Part shown: positions 1-64,000 of the stretch, piece after piece
Numbering within the stretch: the first letter of the stretch is position 1
Layout of the letters: the number at the start of each line of letters is the position of its first letter
Assembly (NCBI GenBank): GCA_964016885.1
Contig: OZ024740.1
Coordinates: forward strand, 183,706,001 to 183,770,000
DNA: 64,000 nt
DNA from: Eledone cirrhosa
Taxonomy: Eukaryota
Direction: 5' to 3'
The notes under the pieces: generated by a model
Database searches by the model: none
Told to the model about the DNA's origin: nothing
What the model saw: the letters and a program-made list of their open reading frames with translations, nothing else
Position numbers and translations under genes: made by a program

Positions 1-517
1 AGACTCTGCCCCTACGACACTCCTGAAAGTAATAAGTGGGCAAAGAAGAAAATTCATATTACGGTTTTATATAATTATTGAAGTATGTAGTATGATCAAT
101 CGATGTGATGCTGAGAAGATTCTTGAATTGCTTTAGATCGTTGAATATTGCTAGCTGGTACCTATTGCATATTAGCAAGAAACCATGGTGTGGATTTAGT
201 TTCATGGTTACTTACTTCCCTACCTTTGTCGCTCTCACATACACAGTTATGCCTTCAGAGTTCTAACAGACACAGGGAACTAGAGTATCAGAGAACAGGT
301 CATGATTGATGTACGATGAAAGGCTGTGGTATATATGACACGTATTTCTAAAGAATAATAAAACAATTTTTTTTTGCTGTAACGGGGTAGGGGAGGTTCA
401 GATATTTCAGATCAAATACTACCTAGCAAGTACAAGAAAGGAATATATACATATATATATATATTATATACGTATATAAGTATGTGTGTGTGTATGTAAA
501 TGTATATATGTATATGC

Positions 518-548
<31 letters not shown>

Positions 549-2239
549 AACACACACATACATACAGATGTATAGATGCATTCGTGTTTGTGTCCCCGCA
601 TCAATGCGTGTATGTAGGCGTTTGTGTATGTGAACATATGTATCTAAACGATTCACTTTCATTACGTGTTTTTTGGAATTTTGTTATGTTCAAACGATAA
701 ATAGAATTTTGTATCCTTTTTCTTCTTGTTCCTACTGTTCTTCCCCTCCTCCTACTGTAGCCAACTGTACGTTTATTGTATATAGTTTTTCTGTGTGAGT
801 TTGTGATATGTGTATTATTTTACATACATGCGGCTATTAAATGTATTGTAATCTTGAATCTGTATATGTTCTCGCATGTAATATGCATATATATATATAG
901 AGAGAGAGAAAGACATGTGCACATGAGTGTATATATGTCTGTAATCGGCTGCCTTTTATATAATTGTATTACACCATAGACTGTGTATATGAATATAGGT
1001 AACTATGTGTATGTATTTATGTATGAATTCATAAACTGAATTCCCTTTCACAAATGTATCGTTTATGCATAGATTTTCGCAAAAGAAGTTAAATGTGTTT
1101 TTAAAAGTATTAAGATATGAACAGAAAGGGAGACAAAATGATGAGGTTTTTGAACAACGTGGGCAGAGGATATGGGGTACTCTACACCGTAGCTGCACTC
1201 ACGGGGATCTTTTATCTGGCGAAACGCACATCTCCCGACTTTGAGTAAGAAAAATTCAGCTCAGGGACTGAGGACGCAGGAGGTCTGTATAGCCACCGAC
1301 ACGAAAAGGAAGAGATCAGTCAAAGCACGGTATTTGTTTATCTCCGCCACACTGAAGTGTCATGTAATGCTCGTGAATGTGCTTAACTATTTCAGCGCCT
1401 TAACCTCAGCCTCACTATTAGTTGTAACAATTCTATGCGTGTCTCGATTCGTCTCAAAGATTTTCGGAAGGCAGCACTGTTATTCCCTTGTGATGTGTAT
1501 AATTGAGTGAGCATGTCTTCTCCCGTTATTTTCCCTCCTTCCTCTTCTATTATTATGATGTATTTATTGATGTGTTTCTTTTGTAAATCATAAACATTAT
1601 ATAATTTAATACATACCATTAGCTTCCCAGCTTGGTGGGCTGGATCAATGTGAGATGCTGGAATATGAGACATTGACACTTCATCTAACAATCTCAAATA
1701 CTATCAAATACATCGTTTGTGATTCCCATTATTCCTATTACGAACTATAATTGAACTTAATATGAACTTAATTGTTTAAATATCTTAGATGAGTTACTGT
1801 TAATATGATTATAATTTGTTAGATCAAAGTTGTTTTAATATTTACATCTACACTATATTTCCATTGGTTGATCTCCGTTTGTCATTCTGTTTAGTAATCA
1901 GGCAAGTGTGGATGCGTATAGTCTCCTAAGCTGGACTTGAAGTAAAAATCCATATTTTTAAACCAAGGGTAGTACAGTTCTAATCCAGACAATGTCCAAT
2001 ACAGACAGCTAATATATTGAATTGGAATATAGTACTTAACACCAACTATGTTGTCTTGAGATGCATGCATGGTTCCGTAACACGAGGTGTCGTATAGGCG
2101 CCATAATTGCTCACAGCGTTTCTATGGCATTTTAAAACCTGGCTGAGCGAATCTCCTCTCCAGGTCTGAATACAGCAGATTTCATCCAGATAAGGATAGC
2201 CTGTGAGAGATATATTGGAAGAATTGACCACAGTACTAG

Positions 2240-2372
2240 ACTGGTATATTTTTTATCGACCTCGAATAGATGAAAGGCAAGGTTGACCTTGGTGGTATTT
2301 GAACGCAGAGAGCCGAAATGAATACGACAGCACTGTATCCGCTGTTCTAACGACTGCCAATTCGCCGCCGGC
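2240..2372 (-). mobile_element. tRNA-derived SINE, degenerate copy (same family as 3659-3845)
   Basis: Reverse complement contains GAATTGGCAG..., GTTCAAAT (B-box-like) and TTGCCTTTCATCTATTCGAGGTCGATAAAAAATATACCAG, matching the other copies. Confidence 0.65.
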
Positions 2373-3464
2373 TTGAAATACACAGCGACAAATTGTCATG
2401 CTGTGTTTAGAATTAGTTAAATTGTCTTTAGGGCAACTAACATTAATTAAATTGTCTTTAGGTATTTAAGACCAGGTAAATTGTCCTGCAGGAATCATAA
2501 CCGGATATATAGATTGAGGTACTTACCGCGATTGAATTTTCGTGACCTGGGGTGGAGGATTTGTTAAGTATTTGCCACAATATAAATGGTTGTATAGCAC
2601 TTAGTATAAGATAGAATATCTTGCTGTAATTTTTAGAAACTGCCTCAGGGGTATTCAGTTATGACCATTTATAATTTCTAGTTCAAATTCAGCTTGATTT
2701 GAGTTTGCCTTTCATCCACTCGAGAGTCAATATAATAAATCTTTGTAACATCCTAGTGGTGAAGGCCGATGCAATCAGTTATATCAAACCCCTCCTTTAT
2801 AAATTCAAGGCATTGTGCTAGCGTAAAAAATATCAATAATAGTAAAGATGTTAGATCTGACGAACTATTTTATAATCACTCAAGTTCTGAATCTCTTTGT
2901 AGTTGTGTTCATAAAGGTCTAATAAAGTTTTTATTTTATTTTATTTTGTTATTCCAGTCAAGAAAGATGGGATCAATGCCCACACGTAGCGGTCAGTTAA
3001 CAGATGAAAGGATATTTTGTAATTCAAGCAACTTTCACTATCAAAATGAATTTTCATGAATAGAAGCTAGCACCATATTGATCATTTGTAAAATTTCATT
3101 GATTGCTGTAACAAGACCATTTTCTTTTACATTTCGTTTTTTTTTCTGGGTGGGTGGGTGATAGACACCTTTTCTTTTTTATTGGATGGCAGCCTTTGTT
3201 TATCTTTGGTGATGAAAGAGAATAATGAAACCCATTGCTAAACTAATCTGATCAATAGATAGTTAGTTAGAGGTGAAAGTTGTTCTTATTGTTATTATTT
3301 GAGATCTGTCTCTATTATACATTAGGTTTCTTGCTGTTATTCAGTTACGCTTTCACTCTCTCGCGCTCTCTTTCCATCTCTTTTATACTTAATGTTGCTT
3401 TGCTTCAGCTACTTTCAAATACTCATACTGAATTTCATTTTAGTTGCTTAGTGAAGGGCACTGG

Positions 3465-3658
3465 ATGGTGGAACCGGCATACCATCGAACATAATTCATT
3501 GCGATATTAAATTATCTCGTTTAGGTTCAAATCTCAACACGTTCCCCTTTGCTTTTCAACATTCTATGGTTGTAAAAATAATGTACTATTTAAGTACTTT
3601 ATTTTAACAAATTTCCCTCCCCCAAAATTGTTGGCCTTGTGCTTATATAAGAAACCAT
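3465..3658 (+). mobile_element. Highly degenerate SINE copy directly upstream of a better copy
   Basis: GGTTCAAATC, TTTGCTTTTCA and a tail GGCCTTGTGCTTATATAAGAAAC similar to the family tail. Confidence 0.45.
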
Positions 3659-3845
3659 TGTGAATTGGCAGTATCTGTAGAGGGTCGGACGCCAGGCTTT
3701 CTAGCATAGTTACGTCCCTTTACGGTCTGAATTCAAATCCCGCCGAGATTAACTTTGCCTTTCATCCTTACGGGGTCGATAAAATAAAGTATCAGTAATG
3801 TACTGGGTTTTGCTGGCCTTGTGCCAAAAGTAGAAACAATTATTA
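3659..3845 (+). mobile_element. tRNA-derived SINE
   Basis: A-box-like TGGCAGTATCTGTAG, B-box-like GAATTCAAATCC, central TTTGCCTTTCATCCTTACGGGGTCGATAAAATAAAGTA, tail GGCCTTGTGCCAAAAGTAGAAAC followed by ATT-like repeats; near-identical copies at 10585, 59752 and 60171. Confidence 0.8.
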
Positions 3846-4168
3846 CTATTATTAATAGATGAGACCGACGTCTTCTCCCACTTTCTGTCTCACACACACA
3901 CATACTCTCTCTCCCACTCTCTCTCTCTCTCTGCCTCTCTCTAAAAAATAACTTTCCTTTTCTCTCTCTTCCCCCTTTCTCTAAAAATTACCTTCCTATT
4001 CTCTTTCTATCCATGTACATCGTTTACGCTTGGCGCTCCCTCTATAAATATATATGTGAGCGACGTCGTAACTCTCTGTCTATCTCTCTGTTTCTCTAAT
4101 AAATAAATAAATAAATATATTTATCTCTTTCTGTCTACTCGACAACACACGGCGTCCGCTTTTTTCTC

Positions 4169-4215
4169 TATCTGTATACCCAGTTCTCGCTTGGCGAGAA
4201 CTGGGTATACAGATA
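4169..4215. repeat. Perfect 22-bp inverted repeat with 3-nt loop
   Basis: TATCTGTATACCCAGTTCTCGC-TTG-GCGAGAACTGGGTATACAGATA read directly. Confidence 0.95.
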
Positions 4216-4666
4216 TTTTTACTAGAAATTATTAATTTTGAGATAAATAGACTATTTTTATATTATTTTATAAAAATCTTTGTATATTTATTTTATTAAT
4301 ACATTTTTACACTTCTTAAACTAATTTTTAGTATTTAAGCCCAATATAAAATAATATACCCAGTTTCTATAGTTAGACATTTAATATTTGAACACCTATA
4401 ATATTCGCACATACACCTCATCAATTTATTTTTTAACCGTTATTTACGGCTGTTTTCAATTTGACAGCGTTCCTGATCAAAAGTTTCTCACTCTTCTTCT
4501 TTCTTTTTTTTCTTCTTATTCTTTTTCCTTTTTTCTCTTCTTTCCTTTTCTTCTATTTTCCTATCTATTTCTCACTATAGTATTAACACATATATTTCTC
4601 TAATATGTAGACTTAACACTTTCCTATAAACAGGTGCTATTATGCCTCATATTATTGTACCTTATT

Positions 4667-4707
4667 TTTTATCTGATGATTTTGTATTCGAAATAAGTAT
4701 AATAAAA
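4667..4707 (+). ncRNA. Degenerate minimal hammerhead ribozyme motif
   Basis: TTTTAT-CTGATGA-(weak stem II)-GAAA-TAAGTA-TA-ATAAAA; downstream sequence resembles that of the 13788 motif. Confidence 0.4.
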
Positions 4708-4825
4708 TATATGGAACTATTTATAACCATCTTTATTTCATCTTTATTATATATACTCCAGTTCTACTAACTGTTGAGTACTACTTATGCATAGTTTCAT
4801 TATTCTACAATATTACTCACCACCT

Positions 4826-5342
<517 letters not shown>

Positions 5343-5349
<7 letters not shown>

Positions 5350-5890
5350 ATATTTGGGGAGGGTCATATTTGCGTAATATTGCCAGAATTAATAACAGAA
5401 CACACTCACTGTTTGGTTGGTTTTCGCTTCTCGCTGTCTTTTATATATATATATCTGCGATCTAACTTACTCGGTCCTCAATGTTGCCATTGACTGACCG
5501 GCGGTCAAAAATAATACAGATACAATATAGACAAACACATATATATATAGTTTACATAATTTACATAAATCTTTCGTTGCACATCTGCAACATCGTCAGT
5601 GGTGTTATATTCATTGTTCCTCCTGTTGTGTTGTATGTCTACGCAATTTTTTTTTTGTTCAGTCTGTCTATATATTTATTTATTTATTTGCTTGTTTGTT
5701 TATCTTATTTTATTTTGTCTTCTTTGCGCATGCGTTTGCGTGTGTGTATAGTGTTATGTTGGTTGTGTATACCTATGGTAAGTTTTTTGCGTATGCTTGT
5801 GTATGTACTTATTTGCATGCGTTTTTGCATTTATTTAATTTCTATTGCCTCTGTATTGTATTTATTTACTTTGTTCTTAACTCTGAAGCG
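5343..5890 (+). repeat. Interspersed non-coding repeat family A (probable non-autonomous PLE derivative)
   Basis: Head GGGAGGGTCATATTTG...CCAGAATTAATAACAGAACACAC recurs at ~9515-9740, 21200-21960 (fold-back) and 22090-22170; abuts (TA)n tracts. Confidence 0.75.
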
Positions 5891-5899
5891 GAGATTCAT

Positions 5900-6330
5900 T
5901 CGGTTTCCTAGTTAGATTTTAGTCTACGACTTCAGCTATACCATTTACGTGGTTTTGTCTTTGCTTGCAATTGTTCTCCACACGCAACATATAACGTATT
6001 ATCTTCGTTTTTTCCGTTCATTGCCAGAGAACGTCTCTATGAATAACCTAAGTGAACATTAGTCTACGACTTTTTTATACCATAAAGTGGTTCTGTCTTT
6101 GCGCGTAATTGTTTTTCACCGCTCCTATTAATGACGTATAATATTCGTTTTTTCCCGTTCTTTGCCAGGGAACGTTTCCACGAACCAAAGTCCTACCTGT
6201 CCTACTCCGGTTGCAACGTTTTTTGAAATATCCACTTCTGCGTTTACAGATTGACTTTGTTAGTTTCAGAAGATCCCGTTAAGGGTGAAAGCAGCGATTC
6301 TTTGCTTAAACTTTAATCTGTTATTTTAAT
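5900..6330 (+). repeat. Interspersed repeat family C with internal ~140-bp tandem duplication and HHR-like end
   Basis: TTAGTCTACGAC...GAACGT unit twice (~5919 and ~6059); reverse-complement copy at 26547-27067; end fragments at 15686-15908 and 18302-18420. Confidence 0.8.
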
Positions 6331-6340
6331 ATATAAATAA

Positions 6341-6477
<137 letters not shown>

Positions 6478-6626
6478 TATGATATACATGTACGTATATA
6501 TATATAAGTTTTTATATATATATATATATATATAACGAAGGAAATGTGGTAAGGAACCAGGTGGACCATAACGCACCAAAGTACTCAATACTTAGGGTAG
6601 TAGAGTGGGTAATAGGAACGAGTAGG

Positions 6627-6722
6627 ACCCCGACGGCTGACCTCAAGCCGTTTCGATGGCTAATTCTGGACGAAATGAACATTTTTATCCTGGTATTAGA
6701 ATAGCAGAGCTTCTCAGGGGGT
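6627..6722 (-). ncRNA. Hammerhead-like motif of family B (variant core CUGAGAA)
   Basis: Reverse-complement copy of 7131-7226. Confidence 0.5.
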
Positions 6723-7130
6723 AATTCCATATATGGTAAAACTGATTGTCACAAGGATTGGTCAAACGTTTGTTGTTGAGACATAATAATTCTATCATGG
6801 CAATTTGTGGAGGGGAGGGGTAGCTGAACCTACCAGTAGAAGAAAGAGTGAGAGGGGGTGGAAAACCAGTCGTGCGTTGATAGTGCCATCTGCAGCTGGG
6901 CAGGAGGTCAAAGAAGATACTAGGGAGGGGGAGAGGGAGGAAGTCGAAACAATAATTAAAGCAATATGGGGTAAATATATAGAAAAAAACCGAGAGTGTT
7001 AAAAAACAATCTTCTACTGGCAGGTTCAGCCACCTCTCTCCTCAACAAATTTCCATGATAGAATTATTATGTCTCAACAGCAAACTTTTGACCAATCCTT
7101 GTGACAATCACTTTTACCATATATGGAATT

Positions 7131-7226
7131 ACCCCCTGAGAAGCTCGGCTATTCTAATACCAGGATAAAAATGTTGATTTAGTCCAGAATTAGCCGTCGA
7201 AACGGATTGAGCTCAGCCGTCGGGGT
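7131..7226 (+). ncRNA. Type I hammerhead-like motif of family B (variant core CUGAGAA)
   Basis: Stem I ACCCC/GGGGT, stem II CGGCTA..TTCT/AGAA..TAGCCG, GAAA, stem III ACGG../..CCGT, GUC site; position 8 is A rather than G. Confidence 0.6.
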
Positions 7227-7236
7227 CCTACTCGTT

Positions 7237-7307
<71 letters not shown>

Positions 7308-7519
7308 GTTTATATAAAATATATATATATATACATATTGCTACTGCTGGTATTGAAGACAGTCGAAAATATATAGTTTTCTCGTCTGTGTAAATGAGGT
7401 GATTAATCTCGATTGCATATGAAGCTGCATAAGTTGGCTCAACTTATAATAGAAAAGAAATAATATTTTGCTTCAAGTATAATTTCATAAAATATGTATT
7501 GGAATTTCGAGTGGGTGGG

Positions 7520-7563
7520 ACCGTCCTGACGAAGGTCAGTCAATCCTGAAATGCATAGACGGT
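7520..7563 (+). ncRNA. Minimal type I hammerhead ribozyme
   Basis: ACCGTC-CTGACGA-AGG..CCT-GAAA-TGCA-TA-GACGGT; palindromic ATGCAT stem III, AUA site. Confidence 0.85.
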
Positions 7564-7841
7564 TGTACCCCTTTCTTCTGCTGGACACCACCAGGGCTCG
7601 TTAGGTTCGGTGTCTGCATAGCCACGGCTTCCTAAAAGCGTATTTCTTTAGAAATACGAAATTTCTATACATATTGTATAAAGCTATGCTTGAAGCGAAA
7701 TCTTATTTCTTTATCTATTATAAGTTGAGTCAACTTATGCAGCTTCATATGCAAATGAGATTAATCACCGCATTTAACCAGACGAGAAAACAATATGTTC
7801 TCGACTGTTTTCATGTCCAGCTGTAGCAAGCTGTGGGTGGG

Positions 7842-7885
7842 ACCGTCCTGACGAAGGCCTGTAAAGCCTGAAATGCATAGACGGT
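7842..7885 (+). ncRNA. Minimal type I hammerhead ribozyme (second copy)
   Basis: ACCGTC-CTGACGA-AGGC(CTGTAAA)GCCT-GAAA-TGCA-TA-GACGGT. Confidence 0.88.
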
Positions 7886-7988
7886 TGTCCCCCTTGCTTC
7901 CGCTGGACACTATCAGAGAGAGTTAACCCCAGTGCTTGCATAGCTACGGCTTCCTAAAATCGTATTTCTTTAGCAATACGAAATTTAT

Positions 7989-8067
<79 letters not shown>

Positions 8068-8308
8068 TATTATATTTAGAAACACACAGATACATGCGGA
8101 CACACACATATATACATGAATGCATCCGCACCCAACTGTGAGTTAAGGGTGCCAACTTCACCGATGTTGCTCAATGAATGACTGGGACAGACCAATTCAG
8201 TTGAACCAGACTGAACCAGTATCAGAGTTAAAAATACTTTATGAAGAGAGAAGAAACATTTAGATATAATTAGTAATAAAATGTATCATACCTAAACTGC
8301 TCCTAAAT

Positions 8309-8398
8309 TCCTCGACTACGTAGTTTCGTGGCATAAACAAAAACAATATATCATAAAGACATAGAGTCCCTGCGAGGTCTGCCGACTTATCAAGAGGA
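8309..8398 (-). ncRNA. Type I hammerhead ribozyme with U3-A8 core (UUGAUAA)
   Basis: Minus strand: TCCTC-TTGATAA-GTCGGC...GCCAC-GAAA-CTACGTAG-TC-GAGGA; stem I TCCTC/GAGGA, palindromic stem III, GUC site. Confidence 0.75.
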
Positions 8399-8903
8399 TA
8401 CCTCATTTTACTAGTCTCAAGAACGCGTCTACACGACGTGAGAAAGAATCCCAAAAGGCGGAGGGGGAGATAGTCACGCGATATAACGGTCGAGAAACAG
8501 AGCTAAGCCTCTTATAACCCCGAAGAAAAAACCACGGAGGCGGAGGGGGTATTTATATCGAGGCCGCAGAAGAGGTGGTGAAGAAGGCGAGAAGTATGAG
8601 TAATGGAAGCTTTCCAGCTGTCCCCACACTTCAAAGGTTGCTCGACCAGAGGGAGTTATTAACAATATATTTAGAAACACACAGATACATGCGGACACAC
8701 ACATATATACATGAATGCATCCGCACCCAACTGTGAGTTAAGGGTGCCAACTTCACCGATGTTGCTCAATGAATGACTGGGACAGACCAATTCAGTTGAA
8801 CCAGACTGAACCAGTATCAGAGTTAAAAATACATTATGAAGAGAGAAGAAACATTTAGATATAATTAGTAATAAAATGTATCATACCTAAACTGCTCCTA
8901 AAT

Positions 8904-8993
8904 TCCTCGACTACGTAGTTTCGTGGCATAAACAAAAACAATATATCATAAAGACATAGAGTTCCTGCGAGGTCTGCCGACTTATCAAGAGGA
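8904..8993 (-). ncRNA. Type I hammerhead ribozyme with U3-A8 core (second copy)
   Basis: Same motif 595 bp from the first copy. Confidence 0.75.
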
Positions 8994-9428
8994 TACCTCA
9001 TTTTACTAGTCTCAAGAACGCGTCTACACGACGTGAGAAAGAATCTCAAAAGGCGGAGGGGGAGATAGTCACGCGATATAATGGTCGAGAAACAGAGCTA
9101 AGCCTCTTATAACCCCGAAGAAAATACCACGGAGGCGGAGGGGGTTTGCAAAGTCTATACAAATCCACATTTCTACTCCAATTGACTTCATACTAGCATT
9201 TATATATTCTGTGCCGTCGAAAGATATTAACTGCACCTTTTTTTTCAATTTTCTGTCGTTAAAGGGGTGTTAGGCGCCGGTTATCGATCTCCGTCACGCT
9301 CTTATAATATCTGTCTGTATTCCTGGCTGTCTGCATAACGACATTATGACCAACACGTCATTGATGACATATTACCTTGGCCACACACACACGCACACAT
9401 ATATATATACATATATATATACATATAC

Positions 9429-9508
<80 letters not shown>

Positions 9509-9514
9509 ATATTT

Positions 9515-9736
9515 ATACTTGGGGCGGGTCATATTTGTGTAATATTGCCAGAATTAATAACAGAACACACACACTGTTTTGTTGGTTTTCGCTTCTGTGT
9601 CTTTCATATCGGTTAATTTAATTTATTCGGTCCTAAATATTGCTATTGACTGACCAACGGTCAAAAATACAGATACGGGAGGAAACAATAGCACCAAGGA
9701 CGATGTTGCAGATGTGCAACGAAAGGAACTTGGATC

Positions 9737-9740
<4 letters not shown>
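9515..9740 (+). repeat. Family A fragment with short inverted tail
   Basis: Matches 5350-5525 forward, then ~9676-9740 is the reverse complement of the next part of family A; (TA)n on both sides. Confidence 0.7.
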
Positions 9741-9789
<49 letters not shown>

Positions 9790-9795
9790 CACACA

Positions 9796-9829
<34 letters not shown>

Positions 9830-9898
9830 CATATACACACATATATATATATATACATATACACATATATATATACATATGCACACACATATATACAC

Positions 9899-9979
<81 letters not shown>

Positions 9980-10303
9980 CAAACACCTATACACATATAT
10001 ATACACACTTTTACTTATATATAAATATACACATACCATTATATGTATCTATCTATCTATCTAGGGCGGGTAAAATTTCCGAGATCCATGGACGAGTCCT
10101 CTCCGGCGTGTGTTTTGGCCGTGTAAAAAAGGTTATAACAAGAAGATAGAAATATCAAAAAATTCAAAAATTCTGTAATTATAATATAAAAACAGAGATG
10201 TTTGTTGTTTGGTTGGTTTCTTCGCGCTCACTCACACAGTCAATATGTGTAGCCAAATCGCTACACACACACACACACACACACACAGACACACACACAC
10301 ACA

Positions 10304-10377
<74 letters not shown>

Positions 10378-10584
10378 GAGTGTGATGAATCTTAGAACCC
10401 TGGGCTTCCATAGTTTGTCAGCCCTCTTCCTCAGTCATCACATAGATATGTGTGTATGTAATAATTTTTTTTTCTAAGTATGTCTGTTTAAATATATGTA
10501 TGTGTAGATTCGTGTGTGTCTGTAATTCTATTGTCTATGTATCTTTCTAAATAAACACACAAACACATATACGCTCACACAAAC

Positions 10585-10775
10585 GGCGTGGTGAATTGGC
10601 AGTATCGGTAGAGGGTCAGACGCCATGCTTTCCAGCATAGTTACGTCCCTTTACGGTCTGAGTTCAAATCCCGTCGAGGTTAACTTTGCCTTTCATCCTT
10701 ACGGGGTCGATAAAATAAAGTACCAGTAATGCACTGTGATAACTGCTGGCAATGTGCCAAAAGTAGAAACAATTA
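10585..10775 (+). mobile_element. tRNA-derived SINE
   Basis: TGGCAGTATCGGTAG, GAGTTCAAATCC, CTTTGCCTTTCATCCTTACGGGGTCGATAAAATAAAGTACCAG. Confidence 0.8.
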
Positions 10776-11899
10776 TGTCTAAATATAATTCACACAAACA
10801 CCTATATACACCCACACAAACACATAATCCTAACAGCCAACGTGTGTAGCCAATTCGCTATAAATATAGACACACAGATGTAGCGAATACTGTTCGCTGC
10901 CACCCCTTCCTTCGTAAGATAACGTTTCACCTCTTCCTTTCTCACATGACGTTGCCAACCCTTTCTTTGTCATTTTGTCATCACCCCTTCCTTCGTCAGT
11001 AATCTCTTGTGGCAGTCAAATACACAAGCGTATCATATATTATTAGATTTTGTGTCTCTCTTAAACCAGAAGGGGAATTTCAATTAATGGAGAATTTTGT
11101 GGCCTACATTATTATTCAGGACATTGGTCGTAACATATTTTATATAAATCCATACCATTGACTCATTTCAGTTAGTTCCTTCACTCCATTCTATAATATT
11201 GAAAACTTCTTGAATCATTGACAGCTAGAAACAAGTGTGAGAGGGTTTCATTTTGTTATAAGAACAAACACAAAAACTAACCCAGCTTACAAGTAGTTAG
11301 AATATTGTGAAATTGAAATTATACATATAAAAGAAACAACATGATAAAACCAGTATGATAATTTTGAGTGCCTTATAATGGGAAAACCTCATTAAAATGT
11401 ACCTTCAGGTTATGTCCAAATAAAATGAGATTTTTGTTTGTAATTTCTTTTCTGTTTCACATTTATTAATATTTTTCACATGATTTTTTTTCCTGATTTG
11501 TTATTTAGATTTATTCTTGCTTCTAGGAAAAAATTTGGATTAAATATTATTCATTTGGTTAACTTCACACGAAATAATATAATTGTTTTTGATGTTGTTT
11601 AGCCCCAGGTCAAGAGGCTTTAAATGCAAATGTATGGCATCCGTGACTATATGCATTTTCATTTTGTGTTGTTTTTCAGGTAAATTATTTTTGACGATAC
11701 AAGATCCAGAATACTTTTCCGTTAAATGAAGAAAATTGAGCTGCTATTTCTAAATAAATGAAGGTGAGAAGGTGAAAACATAAAACATGTATTCACATGT
11801 CTGATAAGTATTTATCTTCATTTGTGGATCCGTGCCATTAATACTGACGTCAGTAGCCTTGAATGCATGTAATATTTGGAGTCCACTATTGGTATTCAA

Positions 11900-12250
11900 T
11901 ACATTCCAGGATTAATGGATATATGAAAATCATACAAACTTTGATAGATGTGCAAACAGCTTTGTCAGGCAGCAAGTTAACAAATATGCTGGCAGACAGA
12001 AACCATTCCTTGTGATGGTAAAACAGCGGAAACTTGCCGGATATGGTCATGTACTCCGCCACAACTTCTTGTCTAAAACCATCCTTCAGTGCGCAGTCGA
12101 GGGAGAGCGAAAGAGAGGCAGACAAAGAAAGTCCTGGTCCGACAAATTAAAAAAATTGGACTGGTCACAGCACCGAGACCCATCCATGCATGGCGGAAAA
12201 TTGAGACCAGTGATGACGGCTGACTTTGAAAGCATTTAGAATGGCATCCC
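11900..12250 (+). mobile_element. Decayed LINE 3' fragment, RTE-clade-like
   Basis: Translation QRKLAGYGHVLRHNFLSKTILQCAVEGERKRGRQRKSWSD resembles the C-terminus of RTE ORFs (GHxxR...GxRxRGRxRxxW). Confidence 0.7.
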
Positions 12251-13406
12251 AACAACTGGTGGCACAATTTACGGGAACATGATTGATAACCTGCATAAGA
12301 GAAACCCATTAGTTTATATTGATTGCTAACTCCTAGAAGTGATTAAAGAAGAAATTGATAGTTTCTAGGATAATATTACATAAATTATCAGCGTGTATGA
12401 ACAAAGACAAATGACATACAATAATAAATATATGAGTAACTTTGGAGTAATAACTGTTTACATTGACAAAGGTAGTCGGAAGCCAGTAACCTGTGACTGG
12501 AAAACGAACTTCGTATTGTAGCAACAGAACTAATATAGGAAATGTATTGAATGTGTGCGTAAAATTTAAAGAATAACAGACTTAGATAAATATAATATAC
12601 AAAAATTAGTAACGAATTATTATGGTTGACTCCTCTAAAGTCAACCAACTGAACGGGTCAGAACTAATGAAATATTTTCTAATAAATTGTTGTCATAAGC
12701 ATGTAAATTAATTCTTCGAATTAATTGAAATTTCACTTTTGACTGGAGAAAAATATAACAAAAACCTGGTAGTAATTGCCTCAAAACAAAGAGGAGATAA
12801 TTACAAGGAATTAAAAATGAATCTTTCATAATTAATTAAAGTTATAATTTCTAATTTGAGTTCTACCACAGACAAAAAGAGCTTTTTCCTCTATATATAT
12901 GTACAGATATGCGACTGCATATGTAAACACGTATGTATAGACATATATGTAAAAATGTATATATACGTATACGCATGAATATATGTCTGTAACTATATAC
13001 ATATCCATACATACACAGAGACACATATATATATATGAGCATCCCTTTGACTTAAGTAGCAGTGAAAATATTTGAAATGTTAGTCGCTTAAAATCTTCTC
13101 AAGGACAGCAATCAATATAAAAGGACTCCTTAGCCTAATAGTAAACACATACGTTCAGCAGCAGAGAGATGCGGTGCACAAATACAAGTCTTGTACAGAG
13201 ACATCACTCCAGGATTTTTTTGTCTTCAGGAGTACTTCCCTCGATTTTCTCAAGTATTTATAGCGATAAACCATTACTCTAGTAATTTGTGGTGGGACAA
13301 TTACAATTTAAATTGTATAGATATATACATTTCAAGCGTTAACCTGATATATTCCTTCCATATACTATACCGATTTTGTTGTTATTTCTGTTTACATTTT
13401 ACACAG

Positions 13407-13620
<214 letters not shown>

Positions 13621-13787
13621 ATATATATATATATATATACATATATATATACATATATGTATACCTTTTCTTTCCCCCTTCCTTTCCTTTTTTCCAATCT
13701 CATATATCCCTCCAATTTTATTTTTCATATATTGATTTGACACTTCACTGCTCGCAAGTGTTTTTTAAGCTTCATATCAGGTCTCCC

Positions 13788-13858
13788 TATTTTATCTGAT
13801 GAGAACGCAAATATCATCCCATCATGATATTGGTTTTTGAAATGTGCATAATAAAATA
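13788..13858 (+). ncRNA. Type I hammerhead ribozyme
   Basis: TATTTTAT-CTGATGA-(stem II with AATATCAT/ATGATATT)-GAAA-TGTGCA-TA-ATAAAATA; perfect 8-bp stem I. Confidence 0.75.
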
Positions 13859-13893
13859 AATGGAACTCTTTTAACCATCTTTTGATTTTCTAT

Positions 13894-13960
<67 letters not shown>

Positions 13961-13963
<3 letters not shown>

Positions 13964-14225
13964 AACTCTGGATGTCGGTGAGCATGTCCAGCCGACCTCA
14001 GTCTCCTCTGTGTCACTTTTGAGCTGACTTTTGGGATGCTCCCATACAGCTCTGAGTTGGACACACTAGAAGAGGAAGACCAAGGTTAACATATGTTGAT
14101 GCCCTAAGGACAGACACTGGTCTGTTGGAGATGCAGGATATGGCAGCGATAATGAGGTACAGAGACCGCTGGAGAGAACTCGTCCATGGATCTCTGGAAT
14201 TTTACCCGCCTTAGATAGATAGATA
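13961..14225 (-). mobile_element. Internally deleted RTE-like LINE derivative
   Basis: SNSELYGSIPKVSSKVTQRRLRSAGHAHRHPEL is RTE-type C-terminal sequence; 5' part (CTATCTAAGGCGGGTAAAATTCCAGAGATCCATGGACGAG) is also present at ~10050-10110 on the plus strand. Confidence 0.6.
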
Positions 14226-14238
14226 TATATATGTATAT

Positions 14239-14324
<86 letters not shown>

Positions 14325-14349
14325 GTATAAATATATATATATATTTTGT

Positions 14350-14730
14350 TTCTGAATTTGTTCAGCAAGATTCTTTATCTGAAAACGTGTGTTGAAACCG
14401 ATATTGTTATACTTTGGGAGGGTCATGTTGCCAATAAGAATCACACGCACCAGTTGCTTTCACTCCAATTTATTATAAATTAAATTATAAATTTAAAAAT
14501 TCATAAATTTCCGGTTGGTTGGTTTCTTCCACAACCGGACGGTTGTTCATGTATTGTCAAAGTTCTTTTGTCACACATTATGTGACCTCTTCAGTGACTG
14601 GGGATTCTTTTCTTTGTTTTGCGCCTCTCCTTTGGTCTGTCATACGACATCTTGTCTTTGTGTGTGTTGTGTGCTTAGTTTGCGCATGTGTTACATCCGG
14701 GTGTCTGTGTGTGTTTTTATTTGTTTATAT
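14350..14730 (+). repeat. Family A-related repeat (A2) starting with an HHR-like motif
   Basis: Reverse-complement homolog at ~20780-21115; shares ATTGTTATACTT(T/A)GGGAGGGTC with family A. Confidence 0.6.
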
Positions 14731-14736
14731 ATATAT

Positions 14737-14958
14737 AGGAAAAGAGTCAGGACCCCGACAGCTGCGCTCCGGCCGTTTCGACAGTTAGACCCGAAATAAC
14801 CCAGCAGTATTAGCTGGGTTACTTCGGATCTAGTTATCGAAACGGCCGGAGCACAGCCGTCGGGGTCCTGACTCTCTTCTTATTACCCACTCTACTACCC
14901 TAATATCGAATACTCTCTGCGCTATGGTTCACCTGGTTCCTTACCACACATTCTTTGT
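14737..14958. repeat. Family B subfamily fragment, fold-back
   Basis: AGAGTCAGGACCCCGAC...ACCCAGC / GCTGGGT...GTCGGGGTCCTGACTCT inverted arms, followed by the family B tail. Confidence 0.75.
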
Positions 14959-15025
14959 TATATATATATATAATAGTAAAACACTGGAGGGTTATATCAG
15001 TAGTAGTAGATCACTACTAGAAGTA

Positions 15026-15145
15026 GTTCCGCAACAGTTAGTTCACCATACCGAGAACAAATGTTTCAACTTCAGCAGACCGAGCTGAAGATCGGCATGA
15101 GGTGAAACATTTGTTCTGGGTATAGTGAACTAACTGTTGTGGAAC
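15026..15145. repeat. 43-bp imperfect inverted repeat enclosing a degenerate HHR-like core
   Basis: Arms 15026-15068 and 15103-15145; CCGAG-CTGAAGA-...-GAAA-CATTTG-TT-CTGGG. Confidence 0.6.
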
Positions 15146-15180
15146 GAATTCTTATATATATATCGTCTTTTTCTCCCTGT

Positions 15181-15211
<31 letters not shown>

Positions 15212-15251
15212 CGAAATTAACAAATGGAAACTATATTTATAAAACCATATT

Positions 15252-15316
15252 TATTTCATTATACATATTTCAAGGATACCAAGTTAAATTATGGTATGCC
15301 TTCATCAGACAAAATA
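15252..15316 (-). ncRNA. Type I hammerhead ribozyme (inverted arm copy)
   Basis: Reverse complement of 15421-15485 within the ~130-bp inverted repeat 15211-15341 / 15396-15526. Confidence 0.7.
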
Positions 15317-15420
15317 CAATATATACCAGTTTTATAAATAAACATTGACGTAACCTTTCAAAATGAGACCATTACTTTTGGACGACATCAGGATATTATT
15401 TATAAAACTGGTATATATTG

Positions 15421-15485
15421 TATTTTGTCTGATGAGGGCATACCATAATTTAACTTGGTATCCTTGAAATATGTATAATGAAATA
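15421..15485 (+). ncRNA. Type I hammerhead ribozyme
   Basis: TATTTTGT-CTGATGA-GGGCATACCA(loop)TGGTATCCTT-GAAA-TATGTA-TA-ATGAAATA. Confidence 0.75.
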
Positions 15486-15612
15486 AATATGGTTTAATAA
15501 ATATAGTTTCCATTTGTTAATATCGTATATCTACTCCAAATACTTGTCGAGTGCTTTATATCAGTTATAAAAATATTTGCTTGTTGTATCCCAACAATTT
15601 AAATAGAACTTT

Positions 15613-15685
<73 letters not shown>

Positions 15686-15689
<4 letters not shown>

Positions 15690-15905
15690 ATAATAATAAA
15701 ATTGAAGACTAAAATCCAAAGAGGGCTCGATAAGGAAAATATATATCAAATATATAAGAACCGAAGAGCAAATATTTATTAAAATAACAGATTAAAGTTT
15801 AAGCAAAGAATCGCTGCTTTCACCCTTAACGGGATCTTCTGAAACTATCCCGTTAAGGGTGAAAGCAGCGATTCTTTGCTTAAACTTTAATCTGTTATTT
15901 TAATA

Positions 15906-15908
<3 letters not shown>
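15686..15908. repeat. Family C terminus as perfect ~62-bp fold-back
   Basis: Arms ~15774-15835 and ~15847-15908 are exact reverse complements; between (TA)n tracts. Confidence 0.85.
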
Positions 15909-15991
<83 letters not shown>

Positions 15992-16422
15992 ATAGGGAGA
16001 AAGACTATTATTAGGAAGAAAAATATATTTCTTTCCCTTTTGTTTTTTTCTCTTTTCTATGGGTTACAAAATGTTTAAAACAAAATATTATACTTTGTGT
16101 GAAGTGTTAAGGTATTAGTTAATTTATTTATTAATTAACGATGGCATTTATTTATTTATTTATATATTTAATAATTGTCTATTACCGGTTTCAGCATTTT
16201 ATGCATTATTAATGGGGGGAATTTGTATCGGTGTAAAATGTTGAATATATTCGTATGCAGCATTAGGCTGAAGTGATACTTTTTGTTTCTTTATATTTTA
16301 TACGAGAATCTTGTCGTAGATTTGTTTTTCAGGATAAAGTGTAGATGTAAATTAGTAATTTATTACAGTAGATTCTTGCATCAATTCAAAATTCGTCCAT
16401 ATTTGATTATGGTGTGCCATTT

Positions 16423-16467
<45 letters not shown>

Positions 16468-16535
16468 ATGTTAATTATTCTAATCACAATCACATACACA
16501 CACACACATACATATATTTGCATCTAGGGTGTGCA

Positions 16536-16825
16536 TCTATCTACCTATATATCTAAAACAGAGAATGTCTGTCTGTCTCCCTAAAACTCGAGAACCACCT
16601 AACCGATTATTTTCAAACTTTACACATGTAATACTTATGGTCGTGTAAGTCTTTTGACCAAAGAATATTTTACATTTTCAATGCCCTAGGGACCGCATTA
16701 CGCGATTTACCGATCTCTCTCTATAATTCTTAGACTTTCTCTTTATATAGATACATATATATAACATTGCACCATTATAATATCTATCTGTATGTCTGGC
16801 TGTATGCATTATGACATTATGACGC
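16536..16825 (+). mobile_element. Possible Helitron/Helentron-type non-autonomous fragment
   Basis: ATATATCTAAAAC..(TGTC)n..AAAACTCGAGAACCACCTAACCGATTATTTTCAAACTT resembles DINE/HINE-type heads; 3' part is similar to 9300-9350. Confidence 0.3.
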
Positions 16826-16885
16826 TATATGTGTGTGTGTGTGTATATGTGTATATATAGTTTGTGCATATATATATATATATAT

Positions 16886-17680
16886 ATACTATAGGGTAAA
16901 GCATGTCCAGAGAATTATTTGATAATATATATACATCATCTCTACTCCCAATCAGCATAATTAACCACACACAAAATCAATTAGACCAGGCTATAAGAAT
17001 AAAAGGCATCTATGAAGAAACAGTAAATAAATACGCTATTGTGGCGTCTTCGCGTGCAACCGCTATAGAATATTTACCCAACATTTCATCAGCATGTAGA
17101 AATTAATTAAATACACGGTCAACCATACATAATTAGGTAAACATTAATGTTAGAAATGCTCAACCATTTTGAATTCGTGTTTGGCGGGGGCCACTTCGGA
17201 AAATAATATGTCCTAGCGAGTTTATCCTCTGAAGAGCTCTAAACTCAAGTATGAACCTTAATAATGTATCTCAAAATTGAGCGAAACCCTGTGGTCGGGA
17301 TTTAGTGAATTAATCCTGGTATGTATATAAGCATTTCTAACATTAATTTTACCTAATTATGTATGGTTGACCGTATATTAAATTAATTTCCACGTGCTGA
17401 TGAAATGTTGGGTAAATATTCTATAGCGGTTGCACGCGAAGATGCCACAATAGCGTATTTATTTACTGTTTCTTCATAGATGCATTTTATTCTTATAGCC
17501 TGGTCTAATTGATTTTTTGTGTGGTTAATTATGCTGATTGGGAGTAGAGATAATGTATATATATTATCAAATAATTTTCTGGACATGCTTTACTCTATAG
17601 TATTTTGCTCTGATTAATTTATTAATTCTCCATTGAGCCACATCGTGAAAAGTTGCCAAAACACATGTGACTTTATTTAA
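16886..17680. mobile_element. Fold-back element: ~275-bp inverted arms (16886-17160 / 17330-17603) around a hammerhead-bearing spacer
   Basis: Arms give near-identical ORF translations on opposite strands (16903+ and 17586-); homologous to 18980-19320 and 19610-19710. Confidence 0.8.
17224..17301 (+). ncRNA. Canonical type I hammerhead ribozyme with large loop II
   Basis: ATCCT-CTGAAGA-GCTC...GAGC-GAAA-CC(CTGT)GG-TC-GGGAT; GUC site. Confidence 0.8.
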
Positions 17681-17756
17681 TTGGTGTATGTGTAAATATA
17701 TATATATATATATATATGTAAAAGAAACCAAAGAACGCTTACATACTCAAACAGCT

Positions 17757-17816
17757 TTTATTTGCTTACAATGTTTCATACATACCGTTGGGTAGGTATC
17801 ATCAGAGCTTAATAAA
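17757..17816 (-). ncRNA. Type I hammerhead ribozyme
   Basis: Minus strand: TTTATTAAGCT-CTGATGA-TACCTACC(CAAC)GGTATGTAT-GAAA-CATTG-TA-AGCAAATAAA; GUA site. Confidence 0.7.
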
Positions 17817-18412
17817 CACAGTGCTGAGTATAAGCTCTACGAAGCTTAGTCACACGAACAATCGGAATACAATTGAGGGTAAATATAGAGAGATCGGAGA
17901 TGGCGAATAAGGAGAGAGTACATGGTGGGGTTGTTAAATGTTAGGGCACAAGCAGATCTCACAAGATGCAGATACAATTGATGGCACACAAAATAAAAAA
18001 ATACATACAATGGTTAAAACATAATAAAAAAAGTAAAAGGAAGATAATATAAAGAGATAACAAAGTGAATAAAAAGGTAGATTTTTTTTAAAATTTGAAA
18101 GGGAAAGAAGTGAAAAACGAAAGAAGAAAAAAGAAAAAAGAAAAAAGAAAAAAGAAAAAAGAAAAAAGAAAAATGAAAAAAGAAAAAAGAAAGAGATTTA
18201 AGCACATAAAAAAACAGAGGAATTTCAGCGCTGGTCCCTATATAAGTGAATAGGATCCCAGTAACTTATAGTTATATAAGCACTAATATATATATATATA
18301 GTGTAACATTTTTCGAAATATTTAATTCTGCGTTCACAGATTGACTTTTTTAGTTTCAGCAGACCCGATATGAGTGAAAGCAGCGATTCTTTGCTTAAAC
18401 TTTAATCTGTTA

Positions 18413-18450
<38 letters not shown>

Positions 18451-18451
<1 letters not shown>

Positions 18452-18588
18452 CGAGGGAAAAGTGGTAAGGAACCAAGTGGACCATAACGCACCAAAGTAC
18501 TCAATACTTAGGGTAGTAGAGTGGGTAATAGGAGTAAGTAAGACCCCGACGGCTGAGCACAAGCCGTTTCGACGGCTAATTCTGTACT
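18451..18588 (-). repeat. Family B 3' fragment
   Basis: Matches 6535-6670. Confidence 0.75.
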
Positions 18589-18706
18589 GATATATATATG
18601 TATATTCTGTACTAATATATATATATATATTAACATACAAATATTATTAACATAGACAATTAGGTGTAAATTTAAACTTAGAAGAAACGTGTACGTAGCG
18701 TAATTA

Positions 18707-18788
18707 CATCTCTACCATGGTTTCGTCCGTATTTTTAGATATCCTACTGTTAAGGATGAACCTAGAGTAACAGACTCATCATGAGACA
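18707..18788 (-). ncRNA. Hammerhead motif with C3->A lesion
   Basis: TGTCTC-ATGATGA-GTCTGT...ACGGAC-GAAA-CCATGG-TA-GAGATG. Confidence 0.55.
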
Positions 18789-19364
18789 AACTCAGTTGGA
18801 CAGTTAATTTTTCCAAAGCGATCGCGCCAAAAACAGATTCAAAAATGGCTCAGAATCGTGACGTGGCAGTGGTCAAGTTAGAAATGATGTGCCTAGTTGC
18901 AAACGGCGGGTAGGCTGGTTGCTAGAAAGCGCAGCCAAATATCGCCCAATTGCATCTCAACCCAACGGCAGATTATTAAATATAAAGATTTACATACACA
19001 TAAAGTCACAGATATATATGTGGCAACCGGTCACGTTGTGGCTCAATGAAGAATTAATAAATTAAATGATCAGAGCAATATATCATAAATCATGTCCTTA
19101 GAATTATTAGATGAAATATATACCATTTTCTCTCCCAATTAGCATAATTAACCATATAAAAAATCAATTAGACCATGCTATACTAATAAAGGCTCCTATG
19201 AAGAAATATTTGATAAATAACCGAAAGCGGCCTCTTCACGGTGACTCCAATAGTGTATTTATCCAACATTTCAACAGCATGTAGAAACTGACTAAATATA
19301 CCGTCAACCATACACAATTAGGTGTAAATTTAAACTTAGAAGAAACGTGTACATACCGTACTTA

Positions 19365-19446
19365 CATCTCTTCCATGGTTTCGTCCGTATTTTTAGATAT
19401 CCTACTGTTAAGGATGAACCTAGAGTAACAAACTCATCAGGAGACA
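19365..19446 (-). ncRNA. Hammerhead motif with intact core but mutated cleavage triplet
   Basis: TGTCTC-CTGATGA-GTTTGT...ACGGAC-GAAA-CCATGG-AA-GAGATG. Confidence 0.55.
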
Positions 19447-19704
19447 AACTCAGTTGGACAGTTAATTTTTCCAAAGCGATCGCGCCAAAAATAGATTCAA
19501 TAATGGCTAAGAATCGTGACGTGGCACTGGTCAAGTTAGAAAGAATGTGATTAGTTGCTTATGGCGCGTAGGCTGGTTGCTAGAAAGCGCAGCCCAATAT
19601 CGCTCTGATCATTTTGCTCTGCTGATTTAATTTATTAATTCTTCATTGAGTCACAACGTGACCGGTTGCCACATATATATCTGTGATTTTATGTATATGT
19701 AAAT

Positions 19705-19777
<73 letters not shown>

Positions 19778-19781
<4 letters not shown>

Positions 19782-20013
19782 AACAAGCATGACCCCGACG
19801 GCAGAGCTCAAGCCGTTTCGACGGCTATTTCTGTACTAAGGAAGAATTCTTACCCTGGCTAAAAATTCTTACTTAGTCCAGAAATAGCCGTCGAAACAGC
19901 TTGAGCTCTGCCGTCGGGGTCATACTTGTTCCTATTACCCACTCTACTACCCTAAGTATTGAGTACTTTGGTGTGTTATGGTCCATCTGGTTCCTTACCA
20001 CAATTCCTTCGTT
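19778..20013. repeat. Family B fragment, fold-back
   Basis: 19778-19840 inverted at 19872-19934, then the family tail to (TA)n. Confidence 0.75.
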
Positions 20014-20366
20014 ATATATACATATATATATAATTATAGAACCGTGTACAGATATTTTTGCATACACAATAACAAAATGTAAACAAACGTATTTATTTCA
20101 CGAGGCTCGATAAGGATAAATATATATCAAATATATAAGAACCCTAGAGCAAAAACCGAGGAACGCCTGTCTATTTTGCTAGTATACTACTAAAACGTTG
20201 TGATTGTGTGTTGTCTGTTATTTAATACAGTCAAAACGCCCATAATGGGAACATTCTTTGAAAGGAAGTTGCCTCTAAAATGAGAATATAAATAGAATAA
20301 AAGTAGTTTTACGTAAATCGGAGCACTGTTCCCACGATACGGGTTTTTTTCCGGGTACCCTAATGA

Positions 20367-20458
<92 letters not shown>

Positions 20459-21159
20459 CAGAGAGAGAGGGGTTTTGAGAGAGTAGATTGAACATTTCAT
20501 ACCAAAATAGAATATAGGGACTCATTAGAGAACATAGGGATCAAAATTATATCCACACACAGAAAAGATGCAATTCTCAGACAAATCACAGAGGCGACAA
20601 ACATAAACGAACTACAACTGATACTAAACCGAAAACATCAGTGGAATTGCAACATCACAACTCGCAATTAAGGACAAAATGAAGACATACAGACACACAC
20701 AAAAACCAAACTAACAAACCAAATCAGACACATACAGTTAGAACAAACAGTCAACTAGTAACAAGCAAATAAACACATAAATAAATAATTAAAACACACA
20801 GACACACCCATATGTAATGCACCACAAACTAAGCATACAACACACAAAAACAATAAAGTGTAGGACAGAATAAAGGACAGACACAAAATAATAACCTAGT
20901 CATTGTGGGGGTCATAGAATGTGTGTCGAAATAGTTTTGACAATATATAAACAACCTTCCGGTTATCGAACCAACCAACCAACCAACCAACCGGAAATTT
21001 ATAATAAATTGAAGTGAAAACCGACAGGTGCGTGTGTATTTATTGGCAGCACGACGCTCCCAAATCATAACAATATCTGTCTCAACACACGTTTTCAGAT
21101 GAGAAATCTTACAAAAGAAAATTTAAAAACTAAGTATATATATATATATATATATATAG

Positions 21160-21958
21160 TTTTGCGAGGTTTTTGATATGAAATCCTGTGTCGAAACAAA
21201 TATTGTTATACTTAGGGAGGGTCGTATTTGTGTAATAATATTGCCAGAATTAATAACAGAACACACTCACTGTTTGGTTGGTTTTCGCTTCTGTGTCTTT
21301 TATATCGGTTAATTTAATTTATTCGGTGCTCAATGTTACCATTGACTGACCAACGGTAAAAAATACAGATACAATATAAACACTTAGAAGGCCAAGGCTA
21401 AACAGAAAATAATGAATGGAATAACAACAACACCCAAACAAACAACACTGACCTAATAGAAGTATAAATAAATAAATAAATAAATAAATACATACACAAG
21501 CACAATAACAACAAATACATATAAACACACACTAGTAAACTAAGATAGAATACATTAACCAATACACAGTCACCCAAACAAGAACACACATCAAACAAAA
21601 CACTATACACATATGTAAACGCATGCGCAGAGAAGACATAAAAATAATAAAAATAAATAAATAAATAAACAGACTAAATAAAGATTGCGTAAGCATACAA
21701 GGCAACGGGAGGAAACATAATAGCACCACTGCCGATGTTGCAGATGTGCAACGAAAGAACTTTGATAGACTATATATATGTGTTTGTGTCTATATTGTAT
21801 CTGTATTTTTTACCGTTGGTCAGTCAATGGTAAGATTGAGGACCGAATAAATTAAATTAACCGATATAAAAGAAACAGAAGCAAAAACTAACCAAACAGT
21901 GAGTGTCTTCTGTTATTAATTCTGGCAATAGTATTACACAAATATGACCCTCCCTAAG

Positions 21959-21995
<37 letters not shown>

Positions 21996-22168
21996 CACAC
22001 ATATATATATATGTGTGTGTGTGTGTATGTATGTGTGGTGTGTGAGTATGTGCGTATGTATTATTGTATATACATACAAACACTCACATAAGCAAAAACT
22101 AACCAAACAGTGAGTGTCTTCTGTTATTAATTCTGGCAATAGTATTACACAAATATGATCCTCCCTAA

Positions 22169-22243
<75 letters not shown>

Positions 22244-22335
22244 CACACATATATATATATATGTGTGTGTGTGTGTATGTATGTGTGTGTGAGTATGTGC
22301 GTATGTATTATTGTATATACATACAAACACTCACA
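21160..22335. repeat. Family A cluster: fold-back (21205-21380 / 21790-21962) plus local ~210-bp tandem duplication
   Basis: Direct comparison with 5343-5760; GCAAAAACTAACCAAACAGTGAG...AAACACTCACATAAGCA occurs twice (~21881 and ~22092). Confidence 0.75.
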
Positions 22336-22344
22336 TAAGCACGC

Positions 22345-22437
<93 letters not shown>

Positions 22438-23132
22438 AAATTGCTTTCAAAAAAAGAACCAAACATTGAATTGTTTTGTCTAAACTACATTTATAACTGT
22501 CCATAATATATTTATATCACTCTAGGTGTTAGTATTGTTTCATCACTGGCCATTCTGGGAACAATCTTCTTATTCATTATGAAAAAATATTTGAATTGAT
22601 ATTTGTCACCCTTCGGAGACGAAACCTAGTGCTACTTCTAAACTAAACGAGACAGAATATTTTTATTTTCTCAATAAGTGTGTTGATATTTAAATTTCTG
22701 TAAAAAAAAAAAAGAAATCTGTTTGAATCTAAATAGAAAAGGAAACTCTCATATAATAGACATCACATTGCCCAGGCTCTCTTCTTCTAATCTTGCTTCT
22801 TGCCTTTGTTTGAATTTTGAACTCTACTCGATATTATTCTATTTTACTTTACTATTCCACTTCTTTCTATATTTTCCTCCTCTGGTTAAGCCCTCGCGTA
22901 CCGTTCTCTCCCCTTTTCAGTTGAAGTACTTGGGATACTTTATCATTTATATTTCTGTAAAAATATAACTTGTCTCTACCATTTTTGTTATGTCCTAATG
23001 TACACTGGAATAAACTTTATTAATCTTAATGCTCCGGAACCGTAGTGATATCCAATGGTTGATTGGGGAGATGGGACTGCCCGTCTTGCCGCTGTATTTT
23101 CATTGAATCTGTCCTGTACACTACCTATTGTG

Positions 23133-23220
<88 letters not shown>

Positions 23221-23222
<2 letters not shown>

Positions 23223-23335
23223 TAAGTTATTCCGGGTTGAATCGGAGGTAACCACAGTAAGTAAGGTACTCAATACATAGCAGAGTATAAAAGATGATTT
23301 CTAAAGAATGAAACAGTTCTAGTCCTGTAGAATCT
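23221..23335 (-). repeat. Short interspersed repeat, second copy at 57094-57210
   Basis: Shared GGTAACCACAGTAAGTAAGGTAC..AATACATA..AGAGTATA and GAATGAAACA.TTCTAGTCCTGTAGAA. Confidence 0.7.
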
Positions 23336-23399
23336 CATCTATATATATATATAAATATATATAAGATGGTCTTCCTCGCCAGATGAGGGACCAGCTAAC

Positions 23400-24880
23400 A
23401 TTTTATGTGTGCTCCCTCGAACTCTATCCTTTCACTTCAGCTCCCGTCTTCCGCCCTCAATCTCTGCGAGCATGCTGAAGAACGTCGATCTCAAACCTTG
23501 ACGACCCATTACCTGTCTCTCACATAATTCAGTCAGTATGCACACCACGTTTCGTGTTGTCCTTCATCTTGTCTATAAACCGGAGGAGAGGCCAACCAAA
23601 TCGGCGTTTCGCATTTGTTAACTAAACAAAATACGGTTGCTTTCACAAAGGTGATTCATCCAGTCTTACCAGGTGGCCAGCCAATGGCAGGATTGTTTTG
23701 CTTAATATTGCCTCCATACAGGCGATATTTCAGTGTTTAAGGACCTTACTGTTTCTGATCTCCTCAGATCATTTGATGCCACAGATTCCATGTCAGCATC
23801 GCATGTGTAATGAATTTAATTGTCTAATATGTTTGCGATGCGTGGTCCAGCACCGTATAGAAGTGTTGTAAGTACAACAACTTTATATACTTTAACCTTC
23901 TCCCTCATAGACACATCACTACAATCCCATAGTCTCTGATACAATTTATCAAACGCAGAGCTCGCCTTTGCAATACGGTTTTCTACATCCTTGTCTACTT
24001 TTGCATCACTAATTATGATTGATCCAAGATAGGTGAAAATGTCAACTGTCTTACGTTGTTTGCAATCCACATAAACTCTTGGTAGAAAAGGTGACTGTTA
24101 CCTGGGGACTGGCTGATTAAGGAGCTCAGTCCTTTTCCAAACGCTTTACATGCACCTGAAAAAGCATTTAGAATAGTTTTCATGTCAATTAATTTTAGGC
24201 CACAAGGGCACAGTTATCGACAAACCGAAAATCACAGTTTACTTGCACAAGAATCTTTGATTTTGCTTTCAACCGTTGCTTGTTGTAAAGACTCTCTTTT
24301 TTTCGAAACTCAAAAGATTCCCCTCATTGGTATCTTGAAAATCCTGTTACAGCAGCATTGAGAAAAAAAGTAAAAAAAAGAGGAGCTAAAACCTATCCCT
24401 TTTTCGCCCCATTGGTCACAATAAAACGTTCTGAGCATTCACCATTAGAGTTAATCGATGCTTCCATTCGTTCCATATTGGAAGAATATTCTGATTTCCA
24501 GCATTGTCTTTGGTATCCGATCAACAAGGCATGACGAGACAGTATGAAATTTCTCTGATAGGTCAACAAATGTGAGAAAGAGTTCGTTTTCATGTTCCAT
24601 GGATTTCTGCTGCAGTTGCCTCAGACTAAATATCATATCAACAATATTATATAAACCCACCCTGATAGCAGAGATGAGTTTGCCAGACAAGGGTTTAGGT
24701 GATTCATGATAAGTCGAGAAAGTATATTTTCTGCAGCTATAACAAAAAAAAAAAAAGAAATCCCGCTGTGTTTATCGCATAGACATCTGTCATGCTTGCT
24801 TTTTTAACGGTGTACAATTGAGGGATATTGAAACTGATTTTGTACAAGACCTTTCTCCCTTAAACATGTTAAGAGCACGA
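23400..24880 (-). mobile_element. Decayed RTE-clade LINE (reverse transcriptase pseudogene)
   Basis: Frameshifted RT motifs: DMIFSLRQLQQK, LTFVDL, FTYLGSII...DVENRIAKASSAF...KVKVYKVVVLTTLLYG. Confidence 0.85.
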
Positions 24881-25409
24881 AGAGTTGTACCCTCATATGA
24901 TCTGGAGTTGTTTGATGGTAGTTTTTTTAAATTATGAAAGGGAAGGATTGTTTAACGGGTATTTTTTTCGGGTGATGGTGGATTCTGAATTATTTGTCCG
25001 TATCAAATTTTTTTATATATATCGTACGAGCATCTATGTAGTTTGTATTAGAATTTTTGTATCGTAGCGGCACCTTTATATATAGTATTAGTATTCTTCG
25101 GGATTATGAATTATTATCTCGTATTATTTTCGGGGCTCTGATTTATTATTTCGTAGTAGTTTCTTTAGTATGTTGGCCCCCTACTTGTTTACCCGTCACT
25201 GCAAGATAGATTCGATTGATTACTACTAACTCATAAAATTCTCTCACTACAATTAAAACACACCTAGTAAACTTCTCTATAGTTTAGCAGTACCAGTGAG
25301 AGACTTGATGATGTTGGTAAGGGAATAGTAACCAGAAATTGTTTCTTATATTTTTAACATTCTTATTCTTCTTCTATATATTTACTCCATATTGATTTAC
25401 TTAATGTTT

Positions 25410-25812
25410 CTACTTCCTCCTCCTCCCCCTCCCTAGTATACTTTCTTCACCTCCTGCACTTATCAACGCGCGGCTGGGTTTCCTCCCCTCCCTCTAACTC
25501 TGTCTTATACTGGAAGGTTCAGTTACCCCTTCCATCCACAAATTGCCATGAGAGAATTATGTGTCTCAACAACAAACTTTTGACCGTTCTTTGTGACAAT
25601 CACTTTTACCATATATGGAATTACCCCCTGAAAAGCTCGGCCATTCATGTACCAGGATAAAAATGTTCATTTAGTCCAGAATTAGCCGTCAAAAAGGCTT
25701 GAGCTCAGCCGTCGGGGTCCTACTCGTTCCTATTACCCACTCTACTACCCTAAGTATTGAGTACTTTGGTGCGTTATGGTTCATCTGGTTCCTTGCCACA
25801 TTTCCTTCGTTA
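25410..25812 (+). mobile_element. Family B element with degenerate hammerhead-like motif at 25623-25718
   Basis: Reverse complement of 6535-6940; ACCCC-CTGAAAA-G..CGGC...GCCGTC-AAAA-AGGCT..AGCCG-TC-GGGGT. Confidence 0.75.
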
Positions 25813-25818
25813 TATATA

Positions 25819-25851
<33 letters not shown>

Positions 25852-25962
25852 CTGTATATATATATATACTGTATATATATATATATATATAAAAACAAAT
25901 AACGAAACGAAATTAAATTTCGTTTCGTTTGTAACTCACTTTTGTATGACTGACGCTTAAAC

Positions 25963-26444
<482 letters not shown>

Positions 26445-26446
26445 TG

Positions 26447-26495
<49 letters not shown>

Positions 26496-26508
26496 TATAT
26501 ATCTATAA

Positions 26509-26539
<31 letters not shown>

Positions 26540-26546
26540 CGTACAT

Positions 26547-27067
26547 AGTAATAATAATAAAATTGAAGACTAAAATCCAAGTAGAGCAAATATTTATTAA
26601 AATAACAGATTAAAGTTTAAGCAAAGAATCGCTGCTTTCACCCTTAACGGGATCTTCTGAAACTAACAAAGTCAATCTGTAAACGCAGAACTGGATATTT
26701 CAAAAAACGTTGCAACCGGAGGAAGACAGGAAGACGATACTTTGGTTCGTGGTAACGTTCGCTGGCAAAGAACGGGAAAAAACGAATATACGTCATTAAT
26801 AGGAGCGGTGAAAAACAATTACGCGCAAAGACAAAACCACGTTTATGGTATAAAAGAGGTCGTAGACTAATGTTCTCTTAGGAGGTGCATAGAGACGTTC
26901 TCTGGCAATGAACGAAAAAATGAAGATAATAAGTCATATGTGGAGCGTGGAGAACAATAGCACGCAAAGACAAAACCACTTCAATGGTATAGCAGAAATC
27001 GTAGACTAAAATTCTAACTAGGAGACCAAATGAATTGCTTAAACTTTAATCTGTTATTTTAATAAAT
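26547..27067 (-). repeat. Family C copy with short inverted terminus
   Basis: Reverse complement of 5900-6330; 27036-27067 is an inverted copy of the 3' end. Confidence 0.8.
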
Positions 27068-27127
27068 ATATACGTACATATATATATATATATGTATACA
27101 ACATATACATACTCATATACATACTTG

Positions 27128-27215
<88 letters not shown>

Positions 27216-27221
<6 letters not shown>

Positions 27222-28195
27222 GATAAATCTACCAAGAGTTTACGGTAGTGTCCAATCCGTATGAAGAACTCAATGTATTCCGGATATCATGGAAAGAAGA
27301 GATGTAATGAAAAATCACTTTCGGTGAAAGATAAACGGTATACAGAGTCAAGATAAAATATTAAACAAATAATGAATAAACAATGAAACAGTTCCTTATA
27401 TTAAACAAAAAAAGTTCATTATTTAACGATCGTTTCTAGGATATATATGTGTTAGAATTGGCATGCATATTCAACAGATCTATGTACAAAATTATACAAA
27501 ATTATACAAACTATCAAGATTAAATATACATACCAACACATATATACGCCGTCTTCAGAAATAATGAAATATATTTATTGATAATAACAACAATTCAAAA
27601 TTTCAGGTCCGTTTGGGAACAAAATTGACCAATGAAAATACAAAAGGTTTAATGCAGTTCGGTGTGTGTATATACATGTAACTACCCTTACACATATTTT
27701 ACAAAAATGTATGCACAACTTGTATACGCATACCAAAAGGATGGATGCAAATACAAAATTTCAAGGTTAATGTCTCTGTAAGTTTATAATGCACAGATAA
27801 GATGCGTATAGACACATAAATATGAAATAAATGTATACACATATTTTCATACTCACACATATCCGTACAATCACACACACACGCGCGTATATGCATAAAC
27901 ATACACATAACTACGAACATACAAACACACACACACCCCCACTCACATATATATATGTGGATATAAAATCCTAAGCACATGGATATTAATTCACTCACAT
28001 AAACACTGGCACACACATTTAGATCAAGATACAGAAATTAGGTGGGAGGGGGGGAGAGGTCAGTATTCAACGGTTTGGGCAGACTGCTTAATATAGATGT
28101 ATCTATAAACTAAGAAAATAAAAAATAATAAATAATAAATAAACATTAAAAAGGAAAGAAAAGAAAAAGAAAAAAGAAAAAAGAAATATATCAAG

Positions 28196-28247
<52 letters not shown>

Positions 28248-28395
28248 CACATATATACACATATATATATACATACACATATACAAACACATACATACAT
28301 ATACACACATCCACACTTAGAACATACATACACACACATATATAAACATATACATATACACACATACATACATATACACACATACATATAAATAA

Positions 28396-28463
<68 letters not shown>

Positions 28464-28765
28464 ATACACATATACTCACACATACTATATAGACACACAT
28501 ATATATACACACATACACGCACTTATACATACACTTACATACTTATATACATACAGATATACACATACATACCTATATATACACACAAATACATACAGAC
28601 ATACATACATACATACAGACAAATACTTACGCATCTATATATCGGTATATACATACAAACACCACTACACTCTCACACAACTCAGACATACAAAGAAAAA
28701 GGTATATACCTATACACATATACATATACAAATAGAGAAACATATACATATATATATATATATAT

Positions 28766-28808
<43 letters not shown>

Positions 28809-28996
28809 CACATATACACACATACACATACATACACATACATACATGTACACACACATAGATATATATACACATACACACATACATATATAGTCATACA
28901 CACACATACACCTACACGAACATACACATACACATATATAAAGATATATATACACACACACACACACATACAGACACACACATATATATAAAATAA

Positions 28997-29053
<57 letters not shown>

Positions 29054-29638
29054 TATACACATACATATACATACACACATACATAGACATATATGTACAT
29101 ACATACACATACATAGATACATACACACACATACATACATATATATATACACACATAGACATATACATACATACACACACAACATACATACACACATATA
29201 TACTCATACATAGAATTAGATATATATTCATACATACATACGCACTTACATATACTCATATATACAAATACATACGCATTCATATATGCGTATATACATA
29301 GAAACACCACTACACCCTCACCCAACTCAGACATACAAAGAAAAAGGCATATACATATACATATATACACGCATTAATAGAGATATATATACACATATAT
29401 ATATATATATATATATACACATACACTTATATATATATACCCACACACACATACAACCATAAATACACATACAAACACCCACATATACATATATATACAC
29501 ATATATATATATATACACACACATAAAAAACAGACATGCACATATATATTTTTTTACACATATATATACACATATATATACATATACACACCCTCACATA
29601 TACACACATACACATAAGTTATATTATAATAATAAATA

Positions 29639-29691
<53 letters not shown>

Positions 29692-29944
29692 CGAATATAG
29701 ACACATATACACACATAGATATATATATATATATATATATACACATACATATACACACACACACATACACACTCACATATATATGTGTGTGCACACACAC
29801 ATATATACACATACACACATATACACATAAACACATATATGTGTATACATGCACACACACACATATATCCACATAGATACGAAGATAGACATATAAATAG
29901 AGAGACATACATATATATACACACACACATATACATACATACAT

Positions 29945-30017
<73 letters not shown>

Positions 30018-31081
30018 CACACATACACATACACATATATATACACATGCATATATACACACATACACATACATACACACATATATATATACACACACAA
30101 TCTTACATTCTTATTTGCATGCGCATATATGTATTTTTATATTCAGATATAAATACCCAAACATATATACACCTACCTACATATATATTCATACATACAC
30201 GCTTACAAACACAGATGATAATAGTATGGGGGAAAGGGGGGGGGGTTGAGAAGGGGATTATAGTAAATATATGTTTCAAGAAACATAGAATATTATCCGT
30301 ATCTGGATCCAATGTATGTTTTTACATAGTTTCAGTGTTAGGAAATACAATAAACAAGAAATAAGGCAAAATTTATGCATTTCAAAATAAATAAGTATAC
30401 CCTTAATTATATGTTAACTAAACTAAAGATAGTTAACATATTGATTTCTAAGGTGTAAATTAGTTAGGTTTATAATATTTGAAGCAGAATTTTGAAGTTA
30501 AATAGTAGTAGAGTATTAATTATAGTATAACTAAATTAAAGTTAATAACGTTATGGTATCAATATTAGGAAATGAATTTAGTAATAGGGAAAAAACAAAT
30601 AAAGTATTACATCGGTAGTAGAATATAAATTATAGGTTAACTAAATTAAAAATTATATATTTATTTCTATAGTATATGTTAATTAGGTATATAATAAATA
30701 AAACAGATATTGTATTTTATCAAAAGCAGAATATAATTATATGCAAATAGAAATCAAAATTAATACATATACATATACATATACATACACATATATATAT
30801 ACATATATATACATATATATATACATATATACACATATACACACACATACACATACACATACACATATACATATACATATTTTTTCAAAAATTGCAAAGA
30901 ATATATTAACTAGGTATATATCCAAAACACATCCCATTCTATGATTACATGACATTCTGCAATTCGTCTGTATAAGGATACTAATTTTAAGCCAATTAAA
31001 TTAAATTTTTAGGTTGACTAAAATTAAAACCAAATTATAAATATATTTCTAAAATGTATATTAATTAGGTCTATAATACTA
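27216..31081 (-). repeat. Inverted copy of the PLE 3' non-coding region (inverted pseudo-LTR)
   Basis: Reverse complement of 33869-37688; mirrored ORF translations, e.g. 30737- vs 33995+ and 27699- vs 36888+. Confidence 0.95.
27415..27568 (-). ncRNA. PLE hammerhead ribozyme, inverted copy
   Basis: Reverse complement of 37336-37489. Confidence 0.8.
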
Positions 31082-31166
31082 TATACTATATACATATATA
31101 TGTATGATTTTATAAACCCATATACATTTAGTTGAGCTCTTTCAATTGTCCATCATCCATATCACA

Positions 31167-33608
31167 ATGGAAAAACAATATTTGGGAACCTCTTTAAAAA
31201 ACATACCAATACCTTCTAAGGATGACTTCTTACTCCTTATGATTCAAAAAACTAATAATTTTATCAGAAGGGTTAGATGGAGAGCCTACCACTTCGATAG
31301 AAAATCTAAACAAGCAGATCGGAAATATATGTATGATTTCAATACCTACAAGAATCCACCACACAACTTTTTACTTGAAGACTTCGAGAAAGACCTTTTT
31401 AATTTAATTAAACACCTCAAATTTAAAAAGTATAAATCCGTCTTTCAAAAGGACCTTGATTCTACCCTATTGGACCTAAAAAAGTCTAAAAAAATCCATG
31501 TCCACTCGGACAAAACTGGTAGCTTGTATCATATGGATATTGAACATTATAATGAGTTCATATATAAAGAACTCAGAAAAAATTATAAAAAATCTAATAA
31601 TGCGTCACTCACCAACATCAACAACAAAACACACAACATAGTAAAAAAACTAAACATTGAAGATAGAACTGAACCTTTGGCATTGAAAAGACCACACTTC
31701 AACCTGAAGGATCATAAATCAAACTTTAACTCAAATCCTTCTATTAGACTTATATGTCCCTCCAAATCAGATATTGGAATAATTAGCAAAAAAATTTTGG
31801 ATAGAGTCATCCCACAAATAAGAAAACACGTTATTTTACCACTCTGGGAAAACACCTCCCAGGTAATTAACTGGTTTAAAAATATTAGATGTAAATCTTC
31901 TGCTTCATTTCTACAATTTGATATAGATAATTACTATTCTTCTATATCACCTATACTCCTGAACAAAGCATTGATATTTGCTAAAAATAGATCTAACTTA
32001 ACTTTGGATGACATTAATATTATTACACATGCTAGACTAACACTTATTGAATTTCAGAATGAATACTGGACCAGAAACACATATAGTAATCTATTTGATA
32101 TTACTATGGGTTCAAGCGATTCCGCCCAAATTACTGATCTTGTGGGCCTCTTTCTCCTTTTCAACATAAATGCCTCCTTTCCCCACCTCAAAGGTGGTTT
32201 ATATCGTGATGACTGTCTTCTTCTTTCTAACAACCTTAGCCTTTCAGAAATTGAAAAAAACAAAAAACATATTAGAACTTTCCTTAAAGACTATTATAAT
32301 CTTAATATTACTTTTGAAAAAACAAGTAAAGTAGTAAATTTCCTAGATATAACTTTAGATTTAGCTACGGGTATCTACCAACCTTACCATAAACCAAACC
32401 AAAACTTACATTACATACACTCACAATCTAATCACCCTAAATCTATCCTTAAAAACCTTGCATATAATATATCACTTAGAATTTCTAACCTTTCTTCTAA
32501 CCAAGATGTATTTGATAAAAATGCGACCTTCTATAACGAAGCTCTAGATAGAAGTGGCCACAAAAATAGATTAGAATATATACCTTCTACTAAAAATACT
32601 GAAAGCATACAACCTAATATTACCAACAAACACCAAATGAAAAGTACACACCTAAATGCCACCCACACTATACCCCAAAATACCAAATCTTCTAATATAA
32701 AGTATAGTAACTCTCAAAAAACTACTCATCATACAACTCTAATAAATATTAATAATAAAACTCCTAATAAAAAGGATAAAACACCTAAATCTACAAATAT
32801 AACTAAAAATGGTTGTGGTGAGATCATTAACATTAATCCTCCTAGTAAAAATCACGATACAACATATAAAAATAATAAAAATAATAAACAACATAGAAAC
32901 CGTAATAGACGGGTTACTTGGTATAATGCTCCATTTAATTTACAAATTAAGGATAATATTGCTAAACAATTTTTTTATATCCTAGAGAAAAACTTCCCGC
33001 CAAACCACAAATACCATCAAATCTTAAATAGGTCTACAGTTAAATTCTCATACTCTACAACAAATAACATAAAACAAAATATAAGTGCCTATAATGCATA
33101 TAAATGTAAGAAAACCATAAGTATACCACCAGTACATCAAATTAACCATAATATCTCCTCAAATACAGAATTAACGAAAGGTTGTAACTGTAGAAACAAA
33201 GCAAACTGCCCATTAAAAGGGAATTGTCTTGTTAACAACATAGTCTATAAATGTAATGTTAAAACTAAAGATTCTATTTGCTCATATATAGGAGCTACCT
33301 CTAACAATTTTAAGACAAGGTTTAATACCCACAAGCATAGTTTTAAAAATGCCGCACTGGCTAATACAACATCTCTAGCAGAAAAAATCAATAGTTATAA
33401 AAATAAGAATATAGAATATGATTTGACCTGGAGTGTGCTCAAAAGAGCCACCCCTTATCAAAATAATAGAAATGAATGTAGATTATGTTCCCAAGAACTA
33501 TTTGAAATAATGAAATCTAAGGATATCCTATTAAATAAACGACAGGAATTAATTATATCGTGTAATCATAAACTAAAAAAAACATTTAAATATTATAAAC
33601 CTAATTAA
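31167..33608 (+). CDS. PLE polyprotein: reverse transcriptase + C-terminal GIY-YIG endonuclease (813 aa from first ATG; track starts at TTG 31146)
   Basis: SLKNIPIP, SDKTG, RT motifs FDIDNYYSSI, MGSSDSAQ, GLYRDD, NFLDITL, YHKP, HSQSNHP; CNC-x5-CPLxGxC linker; IVYK...SYIGAT..FKTRFNTH, CRLC, LLNKRQE. Confidence 0.95.
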   Translation: MEKQYLGTSLKNIPIPSKDDFLLLMIQKTNNFIRRVRWRAYHFDRKSKQADRKYMYDFNTYKNPPHNFLLEDFEKDLFNLIKHLKFKKYKSVFQKDLDSTLLDLKKSKKIHVHSDKTGSLYHMDIEHYNEFIYKELRKNYKKSNNASLTNINNKTHNIVKKLNIEDRTEPLALKRPHFNLKDHKSNFNSNPSIRLICPSKSDIGIISKKILDRVIPQIRKHVILPLWENTSQVINWFKNIRCKSSASFLQFDIDNYYSSISPILLNKALIFAKNRSNLTLDDINIITHARLTLIEFQNEYWTRNTYSNLFDITMGSSDSAQITDLVGLFLLFNINASFPHLKGGLYRDDCLLLSNNLSLSEIEKNKKHIRTFLKDYYNLNITFEKTSKVVNFLDITLDLATGIYQPYHKPNQNLHYIHSQSNHPKSILKNLAYNISLRISNLSSNQDVFDKNATFYNEALDRSGHKNRLEYIPSTKNTESIQPNITNKHQMKSTHLNATHTIPQNTKSSNIKYSNSQKTTHHTTLININNKTPNKKDKTPKSTNITKNGCGEIININPPSKNHDTTYKNNKNNKQHRNRNRRVTWYNAPFNLQIKDNIAKQFFYILEKNFPPNHKYHQILNRSTVKFSYSTTNNIKQNISAYNAYKCKKTISIPPVHQINHNISSNTELTKGCNCRNKANCPLKGNCLVNNIVYKCNVKTKDSICSYIGATSNNFKTRFNTHKHSFKNAALANTTSLAEKINSYKNKNIEYDLTWSVLKRATPYQNNRNECRLCSQELFEIMKSKDILLNKRQELIISCNHKLKKTFKYYKPN

Positions 33609-34928
33609 TAACATTATTTTAGAAATTAATTTAATTTAAATGTTAGTTAACCTATAAATTTAATTTTAATTTAATTAAAATTCTATTACAGATGAGAATA
33701 TAAAATATTATGTAATCATAAATTGTGAAAAACCTTTAAATATTACTAATATATACTTAGTAATTTAATTTATAGATTAATTTTAATTTATTTAAACCTT
33801 TTATTATAATTCTTTTACAGATAAAATATAACAAAATATCGTGTATCCAATGACAGAGAAATAATTTTTAGTATTATAGACCTAATTAATATACATTTTA
33901 GAAATATATTTATAATTTGGTTTTAATTTTAGTCAACCTAAAAATTTAATTTAATTGGCTTAAAATTAGTATCCTTATACAGACGAATTGCAGAATGTCA
34001 TGTAATCATAGAATGGGATGTGTTTTGGATATATACCTAGTTAATATATTCTTTGCAATTTTTGAAAAAATATGTATATGTATATGTGTATGTGTATGTG
34101 TATGTGTGTGTATATGTGTATATATGTATATATATATGTATATATATGTATATATATATGTGTATGTATATGTATATGTATATGTATTAATTTTGATTTC
34201 TATTTGCATATAATTATATTCTGCTTTTGATAAAATACAATATCTGTTTTATTTATTATATACCTAATTAACATATACTATAGAAATAAATATATAATTT
34301 TTAATTTAGTTAACCTATAATTTATATTCTACTACCGATGTAATACTTTATTTGTTTTTTCCCTATTACTAAATTCATTTCCTAATATTGATACCATAAC
34401 GTTATTAACTTTAATTTAGTTATACTATAATTAATACTCTACTACTATTTAACTTCAAAATTCTGCTTCAAATATTATAAACCTAACTAATTTACACCTT
34501 AGAAATCAATATGTTAACTATCTTTAGTTTAGTTAACATATAATTAAGGGTATACTTATTTATTTTGAAATGCATAAATTTTGCCTTATTTCTTGTTTAT
34601 TGTATTTCCTAACACTGAAACTATGTAAAAACATACATTGGATCCAGATACGGATAATATTCTATGTTTCTTGAAACATATATTTACTATAATCCCCTTC
34701 TCACCCCCCCCCTTTCCCCCATACTATTATCATCTGTGTTTGTAAGCGTGTATGTATGAATATATATGTAGGTAGGTGTATATATGTTTGGGTATTTATA
34801 TCTGAATATAAAAATACATATATGCGCATGCAAATAAGAATGTAAGATTGTGTGTGTATATATATGTGTGTATGTATGTGTATGTGTGTATATATGCATG
34901 TGTATATATATGTGTATGTGTATGTGTG

Positions 34929-34983
<55 letters not shown>

Positions 34984-35180
34984 ATGTATGTATGTATATG
35001 TGTGTGTGTATATATATGTATGTCTCTCTATTTATATGTCTATCTTCGTATCTATGTGGATATATGTGTGTGTGTGCATGTATACACATATATGTGTTTA
35101 TGTGTATATGTGTGTATGTGTATATATGTGTGTGTGCACACACATATATATGTGAGTGTGTATGTGTGTGTGTGTATATG

Positions 35181-35214
<34 letters not shown>

Positions 35215-35238
35215 TGTGTGTATATGTGTCTATATTAG

Positions 35239-35285
<47 letters not shown>

Positions 35286-35868
35286 TATTTATTATTATAA
35301 TATAACTTATGTGTATGTGTGTATATGTGAGGGTGTGTATATGTATATATATGTGTATATATATGTGTAAAAAAATATATATGTGCATGTCTGTTTTTTA
35401 TGTGTGTGTATATATATATATATGTGTATATATATGTATATGTGGGTGTTTGTATGTGTATTTATGGTTGTATGTGTGTGTGGGTATATATATATAAGTG
35501 TATGTGTATATATATATATATATATATGTGTATATATATCTCTATTAATGCGTGTATATATGTATATGTTTATGCCTTTTTCTTTGTATGTCTGAGTTGG
35601 GTGAGGGTGTAGTGGTGTTTCTATGTATATACGCATATATGAATGCGTATGTATTTGTATATATGAGTATATGTAAGTGCGTATGTATGTATGAATATAT
35701 ATCTAATTCTATGTATGAGTATATATGTGTGTATGTATGTTGTGTGTGTATGTATGTATATGTCTATGTGTGTATATATATATGTATGTATGTGTGTGTA
35801 TGTATCTATGTATGTGTATGTATGTACATATATGTCTATGTATGTGTGTATGTATATGTATGTGTATA

Positions 35869-35907
<39 letters not shown>

Positions 35908-36103
35908 TTATTTTATATATATGTGTGTGTCTGTATGTGTGTGTGTGTGTGTATATATATCTTTATATATGTGTATGTGTATGTTCGTGTAGGTGTATGT
36001 GTGTGTATGACTATATATGTATGTGTGTATGTGTGTATGTGTATATATATCTATGTGTGTGTACATGTATGTATGTGTATGTATGTGTATGTGTGTATAT
36101 GTG

Positions 36104-36174
<71 letters not shown>

Positions 36175-36452
36175 GTTTCTCTATTTCTATATGTATATGT
36201 GTATAGCTATATACCTTTTTCTTTGTATGTCTGAGTTGTGTGAGAGTGTAGTGGTGTTTGTATGTATATACCGATATATAGATGCGTAAGTATTTGTCTG
36301 TATGTATGTATGTATGTCTGTATGTATTTGTGTGTATATATAGGTATGTATGTGTATATCTGTATGTATATAAGTATGTAAGTGTATGTATAAGTGCGTG
36401 TATGTGTGTATATATATGTGTGTCTATATAGTATGTGTGAGTATATGTGTAT

Positions 36453-36528
<76 letters not shown>

Positions 36529-36656
36529 ATTTATATGTATGTGTGTATATGTATGTATGTGTGTATATGTATATGTTTATATATGTGTGTGTATGTATGT
36601 TCTAAGTGTGGATGTGTGTATATGTATGTATGTGTTTGTATATGTGTATATATGTG

Positions 36657-36708
<52 letters not shown>

Positions 36709-37335
36709 CTTGATATATTTCTTTTTTCTTTTTTCTTTTTCTTTTCTTTCCTTTTTAATGTTTATTTATTATTTATTATTTTTTATTTTCTTAGTTTATA
36801 GATACATCTATATTAAGCAGTCTGCCCAAACCGTTGAATACTGACCTCTCCCCCCCTCCCACCTAATTTCTGTATCTTGATCTAAATGTGTGTGCCAGTG
36901 TTTATGTGAGTGAATTAATATCCATGTGCTTAGGATTTTATATCCACATATATATATGTGAGTGGGGGTGTGTGTGTGTTTGTATGTTCGTAGTTATGTG
37001 TATGTTTATGCATATACGCGCGTGTGTGTGTGATTGTACGGATATGTGTGAGTATGAAAATATGTGTATACATTTATTTCATATTTATGTGTCTATACGC
37101 ATCTTATCTGTGCATTATAAACTTACAGAGACATTAACCTTGAAATTTTGTATTTGCATCCATCCTTTTGGTATGCGTATACAAGTTGTGCATACATTTT
37201 TGTAAAATATGTGTAAGGGTAGTTACATGTATATACACACACCGAACTGCATTAAACCTTTTGTATTTTCATTGGTCAATTTTGTTCCCAAACGGACCTG
37301 AAATTTTGAATTGTTGTTATTATCAATAAATATAT

Positions 37336-37489
37336 TTCATTATTTCTGAAGACGGCGTATATATGTGTTGGTATGTATATTTAATCTTGATAGTTTGTAT
37401 AATTTTGTATAATTTTGTACATAGATCTGTTGAATATGCATGCCAATTCTAACACATATATATCCTAGAAACGATCGTTAAATAATGAA
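37336..37489 (+). ncRNA. PLE type I hammerhead ribozyme with ~115-nt stem II
   Basis: TTCATTATTT-CTGAAGA-(long hairpin)-GAAA-CGATCG-TT-AAATAATGAA; perfect 10-bp stem I, palindromic stem III, predicted cut after 37479. Confidence 0.8.
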
Positions 37490-37839
37490 CTTTTTTTGTT
37501 TAATATAAGGACCTGTTTCATTGTTTATTCATTATTTGTTTAATATTTTATCTTGACTCTGTATACCGTTTATCTTTCACCGAAAGTGATTTTTCATTAC
37601 ATCTCTTCTTTCCATGATATCCGGAATACATTGAGTTCTTCATACGGATTGGACACTACCGTAAACTCTTGGTAGATTTATCTACATAATTTTTGCTCCT
37701 ATTTTCACGGAAATATTCGTATTTTTGTACTGTATGTGTGTATTAATTTTATATTTATGTATATACATATATATGTATGATTTTATAAACCCATATACAT
37801 TTAGTTGAGCTCTTTCAATTGTCCATCATCCATATCACA

Positions 37840-40281
37840 ATGGAAAAACAATATTTGGGAACCTCTTTAAAAAACATACCAATACCTTCTAAGGATGACT
37901 TCTTACTCCTTATGATTCAAAAAACTAATAATTTTATCAGAAGGGTTAGATGGAGAGCCTACCACTTCGATAGAAAATCTAAACAAGCAGATCGGAAATA
38001 TATGTATGATTTCAATACCTACAAGAATCCACCACACAACTTTTTACTTGAAGACTTCGAGAAAGACCTTTTTAATTTAATTAAACACCTCAAATTTAAA
38101 AAGTATAAATCCGTCTTTCAAAAGGACCTTGATTCTACCCTATTGGACCTAAAAAAGTCTAAAAAAATCCATGTCCACTCGGACAAAACTGGTAACTTGT
38201 ATCATATGGATATTGAACATTATAATGAGTTCATATATAAAGAACTCAGAAAAAATTATAAAAAATCTAATAATGCGTCACTCACCAACATCAACAACAA
38301 AACACACAACATAGTAAAAAAACTAAACATTGAAGATAGAACTGAACCTTTGGCATTGAAAAGACCACACTTCAACCTGAAGGATCATAAATCAAACTTT
38401 AACTCAAATCCTTCTATTAGACTTATATGTCCCTCCAAATCAGATATTGGAATAATTAGCAAAAAAATTTTGGATAGAGTCATCCCACAAATAAGAAAAC
38501 ACGTTATTTTACCACTCTGGGAAAACACCTCCCAGGTAATTAACTGGTTTAAAAATATTAGATGTAAATCTTCTGCTTCTTTTCTACAATTTGATATAGA
38601 TAATTACTATTCTTCTATATCACCTATACTCCTGAACAAAGCATTGATATTTGCTAAAAATAGATCTAACTTAACTTTGGATGACATTAATATTATTACA
38701 CATGCTAGACTAACACTTATTGAATTTCAGAATGAATACTGGACCAGAAACACATATAGTAATCTATTTGATATTACTATGGGTTCAAGCGATTCCGCCC
38801 AAATTACTGATCTTGTGGGCCTCTTTCTCCTTTTCAACATAAATGCCTCCTTTCCCCACCTCAAAGGTGGTTTATATCGTGATGACTGTCTTCTTCTTTC
38901 TAACAACCTTAGCCTTTCAGAAATTGAAAAAAACAAAAAACATATTAGAACTTTCCTTAAAGACTATTATAATCTTAATATTACTTTTGAAAAAACAAGT
39001 AAAGTAGTAAATTTCCTAGATATAACTTTAGATTTAGCTACGGGTATCTACCAACCTTACCATAAACCAAACCAAAACTTACATTACATACACTCACAAT
39101 CTAATCACCCTAAATCTATCCTTAAAAACCTTGCATATAATATATCACTTAGAATTTCTAACCTTTCTTCTAACCAAGATGTATTTGATAAAAATGCGAC
39201 CTTCTATAACGAAGCTCTAGATAGAAGTGGCCACAAAAATAGATTAGAATATATACCTTCTACTAAAAATACTGAAAGCATACAACCTAATATTACCAAC
39301 AAACACCAAATGAAAAGTACACACCTAAATGCCACCCACACTATACCCCAAAATACCAAATCTTCTAATATAAAGTATAGTAACTCTCAAAAAACTACTC
39401 ATCATACAACTCTAATAAATATTAATAATAAAACTCCTAATAAAAAGGATAAAACACCTAAATCTACAAATATAACTAAAAATGGTTGTGGTGAGATCAT
39501 TAACATTAATCCTCCTAGTAAAAATCACGATACAACATATAAAAATAATAAAAATAATAAACAACATAGAAACCGTAATAGACGGGTTACTTGGTATAAT
39601 GCTCCATTTAATTTACAAATTAAGGATAATATTGCTAAACAATTTTTTTATATCCTAGAGAAAAACTTCCCGCCAAACCACAAATACCATCAAATCTTAA
39701 ATAGGTCTACAGTTAAATTCTCATACTCTACAACAAATAACATAAAACAAAATATAAGTGCCTATAATGCATATAAATGTAAGAAAACCATAAGTATACC
39801 ACCAGTACATCAAATTAACCATAATATCTCCTCAAATACAGAATTAACGAAAGGTTGTAACTGTAGAAACAAAGCAAACTGCCCATTAAAAGGGAATTGT
39901 CTTGTTAACAACATAGTCTATAAATGTAATGTTAAAACTAAAGATTCTATTTGCTCATATATAGGAGCTACCTCTAACAATTTTAAGACAAGGTTTAATA
40001 CCCACAAGCATAGTTTTAAAAATGCCGCACTGGCTAATACAACATCTCTAGCAGAAAAAATCAATAGTTATAAAAATAAGAATATAGAATATGATTTGAC
40101 CTGGAGTGTGCTCAAAAGAGCCACCCCTTATCAAAATAATAGAAATGAATGTAGATTATGTTCCCAAGAACTATTTGAAATAATGAAATCTAAGGATATC
40201 CTATTAAATAAACGACAGGAATTAATTATATCGTGTAATCATAAACTAAAAAAAACATTTAAATATTATAAACCTAATTAA
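37840..40281 (+). CDS. PLE RT + GIY-YIG polyprotein, copy 2
   Basis: Intact ORF; differs from copy 1 by S->N in KTG(S/N)LY; track start TTG 37819. Confidence 0.95.
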   Translation: MEKQYLGTSLKNIPIPSKDDFLLLMIQKTNNFIRRVRWRAYHFDRKSKQADRKYMYDFNTYKNPPHNFLLEDFEKDLFNLIKHLKFKKYKSVFQKDLDSTLLDLKKSKKIHVHSDKTGNLYHMDIEHYNEFIYKELRKNYKKSNNASLTNINNKTHNIVKKLNIEDRTEPLALKRPHFNLKDHKSNFNSNPSIRLICPSKSDIGIISKKILDRVIPQIRKHVILPLWENTSQVINWFKNIRCKSSASFLQFDIDNYYSSISPILLNKALIFAKNRSNLTLDDINIITHARLTLIEFQNEYWTRNTYSNLFDITMGSSDSAQITDLVGLFLLFNINASFPHLKGGLYRDDCLLLSNNLSLSEIEKNKKHIRTFLKDYYNLNITFEKTSKVVNFLDITLDLATGIYQPYHKPNQNLHYIHSQSNHPKSILKNLAYNISLRISNLSSNQDVFDKNATFYNEALDRSGHKNRLEYIPSTKNTESIQPNITNKHQMKSTHLNATHTIPQNTKSSNIKYSNSQKTTHHTTLININNKTPNKKDKTPKSTNITKNGCGEIININPPSKNHDTTYKNNKNNKQHRNRNRRVTWYNAPFNLQIKDNIAKQFFYILEKNFPPNHKYHQILNRSTVKFSYSTTNNIKQNISAYNAYKCKKTISIPPVHQINHNISSNTELTKGCNCRNKANCPLKGNCLVNNIVYKCNVKTKDSICSYIGATSNNFKTRFNTHKHSFKNAALANTTSLAEKINSYKNKNIEYDLTWSVLKRATPYQNNRNECRLCSQELFEIMKSKDILLNKRQELIISCNHKLKKTFKYYKPN

Positions 40282-41602
40282 TAACATTATTTTAGAAATT
40301 AATTTAATTTAAATGTTAGTTAACCTATAAATTTAATTTTAATTTAATTAAAATTCTATTACAGATGAGAATATAAAATATTATGTAATCATAAATTGTG
40401 AAAAACCTTTAAATATTACTAATATATACTTAGTAATTTAATTTATAGATTAATTTTAATTTATTTAAACCTTTTATTATAATTCTTTTACAGATAAAAT
40501 ATAACAAAATATCGTGTATCCAATGACAGAGAAATAATTTTTAGTATTATAGACCTAATTAATATACATTTTAGAAATATATTTATAATTTGGTTTTAAT
40601 TTTAGTCAACCTAAAAATTTAATTTAATTGGCTTAAAATTAGTATCCTTATACAGACGAATTGCAGAATGTCATGTAATCATAGAATGGGATGTGTTTTG
40701 GATATATACCTAGTTAATATATTCTTTGCAATTTTTGAAAAAATATGTATATGTATATGTGTATGTGTATGTGTATGTGTGTGTATATGTGTATATATGT
40801 ATATATATATGTATATATATGTATATATATATGTGTATGTATATGTATATGTATATGTATTAATTTTGATTTCTATTTGCATATAATTATATTCTGCTTT
40901 TGATAAAATACAATATCTGTTTTATTTATTATATACCTAATTAACATATACTATAGAAATAAATATATAATTTTTAATTTAGTTAACCTATAATTTATAT
41001 TCTACTACCGATGTAATACTTTATTTGTTTTTTCCCTATTACTAAATTCATTTCCTAATATTGATACCATAACGTTATTAACTTTAATTTAGTTATACTA
41101 TAATTAATACTCTACTACTATTTAACTTCAAAATTCTGCTTCAAATATTATAAACCTAACTAATTTACACCTTAGAAATCAATATGTTAACTATCTTTAG
41201 TTTAGTTAACATATAATTAAGGGTATACTTATTTATTTTGAAATGCATAAATTTTGCCTTATTTCTTGTTTATTGTATTTCCTAACACTGAAACTATGTA
41301 AAAACATACATTGGATCCAGATACGGATAATATTCTATGTTTCTTGAAACATATATTTACTATAATCCCCTTCTCACCCCCCCCCCTTTCCCCCATACTA
41401 TTATCATCTGTGTTTGTAAGCGTGTATGTATGAATATATATGTAGGTAGGTGTATATATGTTTGGGTATTTATATCTGAATATAAAAATACATATATGCG
41501 CATGCAAATAAGAATGTAAGATTGTGTGTGTATATATATGTGTGTATGTATGTGTATGTGTGTATATATGCATGTGTATATATATGTGTATGTGTATGTG
41601 TG

Positions 41603-41657
<55 letters not shown>

Positions 41658-41910
41658 ATGTATGTATGTATATGTGTGTGTGTATATATATGTATGTCTC
41701 TCTATTTATATGTCTATCTTCGTATCTATGTGGATATATGTGTGTGTGTGCATGTATACACATATATGTGTTTATGTGTATATGTGTGTATGTGTATATA
41801 TGTGTGTGTGCACACACATATATATGTGAGTGTGTATGTGTGTGTGTGTATATGTATGTGTATATATATATATATATATATATCTATGTGTGTATATGTG
41901 TCTATATTAG

Positions 41911-41957
<47 letters not shown>

Positions 41958-42540
41958 TATTTATTATTATAATATAACTTATGTGTATGTGTGTATATGT
42001 GAGGGTGTGTATATGTATATATATGTGTATATATATGTGTAAAAAAATATATATGTGCATGTCTGTTTTTTATGTGTGTGTATATATATATATATGTGTA
42101 TATATATGTATATGTGGGTGTTTGTATGTGTATTTATGGTTGTATGTGTGTGTGGGTATATATATATAAGTGTATGTGTATATATATATATATATATATG
42201 TGTATATATATCTCTATTAATGCGTGTATATATGTATATGTTTATGCCTTTTTCTTTGTATGTCTGAGTTGGGTGAGGGTGTAGTGGTGTTTCTATGTAT
42301 ATACGCATATATGAATGCGTATGTATTTGTATATATGAGTATATGTAAGTGCGTATGTATGTATGAATATATATCTAATTCTATGTATGAGTATATATGT
42401 GTGTATGTATGTTGTGTGTGTATGTATGTATATGTCTATGTGTGTATATATATATGTATGTATGTGTGTGTATGTATCTATGTATGTGTATGTATGTACA
42501 TATATGTCTATGTATGTGTGTATGTATATGTATGTGTATA

Positions 42541-42579
<39 letters not shown>

Positions 42580-42775
42580 TTATTTTATATATATGTGTGT
42601 GTCTGTATGTGTGTGTGTGTGTGTATATATATCTTTATATATGTGTATGTGTATGTTCGTGTAGGTGTATGTGTGTGTATGACTATATATGTATGTGTGT
42701 ATGTGTGTATGTGTATATATATCTATGTGTGTGTACATGTATGTATGTGTATGTATGTGTATGTGTGTATATGTG

Positions 42776-42846
<71 letters not shown>

Positions 42847-43124
42847 GTTTCTCTATTTCTATATGTATATGTGTATAGCTATATACCTTTTTCTTTGTAT
42901 GTCTGAGTTGTGTGAGAGTGTAGTGGTGTTTGTATGTATATACCGATATATAGATGCGTAAGTATTTGTCTGTATGTATGTATGTATGTCTGTATGTATT
43001 TGTGTGTATATATAGGTATGTATGTGTATATCTGTATGTATATAAGTATGTAAGTGTATGTATAAGTGCGTGTATGTGTGTATATATATGTGTGTCTATA
43101 TAGTATGTGTGAGTATATGTGTAT

Positions 43125-43200
<76 letters not shown>

Positions 43201-43328
43201 ATTTATATGTATGTGTGTATATGTATGTATGTGTGTATATGTATATGTTTATATATGTGTGTGTATGTATGTTCTAAGTGTGGATGTGTGTATATGTATG
43301 TATGTGTTTGTATATGTGTATATATGTG

Positions 43329-43382
<54 letters not shown>

Positions 43383-44007
43383 CTTGATATATTTCTTTTT
43401 TCTTTTTTCTTTTTCTTTTCTTTCCTTTTTAATGTTTATTTATTATTTATTATTTTTTATTTTCTTAGTTTATAGATACATCTATATTAAGCAGTCTGCC
43501 CAAACCGTTGAATACTGACCTCTCCCCCCCTCCCACCTAATTTCTGTATCTTGATCTAAATGTGTGTGCCAGTGTTTATGTGAGTGAATTAATATCCATG
43601 TGCTTAGGATTTTATATCCACATATATATATGTGAGTGGGGGTGTGTGTGTGTTTGTATGTTCGTAGTTATGTGTATGTTTATGCATATACGCGCGTGTG
43701 TGTGTGATTGTACGGATATGTGAGTATGAAAATATGTGTATACATTTATTTCATATTTATGTGTCTATACGCATCTTATCTGTGCATTATAAACTTACAG
43801 AGACATTAACCTTGAAATTTTGTATTTGCATCCATCCTTTTGGTATGCGTATACAAGTTGTGCATACATTTTTGTAAAATATGTGTAAGGGTAGTTACAT
43901 GTATATACACACACCGAACTGCATTAAACCTTTTGTATTTTCATTGGTCAATTTTGTTCCCAAACGGACCTGAAATTTTGAATTGTTGTTATTATCAATA
44001 AATATAT

Positions 44008-44161
44008 TTCATTATTTCTGAAGACGGCGTATATATGTGTTGGTATGTATATTTAATCTTGATAGTTTGTATAATTTTGTATAATTTTGTACATAGATCT
44101 GTTGAATATGCATGCCAATTCTAACACATATATATCCTAGAAACGATCGTTAAATAATGAA
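44008..44161 (+). ncRNA. PLE hammerhead ribozyme, unit 2
   Basis: Same sequence as 37336-37489. Confidence 0.8.
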
Positions 44162-44511
44162 CTTTTTTTGTTTAATATAAGGACCTGTTTCATTGTTTAT
44201 TCATTATTTGTTTAATATTTTATCTTGACTCTGTATACCGTTTATCTTTCACCGAAAGTGATTTTTCATTACATCTCTTCTTTCCATGATATCCGGAATA
44301 CATTGAGTTCTTCATACGGATTGGACACTACCGTAAACTCTTGGTAGATTTATCTACATAATTTTTGCTCCTATTTTCACGGAAATATTCGTATTTTTGT
44401 ACTGTATGTGTGTATTAATTTTATATTTATGTATATACATATATATGTATGATTTTATAAACCCATATACATTTAGTTGAGCTCTTTCAATTGTCCATCA
44501 TCCATATCACA

Positions 44512-46953
44512 ATGGAAAAACAATATTTGGGAACCTCTTTAAAAAACATACCAATACCTTCTAAGGATGACTTCTTACTCCTTATGATTCAAAAAACTAA
44601 TAATTTTATCAGAAGGGTTAGATGGAGAGCCTACCACTTCGATAGAAAATCTAAACAAGCAGATCGGAAATATATGTATGATTTCAATACCTACAAGAAT
44701 CCACCACACAACTTTTTACTTGAAGACTTCGAGAAAGACCTTTTTAATTTAATTAAACACCTCAAATTTAAAAAGTATAAATCCGTCTTTCAAAAGGACC
44801 TTGATTCTACCCTATTGGACCTAAAAAAGTCTAAAAAAATCCATGTCCACTCGGACAAAACTGGTAACTTGTATCATATGGATATTGAACATTATAATGA
44901 GTTCATATATAAAGAACTCAGAAAAAATTATAAAAAATCTAATAATGCGTCACTCACCAACATCAACAACAAAACACACAACATAGTAAAAAAACTAAAC
45001 ATTGAAGATAGAACTGAACCTTTGGCATTGAAAAGACCACACTTCAACCTGAAGGATCATAAATCAAACTTTAACTCAAATCCTTCTATTAGACTTATAT
45101 GTCCCTCCAAATCAGATATTGGAATAATTAGCAAAAAAATTTTGGATAGAGTCATCCCACAAATAAGAAAACACGTTATTTTACCACTCTGGGAAAACAC
45201 CTCCCAGGTAATTAACTGGTTTAAAAATATTAGATGTAAATCTTCTGCTTCTTTTCTACAATTTGATATAGATAATTACTATTCTTCTATATCACCTATA
45301 CTCCTGAACAAAGCATTGATATTTGCTAAAAATAGATCTAACTTAACTTTGGATGACATTAATATTATTACACATGCTAGACTAACACTTATTGAATTTC
45401 AGAATGAATACTGGACCAGAAACACATATAGTAATCTATTTGATATTACTATGGGTTCAAGCGATTCCGCCCAAATTACTGATCTTGTGGGCCTCTTTCT
45501 CCTTTTCAACATAAATGCCTCCTTTCCCCACCTCAAAGGTGGTTTATATCGTGATGACTGTCTTCTTCTTTCTAACAACCTTAGCCTTTCAGAAATTGAA
45601 AAAAACAAAAAACATATTAGAACTTTCCTTAAAGACTATTATAATCTTAATATTACTTTTGAAAAAACAAGTAAAGTAGTAAATTTCCTAGATATAACTT
45701 TAGATTTAGCTACGGGTATCTACCAACCTTACCATAAACCAAACCAAAACTTACATTACATACACTCACAATCTAATCACCCTAAATCTATCCTTAAAAA
45801 CCTTGCATATAATATATCACTTAGAATTTCTAACCTTTCTTCTAACCAAGATGTATTTGATAAAAATGCGACCTTCTATAACGAAGCTCTAGATAGAAGT
45901 GGCCACAAAAATAGATTAGAATATATACCTTCTACTAAAAATACTGAAAGCATACAACCTAATATTACCAACAAACACCAAATGAAAAGTACACACCTAA
46001 ATGCCACCCACACTATACCCCAAAATACCAAATCTTCTAATATAAAGTATAGTAACTCTCAAAAAACTACTCATCATACAACTCTAATAAATATTAATAA
46101 TAAAACTCCTAATAAAAAGGATAAAACACCTAAATCTACAAATATAACTAAAAATGGTTGTGGTGAGATCATTAACATTAATCCTCCTAGTAAAAATCAC
46201 GATACAACATATCAAAATAATAAAAATAATAAACAACATAGAAACCGTAATAGACGGGTTACTTGGTATAATGCTCCATTTAATTTACAAATTAAGGATA
46301 ATATTGCTAAACAATTTTTTTATATCCTAGAGAAAAACTTCCCGCCAAACCACAAATACCATCAAATCTTAAATAGGTCTACAGTTAAATTCTCATACTC
46401 TACAACAAATAACATAAAACAAAATATAAGTGCCTATAATGCATATAAATGTAAGAAAACCATAAGTATACCACCAGTACATCAAATTAACCATAATATC
46501 TCCTCAAATACAGAATTAACGAAAGGTTGTAACTGTAGAAACAAAGCAAACTGCCCATTAAAAGGGAATTGTCTTGTTAACAACATAGTCTATAAATGTA
46601 ATGTTAAAACTAAAGATTCTATTTGCTCATATATAGGAGCTACCTCTAACAATTTTAAGACAAGGTTTAATACCCACAAGCATAGTTTTAAAAATGCCGC
46701 ACTGGCTAATACAACATCTCTAGCAGAAAAAATCAATAGTTATAAAAATAAGAATATAGAATATGATTTGACCTGGAGTGTGCTCAAAAGAGCCACCCCT
46801 TATCAAAATAATAGAAATGAATGTAGATTATGTTCCCAAGAACTATTTGAAATAATGAAATCTAAGGATATCCTATTAAATAAACGACAGGAATTAATTA
46901 TATCGTGTAATCATAAACTAAAAAAAACATTTAAATATTATAAACCTAATTAA
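44512..46953 (+). CDS. PLE RT + GIY-YIG polyprotein, copy 3
   Basis: Intact ORF; private K->Q (TYQNN); track start TTG 44491. Confidence 0.95.
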   Translation: MEKQYLGTSLKNIPIPSKDDFLLLMIQKTNNFIRRVRWRAYHFDRKSKQADRKYMYDFNTYKNPPHNFLLEDFEKDLFNLIKHLKFKKYKSVFQKDLDSTLLDLKKSKKIHVHSDKTGNLYHMDIEHYNEFIYKELRKNYKKSNNASLTNINNKTHNIVKKLNIEDRTEPLALKRPHFNLKDHKSNFNSNPSIRLICPSKSDIGIISKKILDRVIPQIRKHVILPLWENTSQVINWFKNIRCKSSASFLQFDIDNYYSSISPILLNKALIFAKNRSNLTLDDINIITHARLTLIEFQNEYWTRNTYSNLFDITMGSSDSAQITDLVGLFLLFNINASFPHLKGGLYRDDCLLLSNNLSLSEIEKNKKHIRTFLKDYYNLNITFEKTSKVVNFLDITLDLATGIYQPYHKPNQNLHYIHSQSNHPKSILKNLAYNISLRISNLSSNQDVFDKNATFYNEALDRSGHKNRLEYIPSTKNTESIQPNITNKHQMKSTHLNATHTIPQNTKSSNIKYSNSQKTTHHTTLININNKTPNKKDKTPKSTNITKNGCGEIININPPSKNHDTTYQNNKNNKQHRNRNRRVTWYNAPFNLQIKDNIAKQFFYILEKNFPPNHKYHQILNRSTVKFSYSTTNNIKQNISAYNAYKCKKTISIPPVHQINHNISSNTELTKGCNCRNKANCPLKGNCLVNNIVYKCNVKTKDSICSYIGATSNNFKTRFNTHKHSFKNAALANTTSLAEKINSYKNKNIEYDLTWSVLKRATPYQNNRNECRLCSQELFEIMKSKDILLNKRQELIISCNHKLKKTFKYYKPN

Positions 46954-48277
46954 TAACATTATTTTAGAAATTAATTTAATTTAAATGTTAGTTAACCTAT
47001 AAATTTAATTTTAATTTAATTAAAATTCTATTACAGATGAGAATATAAAATATTATGTAATCATAAATTGTGAAAAACCTTTAAATATTACTAATATATA
47101 CTTAGTAATTTAATTTATAGATTAATTTTAATTTATTTAAACCTTTTATTATAATTCTTTTACAGATAAAATATAACAAAATATCGTGTATCCAATGACA
47201 GAGAAATAATTTTTAGTATTATAGACCTAATTAATATACATTTTAGAAATATATTTATAATTTGGTTTTAATTTTAGTCAACCTAAAAATTTAATTTAAT
47301 TGGCTTAAAATTAGTATCCTTATACAGACGAATTGCAGAATGTCATGTAATCATAGAATGGGATGTGTTTTGGATATATACCTAGTTAATATATTCTTTG
47401 CAATTTTTGAAAAAATATGTATATGTATATGTGTATGTGTATGTGTATGTGTGTGTATATGTGTATATATGTATATATATATGTATATATATGTATATAT
47501 ATATGTGTATGTATATGTATATGTATATGTATTAATTTTGATTTCTATTTGCATATAATTATATTCTGCTTTTGATAAAATACAATATCTGTTTTATTTA
47601 TTATATACCTAATTAACATATACTATAGAAATAAATATATAATTTTTAATTTAGTTAACCTATAATTTATATTCTACTACCGATGTAATACTTTATTTGT
47701 TTTTTCCCTATTACTAAATTCATTTCCTAATATTGATACCATAACGTTATTAACTTTAATTTAGTTATACTATAATTAATACTCTACTACTATTTAACTT
47801 CAAAATTCTGCTTCAAATATTATAAACCTAACTAATTTACACCTTAGAAATCAATATGTTAACTATCTTTAGTTTAGTTAACATATAATTAAGGGTATAC
47901 TTATTTATTTTGAAATGCATAAATTTTGCCTTATTTCTTGTTTATTGTATTTCCTAACACTGAAACTATGTAAAAACATACATTGGATCCAGATACGGAT
48001 AATATTCTATGTTTCTTGAAACATATATTTACTATAATCCCCTTCTCACCCCCCCCCCCCCTTTCCCCCATACTATTATCATCTGTGTTTGTAAGCGTGT
48101 ATGTATGAATATATATGTAGGTAGGTGTATATATGTTTGGGTATTTATATCTGAATATAAAAATACATATATGCGCATGCAAATAAGAATGTAAGATTGT
48201 GTGTGTATATATATGTGTGTATGTATGTGTATGTGTGTATATATGCATGTGTATATATATGTGTATGTGTATGTGTG

Positions 48278-48332
<55 letters not shown>

Positions 48333-48585
48333 ATGTATGTATGTATATGTGTGTGTGTATATATATGTATGTCTCTCTATTTATATGTCTATCTTCGTAT
48401 CTATGTGGATATATGTGTGTGTGTGCATGTATACACATATATGTGTTTATGTGTATATGTGTGTATGTGTATATATGTGTGTGTGCACACACATATATAT
48501 GTGAGTGTGTATGTGTGTGTGTGTATATGTATGTGTATATATATATATATATATATATCTATGTGTGTATATGTGTCTATATTAG

Positions 48586-48632
<47 letters not shown>

Positions 48633-49217
48633 TATTTATTATTATAATATAACTTATGTGTATGTGTGTATATGTGAGGGTGTGTATATGTATATATATG
48701 TGTATATATATGTGTAAAAAAATATATATGTGCATGTCTGTTTTTTATGTGTGTGTATATATATATATATGTGTATATATATGTATATGTGGGTGTTTGT
48801 ATGTGTATTTATGGTTGTATGTGTGTGTGGGTATATATATATAAGTGTATGTGTATATATATATATATATATATATGTGTATATATATCTCTATTAATGC
48901 GTGTATATATGTATATGTTTATGCCTTTTTCTTTGTATGTCTGAGTTGGGTGAGGGTGTAGTGGTGTTTCTATGTATATACGCATATATGAATGCGTATG
49001 TATTTGTATATATGAGTATATGTAAGTGCGTATGTATGTATGAATATATATCTAATTCTATGTATGAGTATATATGTGTGTATGTATGTTGTGTGTGTAT
49101 GTATGTATATGTCTATGTGTGTATATATATATGTATGTATGTGTGTGTATGTATCTATGTATGTGTATGTATGTACATATATGTCTATGTATGTGTGTAT
49201 GTATATGTATGTGTATA

Positions 49218-49256
<39 letters not shown>

Positions 49257-49450
49257 TTATTTTATATATATGTGTGTGTCTGTATGTGTGTGTGTGTGTA
49301 TATATATCTTTATATATGTGTATGTGTATGTTCGTGTAGGTGTATGTGTGTGTATGACTATATATGTATGTGTGTATGTGTGTATGTGTATATATATCTA
49401 TGTGTGTGTACATGTATGTATGTGTATGTATGTGTATGTGTGTATATGTG

Positions 49451-49517
<67 letters not shown>

Positions 49518-49795
49518 GTTTCTCTATTTCTATATGTATATGTGTATAGCTATATACCTTTTTCTTTGTATGTCTGAGTTGTGTGAGAGTGTAGTGGTGT
49601 TTGTATGTATATACCGATATATAGATGCGTAAGTATTTGTCTGTATGTATGTATGTATGTCTGTATGTATTTGTGTGTATATATAGGTATGTATGTGTAT
49701 ATCTGTATGTATATAAGTATGTAAGTGTATGTATAAGTGCGTGTATGTGTGTATATATATGTGTGTCTATATAGTATGTGTGAGTATATGTGTAT

Positions 49796-49877
<82 letters not shown>

Positions 49878-50005
49878 ATTTATATGTATGTGTGTATATG
49901 TATGTATGTGTGTATATGTATATGTTTATATATGTGTGTGTATGTATGTTCTAAGTGTGGATGTGTGTATATGTATGTATGTGTTTGTATATGTGTATAT
50001 ATGTG

Positions 50006-50059
<54 letters not shown>

Positions 50060-50686
50060 CTTGATATATTTCTTTTTTCTTTTTTCTTTTTCTTTTCTTT
50101 CCTTTTTAATGTTTATTTATTATTTATTATTTTTTATTTTCTTAGTTTATAGATACATCTATATTAAGCAGTCTGCCCAAACCGTTGAATACTGACCTCT
50201 CCCCCCCTCCCACCTAATTTCTGTATCTTGATCTAAATGTGTGTGCCAGTGTTTATGTGAGTGAATTAATATCCATGTGCTTAGGATTTTATATCCACAT
50301 ATATATATGTGAGTGGGGGTGTGTGTGTGTTTGTATGTTCGTAGTTATGTGTATGTTTATGCATATACGCGCGTGTGTGTGTGATTGTACGGATATGTGT
50401 GAGTATGAAAATATGTGTATACATTTATTTCATATTTATGTGTCTATACGCATCTTATCTGTGCATTATAAACTTACAGAGACATTAACCTTGAAATTTT
50501 GTATTTGCATCCATCCTTTTGGTATGCGTATACAAGTTGTGCATACATTTTTGTAAAATATGTGTAAGGGTAGTTACATGTATATACACACACCGAACTG
50601 CATTAAACCTTTTGTATTTTCATTGGTCAATTTTGTTCCCAAACGGACCTGAAATTTTGAATTGTTGTTATTATCAATAAATATAT

Positions 50687-50840
50687 TTCATTATTTCTGA
50701 AGACGGCGTATATATGTGTTGGTATGTATATTTAATCTTGATAGTTTGTATAATTTTGTATAATTTTGTACATAGATCTGTTGAATATGCATGCCAATTC
50801 TAACACATATATATCCTAGAAACGATCGTTAAATAATGAA
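50687..50840 (+). ncRNA. PLE hammerhead ribozyme, unit 3
   Basis: Same sequence as 37336-37489. Confidence 0.8.
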
Positions 50841-51190
50841 CTTTTTTTGTTTAATATAAGGACCTGTTTCATTGTTTATTCATTATTTGTTTAATATTTT
50901 ATCTTGACTCTGTATACCGTTTATCTTTCACCGAAAGTGATTTTTCATTACATCTCTTCTTTCCATGATATCCGGAATACATTGAGTTCTTCATACGGAT
51001 TGGACACTACCGTAAACTCTTGGTAGATTTATCTACATAATTTTTGCTCCTATTTTCACGGAAATATTCGTATTTTTGTACTGTATGTGTGTATTAATTT
51101 TATATTTATGTATATACATATATATGTATGATTTTATAAACCCATATACATTTAGTTGAGCTCTTTCAATTGTCCATCATCCATATCACA

Positions 51191-53632
51191 ATGGAAAAAC
51201 AATATTTGGGAACCTCTTTAAAAAACATACCAATACCTTCTAAGGATGACTTCTTACTCCTTATGATTCAAAAAACTAATAATTTTATCAGAAGGGTTAG
51301 ATGGAGAGCCTACCACTTCGATAGAAAATCTAAACAAGCAGATCGGAAATATATGTATGATTTCAATACCTACAAGAATCCACCACACAACTTTTTACTT
51401 GAAGACTTCGAGAAAGACCTTTTTAATTTAATTAAACACCTCAAATTTAAAAAGTATAAATCCGTCTTTCAAAAGGACCTTGATTCTACCCTATTGGACC
51501 TAAAAAAGTCTAAAAAAATCCATGTCCACTCGGACAAAACTGGTAACTTGTATCATATGGATATTGAACATTATAATGAGTTCATATATAAAGAACTCAG
51601 AAAAAATTATAAAAAATCTAATAATGCGTCACTCACCAACATCAACAACAAAACACACAACATAGTAAAAAAACTAAACATTGAAGATAGAACTGAACCT
51701 TTGGCATTGAAAAGACCACACTTCAACCTGAAGGATCATAAATCAAACTTTAACTCAAATCCTTCTATTAGACTTATATGTCCCTCCAAATCAGATATTG
51801 GAATAATTAGCAAAAAAATTTTGGATAGAGTCATCCCACAAATAAGAAAACACGTTATTTTACCACTCTGGGAAAACACCTCCCAGGTAATTAACTGGTT
51901 TAAAAATATTAGATGTAAATCTTCTGCTTCTTTTCTACAATTTGATATAGATAATTACTATTCTTCTATATCACCTATACTCCTGAACAAAGCATTGATA
52001 TTTGCTAAAAATAGATCTAACTTAACTTTGGATGACATTAATATTATTACACATGCTAGACTAACACTTATTGAATTTCAGAATGAATACTGGACCAGAA
52101 ACACATATAGTAATCTATTTGATATTACTATGGGTTCAAGCGATTCCGCCCAAATTACTGATCTTGTGGGCCTCTTTCTCCTTTTCAACATAAATGCCTC
52201 CTTTCCCCACCTCAAAGGTGGTTTATATCGTGATGACTGTCTTCTTCTTTCTAACAACCTTAGCCTTTCAGAAATTGAACAAAACAAAAAACATATTAGA
52301 ACTTTCCTTAAAGACTATTATAATCTTAATATTACTTTTGAAAAAACAAGTAAAGTAGTAAATTTCCTAGATATAACTTTAGATTTAGCTACGGGTATCT
52401 ACCAACCTTACCATAAACCAAACCAAAACTTACATTACATACACTCACAATCTAATCACCCTAAATCTATCCTTAAAAACCTTGCATATAATATATCACT
52501 TAGAATTTCTAACCTTTCTTCTAACCAAGATGTATTTGATAAAAATGCGACCTTCTATAACGAAGCTCTAGATAGAAGTGGCCACAAAAATAGATTAGAA
52601 TATATACCTTCTACTAAAAATACTGAAAGCATACAACCTAATATTACCAACAAACACCAAATGAAAAGTACACACCTAAATGCCACCCACACTATACCCC
52701 AAAATACCAAATCTTCTAATATAAAGTATAGTAACTCTCAAAAAACTACTCATCATACAACTCTAATAAATATTAATAATAAAACTCCTAATAAAAAGGA
52801 TAAAACACCTAAATCTACAAATATAACTAAAAATGGTTGTGGTGAGATCATTAACATTAATCCTCCTAGTAAAAATCACGATACAACATATAAAAATAAT
52901 AAAAATAATAAACAACATAGAAACCGTAATAGACGGGTTACTTGGTATAATGCTCCATTTAATTTACAAATTAAGGATAATATTGCTAAAAAATTTTTTT
53001 ATATCCTAGAGAAAAACTTCCCGCCAAACCACAAATACCATCAAATCTTAAATAGGTCTACAGTTAAATTCTCATACTCTACAACAAATAACATAAAACA
53101 AAATATAAGTGCCTATAATGCATATAAATGTAAGAAAACCATAAGTATACCACCAGTACATCAAATTAACCATAATATCTCCTCAAATACAGAATTAACG
53201 AAAGGTTGTAACTGTAGAAACAAAGCAAACTGCCCATTAAAAGGGAATTGTCTTGTTAACAACATAGTCTATAAATGTAATGTTAAAACTAAAGATTCTA
53301 TTTGCTCATATATAGGAGCTACCTCTAACAATTTTAAGACAAGGTTTAATACCCACAAGCATAGTTTTAAAAATGCCGCACTGGCTAATACAACATCTCT
53401 AGCAGAAAAAATCAATGGTTATAAAAATAAGAATATAGAATATGATTTGACCTGGAGTGTGCTCAAAAGAGCCACCCCTTATCAAAATAATAGAAATGAA
53501 TGTAGATTATGTTCCCAAGAACTATTTGAAATAATGAAATCTAAGGATATCCTATTAAATAAACGACAGGAATTAATTATATCGTGTAATCATAAACTAA
53601 AAAAAACATTTAAATATTATAAACCTAATTAA
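51191..53632 (+). CDS. PLE RT + GIY-YIG polyprotein, copy 4
   Basis: Intact ORF; private substitutions EIEQ, IAKK, INGY; track start TTG 51170. Confidence 0.95.
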   Translation: MEKQYLGTSLKNIPIPSKDDFLLLMIQKTNNFIRRVRWRAYHFDRKSKQADRKYMYDFNTYKNPPHNFLLEDFEKDLFNLIKHLKFKKYKSVFQKDLDSTLLDLKKSKKIHVHSDKTGNLYHMDIEHYNEFIYKELRKNYKKSNNASLTNINNKTHNIVKKLNIEDRTEPLALKRPHFNLKDHKSNFNSNPSIRLICPSKSDIGIISKKILDRVIPQIRKHVILPLWENTSQVINWFKNIRCKSSASFLQFDIDNYYSSISPILLNKALIFAKNRSNLTLDDINIITHARLTLIEFQNEYWTRNTYSNLFDITMGSSDSAQITDLVGLFLLFNINASFPHLKGGLYRDDCLLLSNNLSLSEIEQNKKHIRTFLKDYYNLNITFEKTSKVVNFLDITLDLATGIYQPYHKPNQNLHYIHSQSNHPKSILKNLAYNISLRISNLSSNQDVFDKNATFYNEALDRSGHKNRLEYIPSTKNTESIQPNITNKHQMKSTHLNATHTIPQNTKSSNIKYSNSQKTTHHTTLININNKTPNKKDKTPKSTNITKNGCGEIININPPSKNHDTTYKNNKNNKQHRNRNRRVTWYNAPFNLQIKDNIAKKFFYILEKNFPPNHKYHQILNRSTVKFSYSTTNNIKQNISAYNAYKCKKTISIPPVHQINHNISSNTELTKGCNCRNKANCPLKGNCLVNNIVYKCNVKTKDSICSYIGATSNNFKTRFNTHKHSFKNAALANTTSLAEKINGYKNKNIEYDLTWSVLKRATPYQNNRNECRLCSQELFEIMKSKDILLNKRQELIISCNHKLKKTFKYYKPN

Positions 53633-54957
53633 TAACATTATTTTAGAAATTAATTTAATTTAAATGTTAGTTAACCTATAAATTTAATTTTAATTTAATT
53701 AAAATTCTATTACAGATGAGAATATAAAATATTATGTAATCATAAATTGTGAAAAACCTTTAAATATTACTAATATATACTTAGTAATTTAATTTATAGA
53801 TTAATTTTAATTTATTTAAACCTTTTATTATAATTCTATTACAGATAAAATATAACAAAATATCGTGTATCCAATGACAGAAAAATAATTTTTAGTATTA
53901 TAGACCTAATTAATATACATTTTAGAAATATATTTATAATTTGGTTTTAATTTTAGTCAACCTAAAAATTTAATTTAATTGGCTTAAAATTAGTATCCTT
54001 ATACAGACGAATTGCAGAATGTCATGTAATCATAGAATGGGATGTGTTTTGGATATATACCTAGTTAATATATTCTTTGCAATTTTTGAAAAAATATGTA
54101 TATGTATATGTGTATGTGTATGTGTATGTGTGTGTATATGTGTATATATGTATATATATATGTATATATATGTATATATATATGTGTATGTATATGTATA
54201 TGTATATGTATTAATTTTGATTTCTATTTGCATATAATTATATTCTGCTTTTGATAAAATACAATATCTGTTTTATTTATTATATACCTAATTAACATAT
54301 ACTATAGAAATAAATATATAATTTTTAATTTAGTTAACCTATAATTTATATTCTACTACCGATGTAATACTTTATTTGTTTTTTCCCTATTACTAAATTC
54401 ATTTCCTAATATTGATACCATAACGTTATTAACTTTAATTTAGTTATACTATAATTAATACTCTACTACTATTTAACTTCAAAATTCTGCTTCAAATATT
54501 ATAAACCTAACTAATTTACACCTTAGAAATCAATATGTTAACTATCTTTAGTTTAGTTAACATATAATTAAGGGTATACTTATTTATTTTGAAATGCATA
54601 AATTTTGCCTTATTTCTTGTTTATTGTATTTCCTAACACTGAAACTATGTAAAAACATACATTGGATCCAGATACGGATAATATTCTATGTTTCTTGAAA
54701 CATATATTTACTATAATCCCCTTCTCACCCCCCCCCCCCCCTTTCCCCCATACTATTATCATCTGTGTTTGTAAGCGTGTATGTATGAATATATATGTAG
54801 GTAGGTGTATATATGTTTGGGTATTTATATCTGAATATAAAAATACATATATGCGCATGCAAATAAGAATGTAAGATTGTGTGTGTATATATATGTGTGT
54901 ATGTATGTGTATGTGTGTATATATGCATGTGTATATATATGTGTATGTGTATGTGTG

Positions 54958-55004
<47 letters not shown>

Positions 55005-55200
55005 TTATTTTATATATATGTGTGTGTCTGTATGTGTGTGTGTGTGTGTATATATATCTTTATATATGTGTATGTGTATGTTCGTGTAGGTGTATGTGTG
55101 TGTATGACTATATATGTATGTGTGTATGTGTGTATGTGTATATATATCTATGTGTGTGTACATGTATGTATGTGTATGTATGTGTATGTGTGTATATGTG

Positions 55201-55267
<67 letters not shown>

Positions 55268-55545
55268 GTTTCTCTATTTGTATATGTATATGTGTATAGG
55301 TATATACCTTTTTCTTTGTATGTCTGAGTTGTGTGAGAGTGTAGTGGTGTTTGTATGTATATACCGATATATAGATGCGTAAGTATTTGTCTGTATGTAT
55401 GTATGTATGTCTGTATGTATTTGTGTGTATATATAGGTATGTATGTGTATATCTGTATGTATATAAGTATGTAAGTGTATGTATAAGTGCGTGTATGTGT
55501 GTATATATATGTGTGTCTATATAGTATGTGTGAGTATATGTGTAT

Positions 55546-55613
<68 letters not shown>

Positions 55614-55759
55614 ATTTATATGTATGTGTGTATATGTATGTATGTGTGTATATGTATATGTTTATATATGTGTGTGTATGTATGTTTTAAGTGTGGATGT
55701 GTGTATATGTATGTATGTGTTTGTATATGTGTATGTATATATATATGTGTATATATGTG

Positions 55760-55801
<42 letters not shown>

Positions 55802-56428
55802 CTTGATATATTTCTTTTTTCTTTTTTCTTTTTCTTTTCTTTCCTTTTTAATGTTTATTTATTATTTATTATTTTTTTATTTTCTTAGTTTATAGATACA
55901 TCTATATTAAGCAGTCTGCCCAAACCGTTGAATACTGACCTCTCCCCCCTCCCACCTAATTTCTGTATCTTGATCTAAATGTGTGTGCCAGTGTTTATGT
56001 GAGTGAATTAATATCCATGTGCTTAGGATTTTATATCCACATATATATATGTTAGTGGGGGTGTGTGTGTGTTTGTATGTTCGTAGTTATGTGTATGTTT
56101 ATGCATATACGCGCGTGTGTGTGTGATTGTACGGATATGTGTGAGTATGAAAATATGTGTATACATTTATTTCATATTTATGTGTCTATACGCATCTTAT
56201 CTGTGCATTATAAACTTACAGAGACATTAACCTTGAAATTTTGTATTTGCATCCATCCTTTTGGTATGCGTATACAAGTTGTGCATACATTTTTGTAAAA
56301 TATGTGTAAGGGTAGTTACATGTATATACACACACCGAACTGCATTAAACCTTTTGTATTTTCATTGGTCAATTTTGTTCCCAAACGGACCTGAAATTTT
56401 GAATTGTTGTTATTATCAATAAATATAT

Positions 56429-56582
56429 TTCATTATTTCTGAAGACGGCGTATATATGTGTTGGTATGTATATTTAATCTTGATAGTTTGTATAATTTTG
56501 TATAATTTTGTACATAGATCTGTTGAATATGCATGCCAATTCTAACACATATATATCCTAGAAACGATCGTTAAATAATGAA
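56429..56582 (+). ncRNA. PLE hammerhead ribozyme, unit 4
   Basis: Same sequence as 37336-37489. Confidence 0.8.
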
Positions 56583-56635
56583 CTTTTTTTGTTTAATATA
56601 AGGAACTGTTTCATTGTTTATTCATTATTTGTTTA

Positions 56636-56679
<44 letters not shown>

Positions 56680-57008
56680 TATAATATATATATATACGAT
56701 ACAAACACAAACACAAATATTTAACGTTAATATTTTCCCACAGAAAGATTATGTGCTGTTTGCTGGTGTGAAGTTTAATGGAAACCAACGGAAGCCCCTT
56801 ATTTGACGATACAATATCGTGTATATATATATATATATATTTCTTATTCTGATGAAGTACTAGCGTCAGAAACGTTGATATATTTTTACTATATTATATA
56901 TTAAGCGTGAATCTAATATATATATGTATTGTGCTTCATCGAGTGTTTTTTTCCGTTTTCGTTTCGAATATATAGTATGTATGTATGTATGTATATATAC
57001 ACACACAC

Positions 57009-57074
<66 letters not shown>

Positions 57075-57093
57075 ATATATATACGTGTGTGTG

Positions 57094-57210
57094 TGTTCAG
57101 TCGAGGGTAACCACAGTAAGTAAGGTACCCAATACATACCAGAGTATACATATTTATCAGAGCTTCCTTATGATTTCTCCCGAATGAAACATTTCTAGTC
57201 CTGTAGAAGC
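57094..57210 (-). repeat. Short interspersed repeat (copy of the 23221-23335 family)
   Basis: Direct similarity to 23236-23335. Confidence 0.7.
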
Positions 57211-57268
57211 CATTTTTATATTAAATAACCCCCCCCCCCCCCCACCCACCACCACCACACACACTCAC

Positions 57269-57302
<34 letters not shown>

Positions 57303-59751
57303 ATAATTTGAAATATTTTTCACTCCCTTTTTAATTAACTTGTTTCACTGAATTTGACAAGATGGATTTTAATACATTGAAACCGGTAATTTTTCCATAC
57401 ACTTTATATACTCCATAAAAAATGTTTCAAAAAAGAATTGTCCCTCTTTATTTAATAACACTATAATTTTAATAACACTATCTTTTCAATAATGTCACTT
57501 TGACGAATACAAAAGAAAAACCTTAAACATATCTCCCGTGCTATTTCCAACTTCATCTTTTCTCTCTCTCTAAATATATATATATATTAGTCAAAGTATT
57601 GACACATTCCTGTTCCATTTTGCGCATGCGAACATAAAGGTTGGTCTAGTTATTCTATAAAGTTTAAGGGAACTAATTACGCGGTAAAAGATATATGTAA
57701 AAGGAGAAATTATCTAAGCGGGAAAATAACACTCTGAAGACGGATGTGCAATATAGGGCTGCTGATGTTGAGCCCCAGGTCAGCTCTGATCCAATAGACA
57801 TATTATCAAATGCATTTCAGCCATTGCATTCCCCTTAATTTCGTGTTCGTGATGTCTAGCTCACTATTATTCAATATCATCTGTATATTTTAGGTTTGTG
57901 GGATATAAATGGAGGGAAATTTCACAATTATTTGCAACATATTTCACTGTTATTTTATCCAGAGTATCCACTGTTGGCTATATTATATGAAGCATATTGG
58001 GAAACACAATTCTATATTTTGGATAACATTAATGAATAGGTAACACATTAAATATAAAGTGAAAATCGTGTATGGTATTGGACAACACTGTGAGGTGTTT
58101 TGTTATGCAATTTCATATTTAGAGGGAACATTTCTTTTATATATCAGCAAATCGATATTATGCGCCTCAGTCAACCTAGGTATTGAAAATGGATAAATAG
58201 ATAATTTGGGAATATTGCAAATAGGTTTGGTTTACAAATGGGAAAAAGACAGCACAATACACGAGAAACATGGTATATATATATAATTATTTGTATGTCA
58301 TAAGAATATCACGGGATTTACTCTAGTACCAAGCATTTTGTGTCAAAGCACTTATCAAACATATTAAAAAGCCAAACATTTTTATATAGTAAAAAATGGA
58401 ATATCGTAATAATATTCTAGAAACTAACCGCTAAAAGCCCATGTTTACAGTACATACATTTGAAAGCTTAATGGTATATAATATTGTGAGTGTGACATGG
58501 ATTATATATATATATATGTGTGCACGTAAAATGTTTGTTTAAATATATGCATAAATAAGCAATCGAGTTAGGAAGCATTTAGCAAACTTGAAGTTTGAAA
58601 GTATGTTAGCTTATTGTACGCTGATATATCGCAGCTTTGACTATAAAATAGTTGAACAAGGGCCTACATATCCATAGAAATGAAATTTTAGATGGATCAA
58701 AAACAAAGTTAATCCTGGCAAGATTAGAACTCGAGTCTAGAACTCAAAAACTAATACTGTTAGGCAATTTAAGCTATTGTTTCTACCAGACCACTTCTCT
58801 TTTTGTGGACAATAATAATTACATAAACAAAAGAAAAATTTGTTTTCGAATCTGACAACTTACAAGACTTGAAATTTCAAATCCTCCCATTGGTCAATAA
58901 GTCAATATCGTAAATCAGCTACTGGAAATCATCAAAAGGATTTTTATCGATTTTGTAAGTTGTAAGCCAAGCCAATGTTATCAACCTATATAAATCATTT
59001 GTCAAAGCTGACCTCAAGTAACTCTATACATGCATACAAAGACAAAAGAAAATCCACGAAATGACAAATCACTTCAGCTAATTTAGCTTTGTTGACAGCT
59101 CAAAATACCAGACCTAATGACATGTGAGATGCACAGAAGGTGTGAGGACTTATCATCAACATCTCTCTACAAATGTTAACTGTTAGAAGATATAGAAATA
59201 TTTTTGCCTTGGTTTACTTTGGTAGAATGTACAAGCCATCGAACCAAAGGCCTCGTGGTACTTAGGCTCTGAGCTCAAATCCGACCGAGGTGACATTTGC
59301 CTTTTAACCTTCTGGTATCTTTTGATGAAATAAGTATTTGAATCGCCAATAAGGGTTTGATGAATTGCTCGACGTTCTGAAGGAGCGACAAAGGAACAAT
59401 TAAGTGAAGAAGAAATTGGTTTAGTTTGAAAATCATTTAACTGCGACAATGCTGATGAAAATGATTCTACCAGTCAAGAAACAGACACTACAGCTACCTA
59501 AAATATTCTAAAGATTCCCATAAACACCTTTGGGTAAAGAAGTTTCTATTATCAAAAACTAAATGTGTTTAGGTGGAATTCTCTGATTTAAATTGAACAC
59601 ACACACACACACACACACACATAATATTTATTGGTGTGTAACGCTAAGTTACTGATGGTTCACCAGTTTGAGCACTCGATCCTATGCGAATCCAGTTACC
59701 GGAATGGTACTGTACATTTGGTTAATCGGCATCCTTAAGAAGCAGATTGCT

Positions 59752-59961
59752 AATATTGGTTTTTTATATAGGCACAAGGCCAGCCATTTTGGAGGAGGGG
59801 AAAGTCGATTACATCGTGACTGGTACTTTATTTTATCGACCCCGTAAGGATGAAGGCAAAGTTACCCTCGGAGTGATTTGAACTCAGACCATAAAAGGCC
59901 GTAACGTTTTACTGTAAAGCATGGCGTCCGACGCCCCTAACGATACTGCCAATCCACCGCC
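59752..59961 (-). mobile_element. tRNA-derived SINE
   Basis: Reverse complement: GGCGGTGGATTGGCAGTATCGTTAG...CTGAGTTCAAATC...CTTTGCCTTCATCCTTACGGGGTCGATAAAATAAAGTACCAG...GGCCTTGTGCC. Confidence 0.8.
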
Positions 59962-59964
59962 CTC

Positions 59965-60013
<49 letters not shown>

Positions 60014-60170
60014 AAGAAAGCTGTATCAATGTACCATCATTATGTTTATTCACATGTGACGCGCGTCTCGCGATCGATCAGCTCAAGAAACGATTGGTAT
60101 CGATCGTTCACGCATCTGGAATCGAATGATGACGCTATATTGATACCTCGTTCCTACTAATTATTACTGC

Positions 60171-60456
<286 letters not shown>

Positions 60457-60500
60457 AGAGAGAGAGAGAGAGAGAGAGAGAAGGAGAGAGAGAGAGAGAT

Positions 60501-60545
<45 letters not shown>

Positions 60546-60577
60546 GAGAGAGAGAGAGATATGCATATATACTTTTC

Positions 60578-60629
<52 letters not shown>

Positions 60630-60635
<6 letters not shown>

Positions 60636-61405
60636 ATGAACACTAATACAAATATACATGTGTTCGCATTGCAAATGACCAAGTTAGCTAGATTGAAAAA
60701 TACTAAATAAAATAATACGGTTTGCCTGTCTCGATTTAAAATAATAAATCAATAAAAACAAACCTATATTGGCAATAGCCGTGATACCCGGACACATTTT
60801 AAATTTTTTTCGCAACAATTAAGTGAAAGTTCCTATTCCTGTGCTCTTCTGCAGGTATCCAGAAATTGGTAAGTTTCACTTCAAACTATTTAAGAAGACT
60901 TAGAGAAACGTGTTGTTGAACGCACATGTGTAACAGCGCCTAGCTCGTGCCATACTCGTGCCGCTAAAAATACCAGCCGGTTTTATGGGTCTAAAAATTA
61001 GCTCTACGCATGGAGCTGAGAATATTATATATAGAGTTATAAACTCAAATAGTCTTTTATAATTATATAGCTCAAAGAAAGGAATATTTCTGAGCCGTGT
61101 AATACAAATGGATATATGATAGGGATAAACATTGATACAAGTATACACGTGTTCGCATTGCAAATGACCAAGTTATCTAGATTGAAAAATACTAATTAAA
61201 ATAATACGGTTTGCCTGTCTCAATTTTAAATAATAAATCAATAAAAACAAACTTATATTGGCAATAGCCGTGATACCTGGACAAATTTTAAATTTGTTTC
61301 GCAACAATTAAGTGAAAGATCCTATTCCTGTGTTCTTCTGCGGGTATCCAGAAATTGGTAAGTTTCACGTAAAAATACTTAAGAAGACTGAGAGAAATGT
61401 GTTGA
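60630..61405. repeat. Partial tandem duplication, 489-bp period
   Basis: 60630-60920 repeated with substitutions at ~61119-61405; begins at a (TA)n tract. Confidence 0.85.
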
Positions 61406-61542
61406 AAAATACTAATTAAAATAATATATTATTAATTATATATTATTTTCCCTCATCTTACATTAAATATTTTTTCATCTTGATGGTATAGTCACTTATA
61501 TACGTGAATTATTTTTGGCATTTTGCTCACATTAATTTTATT

Positions 61543-61626
<84 letters not shown>

Positions 61627-62339
61627 TATATTGCATATCTAATGATATATGTATGTTTACAATAACTATTTGGAAAGCCCTTTAGCGATGAATATTGAAA
61701 GTCTAACGGCTAGCACCGTCTATCGAATTCTAGCAGAAGAATTGTGTGTGTGCGTGTGTATTTGGGGGGAGGGGGGATAACAGCCAAAGCATCTCTAGCT
61801 CAGACTATCATCAGGACAGTGCTTCACCCACCCTGTTCTCTGCTGAAATTTGAAACAGACGAAAATATATAGTTTTTTCCGCATATGTGCATGGGCTGAT
61901 TAGCCTCATTTGCATATGGCACTGTCAGGTACGGCATATTTCAATTGATAAGCGAATAAGCCCATAGTGCTTTCTGCGTGGTCATCAACCTGCTAGAAAT
62001 AGGAGCTAAATCACCCCCAAACCACAACCTACATACAGTCGCTTTTAAAATATGTATGGATACATTGACTAATGTAGTTGTAGATACGCTGTTCCATGAC
62101 TTGAGAATGGTCACTGCTTCAGAACATTTGGTAATAGACTGATAAAACCAAGAACATTCTTGACAAACATGTGTGTGCTGATCCTCCGTCTGTCCCAACG
62201 ACGAATATTCCAGTTGATTCATTCAAATGAACAGTCACATGGTGAAATCAACTTATACCCATAACGTAATTCTCTGTGAGATTCAGGTAGAGACAGGGTG
62301 TAACAGAACCTGTCCATTATATTACAGTTATAAACACGT

Positions 62340-62460
62340 GTATGCCACCTGAGTGGACTGAAATAAAGTGTTTTCTTCAGCACACAACGCACCGCTGTGA
62401 ATCGAACGCATGAATTTACGAACATGAACAGAACAGACTAAGTACACAGCTATGAGCCTT
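62340..62460 (-). mobile_element. Degenerate second tRNA-derived SINE family
   Basis: Reverse complement has B-box-like GCGTTCGATTC followed by GCGTTGTGTGCTGAAGAAAACACTTTATTTCAGTCCACTCAG. Confidence 0.45.
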
Positions 62461-63195
62461 CACAAAAAAAAACAGCTGTAGACAACCAAGTAATCTCTAG
62501 TTTTTATCATGATATATCAGACCATTAGCTATTCATTAGTATTTGCTAATATTTGCTGTCAATGATTTCTGAAGTCTATTGAAATCACAGGGAGACTCCA
62601 GTTAACATAAGTTGATTTGACATGATTCCAGATAAGCTTAAAAAAAAAAAAAAGGATAAATACCAAGCAAAAAGATAAAACAAATCCCAAAGAACTAAAG
62701 AATGTTTTCAAAACATCAGAATTAGGTTGGATGGGGATAATTCTTATTTTATTAATTTTATTTTACTTCATTTTATTCATTTTATTTTGAGGGGATATCA
62801 TGTTGCTTCACGTATATATTCTTGTACATGTTCTTCTGTCTTCATTATTTTATATATGTATGTATGAGTGGATGGATGTATGTATGGAGGCATGGATGGA
62901 TGGATGGATGTAGGTTTCTTTGCTCATATTTTATTAATTTTCACCAATAGAGACAGAGAGGCAGTTTCTAAAGGAAACACGACTCTTTCATTGGAATTTA
63001 GACATCGACTACGTAACTACATAAATGTGTCTGTAGGTGTATGTGTGTATGTGTGAGTGAGTGCAGGTATGGATATTATTGAATACGTGGATCCGCATGT
63101 TTTGAGTCAAATGTGTACACGTTCATATGTTTATGTGTTTATGTGTCTATACATGTGTGTATGCAGTTATTACATGCAGCATTTCTGAAATGTGT

Positions 63196-63277
<82 letters not shown>

Positions 63278-64000
63278 TGTGTTTAAGATAGAAAACACGT
63301 AATACAACGGCGGTAGCCTGATAACAGCCATCGCTTTCCTAACAGTAATCGGAGAAGGTTGATAATTGATTTACAGAGATGGCTGTGGTATGGTTCTGAA
63401 GGGCGTGTTTCAGTATAATTTATGTCTGTGGTGATGCGTATGTTTGGTATGGTTGGTCATATCATCATGATTTGTGTTTGCTTGAGTTGGTGGATAGCAT
63501 GGGTATGGTTTAGATATATTTACAACCTAGTTAGGTAAATTACGGTTATCATATATAGATTGTTATGGGTAAATTTAACTGGCCTACAAACACAAAGTTT
63601 TCAAAAAATACCTAATAGTAAGTTAGAATAGTCAGAGTTGCAATATTATACTACATTAAGTATATGGGCCTAAGTTAAAGTAATTAAAAAAATTACACAA
63701 ACGCAATATATGTAAAAATACCAACTTACTGTCGAGGATAATTTTACTTCTTCAAAGCCATCATGCCACTTTCTTCATCGCCCAGCTTTCACAAAAAGAA
63801 CACCATTAACTTATGGATACCTCATCGCAAGGATAAACCCTTAATAGTCGCCAATTAGAAAGTATTCATAAAGTTACATGAATCAAACAGACATACCGAT
63901 TTCTATTTTGAAGTAAAACTACCTCTCGAGAACTCATCCACCATGAGTTATATATACATATATTGTTGGACCTCCATCGCTTCGCTTTGAGTTGAGCATA

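What the first reader, a model, noticed from the sequence alone, without database searches (positions are those of the whole stretch)
27216..56644. 29-kb intact Penelope-like array: four open RT-GIY-YIG ORFs, a giant non-coding region and an inverted arm
Seen: four ORFs differing by only a handful of substitutions, all catalytic motifs intact, a 6.67-kb period of which ~4.2 kb is non-coding, both ends in (TA)n, and no recognisable target-site duplication. Established: PLE RTs are the sister group of telomerase RT and use partial tandems so that the upstream copy supplies the promoter; pseudo-LTRs are usually far shorter. The SLKNIPIP start, DKT and CNC-x5-CPLxGxC linker suggest a Nematis-type lineage, which I cannot confirm. 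Inference: a potentially active master locus of an undescribed family.
Basis: partly seen in the sequence, partly recalled or inferred. Interest (0 to 1): 0.8.

Follow-up and report, generated by a model that had tools for sequence, protein, structure and literature searches.

The report
Oversized Hydra retroelement with hidden hammerhead
This is a young jumping-gene insertion of the known Hydra group of Penelope-like elements, unusual because each 6.7-kb unit is about 2.7 times the normal length and ends in a predicted self-cutting RNA too stretched for usual searches, and its four copies likely grew from two by later recombination rather than marking a master copy.

Summary
Observation confirmed: four open 813-codon RT + GIY-YIG ORFs (1-5 differences per pair), a 6,672-6,679-bp period, a 3,866-bp inverted arm, and both ends in (TA)n. 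The clade is Hydra (Craig 2021), not Nematis: RWR, DKT, CxCX5C, no CCHH.

The 'giant pLTR' is a 3.7-kb microsatellite-rich spacer plus a terminal piece of about 370 bp. Reads place the family's 3' end at 37688. That piece holds a complete type I hammerhead motif (10-bp stem I, 0 of 300 shuffles) with a 115-nt stem II. My first descriptor, my covariance model and Rfam all missed it. Relatives have the ribozyme 47-461 nt after the stop and a period near 2.45 kb; here the figures are 3,738 nt and 6.67 kb.

Shared derived alleles make ORFs 2 and 3 mosaics of ORF4 (5') and ORF1 (3'). A two-copy insertion was therefore probably expanded by unequal crossover; an assembly loop would look the same. Master status is unsupported: intact frames are expected from youth, and the inner units' alleles are nearly absent from public reads. 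The scan had not noted this before. Verdict: new variant of a known kind.

The parts
27159..27215 (.). left (TA)n target run
27216..31081 (-). inverted 5'-truncated copy (unit positions 37688 back to 33869); carries the family's usual 3' end
   Evidence: 594 raw reads leave the element at 37688 into (TA)n
27216..27352 (-). 137-bp tail present at the left end and in inner units, absent at the right end
27415..27568 (-). hammerhead motif in the arm (core 27558, predicted cut after 27425)
31082..31086 (.). inversion junction: 5-bp filler that makes a 7-bp local duplication; the forward copy starts 71 bp after the unit's 3'/5' border
31087..37688 (+). unit 1 (lacks the first 71 bp of the leader)
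31167..33608 (+). ORF1, 813 aa: Hydra-type RT, low-complexity linker, CxCX5C, C-terminal GIY-YIG
32586..32894 (+). 103-aa N/T/K-rich linker, predicted disordered (pLDDT <50)
33609..37317 (+). 3.7-kb spacer between stop codon and terminal pLTR piece (same in every unit)
33630..34640 (+). decayed repeat of about 105-150 bp, about 7 copies
   Evidence: best pair z 12.6; 10 of 21 pairs beat all 200 shuffles
34840..36709 (+). degenerate TA/TG microsatellite block
37318..37688 (+). terminal pLTR-like piece, about 370 bp; left border set only by a step in read depth
   Evidence: depth 338k-557k against 17k-75k just upstream in X1
37336..37489 (+). type I hammerhead motif: stem I 37336-45 with 37480-89, core CTGAAGA 37346, 115-nt stem II, GAAA 37468, palindromic stem III, predicted cut after 37479
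37528..37537 (+). exact second copy of the stem I 5' strand; could compete for the 3' strand
   Evidence: sequence; competing hairpin
37689..44360 (+). unit 2, full monomer of 6,672 bp (151 leader + 2,442 ORF + trailer); ORF2 37840-40281; hammerhead 44008-44161
44361..51039 (+). unit 3, 6,679 bp; ORF3 44512-46953; hammerhead 50687-50840
51040..56644 (+). unit 4, 5,605 bp; ORF4 51191-53632; about 930 bp deleted near 54970-55000; hammerhead 56429-56582; ends 72 nt after the predicted cut
56645..56696 (.). right (TA)n target run

Best explanation
This is a young insertion of a Hydra-clade Penelope-like retroelement with a 6.67-kb unit, which likely entered a (TA)n run as an inverted arm plus two tandem copies and likely grew to four copies afterwards by unequal crossover. 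Shown: protein type, unit anatomy, family 3' end at 37688, a full hammerhead motif near that end, and mosaic middle ORFs. Inferred from the one PLE studied in vitro (PMC11167929): the GIY-YIG domain nicks both strands of the AT-rich target, and each nick primes reverse transcription at an internal site of a tandem RNA. One cDNA starts at 37688 (the arm) and the other 137 nt upstream (the right end), which leaves a one-sided tail; the two cDNAs are then joined head to head by microhomology. Inferred by analogy with Adineta Pen1 (PMC3846280): the long unit arose when host-like DNA came to lie between the ORF and the ribozyme-bearing pLTR. Predicted and untested: the hammerhead cuts tandem transcripts into monomers, probably as a dimer through its palindromic stem III.
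For: Clade motifs match the Hydra text and alignment; among 84 relatives of 650 aa or more, DK[TS] is in 84, KDHK in 82 and a CCHH-type CxxC in 0. The predicted RT fold is closest to telomerase (Foldseek E 5.6e-8; Z 17.0, rmsd 2.6, 251 aligned). The C-terminus matches GIY-YIG clusters at 0.96-0.97. 3' end: 594 reads in X17 and one contig in X4. Hammerhead: 10-bp stem I in all 5 copies, 0 of 300 shuffles reach it, fold z -5.7. History: ORF1 differs from ORFs 2-4 only at nt 356 and 741; ORF4 differs from ORFs 1-3 only from nt 1090 on; the arm and unit 4 share 3 alleles against units 1-3. Family reads make 37512-C (units 1-3), 38580-T (ORFs 2-4) and 39640-C (ORFs 1-3) the minority states. 11 old substitutions in 10.9 kb against 1 new in 13.6 kb, p = 0.001.
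Against: An assembler looping through the identical stretch (ORF nt 742-1089) would give the same mosaics, and no long read was available. The active hammerhead fold is 3.2 kcal/mol above the minimum, and downstream strands can capture its stem I. No tree with labelled clade references was built. Reads were laid only on 36790-40740, so the middle of the spacer was not checked in other copies. Depth at the ORF's 3' end is 2-4 times that of the proximal spacer in X1 and X4, so many family members may have another trailer. The laid runs may be from other species than the window. Only 3 of the variable sites could be polarised.
Confidence: 0.65

Rival explanations
1. The real locus is a two-ORF insertion (arm, ORF1, spacer, ORF4, end) and units 2-3 are an assembly over-expansion.
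For: A graph loop predicts exactly the 5'-ORF4/3'-ORF1 mosaics; trailers 1-3 show no substitution among them.
Against: Trailers 1-3 differ in repeat length at several places, and ORF3 has one private substitution (nt 1702), so the inner units are not plain duplicates. Read or polishing errors in microsatellites could mimic this.
Confidence: 0.17
2. All four units were written in one event (rolling circle on a ribozyme-cut monomer, or copy of a long read-through RNA from a donor array).
For: Exact head-to-tail joints; a ribozyme in each unit; tandem multi-copy RNA is the proposed PLE template.
Against: One template predicts equal private divergence of all copies. Observed are overlapping shared derived alleles and a 14-fold deficit in the inner units (p = 0.001). 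A mosaic donor only moves the recombination elsewhere and needs a 30-kb cDNA.
Confidence: 0.1
3. The array is an active master locus kept intact by selection.
For: Four open frames with all catalytic residues; units 2-4 each have an upstream pLTR; 1,362 of 7,573 laid contigs in X1 are at least 99% alike, so young copies exist.
Against: 5 of 6 ORF changes are non-synonymous (80% expected) and P(no stop) is 0.75. Inner-unit alleles are rare in reads: at 37512 the other letter has depth 506,030 of 506,126 in X1, at 39640 21,551 of 21,641. Those runs may not be the window's species. Long inverted arms would favour double-stranded RNA and silencing (inference).
Confidence: 0.08

Closest known systems
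Hydra clade of Penelope-like elements (Craig et al. 2021, PMC8557442), e.g. Hydra-1_Obim, Hydra-1_Ajap, Penelope-13_HM
   Same: RW[KR], DKT, KDHK..RLI.P, CxCX5C, C-terminal GIY-YIG without CCHH, CxxC and CxH around E and N, (TA)n target, type I hammerhead near the 3' end; an inverted truncated 5' copy is listed for Penelope-13_HM.
   Different: Unit 6.67 kb against 1.1-3.0 kb for all 27 listed consensuses and a median tandem period of 2.45 kb in 25 measurements on relatives. Stop-to-ribozyme distance 3,738 nt against 47-461 (54 loci). Stem II 115 nt against 10-25 in 57 of 65 descriptor hits. Longest linker of 56 measured. Nearest database protein 46-48% identical. By eye a different family from Hydra-1_Obim.
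Pen1_Av and Pen2-4_Av of Adineta vaga (Arkhipova et al. 2013, PMC3846280)
   Same: A spacer of apparently captured host DNA between ORF and 3' pLTR; asparagine-rich inserts in the ORF; partial tandems with inverted flanks and microhomology joints.
   Different: Those spacers are 0.9-1.5 kb and differ between copies; this one is 3.7 kb and the same in all units. Their clade was not checked here.
Poseidon_Ac (PAc) of Anolis (Frangieh et al. 2024, PMC11167929)
   Same: AT-rich cleavage of both strands and two internal RT start sites whose interval is the tail fit the two ends here.
   Different: Different clade; tail 137 bp against the usual 30-40 bp; the PAc ribozyme overlaps the ORF start, here it ends 350 nt before the ATG.
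Nematis clade
   Same: [quoted passage not shown]
   Different: Nematis has DK[GR], YKTHK, the CX2-5CxxC linker and CCHH; none is here.

Membership tests
Penelope-like elements (EN+) | telomerase-like RT in a single ORF | tested here: met
   model pLDDT 81.7; top fold matches are TERTs. Pfam gave no hit; the only PDB sequence hit was a retron RT at E 0.011
Penelope-like elements (EN+) | GIY-YIG endonuclease with R, H, E, N residues | tested here: met
   IVY..YIG, R718, H722, E777, N790; atlas GIY-YIG clusters 0.96-0.97; this domain's fold was not searched on its own
Penelope-like elements (EN+) | tandem or partial-tandem copies, inverted 5'-truncated copy, one-sided tail | tested here: met
   against Fig. 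2 legend; the tail is 137 bp, longer than 30-40
Hydra clade | RWK and DKT motifs | tested here: met
   RWR at aa 37 (conservative variant), DKT at aa 115
Hydra clade | CxCX5C linker; CxxC and CxH flanking E and N | tested here: met
   CNCRNKANC aa 673, CRLC aa 771, CNH aa 799
Hydra clade | C-terminal endonuclease without CCHH | tested here: met
   no CxxC between IVY and YIG (two cysteines 9 residues apart, aligned to unconserved columns); 0 of 84 relatives have it
Hydra clade | no insertion-in-fingers domain | tested here: met
   motif A-B spacing 59; median 59 in 72 relatives; 60 in Hydra-1_Obim counted by eye; no Naiad control measured
Hydra clade | type I hammerhead near the 3' end | tested here: met
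   complete core and stems I-III, predicted cut 209 nt before the 3' end, but stem II is 115 nt; cleavage itself untested
Hydra clade | insertion into (TA)n | tested here: met
   both ends; 594 reads from other insertions
Hydra clade | generally short, under 3 kb (typical, not defining) | tested here: not met
   6,672 bp against 1.1-3.0 kb
Hydra clade | RT falls in the Hydra clade in a tree with labelled PLE references | not tested
   labelled references were only readable as text; the tree holds unlabelled relatives only
Nematis clade | DKG motif | tested here: not met
   DKT
Nematis clade | CCHH finger and CX2-5CxxC linker | tested here: not met
Naiad/Chlamys | N-terminal endonuclease | tested here: not met
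   endonuclease motifs at aa 692-801 of 813

The most novel reading that the evidence does not exclude
The 115-nt-stem-II hammerhead is a working, switchable ribozyme: active through its palindromic stem III, held off by the downstream copy of stem I. It would be the first clear case of a long-armed class that descriptors capped at short spacers miss. Then some PLE families listed as lacking ribozymes or as 'half-core' would in fact carry them, and this family would show that a Hydra element can carry a 3.7-kb cargo as a fixed part of its unit across species.
Probability: 0.22. Interest if true: 0.68.

Novelty: new variant of a known kind. Interest (0 to 1): 0.42.

Why it matters
Hydra is a recently named, thinly sampled and highly divergent PLE clade known from short consensuses. 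This locus gives a complete, young, both-ends-resolved insertion of a family 2.7 times the usual size. Its two ends name two candidate RT start sites 137 nt apart, which can be tested in the existing in-vitro PLE assay. Its hammerhead motif lies outside the core-spacer lengths quoted for published searches (7-17 nt, 35-50 nt for 'half-core'), so statements of ribozyme absence in PLEs deserve a re-scan. It also warns that multi-ORF PLE arrays need not be rolling-circle products or master loci.

Tried and rejected
(1) 'The element has lost its hammerhead' was my reading through. A descriptor with stem II capped at 70 nt found one in 54 of 65 relatives that had enough 3' flank (13 of the 78 loci dropped: 9 short flank, 4 no C-terminus) and at 6 places in the window's flanks, but none in the unit. 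A covariance model from 20 relatives gave at best 11.1 bits in the unit. Rfam listed no ribozyme (one search showed 150 of 194 rows, all microRNA look-alikes of the microsatellites). Rejected after the motif was seen by eye and confirmed with a 250-nt cap.
(2) The decayed repeats at 33630-34640 as old ribozymes or pLTRs: CAGA(T/C)GA words sit 81 and 372 nt after the stop, but there is no proper stem III, no model hit, and likeness to the terminal piece is marginal (3 of 100 shuffles as good). Left open.
(3) Nematis and Naiad: rejected on motifs.
(4) Pfam: no family for the ORF or for 22 relatives.
(5) The unit has no match in the window's flanks, so the spacer's source was not found.
(6) No RNA holder listed; this says nothing on expression.
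(7) No whole genome is held, so copy number and other ends were not counted.
(8) Cluster look-up gave no names for 7 relatives.
(9) By-eye look at two octopus Naiad 3' ends for a long-armed hammerhead: inconclusive.
(10) The maximum-likelihood tree did not finish; a FastTree run on 63 rows was used.
(11) Earlier scan notes: none by sequence; two unrelated Tx1 notes by words.
Full report
OBSERVATION. Four frames of 2,442 nt (813 aa) are open from ATG at 31167, 37840, 44512 and 51191; they vary at 6 sites, 1-5 per pair. Units repeat every 6,672-6,679 bp. An inverted copy of unit positions 33869-37688 fills 27216-31081; the forward array starts at 31087 and ends at 56644. Both ends run into (TA)n and share TAT with it, so no target-site duplication can be read. 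Unit 4 lacks about 930 bp between two (TA)n runs. The left flank holds no long ORF that looks like a host gene; no frame of 150 aa or more does on either side. The host is not known. An animal with microsatellite-rich DNA is an inference; a cephalopod is only my guess from recall.

PROTEIN. Pfam has no model for it, but 118 relatives were found at 31-48% identity. The AlphaFold model (mean pLDDT 81.7; residues 476-578 disordered) matches telomerase RTs best, and residues 660-813 match GIY-YIG clusters. Craig et al. 2021 define the Hydra clade by RWK, DKT, a CxCX5C linker, a C-terminal endonuclease without CCHH, CxxC and CxH around the catalytic E and N, and (TA)n targets. All are met, and the RT follows their Hydra rows, not their Nematis rows, by eye. 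In a tree of 63 unlabelled rows it sits in a well-supported group of 6. No tree with labelled references was built.

WHAT THE NON-CODING REGION IS. Public runs laid on 36790-40740 (4 of 19 listed runs) show 594 raw reads leaving the element at 37688 into (TA)n, and a contig from a second organism ending there. So 37688 is the family's usual 3' end: the monomer is a 151-bp leader, the ORF and a 4,080-bp trailer, and it is the inverted arm that carries the full end. Depth in X1 jumps about tenfold at 37318, as expected if many short 5'-truncated copies share the last 370 bp; summed contig depth is no copy number. A second heterogeneous exit at 37511 (853 reads, agreement 0.4) may be another end, 32 nt after the predicted ribozyme cut; 5 of 18 relatives show 32-33 nt. 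The rest of the trailer is a decayed repeat of 105-150 bp and a microsatellite block (1,950 of 4,080 bp alternate purine and pyrimidine, against 12-15% in the flanks). Relatives repeat every 2.36-2.76 kb in 22 of 25 measurements, and all 27 listed Hydra consensuses are 1.1-3.0 kb. A captured spacer of 0.9-1.5 kb is on record for Adineta Pen1; capture here is an analogy, since no source was found.

THE RIBOZYME. A descriptor with stem II up to 70 nt found a type I hammerhead 47-461 nt after the stop in 54 of 65 relatives, in 0 of 1,200 shuffles and nowhere in the unit; a covariance model and Rfam also found none. The motif is nevertheless there: stem I of 10 perfect pairs, core CTGAAGA at 37346, a 115-nt hairpin as stem II, GAAA, a palindromic stem III, and a predicted cut after 37479. 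It is present in all four units and in the arm; 0 of 300 shuffled units give such a stem I (5 give any hit), and the fold has z -5.7. It lies 3,738 nt after the stop and 209 nt before the 3' end. A short palindromic stem III is the mark of ribozymes that work as dimers in tandem RNA. Cautions: the active fold is 3.2 kcal/mol above the minimum; an exact second copy of the stem I strand lies at 37528-37537 and a competing hairpin is predicted; in PAc, ribozyme cleavage was not needed for insertion in vitro. Activity is untested.

HOW THE ARRAY AROSE. In sequence outside microsatellites, ORF1 differs from ORFs 2-4 only at nt 356 and 741. ORF4 and its proximal trailer differ from units 1-3 only from nt 1090 on. 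The arm and unit 4 share three alleles against units 1-3. Family reads mark 37512-C, 38580-T and 39640-C as the minority, hence likely derived, states. Units 2 and 3 are thus 5' like ORF4 and 3' like ORF1, which a crossover between nt 741 and 1090 of a two-ORF insertion produces; a second exchange doubles the middle unit. Eleven substitutions fall before that step (10.9 kb) and one after (13.6 kb), p = 0.001 (counts taken by hand). With the octopus calibration quoted in PMC13282606 (distance 0.09 = 25 My) the insertion would be about 0.3 My old and the expansion roughly ten times younger; this is rough, as the host is unknown. An assembly loop gives the same mosaics; length differences among the inner trailers and one private substitution argue only weakly against it.

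MECHANISM OF INSERTION (inferred). PAc cuts both strands of AT-rich DNA and starts reverse transcription at two internal RNA sites whose interval is the tail. Read on this locus: one nick primed at 37688 and made the arm, the other primed 137 nt upstream and made the forward copies, and the two were joined with a 5-bp filler. The forward copy stops 71 nt short of the arm's start site, as in twin priming of LINE-1 (recalled, no call); a transcript that starts there would explain it equally. The right end could also have lost 137 bp later.

MASTER LOCUS. Not supported: open frames are expected from youth (P 0.75), the changes show no purifying signal (5 of 6 non-synonymous, 80% expected), and inner-unit alleles are below 0.5% of depth in X1. 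The runs may be of other species, and no RNA data were found, so activity is not excluded.

LITERATURE SEEN. PMC8557442: main text parts 1-6 of 10, method passages, supplement parts 2, 24 and 57 of 59 and two supplement searches. PMC11167929: parts 1-2 of 4. PMC4209133: part 1 of 4 and passages. PMC3846280: part 2 of 5. PMC13282606: passages. bioRxiv 10.64898/2026.07.22.740005: part 1 of 5 and passages; its supplements are closed. Seven searches (listings only, apart from the papers named) showed no Hydra element of this size and no PLE hammerhead with such a stem II. Repbase and Dfam could not be searched, and curated octopus repeat libraries may hold the family.

VERDICT. A real, well-preserved locus of a known clade with several out-of-range features: unit length, spacer, stem II and tail. 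New variant of a known kind; interest 0.42.

Noticed in passing
window 7526, 7848, 13796, 15429, 17229 (+) and 15308 (-); also 4665-4709 (+), 17759-17813 (-), 18705-18790 (-), 19363-19448 (-): Six to ten further hammerhead motifs in 27 kb of left flank, two of them in an inverted pair (15216-15341 with 15396-15521); probably ends of other Penelope-like or retrozyme fragments.
   Followed up: partly
window 37318-37688: The terminal 370 bp is about ten times deeper than anything upstream in X1, with an abrupt step; it may be a separate short non-autonomous, ribozyme-bearing family and not only truncated copies.
   Followed up: no
window 40228-40731 (proximal spacer of unit 2): Contig joints that skip or go back 140-290 bp suggest that the decayed repeat varies in copy number among family members.
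   Followed up: no
L051:319 onward: A relative's locus gives a descriptor hit with a 112-nt stem II and a 6-bp stem I; a short hammerhead motif starts at the same core, so it may be chance.
   Followed up: no
P0001, P0002, P0003, P0005, P0008: These five group with the window's protein (support 100); three of them share the GSSDS/GSADS motif-B variant and linkers of 61-74 aa against a median of 24.5: a possible long-linker Hydra subgroup.
   Followed up: partly
L017: A relative with at least two near-complete tandem units (period 2,427 bp), so multi-unit tandems occur in ordinary-sized Hydra elements too.
   Followed up: no
window 11916-12239 (+), 23816-24097 (-), 24451-24771 (-): Short frames that look like decayed LINE (RTE-type) reverse-transcriptase fragments, by recall only.
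   Followed up: no
window 56849: A hammerhead-like core with a weak stem II 200 bp right of the array, outside the element; it passed neither descriptor.
   Followed up: partly

Follow-up and report, generated by a model that had tools for sequence, protein, structure and literature searches.

The window analyzed here, a stretch of 64,000 nt from the Eledone cirrhosa genome, contains a composite insertion at 27216-56644 that consists of an inverted arm and a partial tandem. The partial tandem comprises four near-identical ORF-bearing units of 6.67 kb, the first of which begins at the equivalent of 37760 and is devoid of the hammerhead motif discussed below; the inverted arm is 5'-truncated and spans 27216 to about 31089. 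Both outer ends of the insertion lie in (TA)n, the left end (27216) being equivalent to 37688 and the right end of the array (56644) to 37551. The hammerhead motif is located at 37336-37489 on the forward strand and recurs on the same strand in the next tandem unit (44008-44161, with the ORF frame 44461-46953 downstream), at 50687-50840 (with the ORF frame 51140-53632 downstream) and in the terminal repeat (56429-56582), and on the reverse strand in the inverted left arm (27415-27568). All five copies are identical over 154 nt, in agreement with the count given in an earlier note on this DNA, which was made from the sequence alone; given that the five copies belong to one composite insertion, they do not represent independent evidence.

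Downstream of the first copy, 360 nt past the predicted cut site, begins an intact ORF (37840-40281, forward strand; 813 aa from the first methionine) that encodes a reverse transcriptase (RT), a CxCx5C linker and a GIY-YIG-type endonuclease. The RT and the C-terminal endonuclease, combined in a single ORF, were read from the translation (YRDD and IVYKC...YIGAT); a Pfam search with the ORF protein yielded no significant hit, and the homologues of the ORF are 31-48% identical to it. Among the motifs characteristic of the Hydra clade, the ORF contains RWR, a variant of RWK that is also found in Hydra-1_Crog (PMC8557442), DKT in place of DKG and, as judged by eye, CNCRNKANC (the CxCX5C linker), CRLC (CxxC) and CNH (CxH), with no CCHH, and the published Hydra proteins appear on viewing to be collinear with it. 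As judged from these diagnostic protein motifs, set beside the published Hydra proteins by viewing, the element is a Hydra-clade Penelope-like retrotransposon (PLE). The insertion into (TA)n and the partial-tandem plus inverted structure are likewise Hydra-clade traits, whereas the 6.67-kb unit and the 115-nt stem II depart from the length of generally less than 3 kb and the canonical hammerhead of Hydra elements, which Craig et al. (2021, PMC8557442) give as descriptive rather than diagnostic traits. The 3' non-coding part of the unit (40282-44007, approximately 3.7 kb), which is rich in TA/TG microsatellites and contains internal repeats, is far longer than in the described Hydra elements, and a low-complexity, N/K/T-rich insertion of approximately 100 residues (residues ~475-580), absent in a 713-aa family of the same genome, separates the RT thumb from the linker. 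When the N-terminal 187 residues were compared with the E. cirrhosa genome, all 150 matches returned were 98-100% identical, most of them with an open 830-codon frame, so the family has been amplified recently. No related locus was detected in metagenome contigs.

The motif at 37336-37489 is a complete type I hammerhead in which every part is found where the earlier note placed it. The 5' arm of stem I (37336-37345) forms 10 Watson-Crick pairs with the 3' arm (37480-37489); the catalytic core C3-A9, CUGAAGA (CTGAAGA in DNA), occupies 37346-37352; stem II accounts for the 115 nt between A9 and G12 (37353-37467); G12-A15.1, GAAA, follows at 37468-37471; stem III is the palindrome ACGATCGT at 37471-37478; and U17 at 37479 completes a GUU site, with the predicted cut between 37479 and 37480. 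All positions of the type I core (C3-U4-G5-A6-N7-G8-A9, G12-A13-A14-A15.1, U16.1-H17) are present, and the three stems around the core, with stem I open, are backed by covariation (see below). The one departure is the first pair of stem II, 10.1-11.1, which is a C·A mismatch instead of the usual G-C, a pair that is highly conserved elsewhere but not invariant.

From the core outward, stem II consists of the C10.1·A11.1 mismatch, 2 bp, a conserved C·C mismatch, a long proximal helix and an inner helix with G-U pairs, with conserved GAT/ATC and TGTA/TACA pairs in the apical part and more than 30 predicted pairs altogether. The three G-U pairs that the earlier note assigned to a two-helix stem II were confirmed (37372/37442, 37376/37438 and 37382/37432), and two further ones lie near the core, but the two helices as originally drawn both claim the TT at 37368-37369, which only one of them can use. 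The sense strand folds into one long arm with a z-score of -5.2, compared with -1.8 for the antisense strand; the folding advantage of the sense strand, implied by that note, holds for this subfamily but not for L063, L120 and L130, in which the antisense folds as well as or better than the sense. Peripheral extension of a hammerhead stem is unsurprising in principle, and the extension of stem II, the terminal loop of which is far from the core, is probably tolerated because it points away from the core.

Searches of the standard kind overlook this variant, as had been anticipated. Rfam detected no hammerhead in the window either at the gathering score or at E<=10, so that the motif is not recognized by the Rfam models, and the core-only descriptor of Craig et al. 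(2021, PMC8557442) allows 7-17 nt between the core halves, and half-cores at 35-50 nt are noted in that study. The genome was searched with a pattern consisting of CTGANGA, a spacer of 95-125 nt and GAAACGATCGT, with the reversed pattern as the control. This search yielded 12,619 matches in the genome compared with 13 control matches, a thousand-fold excess, whereas spacers of 60-94, 8-59 and 126-160 nt gave 484, 181 and 148 matches, compared with 10, 14 and 15 in the respective controls; many of the matches outside the 95-125 nt range are deletion or duplication variants, and some belong to distinct families whose arms are unrelated. The patterns prescribed stem III, and different palindromes are present in other families.

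Conservation was analyzed in 99 copies recovered from the first 100 matches listed. Position 17, which is free in the pattern, is U in 59 of these, A in 38, C in 2 and G in none, and core position 7 varies among families (A, G, U, C). Among the matches listed, positions 2, 3 and 5-11 of stem II, counted inward from the core, are paired in 91-96 of the 99 copies, with G-U, A-U and G-C alternating at positions 2, 5 and 7 (at position 2, an alignment-free count gives G-U 56, A-U 29 and G-C 9), and two mismatches are themselves conserved, namely C·A at position 1 (90 copies; U-A in 6) and C·C at position 4 (93 copies). In 14 hand-chosen representatives, one per subfamily variant, 95.6% of the cells pair and 9 of the 45 pairs are changed on both sides, compared with 0-2 pairs in slid controls; because the rows are related, the shuffle control overstates the significance. 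Compensatory changes are seen across subfamilies in both stem I and stem II, and in other families stem I is swapped wholesale with the pairing kept. Given that most of the search patterns demanded the 5' half of the core, conservation of the core is only partly independent evidence; in rows anchored downstream, the core is intact in 28 of 40, and the remainder had no anchor match or a spurious one. The sequence of the apical part of stem II is conserved beyond the needs of pairing. The core and both stems are thus conserved, with covariation, in related families, the opposite of the lack of conservation that the earlier note named as grounds for giving up its reading, and the structure is very probably a selected hammerhead fold.

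Across the lineage, stem II measures 86-116 nt and is branched or composed of several helices, and its length is characteristic of this lineage. In a tree of 21 sequences recovered in this analysis, built on 204 residues of the RT, the window element groups with L341 (97-nt arm), L343 (104-nt arm) and L344 (arm not seen) in a clade with support of 100/98, the branch of L343 being inflated by a frameshift within the aligned stretch. Families that are approximately 43% identical over the whole protein have spacers of 20-23 nt. Several old families (L124, L125, L136, L153, L160, L218 and L220) fold no better than shuffled sequences; in the 97-nt family (L124, L125), stem II has z-scores of 0.0 and -1.3, and stem I does not directly adjoin the core. 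Approximately 9-10 unpaired bases lie between the 5' arm of stem I and the core in the 93-97-nt family (L124, L125, L155).

An 808-aa Hydra family that appeared empty in the CUGANGA scans turned out to possess, at a fixed place upstream of the ORF, a CCGAAGA core (a U4C change) with an 81-nt stem II; the suggestion that apparently ribozyme-less PLEs may hide a hammerhead is thereby borne out within this genome. The pattern CCGANGA with a stem II of 70-95 nt has 4,665 matches in the genome compared with 10 in the control, and these belong to several families with different arms. The U4C long-arm loci (L091-L107, e.g., L091 at 1121 on the minus strand, and L361-L372), which are linked to the 808-aa Hydra ORF, mostly have a stem I of 3-4 bp, and an 832-aa family (L106, L350) combines the U4C core with a 20-nt spacer. 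In the 713-aa Hydra family (L046:330-1520), the sense strand of the whole 1.15-kb tandem spacer contains no CUGANGA and only a doubtful CAGAAGA hairpin, so the motif is possibly dispensable; this family may be ribozyme-free or may carry a further degenerate version. Four additional short-stem type I hammerhead motifs, probably fragments of other PLEs, are found in the flank of the window at 4673, 7526, 7848 and 13796 (forward strand); those at 7526 and 7848 are similar and 322 nt apart, as in a retrozyme-like tandem.

The ends of the genomic copies provide information on the RNA from which they were made. Among 93 main-lineage copies, 46 extend farther upstream and 47 do not. Six of the latter bear the 3' end of a tRNA-type SINE at ATTATT, and where the 5' end of the SINE was captured, the element resumes upstream of it (3 of 3). 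A template jump as the source of this foreign leader at 37339 was therefore rejected; these are ordinary SINE insertions at ATTATT with target duplications, and accordingly the six cases were dropped from the count. Of the 41 truncated copies that remain, 36 begin within 37338-37346 and 14 exactly at 37339, with head-to-head pairs entered as two rows. The base at 37339 is the A in TCATT, a word resembling the initiator consensus, and 2,348 matches in the genome start at this base and are not preceded by C (a few of these are SINE cases). There is no significant excess of a cap-derived G before 37339 (10 of 56, compared with 2-10 at neighboring positions), so the position of the start is given by the junction pile-up. 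On this evidence, we infer that transcription starts at about 37339; in Penelope, an internal promoter resides in the pLTR (PMC2377424). The SINE itself is abundant, has an ATT-repeat tail and inserts with target duplications at ATTATT words, repeatedly at element position 37339 (L006, L112, L129, L183, L284; in the window, at 3837, 10770 and 60331).

At the other end, the 93 copies show two recurrent termini joined to (TA)n, with 32 stops at 37551 and 22 at 37688, 137 nt further on, and head-to-head pairs usually have one of each. By analogy with in vitro work on a PLE of the anole, 37551 and 37688 would be two RT start sites. Of 9,929 anchored copies, the first 100 were read by eye, and 96 of these run through the cut site; there is no pile-up of insertion ends at 37479 among the 93 main-lineage copies. 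A 5' end at 37480, which the earlier note expected, is not apparent from the genomic copies either: approximately 10 of the first 100 of 549 enriched matches begin there, and five of these are explained by stem I homology. Given that the copies run through the cut site, the templates must have been either uncut or re-ligated. Pieces of the element are also found in contigs of four sequencing runs (X4, X6, X7 and X8, from four studies, of unrecorded or uncertain kind); contigs of X6 end at 37339 and 37551 and those of X4 at 37551 and 37688, and these ends were kept out of the independent support.

Many insertions contain nothing but the terminal repeat, in the form of short head-to-head palindromes with the junction at approximately 37339 and with one arm ending at 37551 and the other at 37688 (examples are in genome contig C1 and at L068, L088, L121, L193, L194, L202, L203 and L215); these resemble small inverted-repeat elements, yet they are PLE products. 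Among the matches listed, there are also chimeras in which the first bases of the hammerhead of another PLE family are fused to the start of this one (C3:282502109, C6:12556938, C7:13627110), and short reiterations of the first 10-30 nt are seen among the matches with a 126-160-nt spacer. The chimeras and reiterations suggest template jumping at RNA 5' ends, including jumps between families.

Comparison with published hammerheads shows which features are expected and which are not. Given that hammerheads are reported to be universal in the Hydra clade, a group that has already been described (PMC8557442), a hammerhead at this position of the window is expected, but its size is not. Like the Hydra-clade hammerheads compiled by Craig et al. 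(2021, PMC8557442, File S2), the motif is of type I, lies on the sense strand near the 3' end of the element and has a short, palindromic or near-palindromic stem III; GUU, GUA and GUC sites, a frequent 10.1-11.1 mismatch (often U·U) and (TA)n insertion are common to both as well, and Penelope-17_HM has a similar TTCATTT stem I arm (PMC8557442). The difference is in the spacing of the core halves, which, counted from the published table, is approximately 12-26 nt in the listed Hydra motifs and at most approximately 50 nt in two spike-moss PLE-X motifs (PMC8557442), compared with 86-116 nt here. Stem II of the window motif is about five times as long as in the described relatives. The C10.1·A11.1 mismatch also occurs in PLE-X1_cBra, a Chara PLE (PMC8557442), and a U10.1-U11.1 start is reported as natural and tolerated (PMC3088659). 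The minimal PLE hammerheads of Cervera and de la Pena (2014, PMC4209133) have in common with the motif described here the weak palindromic stem III that implies a dimer, the low expected activity and the location in the pLTR, but have a helix II of 6-8 bp with a highly conserved G10.1-C11.1, in contrast to more than 30 predicted pairs and C10.1·A11.1. The earlier description of PLE hammerheads as minimal, with a short stem II, and dimeric is thus apt with respect to the weak palindromic stem III, which was correctly recognized, and the dimer, but the minimal part in that study is helix III, and helix II is larger than usual.

Two other systems are relevant to function, which is reported to be unclear for the hammerheads of endonuclease-bearing PLEs (PMC8557442). 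In the PAc Poseidon element of Anolis carolinensis (Frangieh et al., 2024, PMC11167929), the hammerhead cuts only in the presence of protein, the RNA used as the template is predominantly unprocessed, and in vitro work has demonstrated two RT start sites. As interpreted here, the window element resembles PAc in that a tail is delimited by two RT start sites located downstream of the hammerhead, the targets are AT-rich, uncut RNA serves as the template, and ends at the cut site are lacking in vivo, although PAc belongs to a different clade, its ORF starts inside the hammerhead rather than 360 nt after the cut site, and the tail is 137 nt in the window element compared with the 30-40 bp quoted for Penelope (PMC11167929). 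The type I hammerheads of chrysoviruses and fusariviruses (PMC13725137) are similarly positioned in the 5'-UTR and show no clear loop-loop contact, but have a longer helix III and a helix II that is considered 'long' at 6-8 bp; their cleavage enables cap-independent translation, and by analogy, such a role is possible for the window hammerhead.

The predicted energetics do not favor efficient cleavage. An RNA starting at 37339 keeps only 37339-37345 of the 5' arm of stem I, 7 nt that are all A or U, and the resulting stem of seven A-U pairs has a predicted energy of -1.1 kcal/mol, compared with -6.6 kcal/mol for the 10-bp form of a read-through transcript. Moreover, two duplicates of the 5' arm on the forward strand, at 37517-37526 (one difference) and 37528-37537 (exact), are predicted to sequester the 3' arm, with the exact copy pairing at -8.6 kcal/mol, and the predicted probability of stem I in the RNA from 37339 is <=0.03. 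A similar word is found just before the first terminus in related subfamilies and, in the 97-nt family, complements a different 3' arm; an equally good explanation of this word would be a role in the RT start signal. Stem III is predicted to have a 2-nt loop in the monomer, whereas the 8-bp intermolecular duplex of the palindrome is estimated at -10 kcal/mol.

These observations fit a scheme in which the RNA would begin at approximately 37339, with the motif as its first 151 nt. In the monomer, the active fold would be disfavored by the 7-bp all-AU stem I, the 2-nt loop III, the C10.1·A11.1 mismatch and the downstream decoy for the 3' arm, whereas an 8-bp intermolecular stem III would help it; given the mismatch and the weak stems, slow cutting assisted by dimerization or by protein is predicted. 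The cut after 37479 would then be made slowly, in a dimer or with the aid of the protein of the element, on a minority of transcripts, and the RNA that is continuous across the site would be what is copied into the genome. Cleavage would most likely serve to strip the capped leader from the RNA or to trim read-through transcripts, in which case it would affect turnover or translation and not the production of templates; the conserved apical part of stem II probably has an additional function, for example in protein binding or as promoter sequence. Under this model, cutting is likely slow, conditional and not needed for the template. The reading as a whole, a Hydra-PLE terminal-repeat type I hammerhead with a 115-nt stem II that cuts slowly and conditionally while continuous RNA serves as the template, appears to us reasonably probable.

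Several alternatives were considered. One is that the hammerhead has lost its catalytic activity and persists at the 5' end of the transcript as a structural RNA or promoter element, serving RT recognition or acting as an internal promoter. The templates that run through the site without a cut-site footprint, the predicted rarity of the active fold, the change of U4 to C in the sister group and the conservation of apical stem II beyond pairing needs would all be compatible with such a loss of activity. Still, position 17 is never G, position 7 is free, and stems I and III covary, which is the pattern that catalysis selects for, and the anole PLE likewise lacks a footprint in vivo yet cuts in vitro with protein (PMC11167929); we consider a dead descendant unlikely. 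Another alternative follows the model of Cervera and de la Pena (PMC4209133): the ribozyme would process tandem transcripts into unit-length RNAs and then close these into circles by ligation, and the circles would template head-to-tail arrays. A ligated circle would read through the site too, the 6.67-kb tandem units are near-identical, and stem I is stronger in the read-through copy (-6.6 compared with -1.1 kcal/mol as predicted); however, 37339 is the end of roughly half of the copies sampled, as expected of a linear RNA with its start there, and insertion ends show no pile-up at 37479, which makes circles quite improbable.

The extension of stem II might also be a retained 5'-UTR intron, with the donor GT at 37371 and the acceptor AG at 37423-37424 or further downstream, splicing of which would shorten or remove the ribozyme. 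Diverged subfamilies indeed share the conserved word TACATAG and either GTATGT or GTAAAT, and an intron in the 5'-UTR close to the start site is present in Penelope and Chlamys-3_cRei (PMC2377424 and PMC8557442). Given, however, that these words pair in a helix, their conservation is explained without splicing; an intron of 54 nt here and approximately 42 nt in other subfamilies would be very short, no precise splice product was found in the first 100 of 117 copies with a non-G donor base, and the U4C group has a long stem II without the GTATGT and TACATAG words, all of which renders an intron improbable. Finally, short motifs might have come together by chance in repeat DNA rich in A and T. 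In favor of this, the sequence has such a composition and all five copies belong to one insertion, but when a relaxed type I descriptor was applied to 300 Markov resamples of 41 kb, a 10-bp stem I was found in none and one of at least 7 bp in a single resample. Together with the thousand-fold genomic excess over the control, the covariation and a position expected of a Hydra hammerhead, this refutes chance, the probability of which is negligible.

The slow, conditional hammerhead is thus the reading we retain. PLE hammerheads, the dimer logic and the Hydra clade are already known. Relative to the literature searched, in which we found no long, covarying stem II of 70-116 nt in PLE hammerheads nor its pairing with U4C, the new features are the covarying 70-116-nt stem II and, in a sister group, the occurrence of a long arm together with U4C, although longer variants may have been described by Lunse et al., whose study deals with variants of the PLE hammerhead, or by Arkhipova et al. 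(2017). A broader conjecture, which we regard as possible if rather doubtful, is that Hydra PLEs hold a hidden class of regulated hammerheads with a stem II of 70-116 nt, more than 17,000 motifs in one genome and some of them with U4C, that are located at the very start of the transcript and silenced by a downstream decoy near the RT start site until activated by the protein of the element or by a second transcript.

Length-limited descriptors, in any case, can miss thousands of motifs in a single genome. The element described here is intact, very abundant and represented by multiple subfamilies, and from its genomic copies, the putative sites of transcription start, cleavage and RT initiation (two of the latter) can be placed within 350 nt; among its close relatives, side-by-side comparison is possible between natural forms with a short stem, a long stem or U4C and forms that seem to lack the ribozyme. 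If the hidden regulated class is real, the loss of ribozymes in PLEs has been overestimated, and the long arm would serve as a module with a function of its own instead of being tolerated as filler.
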